A stretch of 64,000 nucleotides of DNA from Candidatus Eiseniibacteriota bacterium (GTDB taxonomy: Bacteria > Eisenbacteria > RBG-16-71-46 > CAIMUX01 > VGJL01). The stretch covers positions 256,001 through 320,000 of the forward strand of contig CAWBWI010000001.1 in the NCBI GenBank assembly GCA_963792585.1. Direction: 5' to 3'. This document shows positions 1-64,000 of this stretch, one piece after another. The notes under the pieces are model-generated. The model saw only the letters and a list, made by a program, of their open reading frames with translations, was not told the DNA's origin and searched no databases. Every line of letters starts with the position of its first letter. Position 1 is the first letter of the stretch. Position numbers and translations under genes: made by a program.

Positions 1-684
1 GTTTCGTGGAGCCGTTCGAGCGAGACGGAGGGACGCGGATGCCCGAGGATCCGGTCGAACTCCTCGCGGATCCTCTCGCGGGCGATCGCATCGAGAAGTG
101 GCGCGCACCGCGGGAGCGCCCTGTAGGTCTCCTCCGCGATCGAGAAGTCGAGCTGCCCGGCGATCCGGATGCAACGGAGCATCCGCAGGGCATCCTCGCG
201 GAACCGCTCGTCGGCGCGCCCGACGCAGCGGATCGTGCGCTCCTCGAGGTCTCGCCGGCCGCCGTGGGGATCGATGAGCGCCCCGTTGTCCAGGTCGAGC
301 GCCATCGCGTTGACCGTGAAGTCGCGGCGGCAGAGGTCCTCCTCGATCGACGTCGTGAAGACGACCGAATCGGGGTGGCGCGCGTCCGAGTACGCTCCCT
401 CCCGGCGGAACGTCGTGACCTCGTAGCTGCCGTCCGGTTCGACGACGAGGACCGTCCCGAACCGGATCCCGACCTGGATCGCGCGGGGGAAGAGCTCGGC
501 GACGCGGTGCGGCAGCGAGATCGGTGGCGAAGTCCCAGTCGTGGATCTCGAGGCCCAGCATCAGGTCGCGCAGGCTGCCCCCGACGAGGCAGGCGCGGCC
601 GCCGGCGTCGCGGATCCGTCGGACCAAACGCAGGGCGCCCGCCGGCATTGCGTTCTCGATCGGATCGGGGAGCGCGAGGTTCAT
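1..684 (-). CDS. cca: CCA-adding tRNA nucleotidyltransferase / poly(A) polymerase family, 3'-truncated by window edge, one apparent indel near 520
   Basis: Manual minus-strand translation from ATG at 684: ...CLVGGSLRDLMLG..HDWDFATD..., YEVTTFRREGAYSDARHPD, EEDLCRRDFTVNAMA, RFREDALRMLR. Start overlaps the nfi stop (ATGA). Confidence 0.88.
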   Translation of the reverse strand, partial: MNLALPDPIENAMPAGALRLVRRIRDAGGRACLVGGSLRDLMLGLEIHDWDFATDLAAAPRRRALPPRDPGRDPVRDGPRRRTGRQLRGHDVPPGGSVLGRAPPRFGRLHDVDRGGPLPPRLHGQRDGARPGQRGAHRSPRRPARPRGAHDPLRRARRRAVPRGCPADAPLHPDRRAARLLDRGGDLQGAPAVRATSRCDRPREDPRGVRPDPRASASLRLARTAPRN

Positions 685-1361
685 GGGCCGATTCTACAGG
701 ATCGGGCGAGCTGTCCGACGCGTCGGTCGGCCTGACGGGTCGGTTCGGGGAGCCGGTATCCGCCCCCCATCTTCAGGACGAGGGCGGTCGCATCCTCGAG
801 GGTTATCCGGTGCCCGATCGAAATATAGAGCGGCCGGACCCTGTCCCGCGTCCGGAGCAGCCGCCCGATGACCTCTCCCTCGTGCCGGATCTCCGTCGAG
901 GCGCCGCGCCGAGGGCCCGGCTCGGCCGCCTGGCCGATCAGGCGGCTCTTGGCGACGCCGACCGCGGGAAGATCGAGGAGGATCCCGAGGTGGCAGGCCA
1001 GTCCAAACCGGCGTGGGTGTGCGCGCCCCTGTCCGTCGCACAGAATCGCGTCGGGACGCCGGATCTTCTCCATCGCCGCGACCAGCGCCGGTATCTCTCG
1101 GAAGGAGAGCAGGCCGGGAACGTAGGGGAACTGCAAGGGCAGGCACGCATCGGCGCTCTCGACCACCTCGAGCGTGGCGACGTCGAGCACGACGACTCCG
1201 GCAATGATCTCATCCGCCCGGATCGCGCAATCGCATCCGGCAACGCGCCGGATTTTCTCCCAATCCAGCCCCTGCACGCGTACGCGGCGCGCGAGCGCGG
1301 TTTGTAGCCGGGCCGCATCCGCAGGGGTCAGATTCCATGGGTGGAGCGATCGAATCCTCAC
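681..1361 (-). CDS. nfi: Endonuclease V (deoxyinosine 3' endonuclease)
   Basis: VAGCD, FPYVPGLLSFRE, DGQGRAHPRRFGLACHLG, GVAKSRL, PLYISIGH and YRLPEPTRQAD motifs. Confidence 0.95.
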   Translation of the reverse strand: MRIRSLHPWNLTPADAARLQTALARRVRVQGLDWEKIRRVAGCDCAIRADEIIAGVVVLDVATLEVVESADACLPLQFPYVPGLLSFREIPALVAAMEKIRRPDAILCDGQGRAHPRRFGLACHLGILLDLPAVGVAKSRLIGQAAEPGPRRGASTEIRHEGEVIGRLLRTRDRVRPLYISIGHRITLEDATALVLKMGGGYRLPEPTRQADRRVGQLARSCRIGP

Positions 1362-1411
1362 GCGATCATCCTGGACGGCCCGTCAATCGGGTGCAAGCGA
1401 ACGAACTGAGC

Positions 1412-1433
1412 TATAGTACAGTAACCGGTTTCA
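1412..1433 (+). promoter_or_regulatory. Candidate -10 box (TATAGT) followed by a LacI-family-like operator AGTAACCGGTTTCA upstream of glgP
   Basis: Near-palindrome with central CG (GTAACCGGTTTC), directly downstream of TATAGT in the nfi/glgP divergent intergenic region. Confidence 0.4.
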
Positions 1434-1489
1434 CCGACCGATACTTGATCGGGGCAAGCCGAGGGACCGGATTGCCGAGGGAGGAGTGC

Positions 1490-4062
1490 ATGCCGACGGT
1501 TCGCACGTTTCGGGTAGTTCCAAACCTGCCTGATCGACTTTTGCCCCTGGGAATCCTCGCCCGAAATCTCTGGTGGACCTGGACGCCGGACGCGGCCGAC
1601 CTGTTCCGCCGCATGGATTCCGACCACTGGGAGCGCACGCGCCACAACCCGGTCGACATGCTCGGGACCCTCGCGCAGGACAGACTCGAGGACCTCGCGG
1701 CCGACGAGGTCTTCCTCTCCAACATGGACCGCGTACTCGCGGAGTTGAACAACTACCTGTCGCGCCGCACCTGGTTCGAGCGGGCTCACGGCGACAGCGC
1801 GGGTTTGAATGTCGCCTACTTCAGCGCCGAGTTCGGGCTCCACGAGTCGCTGCCGATCTATTCCGGTGGCCTTGGCGTGCTGGCGGGCGATCACCTGAAG
1901 AGCGCGAGCGATCTTGGGCTTCCGCTCGTGGGAGTGGGTCTCCTCTACCGTCGCGGCTACTTCCGGCAGTACCTGAGCCGTGACGGGTGGCAGCAGGAGG
2001 TCCGGCCCTCCTACGACTTCGAGCGGATGGCCCTCCACTTCGAGACGGTCGAAGGGCGCCCGCGGCGGATCGCCGTCGAGATCGCCGGCCGCAACGTCGC
2101 CGCGCAGATCTGGCGCGCGCAGGTCGGCCGTGTGCCGTTGCTCCTGCTCGACACCGACCTGCCCGAGAACAACCCCGAGGACCGCAACCTGACCGATGAG
2201 CTGTACGGCGGGGACACCCGCCATCGAATCCGCCAGGAGATCCTGCTCGGCATGGGGGGCGTTCGCGCGCTGCAGGCGATGGGGATCGAGCCGACCGTCT
2301 ACCACATGAACGAAGGCCACTCGGCCTTCATGGCGATCGAGCGGATCCGGCAGGGGATGGAGCGAGAAGGGCTGACGCTCGAGGAGGCGCTCGAGAGCGT
2401 ACGGTCGAACTCGCTCTTCACGACCCACACTCCGGTCCCGGCGGGGCACGACGTGTTCCCGCAGGACCTGATGCGCGAGCACTTCGCGCCGCTCTGCGCC
2501 CGCCTGAACGTGCCGCTCGAGTCGCTCCTGCGCCTCGGCCGGGTCGAATCCTCGAACGCGGGCGAGCCTTTCTCCATGACCGTTCTTGCGATTCGAACGA
2601 GTTCCCAGGTCAACGGCGTCAGCCGGCTCCACGGCGTCGTCTCGCGTCGACTCTGGGCGCCGATGTTCCCGAAGGTTCCCAACGAACGAGGTCCCGATCG
2701 GCCAGGTCACCAACGGAATCCACATTCCGTCCTGGTATTCCCGCGAAGTTGCGCGTCTCTACTCGCGCTACATCGGCCCCCGCTGGCAGGAAGAGCCCGT
2801 CGACCGCGACATCTGGCAGCGGGTCGACCGCATTCCGGATGCCGAACTCTGGCGCGCCCGCGAGCGGCTGCGCGAGTCGTTGGTTTCCTTCTCACGCCGT
2901 CGACTCAAGGAACAGCTCCAGCGCCGCGGGATGCCCCACGTCCTCGTGGAGGCCGCCGAGGAGGCGCTCGACCCGGACGCGCTGACGATTGGATTCGCGC
3001 GGCGCTTCACCGTCTACAAGCGGGCGAACCTGATCCTCCGCGATCCGGACAGGCTCGCGCGTCTCCTGAACGATCCGGAGCGCCCGATGCAGATCGTCTT
3101 CGCGGGGAAGGCCCACCCGGCCGACCATCCCGGCAAGCAACTCATGCGCGAGATCGTCCACCTCGTTTCCGAGCCCCGTTTCCGGCGGCAGAATCGTCTT
3201 CCTCGAGGACTACGACATCGAGGTGGCCCGGCTGCTCGTCCAGGGAGCGGACGTCTGGCTCAACACGCCGCGCCGACCCCTGGAGGCAAGCGGCACCAGC
3301 GGGATGAAGGCGGTCGTGAGCGGCGGAATTCACCTGAGCGTGCTCGACGGCTGGTGGGCGGAGGCCTACGCGCCGGACAACGGCTGGGCGATCGGCAACG
3401 GCGAGGAGTACGACGACGCCGAGGTGCAGGATCAGGTCGAGGGCGAGGCGCTCTACGATCTGCTCGAGCACGACGTGATTCCACTCTTCTACAAGCGCAG
3501 CACCGATGGGCTGCCGCGCGGCTGGATTGCGCGGATCAAGTCCTCGATGAAGGCCCACTGCCCGGTCTACAACACGAACCGGATGGTCGAGGAGTACGCG
3601 CGCTGCTTCTACCTGCCGGCGCACCTCCGCTCGCGCTTCGTCGCCAACCATGTCCATTCGGGCGCGCGCGAGCTGGCCGCATGGCGCAGGCGGATGGAAG
3701 AAGCGTGGTCCGACGTGAAGATCCTCGAGCTCACCTGCGATTCCGAGGACCGTCCGGTCGGCGATGATCTTCCGGTCCGCGCGGTCGTTCGACTCGGCGC
3801 CCTGGGGCCGGAGGACGTCGTCGTCGAGGCGATCCACGGCGACGTCGACGGCGGAGGAGACCTGCACGACACCGAGAGTGTCGCCCTCAGTCCGGTGGGG
3901 ACTTCTGACGGGGTCGTCATCTTCCAGGGGAACGTGCCCTGCAGGCGAAGCGGATTGCGCGGTCTCTCCGCTCGAATCCGGCCCGCGCCGCGTCTGAACG
4001 TGGAGAACCCGTTCGAGGCGAACCTGCTCGACTGGTTCGAGGGGGAGACCCAGAACCACTGA
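1490..4062 (+). CDS. glgP: Alpha-glucan (glycogen/maltodextrin) phosphorylase, split over three ORFs by indels near 2685 and 3190
   Basis: YFSAEFG..LPIYSGGLGVLAGDHLKSASDLG, HMNEGH, FTTHTPVPAGHD, GFARRF..YKR, GKAHPAD and EASGTSGMKA (PLP lysine) across ORFs 1337-3307, 2586-3767 and 3223-4062. GGAGG RBS before ATG 1490. Confidence 0.93.
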
Positions 4063-4147
4063 TCCGCATGGGGCGGTGCGGCCGGTTGAAGTCCGCGCCG
4101 CGCTGCCCTATCCTTGCGCAATCGTCCCCGAAAGGAGAGCTTGCGCG

Positions 4148-6571
4148 ATGATGGATCGGGCCTACGACCCCCAAGAGGTCGAAGCTCGCTGGCAGGAATA
4201 CTGGGAGCGGGAGCGCACGAACGTCCCGGATCTCGATACCGCCCGGCGGCCGTTCTACAACCTGATGATGTTCCCGTATCCCTCCGCCGAAGGTCTCCAC
4301 GTCGGCAACGTCTTCGCCTTCACCGGTTCGGATATCCAGGGGCGCTACCAACGGATGCGGGGATTCAAGGTCTTCGAGCCGATCGGTTTCGATGCATTCG
4401 GGATCCACAGCGAGAACTTCGCGATGAAGGTCGGAACGCACCCGGCGCGCCTGATCCCGTCGAACATCGCCAACTTCCGCCGGCAGCTCACGCGCATGGG
4501 GTTCATGTTCGACTGGACCCGCGAGGTCCAGACGACCGATCCCGCGTACTACAGGTGGACCCAGTGGATCTTCTTGAAGCTCTTCGAGAACGGCCTGGCC
4601 TACAGGGCGAAGGCGCCGGTGAACTGGTGCCCTGCCTGCAAGACGGTCCTGGCCGATGAGCAGGTGATCGGCGGGATGTGCGAACGCCATCCCGACACCG
4701 CCGTCGAGAGGCGCGATACGGAGCAGTGGTTCTTCAGGACCACGGCCTACGCGCAACGCCTCCTGGACGACCTCGCCTGGATCGACTGGTCGGAGACGAC
4801 CCGTCGCGCGCAGATCAACTGGATCGGACGCAGCGAGGGAGCCGAGATCGACTTCGCGATCGAGGGGGCGGACGGAAAGATCCGCGTCTTCACGACCCGT
4901 CCGGACACCCTCTACGGAGCGACCTACATGGTCCTGGCCCCCGAGCATCCGCTCGTCGAGCTGCTCGCCTCCGCGGGAAGCGCGCACGGAGGTCGAGGCC
5001 TACCGCTGGCTGCACGTGCGCGCAAGGACGTCGAGCGTCTCGACGCCACGAGGGAGAAGACCGGGGTCTTCATCGGCGCCCATGCGATCAATCCCGCGAC
5101 GGGCCGGCCGATCCCGATCTGGATCTCCGACTACGTGCTGATGGGCTACGGGACCGGCGCGATCATGGCCGTCCCCGCGCACGACCAGCGCGACCACGAC
5201 TTCGCCACCCGCTTCGGGTTGCCGATCCTTCCGGTCATCTTCCCCCGCGAGGGAGAGCTTCCGGCGGGCGAGGCTTACGAGGGCGAAGGGGTGATGGGCA
5301 ACAGCGGCCCCTTCGACGGTTCGCCGTCGGAGGAAGCCAAGATGAAGATCACCGAGTACCTGGCCTCCAAGGGAGTGGCCGAGGCGAAGGTCAACTTCCG
5401 CCTCCGCGACTGGTGCGTGAGCCGGCAGCGTTACTGGGGACCGCCGATCCCGGTCGTCTACTGCGACGGCTGCGGCATCGTCGGCATCCCGGAGGAGCAG
5501 CTGCCGGTCCTGCTCCCCGAGACCGAGGACTTCGTCCCGGATGCGAGCGGCGTCTCTCCGCTGGCCCGCGTGAAGGATTTCTACCACGTCGACTGCCCGC
5601 GCTGCGGCAAGCCCGCGCGGCGGGAGACCGACGTCTCGGACAACTTCCTCGACTCGGCCTGGTACTTCCTTCGCTACCCCTCGACCGACCGCGACGATGT
5701 CGCATGGGATGCCGAGCGGACGAAGCGATGGCTCCCCGTGAGCCTCTACATCGGCGGCAACGAGCATGCGGTGCTCCACCTCATGTACACGCGATTCCTC
5801 TGCATGGCCTTCAAGGACATCGGTCTGACGGAGTTCGACGAGCCGTTCGTCCGCTTCCGCGCACACGGCCTGCTGATCAAGGACGGCTCGAAGATGTCGA
5901 AGAGCCGGGGAAACGTCGTCAACCCGGATGCCTACATCGCCCAGGTCGGAGCCGACAGCTTCCGGATGTACCTCATGTTCCTGGGTCCTTACGAAGAGGG
6001 GGGAGACTTCCGGGACCAGGGGATCGTCGGGATCCGCCGATTCCTGGAGCGCGCCTGGCGCTGGATCGTCGAGGAGCGCCCCGGTCTGCCCATGGGGGAT
6101 CTTCCCCAGGCCGCCAAGGTAAAGCTGCACCAGGCGATCGAGAAGGTCACGAAGGACACCGCGGGGCTGCAGTACAACACGGCGATCGCGACGATGATGG
6201 AGCTGTTAAACGTATTGCGGGAAGCCCCGGTTGCCGATCGATTCAGCGCGGAGGCATTTGTCCGTCTTCTGGCCCCCTATGCGCCGCACCTGGCCGAGGA
6301 ACTCTGGGTGGCCCTGGGCCACGCGCCGTCGGTGAGCGACGCCGGCTGGCCGGATTTCGATCCGACGCTCACGAAGGCCGACACGGTCGAGATCGCGGTG
6401 CAGGTCAACGGGAAGCTGCGCGACACGCTGCCAATGCCGCGCGGGAGCGTGCAGGAGACGGTGCAGGCGGCCGCAGTTGCGCGGGAGAAGATTTCCGCGC
6501 ATGTTCAGGGGAAGACGCTTCGGAAGGTCTTCTTCGTTCCCGACCGACTGATCAATCTGGTCGTCGGTTGA
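4148..6571 (+). CDS. leuS: Leucine--tRNA ligase
   Basis: MFPYPSAEGLHVGN, FTTRPDTLYG editing domain, GYGTGAIMAVPAHDQRD, LRDWCVSRQRYWG, KMSKS, C-terminal VQVNGKLR. The segment at ~4975-5010 looks locally out of frame (possible compensating indels). Confidence 0.97.
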   Translation: MMDRAYDPQEVEARWQEYWERERTNVPDLDTARRPFYNLMMFPYPSAEGLHVGNVFAFTGSDIQGRYQRMRGFKVFEPIGFDAFGIHSENFAMKVGTHPARLIPSNIANFRRQLTRMGFMFDWTREVQTTDPAYYRWTQWIFLKLFENGLAYRAKAPVNWCPACKTVLADEQVIGGMCERHPDTAVERRDTEQWFFRTTAYAQRLLDDLAWIDWSETTRRAQINWIGRSEGAEIDFAIEGADGKIRVFTTRPDTLYGATYMVLAPEHPLVELLASAGSAHGGRGLPLAARARKDVERLDATREKTGVFIGAHAINPATGRPIPIWISDYVLMGYGTGAIMAVPAHDQRDHDFATRFGLPILPVIFPREGELPAGEAYEGEGVMGNSGPFDGSPSEEAKMKITEYLASKGVAEAKVNFRLRDWCVSRQRYWGPPIPVVYCDGCGIVGIPEEQLPVLLPETEDFVPDASGVSPLARVKDFYHVDCPRCGKPARRETDVSDNFLDSAWYFLRYPSTDRDDVAWDAERTKRWLPVSLYIGGNEHAVLHLMYTRFLCMAFKDIGLTEFDEPFVRFRAHGLLIKDGSKMSKSRGNVVNPDAYIAQVGADSFRMYLMFLGPYEEGGDFRDQGIVGIRRFLERAWRWIVEERPGLPMGDLPQAAKVKLHQAIEKVTKDTAGLQYNTAIATMMELLNVLREAPVADRFSAEAFVRLLAPYAPHLAEELWVALGHAPSVSDAGWPDFDPTLTKADTVEIAVQVNGKLRDTLPMPRGSVQETVQAAAVAREKISAHVQGKTLRKVFFVPDRLINLVVG

Positions 6572-6587
6572 AGAGGGAGATTCGGGG

Positions 6588-7220
6588 ATGAACGGACGGA
6601 TCGGAATCACCTTGATGGCCGGCGCCCTCCTCCTCGCGGGCGGCCCCGCGATGGCGGAGCGCTTCTTCGTGACGGGACACGGCGGCTGGATCGACATCTC
6701 CGGTCATCGCGTCTCCGGAGTCGGCTTTCCATTCAAAGGGGGCCCAGCGGGAAGCGTCGAGGCCGGATTCCGCCTCTTCGGCAACGTCTCGGTGAGTGGC
6801 GAGTACGGACCGTACGCGAAGCAGCCGACCCGTGGTGTGCCGGAGGCGGCCGGAATCACCGAGGGCGCATTCCGGGCAACCGTGGGGCAGATCCGGATCG
6901 GCATGGAGCCGATCGAGAACCTGCGTCCCTACTTCTTCGCGGGCGGCGGGATGTCCCGCTTCCGCACGACCTATGCGGGTGCGGGGAAGATCTTCACCTA
7001 CGGAGGGGTCACGCACCTGCTCAAGGAAGAGAGCGTCAAGGCGGTGACCATCCTCGGCGGCGTGGGGTTCACCTATCCGCTCCGGTCGTGGCTCGATTGG
7101 GGCATGCGCACGCGCTATCTCTACAACCGTTGGCAGAGCTTGACCGATCTCAACCGGCCCCTCTCGTTCCCGAAGGGGGACGGATTCTCGGTCGACGCGA
7201 ACCTGACGATCGATTTCTAG
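6588..7220 (+). CDS. Outer-membrane beta-barrel protein (OmpA/OmpW-like 8-stranded)
   Basis: Signal peptide, alternating amphipathic strands, RPYFFAGGG, terminal Phe. Confidence 0.7.
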   Translation: MNGRIGITLMAGALLLAGGPAMAERFFVTGHGGWIDISGHRVSGVGFPFKGGPAGSVEAGFRLFGNVSVSGEYGPYAKQPTRGVPEAAGITEGAFRATVGQIRIGMEPIENLRPYFFAGGGMSRFRTTYAGAGKIFTYGGVTHLLKEESVKAVTILGGVGFTYPLRSWLDWGMRTRYLYNRWQSLTDLNRPLSFPKGDGFSVDANLTIDF

Positions 7221-7849
7221 CGGGTCTTGATGAGGCGGCCCGCTTCGGCGCGCCCCGCAGCCCCGATCCGGTAGAAATACGATCCACGCGGGACGATCCG
7301 CCCTTGATCATCCCTTCCGTCCCAGGCGACGGCCCTCTCACCGTGCGGCATCGGCTCGTCGGCGACGATCCGGATCCGCCTACCCATTGAATCGAAGATC
7401 TCGATGCGGACATCGATGTCGGCGCCGGCGGCAAAGGCGGCCGGCATCCGAAAGCGAATCCCGACGGTCTCTTCGAACGGGGAGGGGAAGGCCGCGGACT
7501 GGAAGACCCGCTGGGCGAGTCCGGGGACCGCGACCGGTGCGGGACCGAGGCTCAGGGGCGCGCCCTGCGCATCCAGCAGATCGAACCGGTACCAGTAAGT
7601 CCGTCCTTCCACGACCACCGTGTCGAGCCACTCGCAGGCTTCCGTGCAGCCGATCCAGCGCGACGCGAGGGACACGAAGGGCCCGTCGGGGGAGTCTCCC
7701 CGTTGAATCGAGAAGGCGTTGTAGACGCCGGGCACGACGAGGTGGATGCCCGCCTCCTGGATCGATGCGGCGATCTCGACCGACCGGGACGGATGCGGAA
7801 CGAGGAGTGCGGCGGCCGCCAGCAGAATGCAAATTCGAGTAATGTGCAT
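7217..7849 (-). CDS. Secreted protein with C-terminal FlgD-Ig / T9SS-CTD-like domain
   Basis: Signal peptide MHITRICILLAAAALL; C-terminal PSPF...IFDSMGRRIR...WDGRDDQGRIVPRGSYFYRI. Confidence 0.75.
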   Translation of the reverse strand: MHITRICILLAAAALLVPHPSRSVEIAASIQEAGIHLVVPGVYNAFSIQRGDSPDGPFVSLASRWIGCTEACEWLDTVVVEGRTYWYRFDLLDAQGAPLSLGPAPVAVPGLAQRVFQSAAFPSPFEETVGIRFRMPAAFAAGADIDVRIEIFDSMGRRIRIVADEPMPHGERAVAWDGRDDQGRIVPRGSYFYRIGAAGRAEAGRLIKTR

Positions 7850-8031
7850 GATAAGACCTCCGAATCCTATAGGGAGTCTACAGGACCAGGGGCCTCGTAC
7901 TGCAAGCGTCGATTCTCTCGATGAACTGCCGGTTGGGTCGTTGGAGATCGGGGCCGCGGGCCATGGTCCTACGAGGTGACTTCGCATGTGGAAGACAGCG
8001 TCCAACGCGACGTACTTGTTGGACCCCTGCC

Positions 8032-8199
8032 GGAGCTTGCTGCTTCGCTTCCGGCGATTGCCTGCTAGGGACGGAGGGTGGCTGCGAGGAAGCCTTCGGG
8101 GCGTACATGGTCGACGGAGTTCTCTGCGATCTCAATCCTCGCGAGACGACGCTGGTTCAACGGAGCATCTGGGCGCGGGTCAGGGTGAGCAACCGCTAG
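8032..8199 (+). pseudogene. Orphan degenerate C-terminal module (GACC Cys-rich spacer plus decayed TWG tail)
   Basis: GACCFASGDCLLGTEGGCEEAFGAYMVDGVLCDLNPRETTLVQRSIWARVRVSNR* aligns with the C-termini of 47050-48348, 51007-52376 and 55290-56246. No credible N-terminus. Confidence 0.7.
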
Positions 8200-8276
8200 G
8201 TCGACGGATCCATTACGGATTCCCGCGGGCCAGGGGTGCCTGAGCGTTCACCAGAAGGGTCCAGGTTCGCGGTAGG

Positions 8277-8800
8277 AGCGGGGAGCCGGACAAGCAAGCC
8301 ACGAGCTTATCGTGGCGAGAGCGGTGGACGGAGTCTCGGTGGTGCAGGCCATCGGGGCTCGCCGTTTGTCCCAACAACCGCGCAGAGTTACGACGACGTC
8401 GCTGCGAGCCCGACTCTCTGTTGCGAAACTGTATCGAGCGCGACCGGTGCGAACCGCCGCGAGATGGGGCGTGAGAGGGCGAAACTCTCGCTCTATGCGT
8501 TCTCTACCCGCCAGTGGTGAACGACGCGGTTCGCTCCGGGGTACCGGAGAGGACGCTTCACGAACTGGCGTTCTCCCGGTGAACGCCGATGGGATCCCGG
8601 CATGCGAGCAGGGTTACCAGAGCGCAGAGATCGCTGGAAACGGATCCAGAGATCACCCCAAGGGGGCCAAGGTTGAAACATCGGACACAGCCAAGAGGCG
8701 ACGCCACCAACGACCGGACGGTCACTATCCCGACCGAACTGGGATCTTCGAAACGCCCGAAACTGTAACCGCGGTCATGGGACGACGCTGTGAAATCCAC
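8277..8800 (+). repeat. Dispersed non-coding repeat family L, copy 1 (structured)
   Basis: Colinear with 46394-46812 (e.g. caagccacgagcttatcgtggcgagagcggtg; ccgccagtggtgaacgacgcggttcgctccggggtacc). Its 3' half also matches 49535-49665 and 56358-56597. Confidence 0.9.
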
Positions 8801-8829
8801 TTGTCGCGGATGTCCGGTCAATCTATAAT
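8801..8829 (+). promoter_or_regulatory. sigma70-like promoter TTGTCG-17-TATAAT for 8957-10474
   Basis: Exact 17-bp spacing. The duplicate at 57899-57927 keeps TTGTCG-17-TACAAT. Confidence 0.7.
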
Positions 8830-8956
8830 ACTCGCGCGATCGTGAACCTCGCTTCTGCGATCAGAGGCGGTGGCGGGGTAGGAGCTTGGATGACCCGGCC
8901 GCGCACAAGTCAATATCGCCCGCGGCTCGGTGGGTTGGTTGCAGGGGAGGGTGACC

Positions 8957-10474
8957 ATGAAGAGCCGCGAGCACTTCCGTTCCATTCACGTCCCGCGTCG
9001 GACTGACGATCGCCTTCGGCCTCCGGCCTCGAGCAGACTCTCCACCCGAACCCTCCCACCGCTGCTTGCGCTTTCATTGCTCCTTGGTTTAGCTGGTCAA
9101 GCCGGGGCGGTCACCTGGGGCGAGGATGTACGCCTCACGGATACCCTCGGACAGTCCGCTTCCCCGGTCGCTGCGCCAGATCCCTACGGTAATACCCACG
9201 TCGTTTGGCAGGACGACCGGGATGGCAACCTGGAAATCTACTACAAGCGCTGGGATGGATCATCGTGGGGGCCGGACGAACGCTTGACCGTACACGCGTC
9301 CACATCCGAACTTCCTTGGTTGGCGGCGGACGCACTTGGCCGGGTCCACGTCGTCTGGGACGACGCTCGAAACGGCACCCATCAGGTCTACTACAAGTGT
9401 TTTGACGGCGAGTGGAGTGCGGATGTGGCCATCACCGACAGCGCCGACGGGCCGTGGCAGGCCTGTGTGGCGACGGATCCTCTCTCCAATGTTCATGTGA
9501 TCTGGGTCGAAAGCACAACGACTGTCAACACGAACGTCTTCTATAGGTGCCGCGACGCGAATGGATGGGGCCCCGTCACCCGTCTCTCGACGGGTTCGAA
9601 CCATGCGTTCCGTGAGCGGATTGCCTGCGATATCCGAGGATGGGTCCACGTCGTGTGGCAGGACACTCGCGACGGAAACCTGGAGATCTATCACAGAGTC
9701 TGGAGAGACGGTGCCTGGGGGCCCGAGGAGCGGCTGACAGAGGATCCAATGGACTCGCAACGCCCCGCGATCGCCACGGATCTGACAGGGCGGATCCATG
9801 TCGTGTGGGCAGATGACTGGACCAGCGACTCCGAGATGTACTACAAGGTTTGGGATGAGGAGACTGGATGGTCCGCGGCGAGCCAGCTGACGGAATGCGC
9901 GGGAGCCTCCGGCTACCCCAGCGTCACGACTGACGGAGAGAACCGTGTGCATGTGGCCTGGACGGACGCGAGAGACGGCAATTCAGAGATCTACTACAAG
10001 AGTGGTGACGGAGGGATCTGGACCCCCGACGAACGCCTGACCCATGACCCTGCGGGGTCCGGACGTCCCTCGTTGATTGTCGATAGTCGCGGCCTTCTCC
10101 ATGTGTTTTGGTATGACCAACGTGACGGAAACGAGGAGATCTACGACAAGCAGGGGATCTCTCCTTCGGATGTGGCGCAGCAGGAAACACTGCCCGGAGA
10201 AGTCCGCGTTGACTGCGCGCCGAACCCCTTCCGGGGGCAGGTTCGACTCACATTTGAGGGGCCTCGGGCCAATCGAATCCAACTACTGATCCAAGATGCA
10301 GGTGGGCGGAGGATCCGAAGGTTCTCTGAAGTTAACCCCTCCCAAACTCGCTACATCAACTGGGATGGTAGGGACGATTCGGGGATCCAGGTTGGATCCG
10401 GCGTCTACTTCTGGCATGTCATAGATTCTTCTGGCGATGGAGGCCGATCCGGTTCCTTCGTCAAGATTAGATAG
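8957..10474 (+). CDS. Secreted beta-propeller (HVVWxDxRDGNxEIYY repeats, BNR/sialidase-like) with C-terminal FlgD-Ig domain
   Basis: About seven repeats of D..G..HVVW.D.RDGN.EIYYK; PNPF...WDGRDDSG..VGSGVYF. Confidence 0.85.
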   Translation: MKSREHFRSIHVPRRTDDRLRPPASSRLSTRTLPPLLALSLLLGLAGQAGAVTWGEDVRLTDTLGQSASPVAAPDPYGNTHVVWQDDRDGNLEIYYKRWDGSSWGPDERLTVHASTSELPWLAADALGRVHVVWDDARNGTHQVYYKCFDGEWSADVAITDSADGPWQACVATDPLSNVHVIWVESTTTVNTNVFYRCRDANGWGPVTRLSTGSNHAFRERIACDIRGWVHVVWQDTRDGNLEIYHRVWRDGAWGPEERLTEDPMDSQRPAIATDLTGRIHVVWADDWTSDSEMYYKVWDEETGWSAASQLTECAGASGYPSVTTDGENRVHVAWTDARDGNSEIYYKSGDGGIWTPDERLTHDPAGSGRPSLIVDSRGLLHVFWYDQRDGNEEIYDKQGISPSDVAQQETLPGEVRVDCAPNPFRGQVRLTFEGPRANRIQLLIQDAGGRRIRRFSEVNPSQTRYINWDGRDDSGIQVGSGVYFWHVIDSSGDGGRSGSFVKIR

Positions 10475-10541
10475 AATCGTCTCCAGACTGCCTCTCAGAC
10501 CACGGGATCTGGGCCCCTCCGGTGTCCGACCTACGTATCGC

Positions 10542-10791
10542 TTTACCGACCCCTCCTCCCACGCTACACTCAGACCCGCCTGGACCTCCTTCGTGCGTGC
10601 CCGAGGTGTCCACCTCGAACGAGATAACCCAGCCAGGCGAGGACGAAGAATGCGCCGCATGTGGCCGAAGCGATTTGGGTTGCTGACCGGTCCCGAGAGG
10701 GCCGGAAGAGCCGTGCCTCACCTTGCCGACCTGACCCGCCATGAACGGCGTCCATCCGCCATATCCTTGTCCAGGTCATCTACCGTTAGAT
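10542..10791 (+). promoter_or_regulatory. Integron-like platform copy 1: Pc-like promoter (TTTACC-17-TACACT) plus leader plus attI-like core GTTAGAT (10785)
   Basis: Homologous to 54650-54899 and 59641-59896. All three keep the -35/-10 boxes and have GTT exactly 24 nt after ccatcYgcc, where homology stops. Confidence 0.7.
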
Positions 10792-10801
10792 TGGGTAGCC
10801 C

Positions 10802-11218
10802 ATGACCGCGATGAGCATGGGCCGAACCGCCTCCATAGTCCTTGGAGTCACGCTGGCTTTCATGCTCTGCCTGACGCAATCCGGCTGTGATGGGGAGAAG
10901 AGCCCAACTGGGGTGCGGGGCTTTTGCTGGATGGGCGTGGACACACTCTATGCGAGTGGCTTTGCCGTCACTGACACAACTGTCGTCCGCGCGGCCTTCG
11001 AAGCCTACATAGCCTTCGTTGACTCGACTGCTGCCGAGTTCCCTGGGGAATCAGATTGGACATACCTCGCCTCCCGTCCCTATTGGGTCTGGCGCGGACG
11101 AAGGTACTGGCAAGTCGACCACGAGGCCTACTCCCCTATTCTTGACATGAGGCTCTCGCGTCGAAAGACCTATGTTGATGAGAACGGAATGGTCGTGTGG
11201 CCGTTTCATTGCATTTGA
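10802..11218 (+). CDS. Cassette 1: putative lipoprotein
   Basis: Hydrophobic leader with lipobox-like QSGC. Starts 17 nt after the GTTAGAT core and is followed by an attC-like site. Confidence 0.65.
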   Translation: MTAMSMGRTASIVLGVTLAFMLCLTQSGCDGEKSPTGVRGFCWMGVDTLYASGFAVTDTTVVRAAFEAYIAFVDSTAAEFPGESDWTYLASRPYWVWRGRRYWQVDHEAYSPILDMRLSRRKTYVDENGMVVWPFHCI

Positions 11219-11234
11219 GGGTGTCCATGATGCT

Positions 11235-11368
11235 CCAATCTAGAAACCGTATTCACCTGACGCGCTGGCCCGTCACGGCCCTGGCAGAGAAGCATAGAAG
11301 GTCAAACCATCACCTCGGGCTGCGAGGGCCGTGCAGGCCTCGGGACACGGGTGATGGGAACGTTATGC
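11235..11368 (+). repeat. Degenerate attC-like site 1
   Basis: R''-like ccaatctaga, L'' attcacctg, internal ggccct/agggcc stem, L' gggtgatg, R' GTTATGC (11362-11368). Homologous to 12268-12400. Confidence 0.75.
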
Positions 11369-11386
11369 GCAAATGGAGAAGCGTTA

Positions 11387-12259
11387 ATGTCGCCTAATGA
11401 ATTCTCCCTGGTCTCCCTTGGGCCACTCACCCGACCCCTGACGAAGCTAATCGAGACGATCGGAGACGCCATAGGGGTCCTGTATGAGCCCACGCGGATT
11501 CGAAGGAAGGCAGAGGCTGAGGCCTCCGCCCTCATAATACAATCCCAAGCGGAAGCGGTAGCCGACTCGCTCGCACAGCGCGCCAATCGTCGCGTATGCC
11601 ATCAAGAGGAGAGACGCCAGACCAACCTTGAGAGCATTGTTGGAGTCGCCGCAACTAACCTCCCTGAGGTTGTATCAGACGATCCCGTTTCGCAAGACTG
11701 GGTCGCACACTTCATTGGTGCAGCTCAAGATGTCGGTGACGCGGAACTCCAGAGACTCTGGAGCAGAGTCCTTGCTGGCGAGGTGACGACACCAGGATCC
11801 TATTCGCGACGCACCATTGAGAGTCTGCGTATGGCAAGTCGGGATGACGGACGCCTCTTTGAGATTGCTGCGAACCATGCCACGAGACTTGCCGACCGCT
11901 CGGTCATCATAACAAACGCGACATGTCGAGAATATCTCCAAGGCGCTGGGCTATACGCGGCAGCATGCGACCATCTCATCGCCATCGGACTTCTTAGAGA
12001 TGGGCTAGTCTTTCCCCTAAAGAAGGACTCTCCTGTTCAGATTTCCTACTTCCTCAATGCGTGCGCAGTCGTTGCCGCCGCGGATGGGAAGAGCTGGAAT
12101 GCCAACATCGATTTCTACCACTTCACCGCGACTGGTGAGGAGATCTTGCGTCTGTGCCAAACGACATTTCAGCAGGGATACTGGGATGCGGTTATAGCAG
12201 CACTGCGGGCCAATGATGCACTGGTTGTAACCGTTATTGAGACTAGGACCTCCCAATGA
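11387..12259 (+). CDS. Cassette 2: DUF2806-like protein
   Basis: KLIETIGDAIGVLYEPTRIRRKAEAEA, RRQTNLESIV, DWVAHF..AQDV.D.ELQRLWSRVLAGEV..PGSYS pattern, recognised from family knowledge. Confidence 0.75.
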   Translation: MSPNEFSLVSLGPLTRPLTKLIETIGDAIGVLYEPTRIRRKAEAEASALIIQSQAEAVADSLAQRANRRVCHQEERRQTNLESIVGVAATNLPEVVSDDPVSQDWVAHFIGAAQDVGDAELQRLWSRVLAGEVTTPGSYSRRTIESLRMASRDDGRLFEIAANHATRLADRSVIITNATCREYLQGAGLYAAACDHLIAIGLLRDGLVFPLKKDSPVQISYFLNACAVVAAADGKSWNANIDFYHFTATGEEILRLCQTTFQQGYWDAVIAALRANDALVVTVIETRTSQ

Positions 12260-12267
12260 TAATAGGG

Positions 12268-12400
12268 GCGTATCAGTCTCGCATTCACTTGCCCGGCTGG
12301 TCCGTCACGGCCCCGGTAGGAGAACGCAAGAGGTTGAACGATCACCTCGGGCTGCTGGGGCCGCGGCGACGTCAGCTCGCAGATGATGCCAACGTTGGTC
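12268..12400 (+). repeat. Degenerate attC-like site 2
   Basis: gcattcacttgc ... gcagatgatgc L''/L' pair with a bulged base, R' GTTGGTC (12394-12400). Shares gtcacggccc and atcacctcgggctgc with site 1. Confidence 0.75.
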
Positions 12401-12416
12401 GGAACGGACGTGCTAC

Positions 12417-13193
12417 ATGAGGCGGAAGCTCTGGAGAGTTGGGAAGTTCGTGCTCGGTCTCTTGACGGCGGCCGTCGCGATAATTCAGATCGCGTCGTGG
12501 ATCGGCGCACCTCGCTCAAGTCTCGTAGCGGACGTCAGCTTTGCCCCGCTCACGCTCCCAGACGCCCTCGACAAGCAGATCAGGGGCTTTCGCGACCTAA
12601 CCAGTGATTCCGTTCTCGCCCGGGGGGTGACTCGCGAGTACCTGGACCCGAAACTGATTGAGCGATACGGTGCAGATTACGTAGCTCGGCTGACGGTTGC
12701 AGCGATCGCGCGCCAACTGTCGGACCGTCTCCCTTATGGACTCCCCGAGCCTTTCCGTGACTTCAGAGGAGTGTGGCGCGTGGCCGTGGAGAACCGAGGG
12801 CGACGCGCGGCGTCCGGCGTGCGCCTGCTTCTTCCGAACGCGATCTATGCTCGCATACGTCATGAAGACGGCACTGAGTCCGAGGGACCAACTTCCCCCC
12901 TGCTTTATCTCAACGACTTAGCTCCGAAGGAGATAATGGTTGTCGATGCCTGGACGGACATTGAACCAGGAGAATTCATTGCGAGATCCATCAGACTCAC
13001 GCACGACTCCGGACTTGGCAGAGTCCGCCTTTCGGTTCCAACCAGCGGGGCGTGGCACTGGCTCTCGGAAAACCCTGGAACAGCACTTTGGCTCGTCGCC
13101 AGCGTTTGCATGTTCCTCGTCTCTCTCTACTCTTTCTTTCGTACTGCAAGACCGAGCCAACCAACAGAGGCGAAGCATGCAGGAGCCGACTAG
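12417..13193 (+). CDS. Cassette 3: hypothetical protein with N- and C-terminal TM helices
   Basis: 258-aa ORF that fills the interval between attC-like sites 2 and 3; two hydrophobic segments. Confidence 0.65.
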   Translation: MRRKLWRVGKFVLGLLTAAVAIIQIASWIGAPRSSLVADVSFAPLTLPDALDKQIRGFRDLTSDSVLARGVTREYLDPKLIERYGADYVARLTVAAIARQLSDRLPYGLPEPFRDFRGVWRVAVENRGRRAASGVRLLLPNAIYARIRHEDGTESEGPTSPLLYLNDLAPKEIMVVDAWTDIEPGEFIARSIRLTHDSGLGRVRLSVPTSGAWHWLSENPGTALWLVASVCMFLVSLYSFFRTARPSQPTEAKHAGAD

Positions 13194-13250
13194 CTGCCGC
13201 ATTCACCCTCCCGCGCTGGGCCGTCGCGGGCCCGGCAAGACAGCATACAA
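13186..13250 (+). repeat. Truncated attC-like site 3 (left arm only)
   Basis: ccgactagc-tgcc-gcattcaccctcccgcgctgggccgtcgcgggcccggca matches the left arms of sites 1 and 2. No right arm seen. Confidence 0.65.
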
Positions 13251-13356
13251 GCAGGATTATCCCCTGAAGTCGTCACGGACGCGCCGGACGCGATAGGCGA
13301 TAGTGGGAGCAGTGGATCAAAGAGATCCGCTATGGTGAATTGGAGGACCCAGTAAA

Positions 13357-14553
13357 ATGATACCTACTGCGCCAGTTGTCATGATTAGTTCCACGTTCTT
13401 CGACTTGAAACAAATCCGGTCGGATCTAACGAACTTCCTGACGACCGAAATGGGATATCAGGCGCTGCTCTCGGAGTTGGATTCGTTCCCGATTGATCCA
13501 GATGTGTCGACGGTCGAGAACTGCCGGCGACGGGTCGAGCTAGATGCCAATATTCTCGTCCTCGTCATCGGGGGCCGGTTTGGATCGATGGACAAGGGCA
13601 CGGGGACATCTGTGACCAACCTCGAATATCTCGCGGCTCGGGCCAAAGGAATCCCCATATATGCATACGTAGAGAAGCGAGTGCTTGCAATGTTGCCCCT
13701 CTGGAGGCGCAACCCAGATATGGACTTTGGGACCGAGATCGATGATGCGAGGCTCCTGAAGTTTGTCGAGCAGGTCAGAACGATCGATGGAGTGTGGATG
13801 CAAGAGTTCGAGACTGCGCAACACATTGTCACGAGCCTTCGCAGTCAATTCGCCCATCTTGCACGGCAGGGTGTCTCCTGGTTCATGATGACCAGTTCTC
13901 AGAAGATGGCAGGAATCGCCAGGAATCTGTCGGGGGAGGCGCTTCGGCTGTGTCTACAGAAGCCGACCGCTTGGGAGTACCTACTTTTGGGTCAGGTGAT
14001 CGAGGACGGAATCGATGAAGTCAGAGATCTTAGGATGGAATATCAGCTTGGACTTGCCATCGGCATCGCCGAGTATGTCCCGGAATTCGATATGCAGTCA
14101 TGGAGCCGCCCCCGCATGGCGGAGCTGAATCGAATCATTGCTGCGTTGCACATCATGTTTGGGAACGAACTGCGCGAAGCAACGGGACCTCCTGGCGCAC
14201 CCGGTGACGCTGCCCGCATAGTCTTCCTCGCGAAGGGAATCGTTGCATGCTACGTGGAAGCCTTGAGCTGGAGTCAACGAATTCGGCGAGCAGCTCCACA
14301 TGAAGCGTTCGCTCCGGCGGTAAAGGAGATGGCACGTTTTGCGGATGACCTGATCGAGAAGGTCGGGGGGTACGGAAGGTTGTTGATTGATCGAACGAAT
14401 GAAGCAGTCCCGAGAATGCTCGAGGGTGAGCACGTAACCATCGAGGCGAATCTGCAGGTAGACTTCGGAGGAAACGTCGAGGCGTTCAAAGTCGCTCTGA
14501 AGGCGGGCGCCGCAAAGCTCGGCATACCGTGGGAGGGTGACGCCTCTGAATAG
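13357..14553 (+). CDS. DUF4062 (TIR-like) domain protein
   Basis: VMISSTFFDLKQIR...CRRRV...ILVLVIGGRFGS...SVTNLEYLAARAKGIPIYAY; GGAGG RBS. Confidence 0.8.
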   Translation: MIPTAPVVMISSTFFDLKQIRSDLTNFLTTEMGYQALLSELDSFPIDPDVSTVENCRRRVELDANILVLVIGGRFGSMDKGTGTSVTNLEYLAARAKGIPIYAYVEKRVLAMLPLWRRNPDMDFGTEIDDARLLKFVEQVRTIDGVWMQEFETAQHIVTSLRSQFAHLARQGVSWFMMTSSQKMAGIARNLSGEALRLCLQKPTAWEYLLLGQVIEDGIDEVRDLRMEYQLGLAIGIAEYVPEFDMQSWSRPRMAELNRIIAALHIMFGNELREATGPPGAPGDAARIVFLAKGIVACYVEALSWSQRIRRAAPHEAFAPAVKEMARFADDLIEKVGGYGRLLIDRTNEAVPRMLEGEHVTIEANLQVDFGGNVEAFKVALKAGAAKLGIPWEGDASE

Positions 14554-14765
14554 ACGGAACCGCTTGGCGGGAGTCTTCAAACAACCGGGACCCATCGATA
14601 GATGTGGAGAGCTGGCCGTTCTGCGGGTAGGGAGCACCCCGATGTAAGAAGGAGCCCGTAGGCGGGGCGCTCCACTCGCATCAGACCATGCGCGGTCAGG
14701 TCGCGCAGGAGGCACTCCGCCATAGTGGTTCTGTTGGTGATTGCCCAAGGCGAGGAGGACTGACG

Positions 14766-15044
14766 ATGAGGATCAGCTTTGCCCATATTCGCGAACGAGC
14801 GACTTCTGGAGGCTGGATTGATTTTGCGGTGTTCGATGCCCATTCTACCTCAAGCACCGACGAGGCGAACGCGGAGGTTCTTGGCGAACTCACCACGAAG
14901 GCCAGGCTAGCCGGGTTCAAGATTGACCAGTCCGCATTGGCATTCAGTGAACATGGCAGCGTGAAGTTCTACGGAACGAAGAACCTCGTCGAACACCTAG
15001 CGAAGGTCGGACTTCCGCCGTGGACCCATTGGATAGACCTGTAG
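14766..15044 (+). CDS. Small hypothetical protein
   Basis: Strong GAGGAGG RBS; 92 aa of globular-looking sequence. Confidence 0.65.
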   Translation: MRISFAHIRERATSGGWIDFAVFDAHSTSSTDEANAEVLGELTTKARLAGFKIDQSALAFSEHGSVKFYGTKNLVEHLAKVGLPPWTHWIDL

Positions 15045-15211
15045 GCCCTCCTTGGGGCAGGTGGCGTTCGTGAGACAAGGACGGAGCGGGACGTAGAAAG
15101 GGTTTGATGGGGTGGTTCCCGACGAATGCGATTTCAGAAGGCTGGAGGAATGTCGGTTCGGGGGCAACCGTGAGAACATGCTAGCGGGCTGCCCTTCTGT
15201 AGATCCTGCGC

Positions 15212-15343
15212 ATCGCGGTTCACTCACCGCATCGGTACATATCATCAGACAGCGGCCCGGCCGCAAAGCGGAGGGCGTTGTGGGTGTTGCGAAGGCAACC
15301 CTGAGGCGCGTTTTCGTGTTTTGCCCGCCGAATCGCAAGGCCC
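15212..15343 (+). repeat. Dispersed non-coding repeat family D, copy 1
   Basis: Matches 61444-61578. A 37-nt core gcaaagcggaRggcgttgtgggtgttgcgaaggcaac has one mismatch. Confidence 0.85.
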
Positions 15344-15405
15344 ATGGGAACTACCGATCCGGGAAGGTTGCGCACCAGCATGGGCGGGCATATCCTGCGG
15401 TACTG

Positions 15406-15930
15406 ATGACCGCGAAGCCTCCCGACCGCTCGTCTCGGATGCTGGAAATCCTCAGACAAGCGAAGACCCTTGCCCGGGAGTACTACGCCCTTACAGGGCG
15501 GCCCCTGGGCATCACAGGGGAAGTGGCGGAGCTCGAAGCAGCGAGACTGCTCGGAGTCGAACTCGCGGATGTCCGGCAATCCGGATTCGATGCCATTCGG
15601 CGGTCCGGAGAAGGTGTCGTCAGGCTGCAGATCAAGGGGCGCTGCTACGGGCCTGATGCGAAGCCTGGCCAGCGGCTCGGGTCAATTCAGCTTGCGAAGG
15701 AGTGGGATGCCGTCCTCCTGGTGTTGCTCGATCTTGACTACGAGGCTCGCGAGATCTGGGAGGCGGATCGAAGATCAATCACCGAAGCACTCACGAAGCC
15801 TGGCTCCATCGCACGAAACCAACGAGGCGCGTTGGGCGTTCAGCAGTTCAAACGAATCGGCAGGCAGGTATGGAAGAGCGATGCGATCTCGGCGAATGAT
15901 CAAGCTTCAGGTGACGTGGGAGACATCTGA
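15406..15930 (+). CDS. Putative PD-(D/E)XK nuclease-fold protein
   Basis: GEVAE...GFDA...LQIKGR catalytic-like arrangement. Confidence 0.6.
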   Translation: MTAKPPDRSSRMLEILRQAKTLAREYYALTGRPLGITGEVAELEAARLLGVELADVRQSGFDAIRRSGEGVVRLQIKGRCYGPDAKPGQRLGSIQLAKEWDAVLLVLLDLDYEAREIWEADRRSITEALTKPGSIARNQRGALGVQQFKRIGRQVWKSDAISANDQASGDVGDI

Positions 15931-15989
15931 CATGTGGATCGGCCACATTGAGACGAGGCTTCACGTCAGCCGGTAATAGGGGGTTGGTC

Positions 15990-16992
15990 TTGCGCTTGCC
16001 CGACTACGTTCCACCCCATGCATTTGTTCTTGGAAGCGGCTTCTCCGCAAGCTTTGGGATCAAGACTCTCACGGGCCTCTTCGCTGCCGTTATGCAAGGC
16101 GAGGCTCGCGAAGGAGAGGAAGACGAAGCAGTCATCAATGGTGCGGTGGGAACCCTCTACCCCCACTTCCGACCAGAGCTTTCACCACCACATTATCCTC
16201 CCTTCGAGGAAATTCTACAGTCTCGTCGATTCTGCTATGGAGTTTGAGTTCCTGGACGCGGGCCACTGGGAAGACGTTCGTTTGAGATCCCTGAGACTCC
16301 TAACCGACTACTTGGCGTCGGCGGGCCAGGCGGGCGAGGGACATGAAGCGCTCCAAGCCTTTGTGAAGAAACTGCGACCAGGCGATGTTGTGATTACCTT
16401 CAATTGGGACAATCTGATCGAGAGAGCCCTCTACCTGCTCGGGACGGAGGTTTCTTTCACCGCCGATCCCGCGAAGATCACCGTGCTCAAGCTGCACGGG
16501 AGTATCAATTGGTTCGAACCTCCTTCGGGAACTGCTGCGAAGACCCCAGAACTTGTGGAGACACTCACCGAGGGGATACTCCGTACCAAGGACTATCGCT
16601 ATTACGATGTGTGGACGGGCTTGAATAGACCGCCACTGATTCTGCCCCCGGTGGCCTGGAAGCGAATTCGCTCCACGCCGTTCTTCGGAGCCCTTTGGAC
16701 GATGGCGGTGCGAGCCCTAGTTCGAGCGAGACAGGTGGCTTTCATTGGCTATTCGATTCCGCGTGACGATCTCCAAGCGCGCGCTCTCCTCACTACGGGA
16801 TGGGGGGCTCGTCGCATTGGTAGTATGGTCCAAGACCAGCCAACGCTCGAGTACACCCTCGTTGACCCTGAGCCGAGCATTTGTGGCAGGTACGCATCTC
16901 TGCTACAACCAACGGTGCGCTACATCCAGGCGGAGTTCAGCGCGGATTGCATTCCCCTGCTCTTCCATGAAGACGCTGTGGAAGCCTCATGA
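15990..16992 (+). CDS. SIR2-like (SIR2_2) domain protein, one indel near 16210
   Basis: FVLGSGFS (ORF 15948-16247), then ITFNWD, LKLHGSINW, LILPP and FIGYSIP (ORF 16018-16992). Confidence 0.8.
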
Positions 16993-17028
16993 GAATGCCC
17001 CAAAGCGGCTGCCTCGTTCGGGAAGCTA

Positions 17029-17526
17029 TCACGAGGGGCTTGATGGCTGCGTGCACCCTCCGGCCTTGGTCCTGCCGAGATGCGGCTGGAGGACTTGCTC
17101 CCACATTCTTGACTGCGTACTCCAGTCCACCTCGGCCACGATGCCTCGCAGGCTTCGCTCCGTGACGACATCGCGGCCTCCATGCACCTGGGGCATGAAC
17201 AGGATCGCCTCCTGGATGGATGGCGCGAGATCGAGTAGTGCCATGATCTGGGAGACCCGCGCCTTGCTAACGCCGCCGAGCCGGGCGATGTCCCCACATT
17301 CGCGGATGGCACCCTTTCGAATCATGCCATCGAAGTGGATCGCCAGCGCCATGAGGCGGGAGATGCGAGGGATGCGCCCCGGCTCGGCGGCCTTCGGCGG
17401 TTTGGGCGTCCCCGTGCGCATCCGTTTTCGACCACGGTTCCCACTCCGGAAGTGGACGTCGAACGTGACCGTCGGGCCCACGTGTGCGCCCGTGTGCGCG
17501 CCTGGGGCCACCTGTCGTGCCTTCAT
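17029..17526 (-). CDS. HTH-like hypothetical protein that accompanies DUF2924/serine recombinase modules
   Basis: GRIPRISRLMALAIHFD...IARLGGVSKARVSQIMALLDLAPSIQEAILF; translationally coupled to the recombinase. Confidence 0.75.
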   Translation of the reverse strand: MKARQVAPGAHTGAHVGPTVTFDVHFRSGNRGRKRMRTGTPKPPKAAEPGRIPRISRLMALAIHFDGMIRKGAIRECGDIARLGGVSKARVSQIMALLDLAPSIQEAILFMPQVHGGRDVVTERSLRGIVAEVDWSTQSRMWEQVLQPHLGRTKAGGCTQPSSPS

Positions 17527-19068
17527 CCCATCTCCTGCGCCAGGACCTTGATCCCGCCCGGCCGGAACGTCACGGAGACCGTCTCGCCCGCCCGGTCATA
17601 CGCCACGCGTTCCACGAGGAGGTGGACGACGCGGGCCTGTTCCCTCGGAGAGAGGGTGTCCCAGATCGGGTCGAAGCTCGCGAGTGCCGTCACCAGGTCC
17701 GCTTCGTCAAGCCGCTCGCGTTCCAGCGCGACTTGGTGGGTGCGAATCTCCGCGAGCCGCTGCTCTGCGGCGGTGGTCAGTTCCTGCAGTTCGGCCAGCC
17801 GGGCCGTGGACGTTGACGCACGCTTGGTCAATCCCACAAGTCGCTTCACATCAGTGGCGTGCCGTCTCAATTCCGATTCAATGCTGCGGCGATCCGAGGT
17901 CAGACGGTCAGCTTGCTCTTTGGTGGCGGCCTTCGCTTGTTTCAGCACCTCGGCCTGGAGCGTCGCGTCGGTACCGATCGCCCGAACGCGGTCGACCACG
18001 AATTTCTCGATCTCCCCCGCTGGAAGTGACTTCGTCGGGCAGGTGTCCCATCCCTGCTTCTGCGCCCGGCTGCAGACGTAGTACCGGTACCGGCGCTCGC
18101 CCCGCTGTGAGTAGGTGTGCGTCATCGCGGCATCGCAGGGTGCGCAGCGGAGGAGCCCCCGGAGCAGCGCCCCGTGCCGGTTTCGGGTCGCCCGTCCGCC
18201 CGATCGGCCGTTGTGTCGCAGGAGCCTCTGCACACGGCCCCAGACGGCCTCATCCACGATCGCCGCGTGCTCGCCGGGATAGACCGTGCCTCGGTGGTCG
18301 ACCTTCCCGACGTAGGTCGGACTCGTCAGCAGGTGGAAGAGGGTGTTCTTCTCGAACGGGGTGCCGCCTCGCGCCTTGCCCTTCTTGGTGACCCACGCCT
18401 TCGTCATCCAATGGCGACGATTCGCCTCCCGGAGGGTCTCCGTAAGAGACTCCTTCTCGAGGTACAGATCGAAGATCCCCCGGACCCGCTTGGCCTCGGC
18501 CTCGTTGACGACGATTCGTCCGCCCTTTGGGTCGACGTCGTAGCCGAGGACCGGGACGCCACCGACCCACTTGCCCTTCCGGCGAGCGGCGGACATCTTG
18601 TCCCGCGTTCTTTCCGCGATGATCTCGCGCTCGAACTGGGCGAAGGAGAGGAGCACGTTCTGCATCAGCCGGCCAGTGGAGGTCGACGTGTTGAACTGCT
18701 GGGTCACGCTCGACGAAAGAGACCCGGTGCTTGTCCAGGACCTCCATGATCCGGGCGAAATCGAGGAGCGACCGGGACAGCCGGTCGACCTTGTAGACAA
18801 CGACGCAGTCGATGCGCCCCGCCTCGACGTCGGCCATCAGCCGCCTCAGCGCGGGCCGGTCCATGTTCCCGCCCGTGAACCCACCGTCGTCGTAGGCGTC
18901 GGGCAGGCAGACCCAGCCTTCAAGCTTCTGGGATGCGATGTACGCTTCAGCCGCCTCCCGCTGGGCATCGAGGGAGTTGAACTCCTGGTCGAGCCCCTCC
19001 TCTGTGGATTTGCGGGTGTACACGGCGCAGCGGGTCGTGGTGGGCTTGGGGTCAGCGCGGCGGATCAT
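17523..19068 (-). CDS. Large serine recombinase (resolvase + recombinase + Zn-ribbon), one indel near 18710
   Basis: [63 protein letters not shown] and YRYYVC across ORFs 18250-19068 and 17523-18800. Confidence 0.92.
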
Positions 19069-19544
19069 CGGGTGGCTCCCTTCGCCAGCCCGAAGAACAA
19101 CATCCCGTTCCAGTGACTGCCTGTCACCGCCTTAGCCACCGCCGTCAGCGACCGGTAGACCGCGCCCTCGTACTCGAAGCCATCGTCCAGCACGGTGACC
19201 GAGATCGTGCGACCCCGGTACTCGCGGGTCAGAACGGCACCGGGCATGGGCAGGCGGTGGTCGTGCGTCGGTTTGAAGGTCCCGACCACGGTGCGCCCCA
19301 CGCCAGCCCTGGGGGCGACCAGGCGCAGGTCGGACTCGTTCGCCAGTTCCTCCGCCCGGCGCAGTGCCCGCTCGCTCAGCCCGCCGTACTCGTTCGCCTG
19401 GAGCCTCCACGCGATGCGCTTGCGTAGGAAGTCCTTGTGGCGGGAGGTCGTCGGCTCACCGAATGCCGCTGCATATGCCCCCCGTAGCTCCACGACGGTC
19501 AAGTCCCGAAGTGCCTCGATCTGCTTGGCGATGGATTCCTTCAT
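19065..19544 (-). CDS. DUF2924 domain protein
   Basis: [62 protein letters not shown]. Confidence 0.9.
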
Positions 19545-19855
19545 CGTGCAGCCTCCTGGGGCGCGGATTCTCCGCCCGTTAACCCCTCGTTACACAAGGG
19601 CATCGGTCCGCCGGAACAGTCCAGAGGATTCTCGGTGAACGGGCGGGTCCTAAGGCGCTGGTAGCCTGCTGCCAGGATCGCGGCCGTCTCGGACAACCGT
19701 TGCTCGGGCGACATTTCCTCGGGGTCGTCAAGGAAGCTCGTGCATCGAGGTCTGCCACCACGACACGACACACCTGGACCACGCAGATTCTCCGCATGCG
19801 TCTCCGCCTGTGGCGGGGGACCCTCATCTTGTGTGCACGAGTCATCGCTAGCCAT
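19541..19855 (-). CDS. Small hypothetical protein preceding DUF2924 (start uncertain)
   Basis: DPEEMSPEQRLSETAAILAAGYQRLR segment; stop overlaps the DUF2924 start. Confidence 0.5.
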   Translation of the reverse strand: MASDDSCTQDEGPPPQAETHAENLRGPGVSCRGGRPRCTSFLDDPEEMSPEQRLSETAAILAAGYQRLRTRPFTENPLDCSGGPMPLCNEGLTGGESAPQEAAR

Positions 19856-19910
19856 CTTGTATGTCCTCCAGAGGCGGTGCGCCGCCTACAGGAGGAACCT
19901 AGGTGACGAG

Positions 19911-19926
19911 AAAGAATCGATTCTTT
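19911..19926. promoter_or_regulatory. Perfect 16-bp palindrome AAAGAATCGATTCTTT, candidate operator
   Basis: AT-rich palindrome upstream of the integrase operon. A related site GAATGAATCGTTTCTTC lies at 21488-21504. Confidence 0.55.
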
Positions 19927-20058
19927 TGTGGTAGGGGCGACCCGCGTGTTGGCCCCACGCGAGGGGGCGGCAGGGGGGACGGAGCGCCTCTCCAGTCGGT
20001 CGTCGTCGCCCTGGATCGGGGGAAGCAAAGGGCTATGTCGTTGGCCCAGACATCCAGA

Positions 20059-21378
20059 TTATCCCCAGAGCTTCGTGAGCGGGGGCAGCAATAGCTCCTT
20101 GCGCGTTGTCCTGAAGGTCGCCCGCATTTCGCTCAGAGACCGATATCTCCACTTCGGATGCTTGGCAACCCAGCGCTTGGCGACCTCTTCCCACGGGAAA
20201 GGCGCACCATCTTCCTCGATCTCTTCCCATGACTTTCCTACGAACTTGTCACGGTATTCCTCGACGAAGTCAAAGAGGCGGAGCCTTCGTTCCTCTACCA
20301 ACCTGAGTTGCCGGCTGCTGCTCATCCGTCGTGCGCTGTGGAAAGCGTTCAGCAGGGTCTCGTCCGTAATCCACGGCTCGAACTCCATGGTCACTATCAT
20401 CCGGCGATGATGGGGCGAGTGCAGGGCCGCGAAGTTCAGGTCAATGGGCAGTACCAAGGGGATTCTACCCTCAGTGAGAAAGAGAAAGGACTCCGTCTCC
20501 GTCCAGTGGTACGACGCAGCAATGTGTGACGCGACCCGCTGCATCTCCCCAAAGACGGAGCCCTCAATCACCCGCGCCGGCGACCACTGGAATACGTAAG
20601 ACGCGCGAAGACTCTTCGGAAGGTCATTGCGGCTGCGCACGGGGATTCTCACGGGCCTCCGCCGAGATCCTCCCACACTCCGGGCAGAGGAGAAGATGCC
20701 ATCAGGAGGCTGAGGCAGTTGGACGTACACGCCTCGCTCGGCGAATCCCGCTGCGAGTCGATTCAAATTCCTAAGGCGGCGCAAGTTGCCACCCCATTCA
20801 ACCCGGATCTCTGTTCCCTTTCCCCTCGGCCAAGCGACGTCCCCCTGGTTCCAGAAGTACGATGTGTGTTCCAGCAGGGGGACTCGATTCTTGACGAACC
20901 AATCGAGGGGAAAGTACCTCGGTGCGACTTGGAGCAAAAGGTGTTCGGCCTGATCGTGCGTGGGCACGTGACCACCGAACAGGGAGGTTCGCAGATCCTG
21001 GACTTCAGGCTCGCGAGATGCGAATCGGCCGAGTTCTCGTGAGAAGATCTTGGCCCGAAGCTTTTCAGGCGGAGTCAGCTTGGGCTGGTTCTTGGTGCCG
21101 CTCTTCTGGCCGACTCTCCGCCCCGGCATTGTCGTGCGAGCACTCCGTGCACGGCTGACGAGCATCCTGAATTGTGCCTTGCCTGAGTTCATCAAGTAGT
21201 CCCGGATTTCGCTATCCAACTCGTTCTCTTCGAGAGTCCTACTGTCACTCCTGGCGGCGCCAAGCTCGGCGACTAGCCGCCTTTCTACCGCCTCCCTGTT
21301 CGTGGGATAGCCGACTTCCATCCGATGCTCCTCCAGGATTGAAGTATCTGGATCCCGCATGCGGCCGTTCGATGACAC
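20059..21378 (-). CDS. Hypothetical protein, possible regulator (C-terminal HTH-like helices)
   Basis: 439-aa ORF divergent from the xis/primase operon; C-terminal WEEVAKRW...SLSEMRATF. Confidence 0.6.
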   Translation of the reverse strand: MSSNGRMRDPDTSILEEHRMEVGYPTNREAVERRLVAELGAARSDSRTLEENELDSEIRDYLMNSGKAQFRMLVSRARSARTTMPGRRVGQKSGTKNQPKLTPPEKLRAKIFSRELGRFASREPEVQDLRTSLFGGHVPTHDQAEHLLLQVAPRYFPLDWFVKNRVPLLEHTSYFWNQGDVAWPRGKGTEIRVEWGGNLRRLRNLNRLAAGFAERGVYVQLPQPPDGIFSSARSVGGSRRRPVRIPVRSRNDLPKSLRASYVFQWSPARVIEGSVFGEMQRVASHIAASYHWTETESFLFLTEGRIPLVLPIDLNFAALHSPHHRRMIVTMEFEPWITDETLLNAFHSARRMSSSRQLRLVEERRLRLFDFVEEYRDKFVGKSWEEIEEDGAPFPWEEVAKRWVAKHPKWRYRSLSEMRATFRTTRKELLLPPLTKLWG

Positions 21379-21562
21379 TGGAAACGACTATAGACCATGC
21401 ACCCGTCATTCGTCCGTCGGTTCCCTGTCGCCCGCCGCGGTCCGGAACGGGGTGCTCCGTGAACGGTGGTCCTTGACCGCCTGACACGAATGAATCGTTT
21501 CTTCCACGTCAGATAGGGTTCGCCATGTGGGGTCGAAGAACGCCCTGCATAGGAGAACGACC

Positions 21563-21799
21563 ATGACGACAGATCAACAGCTTCTAAGACCGGCCGATCT
21601 TGCTCCGCGATTGGGAGTATCCGTGAGCCGCGTCTACCAATTGATTTCCGCTGGCGTGTTGCCCCACGTGCGTGTCGCGGGCGCCATTCGAATCCCGCTG
21701 GTCGCGTGGGAACGGTGGCTCGCCAAGCAAGGAGATCGCGCGCTGCTGGCCGCCGAAGGCCGGCAAGGCCCGATGCAGGTGGAGGACAGCGAATCATGA
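21563..21799 (+). CDS. Excisionase-like HTH DNA-binding protein
   Basis: LLRPADLAPRLGVSVSRVYQLISAGVLPHVRVAGAIRIP; AGGAG RBS. Confidence 0.85.
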   Translation: MTTDQQLLRPADLAPRLGVSVSRVYQLISAGVLPHVRVAGAIRIPLVAWERWLAKQGDRALLAAEGRQGPMQVEDSES

Positions 21800-24700
21800 G
21801 TGTCCCCCGGGTCGTCGCGGATCCGAGTAGTCCGCGCGCGCGAAAGGGCAAGGGCAAGGGCAAGACGAAACGTCAACGGAAACGCCGGACTGCATCCGCA
21901 GCGGTTGCGGAAGGACGTGCGGACGCCGCAAACGATGTCCGGCCGGATGATGTTGCGGGAGCACAAGGCATCCCATCTGGGGACCAAGCGGTGAACCCTC
22001 CGGATGCACCGAATGCGGGCACAGCCGCGGACAGTGGAACTGCCCAGGAAGCAGTCAGCGCACAGGTCCTTCTGACCAATCACCAAAAGCTCATCGACGA
22101 TTCCGCGATCTCCCCCGAGGTAGCCGCAGAGCGAGGGTATCGATCGGTCACCTCGCGTGCCGAGCTTGGGCGGCTCGGCTTCGGAGACAAGCAGTGCCGT
22201 GTTCCAGCGCTGCTCCTGCCGATCTACGGCGTCAACGGAGAGATCGTCTTGTACCAGGCCAGGCCCGATATGCCTCGGGTCATGGATCGTGGGAAGGCCA
22301 TCAAGTACGAAACGCCACGTGGATCTCGGATGGTTCTTGATGTGCCGCCGAGGGTTCGCCCCATGCTCGCAGATCCAAAGCAACCGCTGTTCGTAACAGA
22401 GGGGATTCGGAAGGCCGATTCCGCGGCAAGCATCGGATTGGCCTGTGTTGCGCTGCTTGGAGTCTGGAACTGGCGGGGCACGAACGATGCGGGCGGAAAG
22501 GTGGCCCTGCCGGACTGGGAGTCGATAGCGCTCAATGATCGGGATGTGTACATCGTGTTCGACTCGGATGCGGTGACAAAACCAGAGGTCCAGTCGGCGC
22601 TCCGTCGCTTTGCACGATTTCTGATGAATCGCCAAGCCAAGGTCAAGATCGTGAGTCTGCCGTCTGAGCCAAACGGGACAAAGGTTGGCCTCGATGATTA
22701 CCTCGCTGCCGGCCATGGGATCGACGACCTCGTGCAGCACGCGAAGCTGGAACCCATCGGCAAGGAGACACGGGAAGATGCGGATTCTCTCTACGAGGAG
22801 TCCGAAGGCGGCCTGGTGTGGAACCGAATGACGTCAAATGGGCCGGTCTCCGTCAGGCTGACGAACTTCACGGCCAAGATTCTTGCGGATATCGGGCGAG
22901 ACGACGGGGTGGAGACGACTCGCATGTTTGAGGTTGAGGCGCGTCGTGGACCCCGAGTAACTCGATTCAGCGTGCCCGCCAGCCGCTTCTCGGCGATGAA
23001 CTGGCCAACGGAGCATCTGGGGGCAGAGGCTGTGATTTTCCCCGGCCAGAGTCTGCGAGACCACACCCGAGTCGCGATCCAGATCCTTTCGGGAGATGTC
23101 CCTCGGCGCACGGTCTTCACACACACCGGTTGGCGGACCGTTGACGATCGGCTCGTCTACCTCCACGGTGGAGGGGCAATTGGGCAAAATGGGCAAGTCC
23201 CTGGGGTAGAGGTCGAGCTTCCGGCATCGCTGCGGGGGATGGTCCTGCCTGACTCACCGGTTGGAGAAGGGCTCAAGGCGGCAGTGGTTGCTTCGTTGGA
23301 TCTCCTGCAGCTTGCTCCTGATCGCATATCCGTTCCCCTCATGGCGGCGACCTACCGAAGCGTTCTAGGCGGGACCGATTCGTCGCTCCATCTTTCCGGA
23401 CCGACGGGGGCCGGGAAGTCGGAGTTCGCTGCGCGGTGCATGCAGCACTTCGGGGCCGGGTTCAACCGAACGACCTTGCCGGGCTCATGGTCGTCGACGG
23501 GGAACTCCCTTGAAGTGTTGGCCTTCCTCGCGAAGGACGCGCTCTTGGTCGTTGACGACTTTTGCCCGACCGGCTCATCGACAGACGTCCAACGGACGCA
23601 CCGGGAAGCGGACCGCCTGCTCCGCGCCCAAGGCAACAACTCTGGCCGAGGTCGGCTCTCCTCGGACGGGACCCTCCGGGGCTCGCGGCCACCCCGAGGG
23701 ACGATAATCAGTACCGGGGAGGATGTTCCTCGGGGGCAGTCCCTGCGAGCACGCATGCTAATGATCGGAGTCGGTCCCAACGACATCGACTTCGATGTGC
23801 TGACGGGGGCGCAGAAGGCCGGCGAGAAAGGCATCTATGCTGCTGCGATGGCTGGCTACCTGAAGTGGCTAGCACCACGCTACGAGGCGATCCGGCGGTC
23901 CATGCCGGATGAGATCAATGCGATCCGTGCCGCAGCCTCCGTGAACGGCCAGCATCGCCGTGTGCCGAGTATTGTCGCCGACCTGTATTTCGGATTTCGC
24001 ACATTTGTGACGTTCGCTGTGGAAGTCGGCGCAATCTCAACCACGGTGGAGGATGCGCTTCTTGATCGGGCCTGGACTGCGTTTCTCGAAGTCGCACACG
24101 AACAGGCCGAGCACCAAGCCTCCGCAGAACCAACTGCCCGGTTCCTTGAGCTACTCCGGTCAGCGCTGGCAGCGGGCGCCGCCCACGTGGCGAGCTTCGA
24201 CGGTGCAGCGCCAGAGGATCCAGGGGCATGGGGCTGGCGGGAGCGCACCGTTGGCGCGGGGGCCAACGAGCGAGCAGAGTGGCACGCCCAAGGTCGGCGA
24301 GTCGGCTGGATCGACGATGTGGGTGTCTACCTCGACCGCGACTCCGCGTACCAGGCATGTCAAGCCGCGGCCGGTGGGGGAGAGGGATTGCCGATCTCGA
24401 TGGCTACCCTTACCAAGCGACTCCATGAACGAGGGCTGCTCGCGTCGACAGACGGGACACGGAAATCGCTCCTCGTCCGCCGCGTCATTGAGAATTCTCG
24501 GAGGAACGTCCTCCACATCGCCCGAGAGGCTGTCTACCCCTCTCACGAGTTGCCCAACTTGCCCACGACGATGGAAGCCCCCGCAAATGCTGAAGATGCG
24601 ACGGGCAACTCGTGTGGCGAGGGTCGCCCACCCGCCCACGGACTTGCCCAGGAACTTGCCCACGCTCGGCCCGCCGTGGGCAACTCGGTGGGCAATGGGG

Positions 24701-24924
24701 CAAATGGGGGCTCACGACTTGCCCAGAGCAACTGCCTGCCGAATCAGGAGTTGGAACCGGCTGGGCAAATTGGGCAAGAGGCACAACGGGGGGACGCGCC
24801 CGCTGAGAGTGGTGGGGGCAGGTCCGGATTGTCTTCAAAGGAATGCGTGAATCGAGATCTCGGATTGGAAGGGGGCAAAGCGCCAGCGCAGAGGTGGAAA
24901 GGCCAGGATGAACACTTCGACTAG
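21796..24924 (+). CDS. Primase-helicase: DUF3854-like Toprim domain plus DUF927-like P-loop ATPase
   Basis: FVTEGIRKAD, LLGVWNW, IVFDSD, KVGLDDYL; Walker A GPTGAGKS and Walker B LLVVDDF. Confidence 0.85.
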   Translation: MSVPRVVADPSSPRARKGKGKGKTKRQRKRRTASAAVAEGRADAANDVRPDDVAGAQGIPSGDQAVNPPDAPNAGTAADSGTAQEAVSAQVLLTNHQKLIDDSAISPEVAAERGYRSVTSRAELGRLGFGDKQCRVPALLLPIYGVNGEIVLYQARPDMPRVMDRGKAIKYETPRGSRMVLDVPPRVRPMLADPKQPLFVTEGIRKADSAASIGLACVALLGVWNWRGTNDAGGKVALPDWESIALNDRDVYIVFDSDAVTKPEVQSALRRFARFLMNRQAKVKIVSLPSEPNGTKVGLDDYLAAGHGIDDLVQHAKLEPIGKETREDADSLYEESEGGLVWNRMTSNGPVSVRLTNFTAKILADIGRDDGVETTRMFEVEARRGPRVTRFSVPASRFSAMNWPTEHLGAEAVIFPGQSLRDHTRVAIQILSGDVPRRTVFTHTGWRTVDDRLVYLHGGGAIGQNGQVPGVEVELPASLRGMVLPDSPVGEGLKAAVVASLDLLQLAPDRISVPLMAATYRSVLGGTDSSLHLSGPTGAGKSEFAARCMQHFGAGFNRTTLPGSWSSTGNSLEVLAFLAKDALLVVDDFCPTGSSTDVQRTHREADRLLRAQGNNSGRGRLSSDGTLRGSRPPRGTIISTGEDVPRGQSLRARMLMIGVGPNDIDFDVLTGAQKAGEKGIYAAAMAGYLKWLAPRYEAIRRSMPDEINAIRAAASVNGQHRRVPSIVADLYFGFRTFVTFAVEVGAISTTVEDALLDRAWTAFLEVAHEQAEHQASAEPTARFLELLRSALAAGAAHVASFDGAAPEDPGAWGWRERTVGAGANERAEWHAQGRRVGWIDDVGVYLDRDSAYQACQAAAGGGEGLPISMATLTKRLHERGLLASTDGTRKSLLVRRVIENSRRNVLHIAREAVYPSHELPNLPTTMEAPANAEDATGNSCGEGRPPAHGLAQELAHARPAVGNSVGNGANGGSRLAQSNCLPNQELEPAGQIGQEAQRGDAPAESGGGRSGLSSKECVNRDLGLEGGKAPAQRWKGQDEHFD
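24549..24778. repeat. Iteron-like array TTGCCCA/TGGGCAA (candidate replication origin)
   Basis: TTGCCCA at 24550, 24559, 24644, 24656, 24719; TGGGCAA at 24677, 24689, 24762, 24771; several near-matches. Confidence 0.8.
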
Positions 24925-25039
24925 GGACAATCCGATCTCGGCCGGCCGGACGTGTGCGGCGATGGCTGAGGCTGCGGTGGGACACGCGACAACCCCAGGC
25001 GATCGCTCGCCGGGGCTGTCCGTGCCTTCGTGGCGTGAT

Positions 25040-25462
25040 CTACTTCCGGCTAGCCTGCACCCCGTCGACGATCTCCTGGATGGCCTTCATGTCCCCACGG
25101 GCTCCCGCGAGGACGATGGCCTTCACGAACTTCGATGCCTTGGCGGACCCGGTGGCCTCGTGCAGCTCCAGGCGTTCAGACCTCAACAAGCGGAATGCGA
25201 ATACAACCGTGTCCTGCGAGTCGTCCGGCTGCGTCGGGGCGGCGCTGGTCGTCGCGCGCTTGGTCGGCTTGGCAGGGGCCTTCGCAGTCTCGGGCGTCGC
25301 TTCGTCGCCGACGATCACCGCCGTGGGCTTCTCCTTCGGCGCTCCGGTCACCGGCGTCGGTCTGGGCTTGGCGATGGTGTGGATCCGACCGCCCTGCGGT
25401 TCCTCGTGGCTCTGGCCACCCTTCTTCTTGTCGGCGGCCTTCTCAGTCTTCTTCGTGCTCAT
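25040..25462 (-). CDS. Hypothetical protein, C-terminal RHH-like segment
   Basis: Low-complexity N-terminus, then VVFAFRLLRSERLELH...ASKFVKAIV; AGGAG RBS. Confidence 0.6.
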   Translation of the reverse strand: MSTKKTEKAADKKKGGQSHEEPQGGRIHTIAKPRPTPVTGAPKEKPTAVIVGDEATPETAKAPAKPTKRATTSAAPTQPDDSQDTVVFAFRLLRSERLELHEATGSAKASKFVKAIVLAGARGDMKAIQEIVDGVQASRK

Positions 25463-25498
25463 GGCGTCTCCTTCTGGCCCGGGTCTCTGCCCGGCCGG

Positions 25499-25867
25499 TT
25501 AGGGGTTCAGGGAACAGATCAACGCATCGACGGGCCCCGCGTAGGGGTCGTCCTTCCTCTTGCATGTGGTCTGGAGCACCCTCTTCAAGGCAGTGAACTT
25601 CGCGGCGTGCTCGGCGACGTCCCGGATCAAGCTCGTGCTCATGATCGTGTCGTAGACGCTCGGCATCCCGTGGGTCTCGTTCTTTCGGACCTCGTCGGCG
25701 AGGTTCCTGGCGAGCCACTCGAGCTTCTCGGTGTAGGCCTCGTACTGCGCGATCGCATCGGCCAGGACCCACGTGCGTGCGTCGTCGCGGGCCTCGGGAT
25801 GGGTGCGCAGCAGCTCACTGACCTGCTCGCGGGTGATCACGACCTTCTGAATCGTCGTCTCGTTCAT
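25499..25867 (-). CDS. Hypothetical phage-like small protein
   Basis: GAGGAGG RBS; part of a tight run of minus-strand ORFs. Confidence 0.65.
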   Translation of the reverse strand: MNETTIQKVVITREQVSELLRTHPEARDDARTWVLADAIAQYEAYTEKLEWLARNLADEVRKNETHGMPSVYDTIMSTSLIRDVAEHAAKFTALKRVLQTTCKRKDDPYAGPVDALICSLNP

Positions 25868-25879
25868 CGTCGCCCTCCT

Positions 25880-26110
25880 CTACAGCCCGTACGACGCGGC
25901 CACGCGGGCCACGACCTCGGGTTTGCATCCACGGATCTCTTCGACGGCGTCCATCGTGAGGCGTGTGAACCGCCGGCGATCCAGCCCGTCCAGCGTCCCC
26001 ACGTAGACACGCATGAACGCTTCGATGTGGCGGGGCTCGATTCCGGTGATCCCCTTGCGATCAAGGATCCCGCGGATCGTCTCTTGGTAGGTTGGGATGG
26101 GATTCATCAT
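25880..26110 (-). CDS. Hypothetical small protein
   Basis: GGAGGAG RBS; 76 aa. Confidence 0.6.
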   Translation of the reverse strand: MMNPIPTYQETIRGILDRKGITGIEPRHIEAFMRVYVGTLDGLDRRRFTRLTMDAVEEIRGCKPEVVARVAASYGL

Positions 26111-26119
26111 CTCCTCCGG

Positions 26120-26353
26120 TTACCGACTCTGGTTCGAGAGGAACGTGATCGTGGCCGCGAGCCCACCCTCGCCGTTGTCGCAGGTGATCAACTCATCGAT
26201 CGCGACGGCGTAGCGAAGGAAGTCGCCCTTACCCTGCGCCCAGGTCGAGGCGTCTGCGGCCTCCCTCAAGAGCGCGGCGGCCTTCACCAGCATCATGGAT
26301 GCCCGGTAGGCCTTGCGGATCGCCCTCGGGTCGGTGGTGGCGTTCTGGTTCAT
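26120..26353 (-). CDS. Hypothetical small protein
   Basis: ATG 26353 with AGGAG/GAGG upstream; helical 77-aa product. Confidence 0.6.
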   Translation of the reverse strand: MNQNATTDPRAIRKAYRASMMLVKAAALLREAADASTWAQGKGDFLRYAVAIDELITCDNGEGGLAATITFLSNQSR

Positions 26354-26459
26354 CCTCGTTCTCCTGTTCACGGGTGCGTGATCGCCCCCGCAATGCAATA
26401 CACGCGCTGCTTGCGCGGGAACATCCAGCGGAAGTTGCAGAGAAAGGTGGGGAATGCTG

Positions 26460-27573
26460 ATGGCACGCACGAGGTCGCGCAAGCTGGCGCTGTGGTCCGC
26501 GCTTCCTCCGTACCTGGGTGGGAAACGTCGCCTGTGCTCCGCTGATCTTCCGCGAGGTGGACCGGATCCTGCCAAGGGCGCGATGGCGTGGCATGACGTT
26601 CCTGGACGGGTTCCTGGGCGGTGGGTCCGTCTCCCTCTACGCGAAGGCCCAGGGCTTCCGCGTGATAGCCACAGATATCGCCGAGCGATCGATCGTAGTC
26701 GGGCAGGCCCTGATCGAGAACAGCCGCGTGCGCCTGACGCGCGAGGATGTGCTCCGAATCGCAGCACCTAGTGACGACCCGCCTGGCCGGATCGAACGGG
26801 ATTACGCACCCAACACGTTCACGGGCGCACAGGCGCGTCTTCTCGACCGGGCCCTAGCCTTGGCCGCAGAGACACCCGATCCCGCCAAGGCGGCGCTCTT
26901 CCGCCTCCTCGCGATCCGCGTGGCGCTGCTCGCGCATCCGATGTCGCAGGTTCGCGCCGGCACGATCCACCGCCTGTCGACGGGGGAGTACGAGTCGATC
27001 ACCGAGTCGTGCCTCTACCACTACGTGGATGGGATGCGTCTCACGCGGCCTGAGAAGCTCTGGGAGCTTGCGTGGCAGATCAACGCGGGAGTCTTCGAGG
27101 GCAAGGCCACCGTGATCAAGGCGAGCGTGCTTGATCGACTGCCCGAGATCGAGGCCGACGTCGCGTACTTCGATCCGCCGTACCCGGGCGTCATGTCCTA
27201 CGAGAAGGAATACAAGGTCATCGACGAGATCCTGGAAGGGCAGTCGCGGCCCACGAGCCCGTTCACCGCCCGGGATGGAGCCGAGATGCTGGACACCCTC
27301 TTCGAGCGCGCGCAGCACATCCCGGTGTGGCTGCTCTCGCTGGGCAACGCGGTGGTGGGGATCGACGACCTGGAAGCCAAGATGACCCGCTTCGGTCGGC
27401 AGACCCGAGCGATCGAGATCAAGTACAAGCACCTGCCTGCAGTCGCGACGGCGGAGAAGAACCGAGACGAACCGGGAGTTCCTGGTCGTGGGGTGGGACG
27501 CGCGAACGGTCTGTCGAATCACGATGCCGCGAGTTCTGAGGCGGCGGCGATAGGAGGGACGACGCATGAATGA
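26460..27573 (+). CDS. Dam/D12-class N6-adenine DNA methyltransferase (indel near 26535; 3' end uncertain)
   Basis: PYLGGKRRL, FLDGFLGGGSV, AYFDPPY. Confidence 0.85.
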
Positions 27574-27618
27574 CGAGACGAGGACCCTGCCCGCGAGAGA
27601 AGCAGCATCGGCGCCTGC

Positions 27619-28263
27619 ATGATGCCGCTCGATGATCTGATCCCGCATCCGTTGAACGCGAATGTGATGTCCGAGGATCTGCGTGAGAAGCTTCGCGTCA
27701 ACATCCAGCGCACAGGGCGGTACCCGTTCATCGTCGTTCGGCCGCATCCCAAGGAGCCGGGGAAGTTCGAGATCCTGGATGGGCACCACCGGGTCTCGGT
27801 GCTGCGGGACCTCGGACATACGGAAGCGCGCTGCGACGTCTGGGATCTATCGGACCGGGAGGCGAAGTTGCTCCTCGCCACGCTGAACCGCCTCGAGGGC
27901 CAGGACCAGCCCATCCGCCGTGCGCAGTTGCTCCACGAACTCCTCGGTGAGATGAGCCTCGATGACCTGGCTGGCCTCCTGCCCGAGACCGATCGCCAGC
28001 TCGAGGAACTGCACGCGCTCCTGGAGTTCCCAGCAGAGGAGATCGCGGCCCTCCTCGATGAGGCAGCCGAGCAGGAGGAGAAGGTGCTGCCTCGCGTCAT
28101 GTCCTTCGTCGTCACTCCCGAGCAGGAGGAGTTGATCGAGCAGGCGGTGGAACTGGCAAGCGACGGTACCGCCGGTCGCGACCGCAAGGCTCGCGGTCTC
28201 GCCAACCTCGCCCAGCACTACATGGAGGATCGAGATGAGACGATCGCTCGCCAAGACGCGTGA
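27619..28263 (+). CDS. ParB/Srx N-terminal domain protein
   Basis: LIPHPLNANVM, PFIVVRP, FEILDGHHR, LNRLEG. Confidence 0.85.
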   Translation: MMPLDDLIPHPLNANVMSEDLREKLRVNIQRTGRYPFIVVRPHPKEPGKFEILDGHHRVSVLRDLGHTEARCDVWDLSDREAKLLLATLNRLEGQDQPIRRAQLLHELLGEMSLDDLAGLLPETDRQLEELHALLEFPAEEIAALLDEAAEQEEKVLPRVMSFVVTPEQEELIEQAVELASDGTAGRDRKARGLANLAQHYMEDRDETIARQDA

Positions 28264-28808
28264 GGAGGCTCGCCGGCTCTATCTGACGAGCGAGCTGCAG
28301 ACCAACGCCGAGATCGCCAAGCGCCTGGGGGTGAAGCCCCATACCGTGGGCCGCTGGCGAAGCGATGAGGACTGGGATTCCCTGCGCTTGAAGATCGATC
28401 ACAACGCCTCCGAGATGTTCGCCGAGAAGATCGCCACGGATCGGGTCACGCTGAACGTCCGTCACTACCGGATGTGGGAGCTGCTCGTCGCGAAGCTGGC
28501 GGATGAGTTGAAGGCCAAGCAGGGGATCCCCATCCGGGAGCTGGAGACGGATCTCAGGCATCCTCGACCGAGCACAGAAGGGTCAGCGCCTGGCCAAGGG
28601 GCTCTCGATCAACGGGGAGACAGAGGAAGCCATCCGGGCGCAGCTGGAGTCGGAGAAGCGCCATCTGATCGACGTGTTCATTGATGTGATCAAGGAGAAC
28701 GTGGATGACGAGGAATCTCGGGAGCGCATTCGGCAGGCGATCCTCCGAGCCCTACCTGCGGAGGAGGACGCGGGAGCTGGCGAGCCCGACCCGGCGCTCG
28801 TTCACTGA
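28235..28808 (+). CDS. Terminase small subunit-like HTH protein (indel near 28550)
   Basis: EARRLYL...AEIAKRLGVKPHTVGRWRSDEDWD, continuing in a shifted frame as ILDRAQKGQRLA...ALVH*; directly upstream of TerL. Confidence 0.65.
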
Positions 28809-30388
28809 CCCCCTGGCGCAATGGGCGCTCCGCAAGATCCGCCTGGACGGCGTCCCCTTCTCCTTCAAGGGACACGAGTACCTGAGGGCGATCTACGACG
28901 ACACCTCGCCGCATGTGGTGCTCTCCAAGGCCGCCCAGATCGGGGGGACCACCTGGGCGATCCTCCGGAGCATCCATGCCTGCCTGCACGGGACTGGACG
29001 TCATCTACTTCTTCCCGACCCGGACGGATGTGCTCGAGTTCTCGAAGTCCCGCGTGGGCCCCATGCTGGCTGAGAATCCGTTCCTCCACCGGCTCATGAC
29101 GGATACGGACACGGCGGGTCTGAAGCGGATCGGGGATTCCTATCTCTACCTCCGGGGGATGCAGTCCAGCGTGGGGATGAAGTCCGTGCCGGCCGACATG
29201 GTCGTCTTCGATGAGCTGGACGAGACCTCTCCCGCGGCCAAGGCCATGGCGAAGGAGCGCCTGGCGCACTCGGAGTACAAGCGGGTGATCGAGCTATCCA
29301 ACCCCTCCTTGCCCGATTACGGGATCGACGAGCAGTACCAGAAGTCGGACCAGCGGCACTGGACCTTGCGCTGCCCCAATTGTGCCCATTGGACAGCCCT
29401 TGATAAGGAGTTCCCCGTCAAGTTGGGCGAGGAGGTCCGCATCATCCAGCCACGGAGCGACGGGACGTTCTACAGGGCCTGTCCCGAGTGCGCCGCCGAA
29501 CTGGACCTCGCAGCGGGGGAGTGGGTGGCCGACTTCCCCAGCCGACCGATCCATGGCTACCGGATCTCGCAGCTCTTCTCATCCACGGTGGACCCGGGGG
29601 AGATCCTGACCGAGTACCGGACGACCCGCTTCCCCGACCGCTTCTACAACCTCAAGATCGGGATCCCGTGGGCGGACTTAGGGAGGCGTCTCGATGCTCC
29701 CGCGGTGCTCTCGCTCTGCGGCGAGACGCTGATGGCCGAGTCATTCGTCGAGCCGTGCGTCATGGGGGTCGACACGGGCCGGGACCTGCACGTGGTCATC
29801 CTGCGGGCTGGGGGAGAGGGTGAGCCACGGCGCTTGATCCACCTGGCCGTCTGCCAGGAATTCGAGGACCTGGATAGCTTGATGGCCCGCTTCCACGTCG
29901 AGCGCTGCGTGATCGATGGGCTGCCCGAGACCCACGCGACGCGGGAGTTCACGCGCCGGCACATGGGAAAGGTCTTCATGAACTTCTTCAACGAGCACCA
30001 GCGAGGCTCCCCGAACTGGGACCACGGTTCCATGATGGTCCAGGTCAACCGCACCGAGGCGCTGGACGCATCCCGTGCGGCCGTCCGGGACCGCAGGCTC
30101 GTCCTGCCCCGCGCCTCTGCGCTGGTCGAGGAGTTTGCGAGGCACATGGCCTGCGATGCGAAGGTCCTGGAAGAGGATGAGGAGACCGGGATCCAGCGCT
30201 ATCGCTACGTGCGGACGGGCGTGAACCACTTCTCGATGGCGTTCACGTACGCATGGCTGGCCGGAATCGATCGGCCGGCGGGGCGCTTCACGACCATCGA
30301 CCTGCGGCGGGTCCCGAGCGAATCCGACCTCGTGGACCACCTGACGCCGCGTCTTGCCGATCTGCTGAACGTCCGTCTAACAGGGTAG
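28705..30388 (+). CDS. Terminase large subunit, lambda GpA-like (indel near 28990; start uncertain)
   Basis: KAAQIGGT, IYFFPT, VFDELDE, SNP, SDQRHW..CPNC..CPEC, GEWVA, GYRISQL, FYN..IGIPW, MGVDTG, VIDGLP. Confidence 0.85.
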
Positions 30389-30964
30389 GAGCCGCAGGCG
30401 TTCCTTGAGTTCCTCATCAGATACATGGGTGTAGATCACGGTCGTCAGCGGGCTCGCATGGCGTGCGAAGCGCTGGGCGAGGAAGAGGTCGCGGGAGGCC
30501 CGGTAGACGTTGGTGACGGCCGTGTGGCGCAGGGTATGGAAGCAGTAGAGCCGATCGAAGCCGGCCCGTTCCTGCCACTCCCGGAACAGCACCTGGACAC
30601 GCCGCGGGGAGATCCGACGCCGGGAGAGGCCGCAGAAGAGGGGTGCATGCGGATCGAGGCTCTCCCCGTGCGTCGATCTTGTAGCACCAGAAGGCGGTGA
30701 GCTTGGGCTCCAGCGCATCGGGCAGGAACACGTCGCCCGACACGGCCTCGCTTCGCGATCTCGGGGCGGACCGCACCCGCAACTCGCGGCTGGCCGTTGG
30801 GGAAGAAGAGGTCGCCGACGACAAGACCGATCAGCTCGCCGAGCCGCAAGTCCGGTACCGAGGGCGAGTGAGAAGATGACGTGGTCGCGGGGATGGTCGG
30901 CAGTTGCACGGAGCAGGGCCTGCAGCTCGTCGGCGGTCAGGCTCTGTGGGCTCAGATGTGGCAT
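30377..30964 (-). CDS. Small tyrosine recombinase/resolvase (catalytic domain only; several indels)
   Basis: RDHVIFSLALGTGLRLGEL, K, HTLRH, RHASPLTTVIY. No N-terminal SAM-like domain and no IntI-specific insertion visible. Confidence 0.85.
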   Translation of the reverse strand: MPHLSPQSLTADELQALLRATADHPRDHVIFSLALGTGLAARRADRSCRRRPLLPQRPAASCGCGPPRDREARPCRATCSCPMRWSPSSPPSGATRSTHGESLDPHAPLFCGLSRRRISPRRVQVLFREWQERAGFDRLYCFHTLRHTAVTNVYRASRDLFLAQRFARHASPLTTVIYTHVSDEELKERLRLLPC

Positions 30965-31027
30965 GGGGCACCTCCAGTGCTCCAAGGGTCGCGCTCTCCG
31001 GCAACGAATCAAGGGAAGTTCAGCCCG

Positions 31028-31400
31028 TAATGGGCATCGATCGGCGGAGCGAGCAAGCCTCGTCGGCACGCCCCGATTTGCGGCATCGGGTCTCGGGAAC
31101 GGGGCGATTTCGCGGCATGCCCATTACAGAAGGGGGCGATTCTGCGGCATGGGGGTCTGAGAATGGGGCGAGTTATGGGCATCGGAATCGGCGAATCCCC
31201 ATGGGGCAGAGGCGTGCAGGCACAGGCGCGTGATTTCGTAACCCTTTGAACCATCGCAGGCAAGGTATGTGACGCCTGCCCATAACCGCCCCGAGGTGTG
31301 CGAATTCAGGCCTGGAAACTGCCCATATGCTGCCCCGAATGCCCCAGTTGTGCCCCAACGGCGTTCCGGACCACCCAGAACGCCGCCGTTCTGCCCATTA
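31028..31400. repeat. Non-coding array of TGCCCAT(A/T) sites upstream of the tyrosine recombinase
   Basis: Forward at 31118, 31277, 31320, 31392; inverted at 31028, 31173; plus repeated ggggcgatt..gcggcat units. Confidence 0.7.
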
Positions 31401-31549
31401 GAAGGGACGTCGTCCTTCAATGGAAAGACGACGTGATTGTATAACACGTAATGTCTATCACATCACGATGGCACAACGGAAGCATGCCTATACAATCCTG
31501 TGACAAGCAAGGGATGACGAGTCTCAACGTCCAAGCGAGTGAAGAATGG

Positions 31550-32107
31550 TCAATCAGTCTTGAGTTTGCCCTTGCGACGTAGCAGATCGATTTGCGCCAG
31601 GACGTATGCGAGGAACGCCGGTCGCTCGTCCGGGCCGTAGCACTTGCTGAGGGACGCAACCCACTCCGCGTTTTCGGCGTCCTGAGCAAACACATCCGGG
31701 AGGATCATCTGGAGGTACACCTGAAAAGCTATGAACATGGGCTCGTGCTGTCCTGTGAGTGTAGTCCACCTCAGGGTCGCATCGAAAAGGAGAACCTCCG
31801 TAAGTGCGGGGTCGAAGTCGATCTCCTCGTCGGGGTCCTGATCAGCATGCTTGAAGAAGTTTGCGGGTGCGTTGATCCGTCGGATGTACTCCTTTTGGTA
31901 GCTCGGGATGATTCGGTCTAGGGCCACATCCTTCACGAGCATGGGACCGCTACCTCGTGCCCGGCTGACGCCCCGGACGAGTTCGTGACCCGCGGCCGCT
32001 AGCGTATGGGTTGCTGCTGGATCGCCATTTGCGAAGTACAGCTGAAGCGCAGTGATGATCTGGCGTTTGGCAGCATCTAGTTTCGTAAGCTTGAGCTTCT
32101 CGGCCAT
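31550..32107 (-). CDS. Hypothetical protein (NFFKHAD motif, HEPN-like helical fold possible)
   Basis: TKLDAAKRQIITALQLYF..D..ATHTLAAAG, NAPANFFKHADQDP. Confidence 0.7.
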   Translation of the reverse strand: MAEKLKLTKLDAAKRQIITALQLYFANGDPAATHTLAAAGHELVRGVSRARGSGPMLVKDVALDRIIPSYQKEYIRRINAPANFFKHADQDPDEEIDFDPALTEVLLFDATLRWTTLTGQHEPMFIAFQVYLQMILPDVFAQDAENAEWVASLSKCYGPDERPAFLAYVLAQIDLLRRKGKLKTD

Positions 32108-32588
32108 GAGTCCCTCACCTTTCGAGCCGCAGCAGTGTGGTCCGATATTCGCAGCTGACCTCGGTACGGGCCAGCTCTGCGCCCTCCATCTTGCCACGGT
32201 TTCAGCAGCGACGTCGAATCAGATACTGGCGGAAGTGCGCCCAATGCGGAGTGGTGATCTGGGTCGCGAGAGGGGAGAAGTTAGCTGGATGGGAGGCGAC
32301 ATCTGTTGACGCCCCGTCCAGCCCTCGTCTAGCCCCTTGCCGTCGCTGCCTTCATTGGCGATAATCGGCTCCGGCATCTTGCGACGGCCACGAGCGTGTA
32401 CCCAGGGCCTATCATAGGCGGGTGACGTCGGGTCCATTTCCTTCTGTCGGAACTACGAATCGTGTTGAACGATCCCGCACTCCACGCGTTCATACGAGCG
32501 GGTTCATCCTAGTACCGAACGGCATGTTGAGCTGTCCGGCCGGGTCCATTCGACTGAGCGGAACTCGGCCGAGAGGGAAGTCACGACC

Positions 32589-33557
32589 ATGAACTCGAGA
32601 CTCGGAGAGCGTGTCCGGGCGGTGGTTGCTCTGGGGTTTACCGTTGTCTTGTCCCTTAGCCTCATCGGCGAAGCGTCGGCTCTCAAGCCAGTCCGTGGAT
32701 ATGCCGCCACGCCAGGTGAGTACGGGATCGTCTATCAAGAGGTAACATTCCAGTCTCCAGATAGCCTCCGGCTCGTCGGCTGGTTCTATCCCGCGCAGGA
32801 CACGATGGGAATCGCCAATGACCTGGTGGGTCGCGTGATCCCTGTGCCGGAGAAGCTCCGGCGAGCACCGCGGCTGTACCCCGCCAAGAGTCGCGCAGGC
32901 CTCCCCACGATTGTCATCTGTGATGGCGATGGGGGGAACATGTCGGACCTCATCTTCTACGCCTACAACTTCTTCACTCGAGGCTTCAACGTCTTCACGT
33001 TCGATTGGCGCGGCTTCGGCCAGAGTGCAGACTGGCCCATGGATTCCGATCAGCTCTGTTGCAGCGAGTTCCTCCGCGACTACGACGCTGCCCTGGGCTA
33101 TGTCGAGACGCGACCTGAGGTCGACCCGCAGATGATCGCTCTGCTGGGGTTCTCGACGGGCGCCTACCTTTCCTTTGCCATGCTGGAGACCCATCACGAA
33201 GTTGCGGCGTTCGCTGGTCGAGCGCTCCTGACGAGCTACGATGACGTCCTGCCCATCCTCCATCAACTTGATCCGAGTAGGAATTGGCACGCCCCTGCTG
33301 ACTATCCATCTGCCCTTCTGCCGATCCATGTCGCGACGCACATTGGCGTTCCCGTCCTGCTTGTGGTGGGGGAGAAGGACCCGAGAACACCCCCTTGGAT
33401 GTCGGAGAAGATCTTGAGTCAGCTCAAGGGACCGAAGGAGCTATGGATTGTGCCCGGAGCCGGGCATGGCAGGGCTTCCGCACCGGAGTTTACCAACTAC
33501 CCGGAGTTCTTCGACCGCGTCGCTGGGTTCTTCGGCAAGCACTTGAGGCGATCTTGA
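32589..33557 (+). CDS. Secreted alpha/beta-hydrolase
   Basis: Signal peptide, FDWRGFGQS, nucleophile elbow GFSTG, GEKD, GAGH. Confidence 0.88.
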   Translation: MNSRLGERVRAVVALGFTVVLSLSLIGEASALKPVRGYAATPGEYGIVYQEVTFQSPDSLRLVGWFYPAQDTMGIANDLVGRVIPVPEKLRRAPRLYPAKSRAGLPTIVICDGDGGNMSDLIFYAYNFFTRGFNVFTFDWRGFGQSADWPMDSDQLCCSEFLRDYDAALGYVETRPEVDPQMIALLGFSTGAYLSFAMLETHHEVAAFAGRALLTSYDDVLPILHQLDPSRNWHAPADYPSALLPIHVATHIGVPVLLVVGEKDPRTPPWMSEKILSQLKGPKELWIVPGAGHGRASAPEFTNYPEFFDRVAGFFGKHLRRS

Positions 33558-33663
33558 ACGTGCGGGCCGAGCGTGCTCCTTAGGCGATTCTGTCTGGATA
33601 CCCCGCGGTTACGTTCGAGCGAGGATTCCCGGCCGCAGCCGCCGCGGGGGAGTGGCAGGCTAC

Positions 33664-33933
33664 TCAGCGGCTGACTGAGCCGTCCGGCTCCTCGACATCC
33701 AGCTTCACGCGTTGCTTTGTCCTCCCGGCGCTCGCGGTTACGAGGTGTCGGATCGCGTCGATCATGCGTCCCGTGCTTGCCGATCACCATGCCGATCTCA
33801 CCCGGGGCGACTCGCACGCTCAAGTCAACTCCGTGGTCGGCTGGGCGTCGACGGTGACCTTCACGGCCTCCGGCTGGTCGACGACCATCTGAACCAATCG
33901 GCGTGCGAATTCCTGAAGCTCGGCGTGAGCCAA
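33664..33933 (-). CDS. KhpA-like single-KH-domain RNA-binding protein (two indels)
   Basis: AGGAGG RBS plus TTG; LQEFARRLVQMVVDQPEAVKV...LSVRVAPGEIGMVIGKHG.MIDAIRHLVTASAG...RVKLDV. Confidence 0.75.
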
Positions 33934-34316
33934 TCTCGGCCTCCTGCAGCTCTGTGATGGAGAACGGCCTTCGATGGAGAGGATGATCGTGAACAGCTCG
34001 CCCGACAGAACACCCACCCCGGTTCGTTCAGCTCCCTCGATGCGTGGCTCCGCGGAGCGTGGAGGGTGGATGGGCACCCCTGGGTCCCAAGAACCCGCAC
34101 CTACCTCTCCCAGGAACTCGTCACGAGAAGCGAATCGGCGAGAATATCCGCTATAGTTGCGGCCCTGTCAACTCTCTTGCTAACTGGCAGGTCGTCGCTG
34201 CTCGGCTCGCACCCCACGAACGTCTGCCGGAGGTCGGGCCGGTCGCCCGGGCGTACTCGTCATCCTTGACGGAACGCCCCTCCTCGGATGGCTTGGGGCA
34301 GGGATTCCCCGGGCAC

Positions 34317-34868
34317 TCATGCTGCCGGGCGCTGTCGCGCTGGCGCGAAGGGGAATGCGCTGCACCCGAGTGCCTGAATCAGTGGGAAGGTGCTCAAGGG
34401 GCCGAGGCGCTCACGGACGGATGCGATCCTGTCTTGGGCGCCCAAGGGGTCGCCCTGGACCGTGGGCAGTCCATCATCCCGATCCGGGTAGAAGGGAGCC
34501 GTGACGGTGAGGACGACTGCCTGGACGTCCGTGAACTCATACTCGGATAGCAGGATGAAGGCATCCTCGAGGGTCTTGATGGCGCGAATCCGCTCCTCCG
34601 AAAGGACGAGGGAGACGGAATTCGCGCGTTCCACGGAAAGAGGATCGACGGGTTGTTCCGATACTGCGTGGTCCAACTCTCGCTGGATCTCCCCTAGACG
34701 GTGCAGGTCCCTGCACGTGTCGAACATCAAGGATCTCCAGACATGAGCGATGCCCGGCATGTAGAAGAACGATTCCAGCATGGTGATGTAGAAGTCGCGA
34801 GCCAGCGTCTTGGCGACGATTAGGGCGTTCATCAGGGTCCCCAGGGTACAAGAACTGTAGGTCTCCAC
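34317..34868 (-). CDS. Hypothetical helical protein, paralog of 34924-35445
   Basis: GAGGAGG RBS plus GTG; shares TLGTL, FY..M.ESF, IA.VWRSL.F, QPV, ERA, RIR.I.TLEDA, EYE, VT.PFYP, PLG.Q.RIAS..ER.G. Confidence 0.75.
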   Translation of the reverse strand: METYSSCTLGTLMNALIVAKTLARDFYITMLESFFYMPGIAHVWRSLMFDTCRDLHRLGEIQRELDHAVSEQPVDPLSVERANSVSLVLSEERIRAIKTLEDAFILLSEYEFTDVQAVVLTVTAPFYPDRDDGLPTVQGDPLGAQDRIASVRERLGPLSTFPLIQALGCSAFPFAPARQRPAA

Positions 34869-34923
34869 GGTTCCAATCCTCCTCGAGCGCCTACGCAATC
34901 ACGGGAATCGATGTCGCCAGTCG

Positions 34924-35445
34924 TCAGGGCTGGGCGTGATCGTGGTAGACAAGGACGAGTGGGAAGATACTCGGGTTCCCGAAGCGCTCGGCCATTGATG
35001 CGATTCGATGCTGCGTGCCCAGCGGTGGGGGCGTCGAGATTCGGGCGCCATCGAGATGAGGATAGAACGGACCCGTGACCTGGAGGGCGATGTCCTGGAG
35101 ACCGGTGGCCTCGTACTCACACGCGAGCCGATGCGCGTCCTCAAGTGTTCGGATGGATCGGATCCGGTCGTCGGACAGGATCGATTGGACTTCGCGGGCG
35201 CGTTCTAGAGCCGTCGTCTCGACCGGCTGGTCGGCCATGAGGGGAGACACCACGGATTGGATCGCTTTCAGTCTCTCAAGCAGTCTGCTCTCCTCGAACA
35301 GCAGCGACCGCCAGACCTGGGCGATGGTGGGAAGGTGAACGAAGCTCTCGATCATGGCGAGGTAGAAGTTGCGGCCGAGGGTCTTGCCTGTGATCACCGA
35401 AGTGAGCAGAGTACCCAGTGTGTGGGTGGAACTGGTAGCGAGCAT
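34924..35445 (-). CDS. Hypothetical helical protein, paralog of 34317-34868
   Basis: Same shared motifs as its tandem neighbour. Confidence 0.75.
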   Translation of the reverse strand: MLATSSTHTLGTLLTSVITGKTLGRNFYLAMIESFVHLPTIAQVWRSLLFEESRLLERLKAIQSVVSPLMADQPVETTALERAREVQSILSDDRIRSIRTLEDAHRLACEYEATGLQDIALQVTGPFYPHLDGARISTPPPLGTQHRIASMAERFGNPSIFPLVLVYHDHAQP

Positions 35446-36079
35446 TGCTCCGGCTCTCCTTGCCTCGGGGGGCCGGTCGATAGAGGAGAACGGATTGCTC
35501 GGGGGGCCCCACCGGGTCGCTTGCAGGTAACGCGGCTTCTCTGACCTGCCTCCTTATAGTTGCCGAATGCGCGGCCGTGAGCTGCTGGGAGACTTCTCCC
35601 ATGTGAAGTAGTCGGCAAGCGTGAAGTTGGAGAATAGGCCTTAGTTCACGGATATCGGCGATCGAGGTCGAGGTCTCGCAGCGACAGAACCGAAGGTGAG
35701 AACCTGTGAGCGAGGGTGACGCGCTTGGTATGCTCCTCGCTTCGTCACCCTCGCTTCAGCTTGTCCAAGTTATCGCGCCCTGGGGACACCTGGGGGATCA
35801 GCTGCACACCCGTCTAGATCGGGGTCAGGCTGAGAGTCTCCCGGGGCACTGCCCTACAGTCAGCTCAACAAAAGATTATGACATGTATTAGCGTGGCTGT
35901 CAATCCCGCGGATCGGGCGTGTCAGGAGCTTCGCAGAAGAGGATCAGACGCTCTCCCGCACGGCCGGACAAGGTGCTACGCTCCATTCCGTCATTGCCCG
36001 GGGGTGAGAATGACGCCAGTGACGAATCCGGCGGGCAACCCAGAGTCGATCCGCGACCTGCGTTGCGATCCAGCGTGAG

Positions 36080-39019
36080 ATGAACGTCTCTCAGTTCATC
36101 GCCAAGTGGCGGCCGGTCGCTCTGACGGAGCGCTCTGCCTCGCAGCAGCACTTCCTTGACCTCTGCGAAGTCCTCGACCATCCAAAGCCCGCCGAAGCCG
36201 ATCCGCTGGGTGAGTCGTTCACCTTCGAGCGTGGGGCCTCCAAAACCGGCGGCGGTGAGGGCTGGGCGGACGTCTGGAAGCGCGGTTACTTCGGTTGGGA
36301 GTACAAGGGGAAGCACAAGGATCTGGTCGCCGCCTACCAGCAGCTCCTCATGTACCGCGAAGCACTCGAGAACCCGCCCCTCCTCGTCGTCTGCGACATG
36401 GACCGCATTGTTATCCATACGAACTTCACGAACACCCCGAACGTGATCCATGAAATTCGCCTGGAGGAGCTCGATACCCCCCGCAGCCTGGAGATCCTCC
36501 GGGCGGTGTTCAACGAGCCCGAGAAGCTCAAGCCCGGCGCGACCAGCGCTGCAATCACCGAAGAAGCGGCGTCCCACCTGGCCGAGATAGCACAGTCGCT
36601 GCGCGAGGCCGGTCACGATCCCCTGGATGTCGCCCGGTTCCTCGATCGCATCATCTTCAGCCTCTTCGCCGAGGATATTGGCCTGCTTCCGCCGAAGGTC
36701 TTCTTCCGCATAGTGGAGAAATCCCGACGCGATCCCAGCCGTTTCGAGCGGCAACTCGAGCAACTGTTCGTTGCGATGGCGAAGGGCGGCGATTTCGGTG
36801 CCGACGAGATTCGGTATTTCAACGGCAACCTCTTCAACAATGAGAAGCCCTTGAAGCTCACCGATGATGCGATCGAGCGGATCTACCAGGCTGCCTGCCT
36901 AGACTGGAGCTCCGTGGAGCCGTCGATCTTTGGGACGCTCTTCGAGCGTGGGCTGGACCCCGAGAAGCGTTCCCAGATCGGCGCGCACTACACAAGCCGT
37001 CAGGACATCGAGACCCTGGTGGAGCCAGTCATCATGCAGCCACTTAGGCGGGAATGGGATGAGGTCCGCCGTGTGGCGGCGGAAGCTCTTGCCAAGGATA
37101 TTAAGAAAGCCGGTGACGGCACGAACCTGGCCCGTGGCAAGCGCTTCAAACAAACTGAGAGCGATGCCGATGTTCTCCTGAAGCACTTCCTGCAGCGCCT
37201 CTCCGAGATTAAGGTACTCGACCCAGCCTGCGGGTCCGGAAACTTTCTCTACGTCACACTCCAGAAGCTCAAGGACCTCGAGAAGGAGGTCGTCGTCTGG
37301 GCAATGGAGCATGACCTGCCCAGCCACTTCCCGGGTGTGGGGCCATGGCAGCTCTACGGGATCGAGATCAATCCCTACGCATTCGAACTCGCCCAGATGA
37401 CTGTTTGGATCGGCTACCTTCAGTGGGTCAAGTTCAATGGCTTTGAGGTCGGACCCGATCCCATCTTGAAGCCCATGGACACGTTCCGGTGCATGGACGC
37501 GATTCTTGACCTGAACGATCCGCAGAATCCAAAGGAGCCCGAGTGGCCTGCGGTGGACTTCATCGTGGGGAATCCACCATTCCTAGGCTCTCGACTCATG
37601 CGTGCAGAATTAGGGGAGGACTATTGCAGGCACCTCTTTCATAGGTACCAAGCCCGAATGGGCGGTCGCCCCGACCTCTGTTGCTATTGGTTTGAAAAGG
37701 CCCGCGAGTATGTTGAGAACGGAAGCTGCAAGCGAGTGGGCCTGCTGGGAACGCAAGGTATCCGTGGTGGAACGAATCGCAAAGTGCTTCAACGGATCAA
37801 GGAAACTGGTGACATCTTCTGGGCGGTCAGCGACCGAGAATGGATGCTCGACGGGGCGGTTGTCCATGTGTCCATGGTCGGTTTCGACAAGAAGGAAGAA
37901 AGAACCCGGGAGGTCGATGGTCGATCTGTATGCTCAATCAACGCCGACTTGACGAGCGGAGTCGACACAACTCTCGCCCTACCTTTACGCGAGGACGCCA
38001 ACATCGGCTTTCAGGGCAGCATCAAGCGCGGGTCATTCGATATTGATCAGCCAACCGCCTTGGACTTGCTACGTCACGGAGGTAACCCGACCGGCCAACC
38101 AAACAGCGACGTTCTCTTCCCTTATCTCAATGCGTCTGATCTCTCGGCGAGAAGTCGCGATGTGTGGATCATTGACTTCGGCAGGTTGTCGGAGGACGAG
38201 GCGTCGCAGTATGAGCGTCCGTACGAACATATCAAGACGACGGTGTATCCCGAGAGACTTGCCACCAAAGATGCGGAGGCCATCAGAACCTGGTGGATCC
38301 ATTGGCGAACTAGGCCAGAACTCACGATCGCTATTGGGTCTCTTCCCAGGTTCATAACGACTCCGCGCGTCGCCAAACACCGGGTGTTCTGCTGGCTCAC
38401 CGCCCCGATCTACCCGGATTGCGCGCTTGTCGTTCTCGCGCGTCCAGATGACTATGCATTTGGTGTCCTCCATTCCCGGATCCACGAGAGGTGGGCTCGG
38501 GCGCAGGGAACACAACTCCGAGAGCGCGAGAGCGGGTTCCGGTACACCCCGACCAGCTGCTTCGAGACCTTCCCTCTTCCATGGGCACCCGGCACCGAAC
38601 CGCAGGCCGACCCGAAGGTACATGCCATCGCGGCCGCCGCCCGTGAGCTGGATGAGTTCCGCACGCGCTGGCTCAACCCGCCTGAGTGGGTCCGCGAGGA
38701 GTCGCTGGAGTTCCCAGGGTCTATTACTGGCCCCTGGGCCCGCTACGTCCACGATCCCGATGCCCGAGGAATCGGCGTGGTTCGCTACCCACGCATCGTT
38801 GCCCGCGACGCCGAATGCGCCGCGAAGCTTGCCCAGCGGACGTTGACGAACCTCTACAACGAGAGGCCGACATGGCTCGCACTCGCGCACGAGAAGCTGG
38901 ATGCGGCGGTGTTCGGGGCTTACGGATGGGATCCATCAATGGGGGACGAGGGGATTCTCGAGAAGCTGCTCGAGATGAATCTGGAGCGGGCTGTGGCAGC
39001 CGAGCGATTTCCAAGATGA
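36080..39019 (+). CDS. MmeI-like (type IIL/IIG) restriction-modification fusion, N6-adenine MTase
   Basis: N-terminal ERSASQQHFLDLC...ADVWKRG..WEYKG; GAHYT, LDPACGSGNF, IVGNPPF; C-terminal AHEKLDAAVFGAYGW. Confidence 0.9.
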   Translation: MNVSQFIAKWRPVALTERSASQQHFLDLCEVLDHPKPAEADPLGESFTFERGASKTGGGEGWADVWKRGYFGWEYKGKHKDLVAAYQQLLMYREALENPPLLVVCDMDRIVIHTNFTNTPNVIHEIRLEELDTPRSLEILRAVFNEPEKLKPGATSAAITEEAASHLAEIAQSLREAGHDPLDVARFLDRIIFSLFAEDIGLLPPKVFFRIVEKSRRDPSRFERQLEQLFVAMAKGGDFGADEIRYFNGNLFNNEKPLKLTDDAIERIYQAACLDWSSVEPSIFGTLFERGLDPEKRSQIGAHYTSRQDIETLVEPVIMQPLRREWDEVRRVAAEALAKDIKKAGDGTNLARGKRFKQTESDADVLLKHFLQRLSEIKVLDPACGSGNFLYVTLQKLKDLEKEVVVWAMEHDLPSHFPGVGPWQLYGIEINPYAFELAQMTVWIGYLQWVKFNGFEVGPDPILKPMDTFRCMDAILDLNDPQNPKEPEWPAVDFIVGNPPFLGSRLMRAELGEDYCRHLFHRYQARMGGRPDLCCYWFEKAREYVENGSCKRVGLLGTQGIRGGTNRKVLQRIKETGDIFWAVSDREWMLDGAVVHVSMVGFDKKEERTREVDGRSVCSINADLTSGVDTTLALPLREDANIGFQGSIKRGSFDIDQPTALDLLRHGGNPTGQPNSDVLFPYLNASDLSARSRDVWIIDFGRLSEDEASQYERPYEHIKTTVYPERLATKDAEAIRTWWIHWRTRPELTIAIGSLPRFITTPRVAKHRVFCWLTAPIYPDCALVVLARPDDYAFGVLHSRIHERWARAQGTQLRERESGFRYTPTSCFETFPLPWAPGTEPQADPKVHAIAAAARELDEFRTRWLNPPEWVREESLEFPGSITGPWARYVHDPDARGIGVVRYPRIVARDAECAAKLAQRTLTNLYNERPTWLALAHEKLDAAVFGAYGWDPSMGDEGILEKLLEMNLERAVAAERFPR

Positions 39020-39676
39020 ACCTCCTCACAGAACTAAAGATCACTGATCACATCACGGGCCACGCGGAGGACTACGTGGTCGAGATCCCCGATAGCCTTT
39101 TGCCAGCTCTTCGGGACTATCTGAGCTACTCGGCGGAGCTGGCTGCGGCACCCCTCGTCCGTGAGGGGATACCCCATGAATTCACATTTACTTGGTCGAA
39201 GGACAGAGCCGCTGGCGGCCAGTGGCAAGCTTCCCGACTATAGGGATCTGGTCTTCGTGATGCACAAGATGAGGCCGTTCATTCTTGAGCGCGAGCGCAC
39301 GTCTTTCACGCGTGTGCTCTCCCGGCTTGGAAAATACCTCGCCCACGACTCGTTTCGGGACTGCCTGGGATCTCTCAGGGAAAGATGGACCGGGCGTGAA
39401 TTCGAGTCGCAGGTGCAGTTCTACTCGATGGGCCGAGCGGTCAGGTGTGAGCAGTTCCTAATGAACTGGCTCTATGCCTACGAGTATCACCGCAACCAGG
39501 TGAGGAAGGCTGAAGTGGATTCATTGTTGCGAGGCATGCCAGTCGAGTTGTCGCGCTTCATCTTCGTTGCGACCATCGCGGAGAAGGTCACTGCCGTCCT
39601 CGGGCTCAGTCAGCTCGTTGAAGCGGCCATGGGCAAACGCGATCACACGGAATGGGTGGTCAGATCTCCAGGATGA
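39016..39676 (+). CDS. Hypothetical protein coupled to the RM gene (indel near 39200)
   Basis: ATGA overlap with the RM stop. ORF 38686-39243 (3' part) and 39161-39676 join into one plausible protein. Confidence 0.6.
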
Positions 39677-39856
39677 TCTATGAAATGTAGGCATTGGGGC
39701 CCGGCGGATCCGATTCGGGAGCCGTGGGAGCCGAAAGTTGTCGCTTTTCGAGCGGCGCGCGTCGACGCAACTCTGAAGGAGGCGCCGAAGGCGAAGACCG
39801 AGGGGGAAAACATGGAGCCGTTTGGGGGGAAGAAAAGAGGCGGGAGAAAGCACTAG

Positions 39857-40696
39857 ATGGAGATCTTCATTAGTTGGTCGGGGAATCGCAGCAGGAGGCT
39901 GGCGGAGGCGTTCCGTGACTGGATGCCTAGGGTCATCCAGGCGGTCGAACCTTGGATGTCTCCCGATATCGAGAAAGGTCTGCGCTGGAATTCGGAGTTG
40001 ACGGGGCGTCTAGAATCATCGCAGGTTGGCCTTATCTGCCTCACCCCGGAAAGCCTCAACGCCCCTTGGATCCTCTTCGAAGCAGGTGCGCTCTCAAGAC
40101 CGAGCCGAGCGCATGTCTGCACAATTCTCCTAGGGCTCGCTCCCTCTGACGTCGAGATGCCCCTTGCCCAGTTTGACCATACCGCGCTGGATCAGAAGGA
40201 AGAGATCCTGAAACTGGTTAGGACCATCAACGGGGTGGTAAAGGACGCGAAAGAGCGGGCTCCGGATGAGGCGGTGCTCATCGACACCTTTGAAAAATAC
40301 TATCCGGACTTGGATAAGGCCATCTGCGGCATTGCTTCACTTCCGTCAGCCGCCCCGTCTCGAGGAAGAACTGAACGGCAACTCTTAGAGGAGCTGCTTG
40401 AAATCAGCCGAGACCTACACCGAGAAACCGTTGGACGACGCGCGCAGCAGATCGTAGATGGGCCGTCATCGGGGTTGGGCAACAAATCCAGAAGAATCGC
40501 CCTCGAGCAGCTACTTGCGGCTCTTGACCCTTCCATAGCCAGGCGGGCCGCTCTCATGCTCGACCCCTCCTCGGATGCCGATATGCGTTATCGCGCATGG
40601 TTGGAACGAAAGGCCCTTGAACTGAAAGGCGAGAATGATCCACCGGAAGTCCCGCCTCACGACGCGACAGAGACACCAGATGCCCCAGCAGAATAG
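39857..40696 (+). CDS. TIR-domain protein
   Basis: IFISWSG..SRRLAEAFRDW, PWMS.DIEKG.RW, GLICLTPESLNAPWILFEAGAL (catalytic Glu), PLAQF. Confidence 0.88.
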   Translation: MEIFISWSGNRSRRLAEAFRDWMPRVIQAVEPWMSPDIEKGLRWNSELTGRLESSQVGLICLTPESLNAPWILFEAGALSRPSRAHVCTILLGLAPSDVEMPLAQFDHTALDQKEEILKLVRTINGVVKDAKERAPDEAVLIDTFEKYYPDLDKAICGIASLPSAAPSRGRTERQLLEELLEISRDLHRETVGRRAQQIVDGPSSGLGNKSRRIALEQLLAALDPSIARRAALMLDPSSDADMRYRAWLERKALELKGENDPPEVPPHDATETPDAPAE

Positions 40697-40748
40697 ACGC
40701 AGGCAAGACAGAGATGACTGCTGAAGCTCCGAACAGGAGGTCAATCAC

Positions 40749-41390
40749 ATGGGCGTGATCGTGATTGGGATGGTTGCCGCGGCGATCGCGCTCACTGCGG
40801 TGCCCCTGATTAGAAGGCTCGTCAAACGCGGCGCGGACGATTGGGTTAGCATTCTTGTAACGGTGTCTGGGACCTTCCTGGGGTTCTCCCTGGCCCTGCT
40901 CGCCTCAGAGCATCAAGGTCGTTCGGAGATGCAAGCGCGGTTGATTGGGCTTCTCGTGAGCGCGGAGGCCGCCACCGAGGGGGCGAGAGATCATGCAGAA
41001 GCCGTTGCCAGGCTCGTCAATGGTCACGCCGACGGATACGGGAATCCCGATAGTCAAGAATATGTCGATGCCCTTAACTCGTTGGTGCTACCAGATGTCT
41101 TCTCGCCGATTCTCCATTCAGGAGAACTCTTCCTCCGTCTGTCACCTACGATGCAGCGACTCGTTCCGGTTTTCGCGGCAAGTTCCGAGCGGGATCGAAC
41201 ATGCATTCGGGGTGTGGGGCAGGTTGGGCGAATTCCGAGTTTTCTAGAACTAAACCTAAGAGTGCAGCGATCTTGCCTGAATGCTGAGATTGATTATCAA
41301 CAGGGGAGGCTCACCACCGCGCAGGTAGAGAAGGCCGTGTCCGATACGCTGAAGTTCTATGTCTGGGAGGTGATTTTTGGGGACGAGTAG
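40749..41390 (+). CDS. Hypothetical protein with two N-terminal TM helices
   Basis: AGGAGG RBS; two hydrophobic stretches within the first 55 aa. Confidence 0.7.
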   Translation: MGVIVIGMVAAAIALTAVPLIRRLVKRGADDWVSILVTVSGTFLGFSLALLASEHQGRSEMQARLIGLLVSAEAATEGARDHAEAVARLVNGHADGYGNPDSQEYVDALNSLVLPDVFSPILHSGELFLRLSPTMQRLVPVFAASSERDRTCIRGVGQVGRIPSFLELNLRVQRSCLNAEIDYQQGRLTTAQVEKAVSDTLKFYVWEVIFGDE

Positions 41391-41593
41391 TCAGAATCCT
41401 GCCCAAGAAATTCCCAGGAGTAGCGTTCTAGGTGACACCTTGCCAACTCGGGATGTAGCTAGCTTCTTGCGCCAAGGACTCGCGTTGCGCGGCGATCACT
41501 CGGGCACCTCCTCCTAAGCCGTCTTCCTCCACCTGATTACCGGCCCCTGTAGCGACGGACACTCACCCGACTGGGAGTGGGTCTATATGGCCG

Positions 41594-41792
41594 ATGCGCC
41601 TCGTCGAGCCCCCGGATTGCCGGGGTCAACGACGTAGGTGCTGTACCACGGATCAGCGAACTACGCGTTGGCGAGGGCGACCTTGGCAAGGTCATTGGGA
41701 AGCACGGGCACACCCTCAGGGCGCTGCGGACGATCCTGAGCGGTATCGGAACAAAGGAGCACAGGCGGGTGGTGCTGGAGATTCTGGAGTAG
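41594..41792 (+). pseudogene. Degenerate KhpA-like KH-domain gene
   Basis: ELRVGEGDLGKVIGKHGHTLRALRTILSGIGTKEHRRVVLEILE*; N-terminus decayed. Confidence 0.7.
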
Positions 41793-41900
41793 ATCGACGC
41801 GCGGATCCCGACCCGACGATGCTCCTGCCACACCCCCTCCGTGCTATGATCGAGCCGCGACAATCTGGACGTGCCCGGCTGGACGAATGGAGATCGACGA

Positions 41901-42161
41901 ATGCCGAAGAAAGGACATAGAGATCTCTTCCTGCGCTTCAACTTGGAATTGGGGCTGCGAATCCAAGCTGCGCGGCAAGCGAGGTCTCTGACCCAGGATC
42001 AACTTGCAGAACTTGCGGGTATGAACAGGCCTACTATTGGGATGATCGAGACCGGTCGCCAGGGGGTCGATTCGCTGAACCTCGTTCTGATCTGCAATGC
42101 CCTGGCTGTGAGTCCGACGAGGCTCCTGCCGAAGCTTCCCTTGCCGAAGCGCAGCCGGTAG
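41901..42161 (+). CDS. XRE-family HTH regulator
   Basis: LGLRIQAARQARSLTQDQLAELAGMNRPTIGMIETG...ICNALAVSP. Confidence 0.85.
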   Translation: MPKKGHRDLFLRFNLELGLRIQAARQARSLTQDQLAELAGMNRPTIGMIETGRQGVDSLNLVLICNALAVSPTRLLPKLPLPKRSR

Positions 42162-42368
42162 CGGCCAGGGGCGGCCCAGACTAACCTTCCCTGACTTGGC
42201 CTGATTCCCCCACGGTACGTCAACGGCTGTCATCCCCCCTGTTGCATGCTCGCCTCGCGTGGGCAGGGGCAGGTTGCCTCGCTGAATCAGGCTCTCCCGC
42301 CCTGCCCGCGCCCGTGGTACACTCGATGCGCCTTCGATCACGCGGATTCGATGAAGGGGAGGCTTACT

Positions 42369-42992
42369 GTGAGAACCGCGATGCTGGTGCTGGTGCTCGT
42401 GTCAGTTCTGTTCGTCCCTTCGAGCTGGGCGGACATCGTCATCCACGATGGAATATCTGAAATCGTGTCCTTCGAGGGTGGGATGTGCCTGGCCAGCAAC
42501 GGCCAAGTCTGGAGCCTCACCAACGGTGGTCCCGGTGGGTGGCAGCGCAGCGGTTGGGAAATATACGATGTCCCGATTCCGGTCGAGAGCATCAGGTTCT
42601 GGTGCCATAACTCATTTATCTCGATGACCGGCGAGGCTTGGATCTACTACGGCGGCGGGTGGGTTAACTTCGGCTCCTGGCCAGCATCCGCTGTTCCCGA
42701 CGACATGACTGCGGTTGCCGTTCCTTCTTCGAAGACGATGCCGAATCCTTCGCCCGGACCATGCCAGATAGCCTTCCGAGTCCAGGCTGAGGGGCCCATC
42801 GCGGTCGACATCTTCGACACCACCGGCCGCATCGTCCGTCGCCTGCTCGACGGCTCGCACCCGGCGGGGGACTACTCCCTGAAGTGGGACGGCCGGGATG
42901 ACAACGGGCGGGAGCTGCCGACGGGCGTGTACTTCGCGCGGGTCGCGACGGGGCGAGGAAGCGCGGTGGGGAGGGCAGTGATTGCGAGGTGA
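42369..42992 (+). CDS. Secreted protein with C-terminal FlgD-Ig domain
   Basis: GGAGG RBS plus GTG, signal peptide, PNPS...IFDTTGRIVRRL...WDGRDDNGRELPTGVYF. Confidence 0.8.
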   Translation: MRTAMLVLVLVSVLFVPSSWADIVIHDGISEIVSFEGGMCLASNGQVWSLTNGGPGGWQRSGWEIYDVPIPVESIRFWCHNSFISMTGEAWIYYGGGWVNFGSWPASAVPDDMTAVAVPSSKTMPNPSPGPCQIAFRVQAEGPIAVDIFDTTGRIVRRLLDGSHPAGDYSLKWDGRDDNGRELPTGVYFARVATGRGSAVGRAVIAR

Positions 42993-43548
42993 GTGCCCAG
43001 CGAAAGGCACGACTTTCTAATCAGCTGCGAGGTGCCGACCTTACATTGTTCGATGAGGGGAGGCTGGAAACCGAGTCTGGCCCTGGCCCTGGGACCGAGA
43101 CTTCGCCCGAAAAGGACGACAACTACCCGGGGACCTGGAACTGCGGCGCCTGGTTCCTACTCTACAGTCCGATCGCCTCAATTCCGAGCGAGGTCCTTCA
43201 CTCAACGGGCATTGTCAGCGTAGAGACATCAATCCGGACGGGGTTAAGGCAGCGACAGGGTCACTCCCATGATAAGCCTGACCACCCCTCTGATGTAGTT
43301 CGAACTTGCGGGCGCTTCCCAGGGCGAGTAGCATCGTTCTCGCACACCTCAGCAAGGGGGTGGCCAGGGAGCGCCCGAGCCCTTCTCTGTACTGCTCTGC
43401 GCTCTTGCGACAAGTTCCACTTTCACTTCAAGCAGAGACTGAGATGCCGAGCCGCCATCTTCCACATCGGTGTTCGCCACGGCCACAACGCTGGCGTCAG
43501 GAAATCATATGCTCAGGGAGTCATCTCCCCATGAGCGCGTCATAGACA

Positions 43549-46053
43549 ATGATACCCCCAACCTCCTCATCAAAGAGGCTTTGGCCTCCGTGGAGAAGAG
43601 TCATGATCGAACCGCGCAATGGTTACTCAGAGCCCATCCGCGAGCACTCGCTATCCCTATCCACTGTGCCAGGCAATGGCGTCACCTTAACGGCGAGGAG
43701 CCGACTCGGGCAACTAACTCTTATGCTCCTCGCAGGCGTATCCATGGTGTCTGGAACACTCATCCAGCAAGCAACTGCCGGCCCCAACGCAGGAGGCGTC
43801 CTTCTCATTCACACCAACAGCGACCCGGCTCCCCCCCACGGCGGTTACTACGATGGGGGACTGGCCGCCTGCTCTGCAGCTCTGACCCAGGCACCAGGTT
43901 CGAGTGAAGAATATACCCTGTGCTTTGTATACGCGGCATTTCCTTCCCACGCCGCACCAGGCCTCAGGGCCGTCTCTTTCAGCTTCTCCTATGATCCATT
44001 GAGCGTTGAAATATGGACCTACTTCCCTCCCGGTTCGATAGTGTTTACAGACGTAGGCTTTCCAGCTCCAGGCACTTCGGTCATCGTTTATCTCCCCGAG
44101 ACTATGTCTGATACTTTGACGGAAGTATGCTGCCTCGAGGCTTGGGGCTTAGCTGGGTCCTCAATATGCGTAACGCCATCTCAGTATCCAGACTGGCTAG
44201 GTTCGTTCGGCAACGAGGACTGTGAACTCCTTGATCCCATTACGGCCTACGGATCACTGGGCTTTGGCTTGAATGGCACCTTCACTTGCCCAACTGATGC
44301 TGCCACGGCCTGCTGTCTCTGCGATCCCTCCCACTCCTGGTGTGAGATCATCCCGCGTACGGACTGCGACATCCGTGGCGGGGAGTATGCGGGAGAGGTC
44401 GGTTGTGTTCCACATCCGTGTCCCCTAATCGCCGACTTTCGAATTGTCTCAACGAGTGACCCCGTTGTCTTCCGTTTCGAGGACACATCGACTGGTACGG
44501 TCACAACCCGATCTTGGGATTTCGGTGATGGTGACATTGGATCGGGAGCCATCGTGGAACACACCTACAGAGAGTGGTGCAGCGGCAACTACACTGTCCA
44601 GCTGACTGTTGACACGGAAAACGGCTGCTCAGATACGGCATCTAGAACGTTGGCCGTAACAGGTCCTGCGACGTGCGATAGGCCGAAAGTTGTTCTTGCA
44701 CTTGGTAAGGACCACGCCGGTGAGGACAACCTTGATCAAGGTACGTTGGAAATGGCGAGGACCCTACTCGAGGCTGACGGCTGGGCGGTGGTGCCGTGCT
44801 ATTCGCGCAGAAAGGCTGATCTTCTGCAAGACCTCAGTGATCCGTGTGTCCGCGGTGTTTACATAACAGCTCATGGCTGCAACAACGGAATACTCTACGA
44901 CGTGCCATGTAATCCGGCCACGAAGGTTGAGTTCGCAGATGCGCTTGGAAACCAGGCATGGGTGACGCCGGAGGAAGTTGGAGAAGCGACCCAATACCGA
45001 CGACTGGAGTTCATCACTGTGAATGCATGTGATCAAGAGGCTGCGGACTGGACTTCTTCCGCTAATGTGGCTCTAGGGCATGTGAGCGTGCCGATCTATC
45101 TGAAAGGGCGAGGGTCGGTTGTATGGCAAGACAAGTCCGATTTGGCTAGTCCTGCGCATCGCGGGACGAACCATGGACCGTGCACAGGGTTAGGGGATCC
45201 GAGAAAAGCCTTTGGAGAGAGTGACCTGGTGAGACTTAGCGGTTTGACTGGCTGTCCGTCATTCAAAGTATGTGATGATGGAGGGTGCGGTAGCCAACGC
45301 TATCCGAGTTCCTCCTGCGCTATTACCGTGGGAGTGCCGGACGATGGGACGCTTGCGCTAGTTGACCCGGCGGAGATGTTCTCGCTTGGATTCTACTTCC
45401 CCGGCTTCTACGGTGACTCCGTCGCTTGTTGGGCTGGGGACTATGTGAGGGTGCCGGGGTCGCTGATGTATGGTGCTGGGCGACCATTGGGGCGACACTT
45501 GGTCTATTCCTGCGTACCGTGGGAGGTAGGAGTGCGCCCCGATAGTGTCAGTATAGTGATGAGGTATAGACAGGCAGAAGTTGACTCGCTCGGTCTGGTG
45601 GAGAGGCTGTTATATCCATGTTACATGGATGCAGATTCGGGCGAGTACAATCCTCTTGCGTGTGTGCGAGACACCCTGTCGGACGAGGTGCGTTGTACTG
45701 CGCCTGGATGGGGGATCGTTGGGCTGTACGAGCTGGCGGGGGGAGCGGAGGTGGTTGAGCATTCGGTAGGAGGCGGGCAAGCACTTGACATGCGGGTGGT
45801 GCCTAATCCATCTGCCGCGGATGTTCAGTTGTCGCTCCGTGTGTCCCATGCGTGCTACGCGAGACTATTGATCGTGGACTGCGGCGGGCGGGTGGTCAGA
45901 CGGCTCGCTGACTATCAGCTTGTCCCCGGGACGACACGCGTAACCTGGGATGGGAGAGACGACAAGGGGGATCTGGTAGCGAGCGGGGTGTACTTGTGCC
46001 GTGTGGAATCCCAAGGACTGCGCCGGACCTGCCCAATGGTTCGGGTTAGGTGA
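43549..46053 (+). CDS. Secreted multidomain Cys-rich protein (PKD domain plus FlgD-Ig); true start probably further downstream
   Basis: GPNAGGVLLIH mature N-terminus, TACC..C..C spacer, PKD (FEDTSTG....SWDFGDG...HTY...YTVQLTV), WDGRDDKG..VASGVY. Confidence 0.8.
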   Translation: MIPPTSSSKRLWPPWRRVMIEPRNGYSEPIREHSLSLSTVPGNGVTLTARSRLGQLTLMLLAGVSMVSGTLIQQATAGPNAGGVLLIHTNSDPAPPHGGYYDGGLAACSAALTQAPGSSEEYTLCFVYAAFPSHAAPGLRAVSFSFSYDPLSVEIWTYFPPGSIVFTDVGFPAPGTSVIVYLPETMSDTLTEVCCLEAWGLAGSSICVTPSQYPDWLGSFGNEDCELLDPITAYGSLGFGLNGTFTCPTDAATACCLCDPSHSWCEIIPRTDCDIRGGEYAGEVGCVPHPCPLIADFRIVSTSDPVVFRFEDTSTGTVTTRSWDFGDGDIGSGAIVEHTYREWCSGNYTVQLTVDTENGCSDTASRTLAVTGPATCDRPKVVLALGKDHAGEDNLDQGTLEMARTLLEADGWAVVPCYSRRKADLLQDLSDPCVRGVYITAHGCNNGILYDVPCNPATKVEFADALGNQAWVTPEEVGEATQYRRLEFITVNACDQEAADWTSSANVALGHVSVPIYLKGRGSVVWQDKSDLASPAHRGTNHGPCTGLGDPRKAFGESDLVRLSGLTGCPSFKVCDDGGCGSQRYPSSSCAITVGVPDDGTLALVDPAEMFSLGFYFPGFYGDSVACWAGDYVRVPGSLMYGAGRPLGRHLVYSCVPWEVGVRPDSVSIVMRYRQAEVDSLGLVERLLYPCYMDADSGEYNPLACVRDTLSDEVRCTAPGWGIVGLYELAGGAEVVEHSVGGGQALDMRVVPNPSAADVQLSLRVSHACYARLLIVDCGGRVVRRLADYQLVPGTTRVTWDGRDDKGDLVASGVYLCRVESQGLRRTCPMVRVR

Positions 46054-46393
46054 GTGACTGAGTGTGAGCCGAGACTCCGGAGGTCCAGAGGATCCGAGGG
46101 AACGAGATGCAGGGGCCAAGGGACCGACTGCGATAGGGCTCTGGGGGAACCTCAGGGGTGACAGTCCAGCTTGGTGATGGAAGAGCAAGTGGGCCGAGCC
46201 AGAGTACGGTCAATCCCGAGAGCAGTTCGGTGCGACCAGGCAAGGCTGGTCAGGAGAGAGGGAGTTAACGGAACTTCCGAAATCCTGTTTGTCGTCCACA
46301 AAGTGCAAGTCCCGCCGTGCCAATGGAATGCCGGACCTGTCTTGAAGACCAGAACGTAGCGATTTGGGAGAGAGTCGTTAGTAAACTGTCCTT

Positions 46394-46812
46394 AGCGGGG
46401 AGCCACTGATCCAAGCCACGAGCTTATCGTGGCGAGAGCGGTGAACGGAGCCTCGGTGGTGCATGCTGCCGGGGCTCGTTGTTTGTCCCAACAACCGCGC
46501 ATAGTTACGACGACGTTGCTGCGAAGCCGATTCTCTGTTTCGAAACTGTATCGACCGCAACCGGAGAGAACCTCCCGTTTCGGTGACCCAGCAGGCCGAA
46601 ACTCTCTCCTTCGCGATTCTCTATCCGCCAGTGGTGAACGACGCGGTTCGCTCCGGGGTACCAGAGCGCACGCTTCACGAAACTGCGTTCTCATGGTGAA
46701 CGCCCATGCGATCGCGACATGCCGGGCGTGAGTGCAGGAGCGCGGGGATTGCAGGGGACGGGGTCGCGGACTACCCCAAGGCGAGCGAAGGTGGGGATGC
46801 CGGACACAGACG
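46394..46812 (+). repeat. Repeat family L, copy 2
   Basis: Colinear with 8277-8700. Confidence 0.9.
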
Positions 46813-47049
46813 AGGGTCGCGGCTGGTGATGACCCACCAGCTTTTGCCCGACCGGACTCGCAGGCCGCGGGAGGCACCCCACTGCTTACGCGGCAAGGGG
46901 GAGCACGATATCGCTGACGACCGTCCGGTGGAAGATTAGCCGAGCCGATAGAAGTGTTCCAATGAGGCTGTCGAGCGTATCATGAGAACGGCGCGAATCT
47001 GTGCGGACGAAGGGGTTTTCGCGGAATGTACCTCCCTGGGAGGACTCAG

Positions 47050-48348
47050 ATGAAACGCTTACCGACCCTGCCCTGCATGTGTCTCACGCTCGTGATCACG
47101 GTTCCCGCTGCCGGAGCCACCTGGCACGTTCCGGGGGATGCTCCCACCATCCAGGCAGGGATCAACGCGGCTTCAGCAGGAGATGATGTGCTGGTCGCGC
47201 CGGGGGAGTATCTCGAGCACGATATCGTCATGAAGGCCGGGATCTGGGTTCACAGCGAGCAAGGGGCAGAAGCCACGACCGTCGATGCAGCGTCAGCCGG
47301 TCGGGGATTCGATTCGGCTGGCCTCCAACAGGATGCGATCATCGAGGGATTCAGGATCGTTCATGGATTGGTCGAGTCGGGTGAGTACGAGGATCGAGAG
47401 GGAGGAGGACTCCGGTGCCGCGACTCCCGGATGACAATCCGTGACTGCCTCATCGAGGACTGCAGCGCGAGCGCAAGCGGAGGCGGCATCCTTGTCCAGA
47501 ACTCAACGATTTTGATTGAGGGATGCACGGTTCGGAACTGCACGGCCTATCAAGGAGGGGGGATCTGGGCTCCAAGCGGATGCAGGCTCACCATGACCGA
47601 CACCGTCGTCACTGACAACGACAGGTTGGCGATGTGGGCGGATGGGCCGGAGGTGACCATCCTACGCTGCGTCTTCGCCAGGAACATCGCAGGATTCGGT
47701 AATCCTGCGGGACTCCTCGTCCATACGCCCGCGCTGACCATCGAGGACTGTCTGTTCGTCGACAACCGGAACGATTGGTGGGGCGGCATCACCAGTCTCA
47801 CTGTCGTGCTCAGCTCCGGTACGATCTCGGGCTGTACGGTGGCAAGAAACGCCCTTACGAGTGAGAACGCTGCGGTTTCCATCATCGATTCGAACATCGG
47901 CCTCAACAGGATCATCATCGCCTTCCACGAGGGTTCGGCTTTGGAGTGTTCTGGAACAGTCACGGTCCGCTGCTGTGACTTCTACGGGAATACCACCGGA
48001 AACGCAGTCTGTGGCAATGACCTTGGCGGCAACATCTCAGCCGACCCGCTCTTCTGCGATGCCGCGAACGATGGCTACACCCTGGACGCGCGGTCGCCTT
48101 GCCTCCCTGGCAACCACCCGGATGGCGTCGACTGCGGACTGATCGGTGCACTTGGGCAGGGCTGTAGCACACCACTGACCGGTGCCTGCTGTTTCGTCGA
48201 TGGATCGTGCCTCGTGCTTGGGCAGTCGGTATGTGGCGACCAGGGCGGAACCTACCAGGGCGACGGGACAACGTGTGATCCGAATCCCTGCGAGCCGACG
48301 CCGGTTCAGCCCACCACATGGGGGCGGATCAAAGCTAGCTACCGGTGA
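47050..48348 (+). CDS. Secreted right-handed beta-helix protein with GACC spacer and TWG tail
   Basis: TWHVPGDAPTIQAGI, GGG(I/L) repeats, DPLFC...SPC, TGACCF..., PTTWGRIKASYR*. Confidence 0.85.
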   Translation: MKRLPTLPCMCLTLVITVPAAGATWHVPGDAPTIQAGINAASAGDDVLVAPGEYLEHDIVMKAGIWVHSEQGAEATTVDAASAGRGFDSAGLQQDAIIEGFRIVHGLVESGEYEDREGGGLRCRDSRMTIRDCLIEDCSASASGGGILVQNSTILIEGCTVRNCTAYQGGGIWAPSGCRLTMTDTVVTDNDRLAMWADGPEVTILRCVFARNIAGFGNPAGLLVHTPALTIEDCLFVDNRNDWWGGITSLTVVLSSGTISGCTVARNALTSENAAVSIIDSNIGLNRIIIAFHEGSALECSGTVTVRCCDFYGNTTGNAVCGNDLGGNISADPLFCDAANDGYTLDARSPCLPGNHPDGVDCGLIGALGQGCSTPLTGACCFVDGSCLVLGQSVCGDQGGTYQGDGTTCDPNPCEPTPVQPTTWGRIKASYR

Positions 48349-48637
48349 GGTGGTAACAGCGTGGACGTAGGGGTGGCCTGTGGCGCAGAGACTCTGCAAG
48401 CCGCCCTTCGCGCGCCAGGCCCGTCTGCTGCTTGGACATGAGCGCTCACGGAGCGTAAAATCGTCTTGCGCGTCCAAGTTGATTCGGTAATGGGTCGAAT
48501 CCGTGCTCAGACGAAGGAGATGATGAGATGCGGCCGCAACCGCGCGTTTCCCGTTGGCTCTACCTCGCTTGGCGACCATTGCCCTCCGACACACTGCCAG
48601 TCCAGGATCTTACCAACCATGCAGATGGGGGTGTTTC

Positions 48638-49468
48638 ATGAAGCCGATCATCGGTCTGTTCCTGACTTTCTGCCTGCTGTCGATCGGATCGGTGGCGACC
48701 GCAGACATCTTCTTCGAGGAGCAGTTCAACGGAACGGCGCTGGACCCTTCAGTCTGGCGCACAGAGATCCTGACCGGAGGCGCACGGTGGTGTGACTCCA
48801 ATCCCGGCCAGGGGGAGGGTCCTGGGACCTGGGTAGCGGAAGGCGAGGAGTGCTACGGGGTCGCCGCGGGCTCACCGTACGGTAATGCGACCCTTTCCGA
48901 CGGATTGCTACATCTGTCTTCCACCAATGGACAGGCGTTTCCCTATTTGGCTTCGAGGCTTCCCGGCCCGGTTGAGGTATTCCCCTCGTCAGGCGACTGG
49001 ACACTGCGAGTAAGGATGCGTTTCGACCACATTACGTTGTGGGGCACCGGTCTCGTGGTACTTCAAACGCAGAGCACGGAATCGATTGGGGACGATCCCC
49101 CAAACGACCCTTACGAGAGCATCCTCCTCTCAATCCTGAGCGATCACGGCTCAGGCTTCGAGCTCTATTCGGCCCTCGATGGCTCTTACGTTCCCGTCGC
49201 ATTCATTCCATCGGCGGCCGAGTTGCACGAGTTCGAGCTGGAGTGCGTCGGGACTTCCTTCACAATTCTGGTTGACGGACAGGCCGTCTACGGCCCTGTC
49301 ACCAGTGCCCTGAGGCCGACCGCCGTCCTGATGGGCAGCCCGGTTCTGGCCTACTGGTACCCCACGGACTGGTGCTGGTTCAGCGTCGACTACTTCCAGG
49401 TGGAGGTGCCGGGGCCGGTCCCGGTCGTGAGTGCGACATGGGGTACTATCAAGGCAATGCACCGATAG
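48638..49468 (+). CDS. Secreted concanavalin/GH16-like beta-sandwich protein with TWG tail
   Basis: FFEEQFNGTALDPSVW, H.F.LEC....TILVDG, VDYFQV, SATWGTIKAMHR*; paralog of 55290-56246. Confidence 0.75.
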   Translation: MKPIIGLFLTFCLLSIGSVATADIFFEEQFNGTALDPSVWRTEILTGGARWCDSNPGQGEGPGTWVAEGEECYGVAAGSPYGNATLSDGLLHLSSTNGQAFPYLASRLPGPVEVFPSSGDWTLRVRMRFDHITLWGTGLVVLQTQSTESIGDDPPNDPYESILLSILSDHGSGFELYSALDGSYVPVAFIPSAAELHEFELECVGTSFTILVDGQAVYGPVTSALRPTAVLMGSPVLAYWYPTDWCWFSVDYFQVEVPGPVPVVSATWGTIKAMHR

Positions 49469-49534
49469 CCATAGTCCGCGTGAGCGTGCCACGAAGCCGA
49501 TGAGCGAAGGTCAACCGACCGACTGACAGAGGTC

Positions 49535-49665
49535 ACGCCCTTCCGGTGAACGCCGATGCGATCGGGACATGCCGAGCGTGGGTGCCGGAGCGCGGGGGTC
49601 TCGGGGGACGGAGCCAGAAACTACCCCAAGGTCGGCGAGGATGGAGACGCCGGGCACGGCCAAGG
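49535..49665 (+). repeat. Repeat family L, partial copy 3 (3' half)
   Basis: ccggtgaacgccgatgcgatcgggacatgccgagcgtgggtgccggagcgcggggg...ctaccccaagg matches 46695-46790 and 56381-56470. Confidence 0.85.
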
Positions 49666-49870
49666 AGCCTGGCTGCTGATAAACAGCCAGCCCCAGCCCG
49701 ACCGAAAAGCGCCCTCAGAGACCGGCGCAACCGCAGTCGCATCGACAGCCATCGCCTCGTCAGCGACGCTCGTTCTGCTCGTTCCTGCTCCCGCCCTTGT
49801 CCTTACGAGGCCTGCCTGCTACCCTTGATTCCGGCTAATCCCCTGCGATCTCGTCCCGAGGGAGGCTTAT

Positions 49871-51010
49871 GTGAAGACGGCCGCAGTGTTCCTCGCGCAT
49901 TTTCTGATTCCTGCTTATGCCATTCTTGCCGTGCCTGCAGAAGCGACGACCTACCTCGTCCGCCCAGATGGCTCCGGCGATTTCCCCACGATTCAGGCAG
50001 CGTTGGATGCCGCTGTCGGCGGCGACGAAATCCTGCTCGCCAGCGGAACGTTCCAGGGGGCCGGAAACGGGAACCTGACATTCCAGGGCAAGTCACTCGT
50101 CGTGCGATCAGAAAGTGGTGACCCCGAGAGCTGCGTGATCGATTGTGGGTATCGCACCAGGGGATTCCAATTCGTCTCGGGGGAGACCAGAGAAGCCCGC
50201 GTCGAATCGGTCAGGGTCACGCATGGGCAGCCCAACCGAGGCGGCGCGATCTACTGCGTGGGCAGCAGCCCCAGTCTGGTTGATTGCGTCTTCGACGAGT
50301 CCCATGCTGATCTCGGGGGCGGTGTCTATGTTGACCACGGCTCGCCATTGATCCGCGGGTGCAGGTTCTACTGGTGCGGGCATGTCTATGGTGCTGAGAC
50401 GGCCGGCGGTGCGATCTACTCATGGGCCAGCCAAGTCGACATCGAGGACTGCTACTTCGACCAGAACGGGGCTCCGGAAGGTGGAGGCATCTGGGCATGG
50501 GGGTCGCTCCTTCACGTGATCGACTCCACATTCCGGGTCAATTTCGGCGACGGTCCGGCGCTGTGGTGTGAGGCGGGAACGACTGTAATTATGGCGGGCT
50601 GCACCGTGTTCTACAATCTCGGCGGTGGGGAAGACGGACAGATTCACCTTGAGGGCGGCTCCAATCTCCACGCGGAGCGTACGTTGATCGCCTTCTGTAT
50701 CGAGAGCGAGATGGCGATCTTCTGTGATGGCTCATCGACAGCGAACCTAAGCTGCTGCTGCGTCTACGGCAATCCCGGGGGTGACTGGGTCGGTTGTCTC
50801 GCAGGGCAGGAGGCAGTGAGTGACAACCTCTGGGTCGATCCGATCATTTGCAGCCTCGAGGACCTGGATCCCCACCTGCGCAGCGACTCGCCGTGCGCAG
50901 CCGAGAACAACTCGGCGTGTGGACAAATAGGCTCACTGGGGGTTGGTTGCGATGCCCCTGTGCCAGTTCGGGTGACGACTTGGGGGCGGATCAAGGCGGC
51001 GTACCGATGA
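49871..51010 (+). CDS. Secreted right-handed beta-helix protein with TWG tail
   Basis: VRPDGSGDFPTIQAA, GGAIY repeats, VDP..C...DSPC, VTTWGRIKAAYR*. Confidence 0.85.
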   Translation: MKTAAVFLAHFLIPAYAILAVPAEATTYLVRPDGSGDFPTIQAALDAAVGGDEILLASGTFQGAGNGNLTFQGKSLVVRSESGDPESCVIDCGYRTRGFQFVSGETREARVESVRVTHGQPNRGGAIYCVGSSPSLVDCVFDESHADLGGGVYVDHGSPLIRGCRFYWCGHVYGAETAGGAIYSWASQVDIEDCYFDQNGAPEGGGIWAWGSLLHVIDSTFRVNFGDGPALWCEAGTTVIMAGCTVFYNLGGGEDGQIHLEGGSNLHAERTLIAFCIESEMAIFCDGSSTANLSCCCVYGNPGGDWVGCLAGQEAVSDNLWVDPIICSLEDLDPHLRSDSPCAAENNSACGQIGSLGVGCDAPVPVRVTTWGRIKAAYR

Positions 51011-52376
51011 GACTCGCCCCAGTAGGACTGTCCATCGTCGGGGTCGCCGCCATACTCGCCTGCGTTCTCTCGTCGGGAGCCGTGGTCGCCCGAACCTGGC
51101 ACGTCCCAGGGGATGCTCCCAACATCCAGGCGGGGATCAACATGGCTGTCGGTGGGGACACTGTTCGGGTGGGGGAAGGCACATACTCTGGTGAGGGCAA
51201 CAGAGACATCCGTTTCGACCGCAATATCGTGCTGATGTCTGATGGCGGGCCGGAACGCACCATCATCTCCTGCGGCGGGTCCGAAAGCGACGAACATCGA
51301 GGTTTTCTCTGCCTGAACGGTTCCACTGGTGGAACCATTGACGGCTTCACAGTGATTGGCGGCCATGTCGGAGACGGGGGAGCTGCAATCAGGTTCATTT
51401 TTGGATCGGTCTTCGTCACCAATTGCGCTCTGCGGGACAACGAAGGAGGAACGCAAGGCGGCGCGATCTTCGTGTACGTGAGGACATCCCCGACGATTGA
51501 CCACTGCACGATCACGGGGAACACAGCCGATGCGGGCCCAGCAGTTCTATGTCTCGCGAACTCTGCTCCGACGATATCTGACTGCCTGATCGTGAACAAC
51601 CATGCCCGCTACGAAACGGGAGGGATTTCTTGCAGGGGAGCTTCGCCAACGATTTCTCGTTGCGTGATCGCAGGCAACGTGGGACCGCAAAGTGGCGGAA
51701 TCATGAGCAGGAACCATTCAAACTTGACTGTGAACGATTGCCTCATCACCGGAAACCGGGCCCAGTCGGGGGAGGGGCAGTAGCGATAGTGAACTCTGCA
51801 TCGGCGACATTCACCGACTGCACCATTACTGCCAACTATGTCGACAGCCGAGGTGGTGGCCTCTTCCTCTGGGAAGGTGCCGCGGTTACGCTGACTCGGA
51901 CCATCCTATGGGGCAACTGCGGGGGCGCGGGCGGGAACGAGTTGCACTTCAACGGGGCGACCTCCATGAGCGCCGCCTTCGACTGCTGCGATGTCGACTC
52001 CTCCGGCATTGACGGTCTTGGGGATGTTCACTATCTCGAGGATGACATCTTTCTTGACCCCCAGTTCTGCGGTCCAGAATCCTGTCAGAATGCGCCGACC
52101 GCCGAGGGCGACTTCACCCTAGATTCGACTTCCCCTTGTCTCCCTGAGTCTAGCCCCTGCGCCCAATTGATCGGGGCGCGGGGTCAAGGTTGCGGTGGGA
52201 TTCCGACCGGTGCGTGTTGCTTCGTCGATGGATCCTGCCTCGTCCTTGGGCGGTCAGCGTGCGGGGACCAGCACGGGACCTATCAAGGAGACGGCACGAC
52301 GTGCGATCCGAATCCCTGTGAGCCTACGCCGATCCAACCGACCACCTGGGGGCGGATCAAGGCGGGGTACCGCTGA
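51007..52376 (+). CDS. Secreted right-handed beta-helix protein with GACC spacer and TWG tail (indel in G-run near 51770)
   Basis: ORF 50848-51783 (from ATG 51007) plus 51630-52376; PTTWGRIKAGYR*. Confidence 0.8.
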
Positions 52377-52421
52377 GGGCGTGAGAGCGCATCCTTGGCA
52401 GATCGAATGGAGGGATAGGCC

Positions 52422-54596
52422 GTGAGATTACCCGAGTTAGCTTTCGGGCTCATGCTCCTAGGGTTGTGTGTTGCGCACTGCCCCGCCCAGGCGGAATGCA
52501 TCGACTATGGAGACTACATCCATCAGGTGAGCAAGCTGACCTTGCCCAGCCCCGGTCAAGAGATCTCGATTCAAGGTGACTACGCCTATATCGGTGGTTA
52601 CGATGCGGGGCTTTACGTGGTCGATATCAGCGACCTGGAAGCCCTGAACATCCTGAGCACCACAGCCATCCCGGGCCTTACGGGGGGCGTGTGCGTCCGG
52701 GGCGCACAAGCCTGCGTGACCGGTGCCATTTTCGACAGCGCGTACGTTGGTCTCATGCATTGCGTGGATGTCTCGGACCCACAGCACCCGGTTGTCCTCG
52801 GCGAGATACGCTTTCCAGCTTCGTCAGGGGCCGGTCGAGTTATTATGGACGGTCCATACGCATACGTGGCAACAGGGCGGGCAGGACTCTGGGTTGTCGA
52901 CATTTCGAATCCAGGCGATCCACGAATCGTGTCCAGTCAGCAGTTTTCCGACTTCTATGTAAGGGACTTCGCCGTGGCGGGGCCGTTGGCCTATGTTGCG
53001 CTCAACGGCGACATGGGGTCTGGAGGATTCCAGATCGTCGACATCTCGGATCCAATGAACATCCGGATGGTGGGCAGCCTGGATGTTCCGATCTTTGCAA
53101 TCTGTGTGGCCGTTTCCGGCTCCTATGCTTACCTCGGCGCTGCGGCCGCTTTCCACGCCATCGACGTCAGCAATCCCGAACACCCGTATATCGTCGGCAG
53201 TCTGGCGACTGTGGGAGCCGACGAACTGGTTCTGACGCAGACAGTTGCTTTCGTGAGCGACAACTACCTGGGCACGCTGGGCGCGATCGATATCTCGGAT
53301 CCCGCCAACCTTCACTTCGTGGGGGGGGTACCCAACGCCGCAGGCTGCGTGGCCATTCAGGGAACCCGTGCATTCACGACGGGTGGGAGAAACCCCTACT
53401 TCTGGGAAGGGGTTCTGCAGGTCCTGGACATCACGAATCCGCACAGCCCGCAACCCGCGAAGCTCTCGTTGCCTTGCACTGCGATTGCCGTGGACGTTTC
53501 GGGAGATTATGCCTATGTCGCGGATTACGACTGCGGCTTGAAGGTCGTAGATATCTCCGATCCTCGTAACCCTGAGGTCGTCGGCACCGCTTCGGAGTGT
53601 CCGTGGGCATCTGGCGTTGCCGTCAAGGGCGGCTACGCGTATGTCGGCTGCTACAGTTCACTAAATGTGGTCAACATCACCGATCCGACGAACCCGCATG
53701 TGACTGGCGTGGTAGAAGTAGACGCGCGCCGTCTGAGGGTTCAGGGGAACTATCTCTATGTTGCGAGTGCGGATCAACTCCGGATTTTCTCGATTGCAAG
53801 TCCCGCGTACCCGAGCTTGTTAGGTTCCGTCCAGACGGCCACGGAGATCGAGGCAGTGGCGATTGAAGGAGACTTCGCGTACCTCGCGGAGATGCAGGCC
53901 GGCATGCAAGTCGTGAACGTGGGCGATCCACTGCATCCGTACGTCATGGGCAGCATCGACGCGTCCGGATACGCCTATGGAATCGCGGCAAACGGAAGTT
54001 GCGTGTGCGTTGCCGACGACATGTATGGACTGGAGATCATCGATGTCGCGGATCCCTGGAACCCAACGCTCATCGCGAGCTTCCTGCCGGAGAACGCTGG
54101 AGTCGCGATATCCGGGAACTTCGCGTACTTCGGCGGCATGCAAGTGATTGATGTATCGAACCCATTGAGTCCCGATCTCGTGGGCTGCGTACCCGCCTGG
54201 GACTGGATCATGGATGCAGTCGTGGCCGGTGACAACGTCATCCTCGCGGGAGAGTCAGGTTTGGCGATCCTGCCCACGCACTGCGCGCAGGCGAATGTGA
54301 TGGATGGCACGGGTGTCGTCTCGATGCTGCCTCTGGAATCATTTCCGAGTCCGGCGTCAGGACAAACAACACTTCGGCTGGAGTTGCCGGTGGGAGGCCC
54401 TGTGCGTGCGGTCATCCTCGATGTCACGGGCCGTCGGGTGCGAGGTCTGCCTGATGGGGTATTGGGGGCTGGCGTTCACGACCTCCACTGGGACGGCAGG
54501 GATGACGCAGGCCGTGAGACCGCAGCGGGTGTCTACATTGCGAAGGTCTCAACGGCCGAGGGGGAGAGAACCACGCGAGTTGTGGTCTTGAAGTGA
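52422..54596 (+). CDS. Secreted LVIVD-repeat beta-propeller with FlgD-Ig domain
   Basis: Many G.YAYV.....GL.VVDISDP.NP repeats; C-terminal WDGRDDAGRETAAGVY. Confidence 0.9.
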   Translation: MRLPELAFGLMLLGLCVAHCPAQAECIDYGDYIHQVSKLTLPSPGQEISIQGDYAYIGGYDAGLYVVDISDLEALNILSTTAIPGLTGGVCVRGAQACVTGAIFDSAYVGLMHCVDVSDPQHPVVLGEIRFPASSGAGRVIMDGPYAYVATGRAGLWVVDISNPGDPRIVSSQQFSDFYVRDFAVAGPLAYVALNGDMGSGGFQIVDISDPMNIRMVGSLDVPIFAICVAVSGSYAYLGAAAAFHAIDVSNPEHPYIVGSLATVGADELVLTQTVAFVSDNYLGTLGAIDISDPANLHFVGGVPNAAGCVAIQGTRAFTTGGRNPYFWEGVLQVLDITNPHSPQPAKLSLPCTAIAVDVSGDYAYVADYDCGLKVVDISDPRNPEVVGTASECPWASGVAVKGGYAYVGCYSSLNVVNITDPTNPHVTGVVEVDARRLRVQGNYLYVASADQLRIFSIASPAYPSLLGSVQTATEIEAVAIEGDFAYLAEMQAGMQVVNVGDPLHPYVMGSIDASGYAYGIAANGSCVCVADDMYGLEIIDVADPWNPTLIASFLPENAGVAISGNFAYFGGMQVIDVSNPLSPDLVGCVPAWDWIMDAVVAGDNVILAGESGLAILPTHCAQANVMDGTGVVSMLPLESFPSPASGQTTLRLELPVGGPVRAVILDVTGRRVRGLPDGVLGAGVHDLHWDGRDDAGRETAAGVYIAKVSTAEGERTTRVVVLK

Positions 54597-54649
54597 AGCA
54601 GCGTCGTCAAGTCGGCCGTGAATGATGGACGGACCGGGCGACGCACCGC

Positions 54650-54899
54650 TTTACGCTCTCCGCTTCTCGCGCTACACTCGACACCGCCTGGACCGACTCC
54701 GTGCGTGCCCGAGGTGTCCGCCTCGAACGAGATAACCCGACCAGGCGAGGACGAAGAATGAGCCGCATGTGGCAGAACCGATTTGTGCTGCGAGCCGGGC
54801 CCGAGAGGGCCGGTCGAGCCATGCCTCCTCTTGCCGACCTGGCCTGCCGAGAATGCCGCCCATCTGCCCTATCACGGTTCTGGCTACTCAACGTTGGAT
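54650..54899 (+). promoter_or_regulatory. Integron-like platform copy 2 (TTTACG-17-TACACT ... GTTGGAT at 54893)
   Basis: Colinear with 10542-10791; the -10-to-GTT distance is the same (215 nt). Confidence 0.7.
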
Positions 54900-55289
54900 A
54901 CTTTGATCGCAGATGCTCGGACTCGGGCACTGGGAACCCACTACGGAACTTTGTGCTCCTTACCATCTTGATCACACTCGCTGGACTTGGTCTTGCCAGA
55001 GCACAGACCGCAGGGTAACTCCTTCCTGTGGTTGACTGTCACTGGGGGAGTTACCCCTTCCGCTTCTGTGACACAAGAACAGATACATCACCCTTGCGAA
55101 ACCTGTCATGGACCCAACTATCCCCCGCACGTATACTCATTGCGCGCTTCTCTCTGTCCTCGTTTGAAATCTCATTGTCGGTAGATCGAAGGAAGGCTCG
55201 GCCGTGAGAGTCGTCTCATCTGCCATCAGTCACGCACTACTCGGACCAATCTCTGTCTCGAACTCCCCTTCCATTGATGGAGGTGCCTT

Positions 55290-56246
55290 ATGAAGGCTCC
55301 GATGGGTTTCGTATTGGTTCTCTCTCTGCTCTCAATCGGCTCGCTCGCTAGCGCGCAGAGCACTGTATTCTTCGAGGAGGAGTTCAGTGGACCGAACCTG
55401 GACTCCGCCGTCTGGCGCACGGAGGTCGTCACCAGCGGGGTGCGGTGGTGCGATCCCTACTATGGCGGGACCTACTGGGGCCAAGGCTACTGGGTACCGG
55501 AAGGAACGCCGTGCAGCGGTACTGCGGCGCACTCGCCCTACGGTCACGTTGTCCTATCGGACGGATTGGTGCGGCTGACCTCGGGTGATTATGCCTTTCC
55601 CTATCTCGTGTTGCGGCTCCCAGGGACCGTCAGTCTATTCCCGGCGACGGGGGATTGGTCCTTCGAGGCAAGGCTCCGCTGTGAGCAGGAGTCTTCCTGG
55701 GGAACCTTCCTCACCGTGATGCAGACGGCGAGCACGGAGCCGGTGGGCAACACCCCGGTCACGTGGGCGGATGATGTCGTGATGCAACTCAGCGCGACAG
55801 GCGGAAGTTGGGATATCTGGGCCGCGCTGGACGGATCCGTCGGTCAGGTCGCGTTGGTCTCCTCGAATGTGTACGAATTCCACGTCTTCAGAATCGAGTG
55901 CCGCGGGAACTCATACACCATCAGCATCGATGGCGGCGTCGTCTACGGTCCGATCACGAGCACCCTCAGACCGACGGCCCTGTTCCTGGGCAACCCTGTT
56001 CTGTGCTCTTGGGGCTGCTTCGCGTGGCAGGAATACAGCGTTGACTACATCCGGGTCGAGCTACCGGGACCGCCGACCGGCGCGTGCTGCTTCCCTTCGG
56101 GCGGTTGCCTGGTGGGGACAGAGGCGGACTGCGGTGCGTCCGGCGGGAACTACATGGGCGACGGCACCTCCTGCGATCCCAGTCCATGCGAATCGACGCC
56201 GGTAAAGCGCAAGACTTTGGGTGAGGTGAAGTCGCTGTTCCGGTAA
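55290..56246 (+). CDS. Secreted beta-sandwich protein (paralog of 48638-49468) with GACC spacer and variant tail
   Basis: FFEEEFSGPNLDSAVWRTE, TGACCF..., TPVKRKTLGEVKSLFR*. Confidence 0.78.
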   Translation: MKAPMGFVLVLSLLSIGSLASAQSTVFFEEEFSGPNLDSAVWRTEVVTSGVRWCDPYYGGTYWGQGYWVPEGTPCSGTAAHSPYGHVVLSDGLVRLTSGDYAFPYLVLRLPGTVSLFPATGDWSFEARLRCEQESSWGTFLTVMQTASTEPVGNTPVTWADDVVMQLSATGGSWDIWAALDGSVGQVALVSSNVYEFHVFRIECRGNSYTISIDGGVVYGPITSTLRPTALFLGNPVLCSWGCFAWQEYSVDYIRVELPGPPTGACCFPSGGCLVGTEADCGASGGNYMGDGTSCDPSPCESTPVKRKTLGEVKSLFR

Positions 56247-56357
56247 TGCACGATCCAGATGGCCGCGGGGAAACTCGGCCGTAGAAGTACGCGACTCGCG
56301 AACCTGGAGTGGCTTGAGTGGCCAACGCTCTCAGCATGAGCAATGCCCGCTGCGGAC

Positions 56358-56597
56358 GGTTCACGAAACTGCGGTCTCCTGGTGAACGCTAGTGCGGGCA
56401 GTGGGTGCCGGGCGTGGGTGCCGGAGCGCGGGGGTTGCGGGGGACGGATCCAGGGATCACCCCAAGGGGGCCAAGGTAGAAACATCGGACACAGCCAAGA
56501 GGCGACGCCACCGACGACCGGACGGTCACTATCCCGACCGATCTGGGATCTTCGAAACGCCCGAAACTGTAACCGCGCTCATGGGACGACTCTGTGA
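56358..56597 (+). repeat. Repeat family L, partial copy 4 (interrupted by IS256)
   Basis: Matches 8555-8793 and becomes near-identical from 56445. Confidence 0.9.
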
Positions 56598-57882
56598 GGT
56601 AACGTCACGTGTTTTGTGTCACGAGCAGAAACGGGGTAGCCGCCCCTTCTCCCTTATTCGCGTAGTTGAAAACGGCATACAGGATCCGTTCGATGCTCGT
56701 CCGGTCGCTGAATGCCCCCATCGGACGGGTCCGACGCCGCACCTCCCGGAATCGACGCTCGATCGCATTTGTCGTCCGGCTCATCCGCTGCCACTCCGGC
56801 TGCTTCAGGTCGTAGTGGTTCAGCAGCTCATCGAGGTCCTTCATCAGGCATCGCACGGCCGCGTGGTAGAGCCCATCCCACCGGTCCCCGAAGCGGATGG
56901 CTGCCTGGATTGCCCGCATCCGGTTCTTCGCCCCGTAGATCTTCCTCAGATCCCGCTTCACCGCTTCCCAGTCTCCGACCCGTACCTTGTCCAGGATGTT
57001 GCGGACCTTATGCGCCCAGCAGCGCTGCACGGGGATCCGGGGATAGACGACCCGCAGAGCGGCTCGCAGCCCCCCACACCCGTCGATCGTGATCAGCTCC
57101 ACTCCCTTGCCCGTCAGCCCTCGCCGATAGAGATCGTTCAGAAGGCCTTCCCATGAGTCCTGGCCCTCAGAGCTCGCCAGCAGGAAGTCGATGATCTCCT
57201 TCCTCCCGTCCGGCTGGATCCCCAAAGCCACGAGAACCGGGCGTTTGCTCGCTCCCACGCCCGTCTTGCGCGAGAGCACCACTCCGTCGAACTGAAGCAC
57301 CCGGTACCGGTTCTTCAATGGCCGGCGATGAAACGCCTCGACCTCCGCGTCGAGAACTCGTGAGACCCGACTGACTGTCGAGGCGCTGACCCGCTCGCCC
57401 AGGATTGGCAGCAACGCCTCCGCGACCTTCCGTGTGGACAGGCCCAGAACAAAGCAGGCCAGAATGGCTCGATCGACATCTCCGCTGCGCCGCGCATAGG
57501 CTTGGGCCACAGAGATCGGACTGAAATGCCGTGTCCGGGGGATCGAAACCTCGATGTCACCCAAGGCCGTCAGCAAGTGCCTGCGATACGATCCGTTCCG
57601 GCGATCCTGCTCTCCACGACCGAGGGAGTCCTCGAGCCAAGAGCGTACCCGGTGATCCATCTCCTCCTCGAGACAACGCCGGAGACCCTCCCGCCCCGCC
57701 TCCTTCAGGTCTCCCCAGCCCTCGGGGTGGTGGTTCATCAGCCTCTTGATCACTCGACCCGCCTGACGCACACTCTTGACCGTCGCAAACGGCGACATGG
57801 GGTAACTCCTTTCTGTGGTCCCTCTAGACCCACATGGGAGCTACCCCTTCTTTCTGCCTGACACAAGACCTGATACATCACC
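56598..57882 (-). mobile_element. IS256-family insertion sequence with 9-bp TSD ACTCTGTGA
   Basis: TSD at 56589-56597 and 57883-57891; imperfect TIRs GGT...TTGTGTCA..GCAGAAA..GGGGTAGC; empty site visible at 8785-8793. Confidence 0.95.
56605..57798 (-). CDS. IS256-family (Mutator-type) transposase
   Basis: RRNGSYRR, IPRTR, GLSTRKV, FDG, ITIDG..GL, QRCWAHKVRN, RTTNAIERRFREVRRRTR. Confidence 0.95.
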   Translation of the reverse strand: MSPFATVKSVRQAGRVIKRLMNHHPEGWGDLKEAGREGLRRCLEEEMDHRVRSWLEDSLGRGEQDRRNGSYRRHLLTALGDIEVSIPRTRHFSPISVAQAYARRSGDVDRAILACFVLGLSTRKVAEALLPILGERVSASTVSRVSRVLDAEVEAFHRRPLKNRYRVLQFDGVVLSRKTGVGASKRPVLVALGIQPDGRKEIIDFLLASSEGQDSWEGLLNDLYRRGLTGKGVELITIDGCGGLRAALRVVYPRIPVQRCWAHKVRNILDKVRVGDWEAVKRDLRKIYGAKNRMRAIQAAIRFGDRWDGLYHAAVRCLMKDLDELLNHYDLKQPEWQRMSRTTNAIERRFREVRRRTRPMGAFSDRTSIERILYAVFNYANKGEGAATPFLLVTQNT

Positions 57883-58054
57883 ACTCTGTGAAATCCACTT
57901 GTCGCTTATCTCCGGTCAATCTACAATACTCGCGCGATCGTGAACCTCGCTTCTGCGATCACAGGCGGTGGCGGGGTGGGAGCTTGGATGACCCGGCCGC
58001 GCACAAGTCATTATCGCCCGCGGCTTGGTGAGTTCGTTGCAGGGGAGGGTGACC

Positions 58055-59573
58055 ATGAAGAGCCGCGAGCACTTCCGTTCCATTCACGTCCCGCGTCGGA
58101 CTGACGATCGCCTTCGGCCTCCGGCCTCGAGCAGACTCTCCACCCGAACCCTCCCGCCGCTGCTTGCGCTTTCATTGCTCCTTGGTCTAGCTGGTCAAGC
58201 CGGGGCGGTCACCTGGGGCGAGGATGTACGCCTCACGGATACCCTCGGGCAGTCCGCATGTCCGGTCGCTGCGCCAGATCCCTACGGTTATACCCACGTC
58301 GTGTGGCAGGACGACCGGGATGGCAACCTGGAGATCTACTACAAGCGCTGGGATGGATCATCGTGGGGGGCCGGACGAGCGCTTGACCGTACACGCGTCC
58401 ACATCCGAACTTCCTTGGTTGGCGGCGGACGCACTTGGCCGGGTCCACGTCGTCTGGGACGACGCTCGAAACGGCACCCATCAGGTCTACTACAAGTGCT
58501 TTGACGGCGAGTGGAGTGCGGATGTGGCCATCACCGACAGCGCCGACGGGCCGTGGCAGGCCTGTGTGGCGACGGATCCTCTCTCCAATGTTCATGTGAT
58601 CTGGGTGGAAAGCACAACGACAGTCAACACGAACGTCTTCTATAGGTGCCGCGACGCGAATGGATGGGGCCCCGTCACCCGTCTCTCCACGGGTTCGAAC
58701 CATGCGTTCCGTGAGCGGATTGCCTGCGATATCCGAGGATGGGTCCACGTCGTGTGGCAGGACACTCGCGACGGAAACCTGGAGATCTATCACAGAGTCT
58801 GGAGAGACGGTGCCTGGGGGCCCGAGGAGCGGCTGACAGAGGATCCAATGGACTCGCAACGCCCCGCGATCGCCACGGATCTGACAGGGCGGATCCATGT
58901 CGTGTGGGCAGATGACTGGACCAGCGACTCCGAGATGTACTACAAGGCTTGGGATGAGGAGACTGGATGGTCCGCGGCGAGCCAGCTGACGGAATGCGCG
59001 GGAGCCTCTGGCTACCCCAGCATCACGACTGACGGAGAGAACCGTGTGCATGTGGTCTGGACGGACGCGAGAGACGGCAATTCAGAGATCTACTACAAGA
59101 GTGGTGACGGAGGGATCTGGACCCCCGACGAACGCCTGACCCATGACTCTGCGGGGTCCGGACGTCCCTCGTTGATTGTCGATAGTCGCGGCCTTCTCCA
59201 TGTGTTTTGGTATGACCAACGTGACGGAAACGAGGAGATCTACGACAAGCAGGGGATCTCTCCTTCGGATGTGGCGCAGCAGGAAACACTGCCCGGAGAA
59301 GTCCGCGTTGACTGTGCGCCGAACCCCTTCCGGGGGCAGGTTCGACTCACCTTTGAGGGACCTCAGGCCGATCGAATCCAACTCCTGATCCAAGATGCAG
59401 GTGGGCGAAGGATCCGAAGGTTCTCTGAAGATGGCCCCTCCCAAACGCGCTACATCAACTGGGATGGTCGGGACGATTCGGGGATCCCGGTTGGATCCGG
59501 CGTCTACTTCTGGCATGTCATAGATTCTTCTGGCGATGGAGGCCGATCCGGTTCCTTCGTCAAGATTAGATAG
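58055..59573 (+). CDS. Duplicate of 8957-10474 (extra G in G-run at 58365-58370 shifts the frame)
   Basis: Near-identical nucleotide sequence; G6 here versus G5 at 9267-9271. Confidence 0.85.
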
Positions 59574-59640
59574 TATCGTCTCCAGACTGTCTCTCAGACC
59601 ACGGGATCGGAGCCCCTCCGGACTCCGACCTACGTATCGC

Positions 59641-59896
59641 TTTACCGACCCTTCCTCCCGCGCTACACTCGAACCCGCCTGGCCCGACTCCGTGCATGCC
59701 CGAGGTGTCCACCTCGAACGAGATAACCCAGCCAGGCAAGGAACGATGATGCGCCGCATGTGGCCGAACCGAGCTGGGCTCCAAGACGATTCCGTCAGGG
59801 GCGGGGGAGCCTTCTCTTGCCTCCACAACCTGACACTGTCCAATCGTGAACGCCATCCATCTGCCATGTCCCGCTTCTTACCTGTCGTTGTTGGCC
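59641..59896 (+). promoter_or_regulatory. Integron-like platform copy 3 (TTTACC-17-TACACT ... GTTGGCC at 59890)
   Basis: 5' half near-identical to copy 1, 3' half diverged. GTT is again 24 nt after ccatctgcc. Confidence 0.62.
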
Positions 59897-59932
59897 GTCA
59901 GTCAAAACCCCACCCACGCTGGAGTTCATGCT

Positions 59933-61280
59933 TTGCTCAATCGCGATATTAATTCACGTTTCGAGGATTGGCTTCTTAGCCCAAGCGAAACGCTCGATTT
60001 TGAAGTCAAGCAGTGGCTTGACATGACCGACGTCGAGTCCCAAGGCATCGTCGCGAAGGCTTTGATCGCACTCGCGAATCACGGTGGTGGTTTCCTGCTC
60101 TTTGGATATAAAGAAGACGCAACAAAGAAGTTGGTTCCGGATCCAGATCGTCCAGTATCGATGAAGCCGTATCTCACGGACGCAATCAACGCAATCCTCA
60201 AGAAGCGCGCTGAGCCAACGTTCCATGTGGAGGTAACGCTTCAACGTCACCCGGTTACGCAGGAGGAGTACCCACTGGTGCGCGTGCCTGGAGGATCCAA
60301 GGTGCCAGTGAGGTCGGATAGCGCCACTCCGGCAGGGAGTCTCAAGCAGTATGTCTATTACGTTCGTGCGCCCGGACCTGAGAGTCGGGGTCCACAGAAT
60401 GCCGCTGAATGGGACGCATTGCTGAGAAGGGCGCTGCTGAACCAACGTGACGAAATCGTCAGCCTGCTGCGTACGTTTTCCATGGCGGCCCCTGACGTAA
60501 GCATCAGCATACCCAGCAACGAACAGGAGATCCTTCATTCCTTCGTCGAAGCATCTGACTGCGCGATGGCATACTTTGAACGAAGCACTGCCCGCAAATC
60601 ATCCCTCGAAGATTACTAGGGGGCACTTCTTGTTCGCAGCGCGGATTCTCGGAAACGCCAAGCAAGTGTCAGCGCGAGAAATCATTGAAGCCAATCGGTC
60701 CGCGAGAAGCTACACAGGATGGTCTGTCTTCGTTACCCTCGACCAAGAGCAAGCAAAGCCGAAGCTCGTGGACGGTTGCATAGAAGCGTGGCTCGCTGAG
60801 ATTAAAGTACCCAGATGTCGGCATGCTGACTTCTGGAGGATCGATCCAACGGGCAACTTCTTCTTGCTACGTGGTTATCAGGAAGACTCGCTTGATCCAG
60901 AAAGAGGCTTTGGGAAGCCGGGAGAATTGTCCGAGGCCACGCTTCCGGTCTGGCGTGTTGGCGAGTTTCTTCGGGTGGCTGACCTCGCTGAAGTCATGTT
61001 CGAGCATGGCTTCGAGTTGATCGTTGAATGCCAATGGGACGGCCTTAGTGGCCGTCATCTGTTTTCCCATAATACGCGTCGGTACATTCCTGGTGGCTAC
61101 GCATCTGCTCAGGCGACCGTAACAACGAATGGTAAGTTTGCGCAAGTTATCGTACGCGAACTGCTGCCAGATGCCGTCAAAGCATTGACACTCCCGCTGT
61201 ACGAGCATTTTGATTTCTTCACTCCGCCGGATTCATTCTATTCGGAGGAACTCTCTGACATGACGAAGAACCGCTACTAA
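59933..61280 (+). CDS. AlbA_2/Schlafen-like domain protein (at least one indel near 60560)
   Basis: PSETLDFEVKQWLD, AKALIALANHGGGFLLFG, YYVRAPGPES; continues in ORF 60576-61280; lower GC. Confidence 0.8.
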
Positions 61281-61443
61281 AGGACGGAGGCGTACGCGAT
61301 GCCGGCGGGGCTGTGGCATACCCGTTCCTCCCACACGCCTCATCTACGTTCCGTGATGTGCGGGCAGGGGCCGACTCGCGGTAGGCTCACCGGTCCGCGA
61401 AGGGACCTTGACACGCGCCCTCTCCCCATGTAGAAACTAACCT

Positions 61444-61578
61444 ATCGCGGTGAACGCAGCGCGGTAGGACATATCACTAGACGGCGGCCTGGCGGCAAAG
61501 CGGAAGGCGTTGTGGGTGTTGCGAAGGCAACGGAACCACGACGTCTTTTTCGTTCCCAACCGCCTGATCGCAACTCCC
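61444..61578 (+). repeat. Repeat family D, copy 2
   Basis: Matches 15212-15343. Confidence 0.85.
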
Positions 61579-61630
61579 ACGAACAACTGAAGAAGGGCCG
61601 GGTTTCGGGAGCGGAACAACCGGGCCCGAA

Positions 61631-61744
61631 ATCGCCTATGGCACTTCCGGTTCCCCTCGACTATCATCGAGTGCGCAAGATCAAGGCGGGGGATAGGCGA
61701 CTCGTCGACCGGTCTCCGGGCGGATGGAGTTTGTAGGAGACACA
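61631..61744 (+). repeat. Solo copy of the right end of the rve-type IS
   Basis: atcgcctat...ccctcgac.atcatc.agtgcgc.agatcaaggc...cggatgg...tgtaggag.caca matches 63742-63855. Confidence 0.8.
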
Positions 61745-61773
61745 ACGAGTGACTGACTATAGGAGGCGATACC

Positions 61774-62412
61774 ATGGGAAGGCCGTCGGTACACTTGATC
61801 AGGGGCGGAGCTCTGCCGTGTTCTCTGATCACTGTAGCACTGCTCGCGGTTTCTGCCCCGACCTTCGGGACCAATCTACTGATCAACGGGGGATTCGAAT
61901 CCGGCAATTCCGGATTTGCGAGCGAGTACATCTACTCATACAATCTGGATGCGTATGGAGAAGGCAAGTACTACGTCGGGTCGAATCCGCGGGATCATAA
62001 TCCACAGTTCTTCGACATGAGCGCCGAAGATGGATCGCTCATGATGATCGTGAACGGCGCCCTCCAACCCGGCGTCACCGTATGGCGCGAATCGGGGATC
62101 GGCGTCCAGCCGCATACGACCTACTCCTTCTCCGCCTGGGTAGCTGATGTCTCCGGAATGGAGCCGGCCATTCTTCAGGTCAGCGTCAACGGCGCGTTAC
62201 TGGGCACCATGACACCCACGCCCGGCATATGGCATGAGTTCCAGTTCACCTGGGATTCGGGGCCAAATACCTCGGCGGACGTGGCCCTGATTGATCTGAA
62301 TACCGACTGGAGTGGGAATGACTTCGCTATCGATAACATGACGCTGGAGGAGCAGACGCCTTCGCCGACAACGAAGAGCACATGGGGCCAGGTCAAGGGC
62401 ATCTATCGCTGA
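61774..62412 (+). CDS. Secreted CBM-like jelly-roll protein with TWG tail
   Basis: Signal peptide, NLLINGGFESGNSGF.SEY, TYSFSAW, GNDFAIDN, KSTWGQVKGIYR*. Confidence 0.8.
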   Translation: MGRPSVHLIRGGALPCSLITVALLAVSAPTFGTNLLINGGFESGNSGFASEYIYSYNLDAYGEGKYYVGSNPRDHNPQFFDMSAEDGSLMMIVNGALQPGVTVWRESGIGVQPHTTYSFSAWVADVSGMEPAILQVSVNGALLGTMTPTPGIWHEFQFTWDSGPNTSADVALIDLNTDWSGNDFAIDNMTLEEQTPSPTTKSTWGQVKGIYR

Positions 62413-62522
62413 GCGCTTGTGCGTGAATCCGGGCTTGTCCCTCCCACAAGTGTGCCACGAAGATAATGGAATGAGGTCGAAGAACCGACTGACAGAAGTC
62501 ATGCTGCACGGAAGGCAAATGA

Positions 62523-62585
62523 CTAACGCGGTCTCGCCTCCCACAACTTGATCTGCACGCTCCAGTCCGCCTCGGCCACGATGCC
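62523..62585 (-). pseudogene. 3' remnant of a second copy of the 17029-17526 gene, cut by the IS
   Basis: ctccagtccRcctcggccacgatgcct is shared with 17121-17147; translates GIVAEADWSVQIKLWE versus GIVAEVDWSTQSRMWE. Confidence 0.7.
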
Positions 62586-63855
62586 TGTCCCTTCCAAATA
62601 CCCCGTCCACGTTGCCTGATTTGAAGTTATCGACGGATCCGCGATAGGCTCCCCGTCATGCTTCTCACCATCTTCCGCACCTTGATCTCAGCATTCCATG
62701 CGCAACGGGCCCTCGCCATCGAGAACCTCGCCCTCCGCCACCAACTCCTTGTGCTCCACCGGGCTGCCAGGAGACCACGCCTGCGGGCGTCGGATCGCGC
62801 ACTCTGGGTCCTCCTGTCGCGGCTATGGTCCGGCTGGAGGGATTCGCTGATCGTTGTCCAACCGGAGACGGTCATCCGATGGCACCGCGAAGGGTTCCGG
62901 CTGTACTGGAGGTGGAAGAGTCGATCGAAGGGGTCAGGAAGACCGAGAGTCCCAACGGACGTCCGCGATCTCATCCGGCAGATGTCGAAAGCCAATACTC
63001 TCTGGGGTGCTCCGCGCATCCACGGGGAACTGCTCAAGCTCGGCATCGAGATCAGTCAGGCTGCCGTCTCGAAGTACATGGTGCGCCATCGGAAGCCGCC
63101 CTCGCAGAACTGGCGGACGTTCTTGGAGAACCACGCGAAGGAGGTCGTCTCGATTGACTTCTTCACCGTTCCGACGGTCACGTTCCGGGTCCTCTTCGTG
63201 TTCCTGATCCTGGGCAACCACCGGAGGCGGATCATCCACTTCAACGTGACGACGAACCCGAGTGCCGCCTGGACGGGGCAGCAGATCGTTGAGGCGTTCC
63301 CCTGGGACTCGGCACCGAGATACCTGATCCGCGACCGGGACGGATCTACGGGCACGACTTCGCTGGGCGGGTTGAGGGCCTGGGCGTCGAGGAAGTGCCG
63401 ATCTCAGCGCGTTCTCCTTGGCAGAACCCATACGTAGAACGGGTGATCGGATCGATTCGGCGCGAGTGCTTGGATCACGTGATCGTCTTTAGCGAGAGGC
63501 ATCTCCGGCGCGTGCTCAGGGGCTACTTCGAGTACTACCACGGATCCCGCACTCATCTTGGATTGGAGAAGGACTGTCCGGTCCGGAGAGAGATCGAGCC
63601 ACCCGACTTGGGACCGGTTCTCGAGGAGCCGATGGTTGGCGGGCTCCACTACCGGTACTCCCGTCGAGCCGCGTGAGCGTCACGAACTGCCCAACAACTT
63701 GATGTCCGCGGTTGCCGCGTCTCGCCGGCCTGCCCGCGCGAGATCGCCTATAGTCCTCCGAGCTTCCCTCGACGATCATCAAGTGCGCGAGATCAAGGCT
63801 AGGGATGGATAGACTGCCTTCCGTTCACTGGCCGGATGGCGCTGTAGGAGTCACA
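62586..63855 (+). mobile_element. IS with rve (integrase-core) transposase, TGT...ACA ends
   Basis: Left end TGTCCCTTCCAAATACCCCGTCC; right end ...GGATGGCGCTGTAGGAGTCACA. No TSD found. Confidence 0.75.
62658..63676 (+). CDS. rve/integrase-core DDE transposase (indel near 63345)
   Basis: ENLALRHQL, VQPETVIRWHR, WGAPRIHGELLKLG, DFFTV, YLIRDRD, SPWQNPYVERVIGSIRRECLDH, GGLHYRY. Confidence 0.9.
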
Positions 63856-63876
63856 GCCCCGTCTCCTCCCCTGCGC

Positions 63877-64000
63877 CTAGGGCACGCGGATCGTCACCTG
63901 CCTGGTCTGGAGCACCTCCTGGGTCGTGCTGTCCTGCATGACCGCGATCAGGCGCAATTGGGGCGTGACATTGACCGCATCCGCCGAGAGATCGAAACTG
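63877..64000 (-). CDS. 3' end of an unidentified protein entering from the right edge
   Basis: Open minus frame ...SFDLSADAVNVTPQLRLIAVMQDSTTQEVLQTRQVTIRVP*. Confidence 0.4.
   Translation of the reverse strand, partial: SFDLSADAVNVTPQLRLIAVMQDSTTQEVLQTRQVTIRVP

Follow-up and report, generated by a model that had tools for sequence, protein, structure and literature searches.

The window (the whole stretch of 64,000 nt that was analysed) carries three copies of a repeat, at 10542-10791, 54650-54899 and 59641-59896, where the sequence-only reading had placed them. The copies are direct repeats and align with one another at 71-82%. Their -35 boxes (TTTACC at 10542, TTTACG at 54650 and TTTACC at 59641) are followed, after a spacer of 17 nt, by TACACT at 10565, 54673 and 59664, and the CGCCTGG/CCAGGC stem, the CGAGGT/RCCTCG hairpin and the G^TT located 24 nt past CCATCYGCC (at 10785, 54893 and 59890) were also confirmed. 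Copy 3 contains an additional in-frame GTT at 59887, and its core, GTTGGCC, is one position off GTTRRRY. The main features are the following:

8782-10541, + strand: segment of a BNR/FlgD-Ig gene, present before copy 1 and again, 97% identical, before copy 3 (57880-59640)
10542-10791, + strand: candidate platform, copy 1 (-35 at 10542-47, -10 at 10565-70, 5' stem-loop at 10577-10639, SD at 10640-43, ATG at 10650, attI-like end, crossover G at 10785)
10650-10805, + strand: leader ORF of copy 1, 51 aa, GTT in frame, ending in an ATGA that overlaps the start of cassette gene 1
10802-11218, + strand: cassette 1 gene, 138 aa, no Pfam match
11221-11397, + strand: bridge ORF 1, from GTG 11221 or ATG 11227 through attC 1; it begins 3-9 nt past the gene 1 stop and ends 8 nt inside the gene 2 start
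11238-11368, + strand: attC 1 of the C6 family, decayed; 84% to the nearest C6 attC, R'' = ATCTAGA without AAC, dG -24 vs -46
11387-12259, + strand: cassette 2 gene (DUF2806); its start is the first ATG past GTT
12256-12420, + strand: bridge ORF 2, 54 aa, with ATGA overlaps both with the gene 2 stop and with the gene 3 start
12270-12400, + strand: attC 2, decayed (78%)
12417-13193, + strand: cassette 3 gene, 258 aa
13188-13301, + strand: attC 3 remnant (71%), right end lost
54650-54899, + strand: candidate platform, copy 2 (ATG at 54758, G at 54893); its attI end is the closest of all to the intI-linked attI of G004
54893-55018, + strand: stub following copy 2, open and in frame, in which a stretch resembling a signal peptide was recognised by eye; it is likely the beginning of a cassette that IS256 interrupted
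55013-55094, no strand given: IS256 (Mutator) end remnant, 76-79% to the ends of IS copies
59641-59896, + strand: candidate platform, copy 3 (ATG at 59749, G at 59890); its attI end is the most decayed, and no attC lies downstream

The repeat in the genome and its flanks

Eight copies of the repeat were found in the genome: c1-c3 are copies 1-3 of the window, and c4-c8 lie outside it. Interior alignments of the three window copies reach z = 19-24 against dinucleotide shuffles, therefore their likeness is not due to chance. The conserved -35 and -10 boxes, with their 17-nt spacing, constitute a candidate promoter directed toward the cassettes; only 8 of their 12 bases agree with the consensus, and they are not among the promoters listed by a promoter scan. 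The pattern TTTACS-17-TAnnnT occurs nine times in 5.4 Mb, and five of these occurrences correspond to c1, c2, c3, c8 and the platform of C6, the contig with the one complete integron of this genome. The distance from the start of the boxes to the GTT is 246-258 nt in c1-c3, c8, C6 and G004, the last from the sister genus.

The GTT(RRRY) crossover is the limit of homology in c1, c2, c3 and c8. The claim that every additional copy ends at GTT fails for c4-c7 (4/8 copies), which are deletion or fusion derivatives, truncated or fused and without a native GTT end. The 5' half of the repeat is kept better than the attI end. An R box is present in the attI-like ends, and no consistent attI L box was recognised by eye when the ends of the copies were aligned.

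Each copy is found just past the stop codon of a gene. The FlgD-Ig genes reported directly before the three window copies are real (Pfam PF13860), but they end 53-67 nt upstream, and c1 and c3 are not independent because both lie inside one duplicated segment, 97% identical over 1761 nt upstream of the copies. The FlgD association is largely one duplication, and no FlgD-type gene precedes c5-c8 or the C6 platform. The gene before c4, read by eye, also has a FlgD-like tail. Apart from c1/c3 and common gene domains, the upstream flanks of the copies are unrelated.

It could be proposed that the platform travels as an attI-terminated cassette, IntI recombining two attI and moving one or more genes together with the platform, in the manner of the delta-attI2-238 cassettes known from class 2 integrons. 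There is a precedent, a 244-bp attI2 region replacing attC and recombined by IntI1, described in PMC12901181, and the position of each copy after a gene stop and the direct orientation of the window copies would agree with it. However, had the exchange taken place at GTT, identity should remain high until the G itself is reached. In the one duplication that can be traced (c1/c3), the 97% identity found upstream drops to 56-72% over the last 150 nt ahead of GTT, and this mode of transfer is very unlikely.

In metagenome contigs from four runs aligned to copy 2, the likeness breaks off sharply on the 5' side, at 54640-54649, beyond which several unrelated flanks are found; at 80% likeness the contigs end short of the GTT. 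Two element-to-attC joints with short sides, in sequencing runs X1 and X3, are only a hint. A sharp boundary and varied flanks in four runs, together with a predicted hairpin that is conserved (86% of cells paired), would suit a MITE, a mobile promoter or a structured non-coding RNA, the GTT and the cassettes being incidental. Against this, there are no terminal inverted repeats (best 6-7/12) and no target duplication, an Rfam scan of the window gave 0 matches and the folding z ranges from -1.5 to +0.8. Covariation in the hairpin was considered and is unsupported, with one pair changed on both sides, not above shuffles. This kind of explanation, which also leaves unaccounted for both the homology to intI-linked attI regions and the attC clusters at the copies (4/4), is already largely refuted and highly improbable.

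Integrase, attC arrays and related platforms

The assembly contains a single intact intI (C6:619076-620020; TIGR02249, 432 bits), after which come a TA pair of MazF type, a platform and >40 attC matches on the same strand. Neither intI nor remnants of intI or TA were found near any of the eight copies, none of which has the adjacent intI of a complete integron. At 84% completeness, the assembly may have missed a further intI. A tyrosine recombinase at 30377-31069 of the window was discarded as IntI, its score being far under the cut-off.

All 16 attC-family matches outside C6 (E<1e-4) are downstream of c1, c4, c5 or c8, and the four attC clusters outside C6 all begin at a copy (4/4). These heads carry three attC (c1), a half plus nine (c4), two (c5) and one (c8); c1, c4 and c5, with at least two attC and no intI nearby, are CALINs, and c8 is SALIN-like. 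No attC of the C6 family follows c2, c3, c6 or c7 (4/8 copies). The half attC of c4 is the only real one: the 3' half of the repeat, tried as a decayed attC, was not above shuffles in c1, c2, c3, c8 or C6.

Most satellite attCs are decayed, including those of the window (71-84%), so that copy 1 may be frozen; with only decayed sites after copy 1 and no attC of the C6 family after copies 2 and 3, all three platforms of the window seem to have been retired. The only intact cassette is at c8, outside the window, with an attC that folds intact and is 94% identical to those of C6 (nearest-neighbour median within C6, 95%). The R'/R'' match of the first cassette is 8/8 at c8, 9/9 at C6 and 8/10 at c1, whose attC is decayed; this last match, between the post-G bases of copy 1 and R'' (11235-11244), is visible in the sequence as had been described. 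The c4 array shows no age gradient from proximal to distal, and satellites and C6 have no cassettes in common beyond attC and one C-terminal domain.

The interiors of c1 and c2 align with the C6 platform at z 4.4 and 5.2, and with that of G004 at z 4.4 and 4.6, scores that 0/500 shuffles reach. The comparisons of c3 with G004 (z 1.6) and of c8 with C6 (z 0.5) are not significant, the c8 platform not being alignable to that of C6 although its attC is 94% identical, and a profile made from four copies did not retrieve the C6 platform at E<=50. The IntI of G004 is 72% identical, the order intI-TA-platform is found there too (TA by eye), and GAGG-N7-ATGCGCC and CCATCT-20-ACTCAACGTT are common to G004. 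The copies and both intI-linked platforms have in common the -35/17/-10 layout and the attI-end motifs. Within G004 the platform is single-copy, therefore multiplication is not seen in that relative.

Related to this, exact-pattern scans of metagenome and GTDB contigs for copies elsewhere gave 0 matches, a further pattern search gave none, and BLAST of copy 2 against 40 relatives returned two weak matches of 37-42 nt. Across 151 genomes, the attI pattern is exact only in copy 2 and in the attI of G004, with one-mismatch matches equal to the control; as the pattern was built from these two sequences, the scan shows rarity only.

The idea that the copies are orphan Pc+attI platforms uncoupled from intI, already put forward in the sequence-only reading, is supported by their resemblance to the platforms that accompany intI on C6 and in G004, by the presence of a copy at the head of every attC cluster outside C6 and by the lack of intI/TA remnants nearby. 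The explanation preferred here, with a probability of about 0.7, is that they are integrase-less platforms which probably captured cassettes by means of an integrase encoded elsewhere, and which are now likely to be mainly expression heads of ageing arrays. Capture in trans is an inference, since an intact cassette is present only at c8, outside the window; for this copy such service is plausible.

The copies could also be relics of several once-complete integrons, or islands from other cells, which lost intI after using their own integrases, never one in trans, and which are now reduced to promoter and leader. The orphans are roughly as distant from the C6 platform as from that of G004 and would therefore be old lineages; in addition, decay affects the majority of satellite attCs, preservation is better in the 5' half than at the attI end, c5 has its leader ATG joined directly to the cassette ORF, and intI loss is a listed origin of CALINs (PMC4889954). 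Nevertheless, eight separate clean losses would be needed, with no intI/TA remnant at any copy and with unrelated upstream flanks (c1/c3 and common gene domains apart), and the c8 cassette is as fresh as those of the active array. This origin is unlikely.

Leader and bridging reading frames

The repeat had been described as non-coding, which overlooked a conserved AGGA-N6-ATG opening a leader ORF through the GTT, read as an in-frame codon. As in ORF-11-like leaders, SD and start are in the attI region and the ORF runs across the crossover to the cassette start. The leader ends in an ATGA overlap with the first cassette start in c1, c4, c6 and C6, in TAG-GTG in c8 and, also in frame, in a TGA 2 nt before the cassette ATG in G004; c5 shows an in-frame fusion, the cassette ORF following straight from the leader ATG. 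A conserved leader peptide was rejected, since the 34 changes between c1 and c2 are spread evenly over codon positions (13/10/11).

The attCs are open in the GTT frame in 36/38 cases, against 1/38 and 3/38 in the other frames; these 38 attCs are one related family, thus not 36 independent events, and frame 2, mostly closed by GTTAG, is a weak control. An RTGA overlap with the next gene occurs in 10/34 cassettes (2/34 and 1/34 in the other frames), and downstream coupling is absent in 9/34. A start lies within -10..+20 of the previous stop in the GTT frame for 21/24 cassette genes, compared with 4/24 and 3/24 (P 1e-6), and nine unrelated arrays have a start beside the stop in 1/14. Satellite attCs free of indels keep the frame open in 10/10 cases (expected 7.2, P 0.035), and 3/5 of those with indels are closed. 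The relay signal was not seen in nine other arrays or in the G063 array, nor clearly in five single related attCs.

The array of cassettes is frame-locked in the GTT frame. Both this array-wide lock and the leader ORF are newly seen here, having been missed by the first reading. Through the leader ORF, ribosomes are probably passed on along the series of captured genes, and the frame lock predicts a ribosome relay that survives cassette shuffling.

Proposed mechanism and comparison with known systems

According to the preferred explanation, the RNA would start ~6-7 nt past TACACT, and ribosomes would load at AGGA-N6-ATG, cross attI and re-initiate at, or run into, cassette gene 1. Re-initiation on a short ORF through each attC would carry them to the next gene and, given that all crossovers are G^TT and share one frame, the chain would survive shuffling. 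Cassettes would have been inserted at these sites by an IntI working in trans, for which the intact enzyme of C6 is the simplest candidate, the latest insertion being at c8. The platform copies may have spread along with mosaic low-GC islands, their downstream parts being swapped by homologous exchange within the conserved 5' half and not by recombination at GTT. A more tentative extension, on which our doubts outweigh our confidence, is a distributed frame-locked integron: one integrase would serve a main array and dispersed Pc-leader-attI docks, all attI and attC sites being translated bridges in the GTT frame, so that any cassette order would give one continuous relay, kept by retired docks after decay of the attC hairpins. 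If true, the relay kept by these docks would make captured cassettes stable operons.

CALINs are more numerous than complete integrons, and the question is how they arise and how they are expressed. In this genome every CALIN carries its own homologous promoter-attI head, invisible to standard tools. The array-wide frame lock offers a testable answer to how long arrays escape polar silencing by attC hairpins and untranslated spacers, as well as a design rule for synthetic cassette arrays.

The copies resemble the sedentary chromosomal integron platform of inverted-integrase type (Cury et al. 2016, PMC4889954) in the promoter-like boxes upstream, the G^TT and the first cassette closed by a matching R'', whereas here there is no intI nearby and a single genome contains eight copies. 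In the complete versions (C6 and G004) the TA pair separates intI from the platform, therefore Pc-attI does not overlap intI. As in CALINs and SALINs (PMC4889954; Loot et al., 10.1101/2022.09.11.507474), the attC clusters are distant from any intI, and mobilisation of CALIN-type clusters in trans has already been proposed (10.1101/2025.06.18.660453, PMC9668308). The clusters of this genome differ in retaining a homologous head composed of Pc, leader and attI; Pc is assumed by Cury et al. to be lost when a CALIN splits off, and IntegronFinder matches attI/Pc for classes 1-3 only (PMC4889954). The clusters do not correspond to random attG insertions either.

Delta-attI-type cassettes, as presented in PMC12901181, also have an attI region of ~240 bp directly past a gene stop, but they are inside mobile-integron arrays, whereas the copies analysed here lie in dispersed islands, each at the head of an array where there is one, and the c1/c3 duplication breaks elsewhere than at GTT. 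Finally, ORF-11, ORF-17 and ORF-18 of attI1 and the short ORFs in attC (reviewed in PMC8876359) are similar in that the leader spans the crossover, its stop comes from the cassette and the sequence of the peptide does not matter. The leader described here has 45-48 codons to the G, compared with 11 in ORF-11, and is read in the frame that has GTT as a codon; ORF-11, according to that review, mostly terminates at the TAG of core positions 3-5. Bridging ORFs, which PMC11511950 calls anecdotal, are present here at most attCs of a large array.

The repeat, its copies and their islands

The genome (5.4 Mb, about 65% GC, 84% complete) contains eight copies of the ~250-bp repeat, found by BLAST and profile searches, with copies 1 to 3 in the window, which spans C1:256001-320000, and copies 4 to 8 outside it. 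The three window copies are present as the sequence-only reading had described them, including the promoter-like boxes, the stems and a GTT at the 24-nt spacing (z 19-24 against shuffles). That reading had also placed every copy behind a FlgD-Ig gene; these genes are real, but copies 1 and 3 lie in a single duplicated segment (97%, 1761 nt), so the association is weaker than three independent cases. The remaining copies are:

C1:1941.8 kb, minus strand: copy 4, joined to an attC right half
C1:1883.0 kb, minus strand: copy 5, ~120 nt kept, its start codon opening a 493-aa cassette ORF
C3:655.0 kb: copy 6, final bases before GTT lost
C4:260.7 kb, minus strand: copy 7, ~95 nt kept
C3:1028.9 kb: copy 8, extending to GTT

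GTT is reached by copies 1, 2, 3 and 8. Neither a MITE nor a known RNA is supported as the identity of the repeat. Identity between copies 1 and 3 falls from ~97% upstream to 82-90% across the promoter and 5' leader, and to 56-72% over the last 150 nt. Copy 7 looks like a mosaic of copies 2 and 4; these patterns point to spread via homologous exchange within the conserved 5' half and not via IntI crossover at GTT. Contigs from four bioreactor runs contain several 5'-half variants whose upstream flanks differ and whose boundary is at 54640-54649, so the multi-copy state is probably common to related populations, although contigs cannot assign copies to genomes.

Most copies are set in lower-GC mosaic islands that have other modules in common. 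A second dispersed repeat family (~450 bp; window 8242-8690, 46394-46809, 49545-49704 and 56316-56597) has internal palindromes, lies upstream of secreted-protein genes and has at least seven more copies on C1 and C4. A third repeat (window 15212-15299 and 61429-61603) carries promoter boxes (TTGACA-like-17-TAGAAA) as well as a conserved leader of ~130 nt, with four more copies on the same two contigs. A satellite-like module (window 17192-31069), comprising a DUF3854/DUF927 primase-like gene, a D12 methylase, a terminase gpA ATPase and a short tyrosine recombinase, has a duplicate near C1:1919-1933 kb (81-84%). Defence-like cargo (window 36080-40696 and 59846-61280; locus L015:1324-3978) includes an MmeI-type restriction-modification gene, TIR and SIR2 domains, a split Schlafen/AlbA_2 gene and, upstream of copy 6, a Cas3-like gene. 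After the copy 8 cassette, a split ATPase/nuclease-like gene and a helicase-like gene (L017:7188-9858, C3:1031-1034 kb) presumably resemble a Gabija-type pair. Many island genes and cassette genes of the C6 contig end in a TxTWGxIKxxYR-type C-terminal motif, which suggests that both draw on one secreted-protein pool. In the window it is found at:

48244-48349
50962-51011
52272-52377
56142-56246
62364-62413

The complete integron and the orphan platforms

Integron recombination sites follow the consensus GTTRRRY and RYYYAAC. Only one of the ten tyrosine-recombinase matches in the genome is an intact IntI (C6:619076-620020); downstream of it, on the same strand, come a MazF-type toxin-antitoxin (TA) pair, a 254-nt platform (Pc-like promoter, leader and attI-type end) terminating in GTTAGGC, and an array with attCs of 131/135 bp. 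The region C6:620978-658198 (loci L001 and L018) is a complete integron in inverted orientation with more than 40 attC matches. Another inverted integron, in genome G063 (L159, L164), has mixed attC lengths and runs of ~310 bp short cassettes that look ORF-less.

The pattern TTTACS-17-TAnnnT occurs nine times in the genome, five of them being copies 1, 2, 3 and 8 and the C6 platform. When boxes and GTT were left out, alignment to the C6 platform gave z 4.4, 5.2 and 3.0 for copies 1, 2 and 3; copy 8 gave no alignment above shuffles (z 0.5), and a profile of four copies missed the C6 platform in the genome search. IntI is carried by 30 of the 41 genomes searched, and the nearest of the 30 loci compared (72%) is that of the sister-genus genome G004, where the order intI-TA-platform is the same. 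The G004 platform, single-copy there, shares an SD-ATGCGCC start and a CCATCT-20-ACTCAACGTT end with the orphan copies and aligns to copies 1, 2 and 3 with z 4.4, 4.6 and 1.6. The intI-adjacent homologue that the sequence-only reading had named as support has thus been found, in C6 and in G004. The feature is real, and the repeats are orphan integron platforms.

In both genomes the TA pair (L001:2557-3122, MazF type; L030 in G004, VapBC-like when read by eye) stands between intI and platform, so the platform is separable from intI. No intI or TA remnant was found near any of the eight copies. A profile of 34 C6 attCs (E<1e-4) gave 16 matches outside C6 (3 after copy 1, 10 after copy 4, 2 after copy 5, 1 after copy 8); all four of these clusters start at a platform copy, and half of the eight copies head cassettes.

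R' and R'' match perfectly in the copy 8 cassette, whose attC shares 94% identity with those of C6 and has its fold intact, despite a platform far from that of C6; from these sequences we infer that an IntI encoded elsewhere captured the cassette recently. For the other 14 full-length attCs outside C6, identity is 69-88% and the hairpins are weakened (dG -20 to -32 vs about -45 kcal/mol). Identity drops with distance from copy 1 (84, 78, 71%) and likewise in the two attCs of copy 5; the nine of copy 4 have no such gradient. Copy 2 is followed by an open in-frame stub terminated at an IS256-end remnant, and copy 3 by a split Schlafen/AlbA_2 gene without attC. Since attCs after the window copies are decayed or absent, these platforms look mostly retired as capture sites.

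The leader ORF and the frame of the arrays

In each full copy, AGGA-N6-ATG lies 135-141 nt upstream of the G, and GTT is a codon of this leader ORF in copies 1, 2, 3 and 8, C6 and G004, despite length changes; the peptide sequence shows no conservation. The ORF ends as ATGA on the next gene in copies 1, 4 and 6 and C6; in copy 8 and G004 the two abut, and in copy 5 they are fused.

The C6 array (43 cassettes, 36 distinct, 34 with an ORF of at least 100 aa) is frame-locked, with short ORFs spanning cassette stop, attC and next start. Its attCs are open in the GTT frame in 36/38 cases (vs 1 and 3 for the two other frames). The first in-frame stop overlaps the start as RTGA in 10 of the 34 cassettes (vs 2 and 1 for the two other frames); the rest comprise 9 in-frame fusions, 6 stops within 12 nt and 9 without coupling. 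A further test took the 24 distinct cassettes in which 115-200 nt separate the end of the gene from the next G: a GTT-frame start lies -10 to +20 nt from the stop in 21 of them, vs 4 and 3 for the two other frames, and 19 of those 21 ORFs are open up to GTT. The same test gave 1/14 in nine unrelated arrays, and the frame bias of the G063 array is not clear.

In the window the chain is unbroken from the leader through cassette 3. Of the attCs outside C6, those free of indels are open in 10/10 cases (expectation 7.2, P 0.035); this count excludes five with indels, three of which are closed. Because attCs are related copies, their openness alone counts as a single observation; stronger evidence comes from where the starts and stops are placed, since these are located in cassette-specific DNA. 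Judged by reading frames, the leader ORF is tied to an apparent translational frame lock that is unusually systematic. Several cassette genes whose N-termini are signal-peptide-like (for example at C6 626631 and 642287; window 54893-55018) have no stop from GTT to the gene, and may be made as fusions to a leader or bridge peptide.

Comparison with known integrons

The frame-locked C6 array is possibly more novel than the orphan platforms. A literature search that covered few subscription papers returned nothing on a single genome with multiplied Pc+attI heads, nor on array-wide frame lock. As far as the accessible text of the sources goes, CALINs have been treated, together with how they may have arisen and with mobilisation in trans (PMC4889954, 10.1101/2022.09.11.507474, 10.1101/2025.06.18.660453, PMC9668308) and attI-terminated cassettes reported (PMC12901181). 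Within the same bounds, ORF-11 of attI1 has been described, as have short ORFs within attC (PMC8876359, section 3.2), such ORFs being termed anecdotal (PMC11511950).
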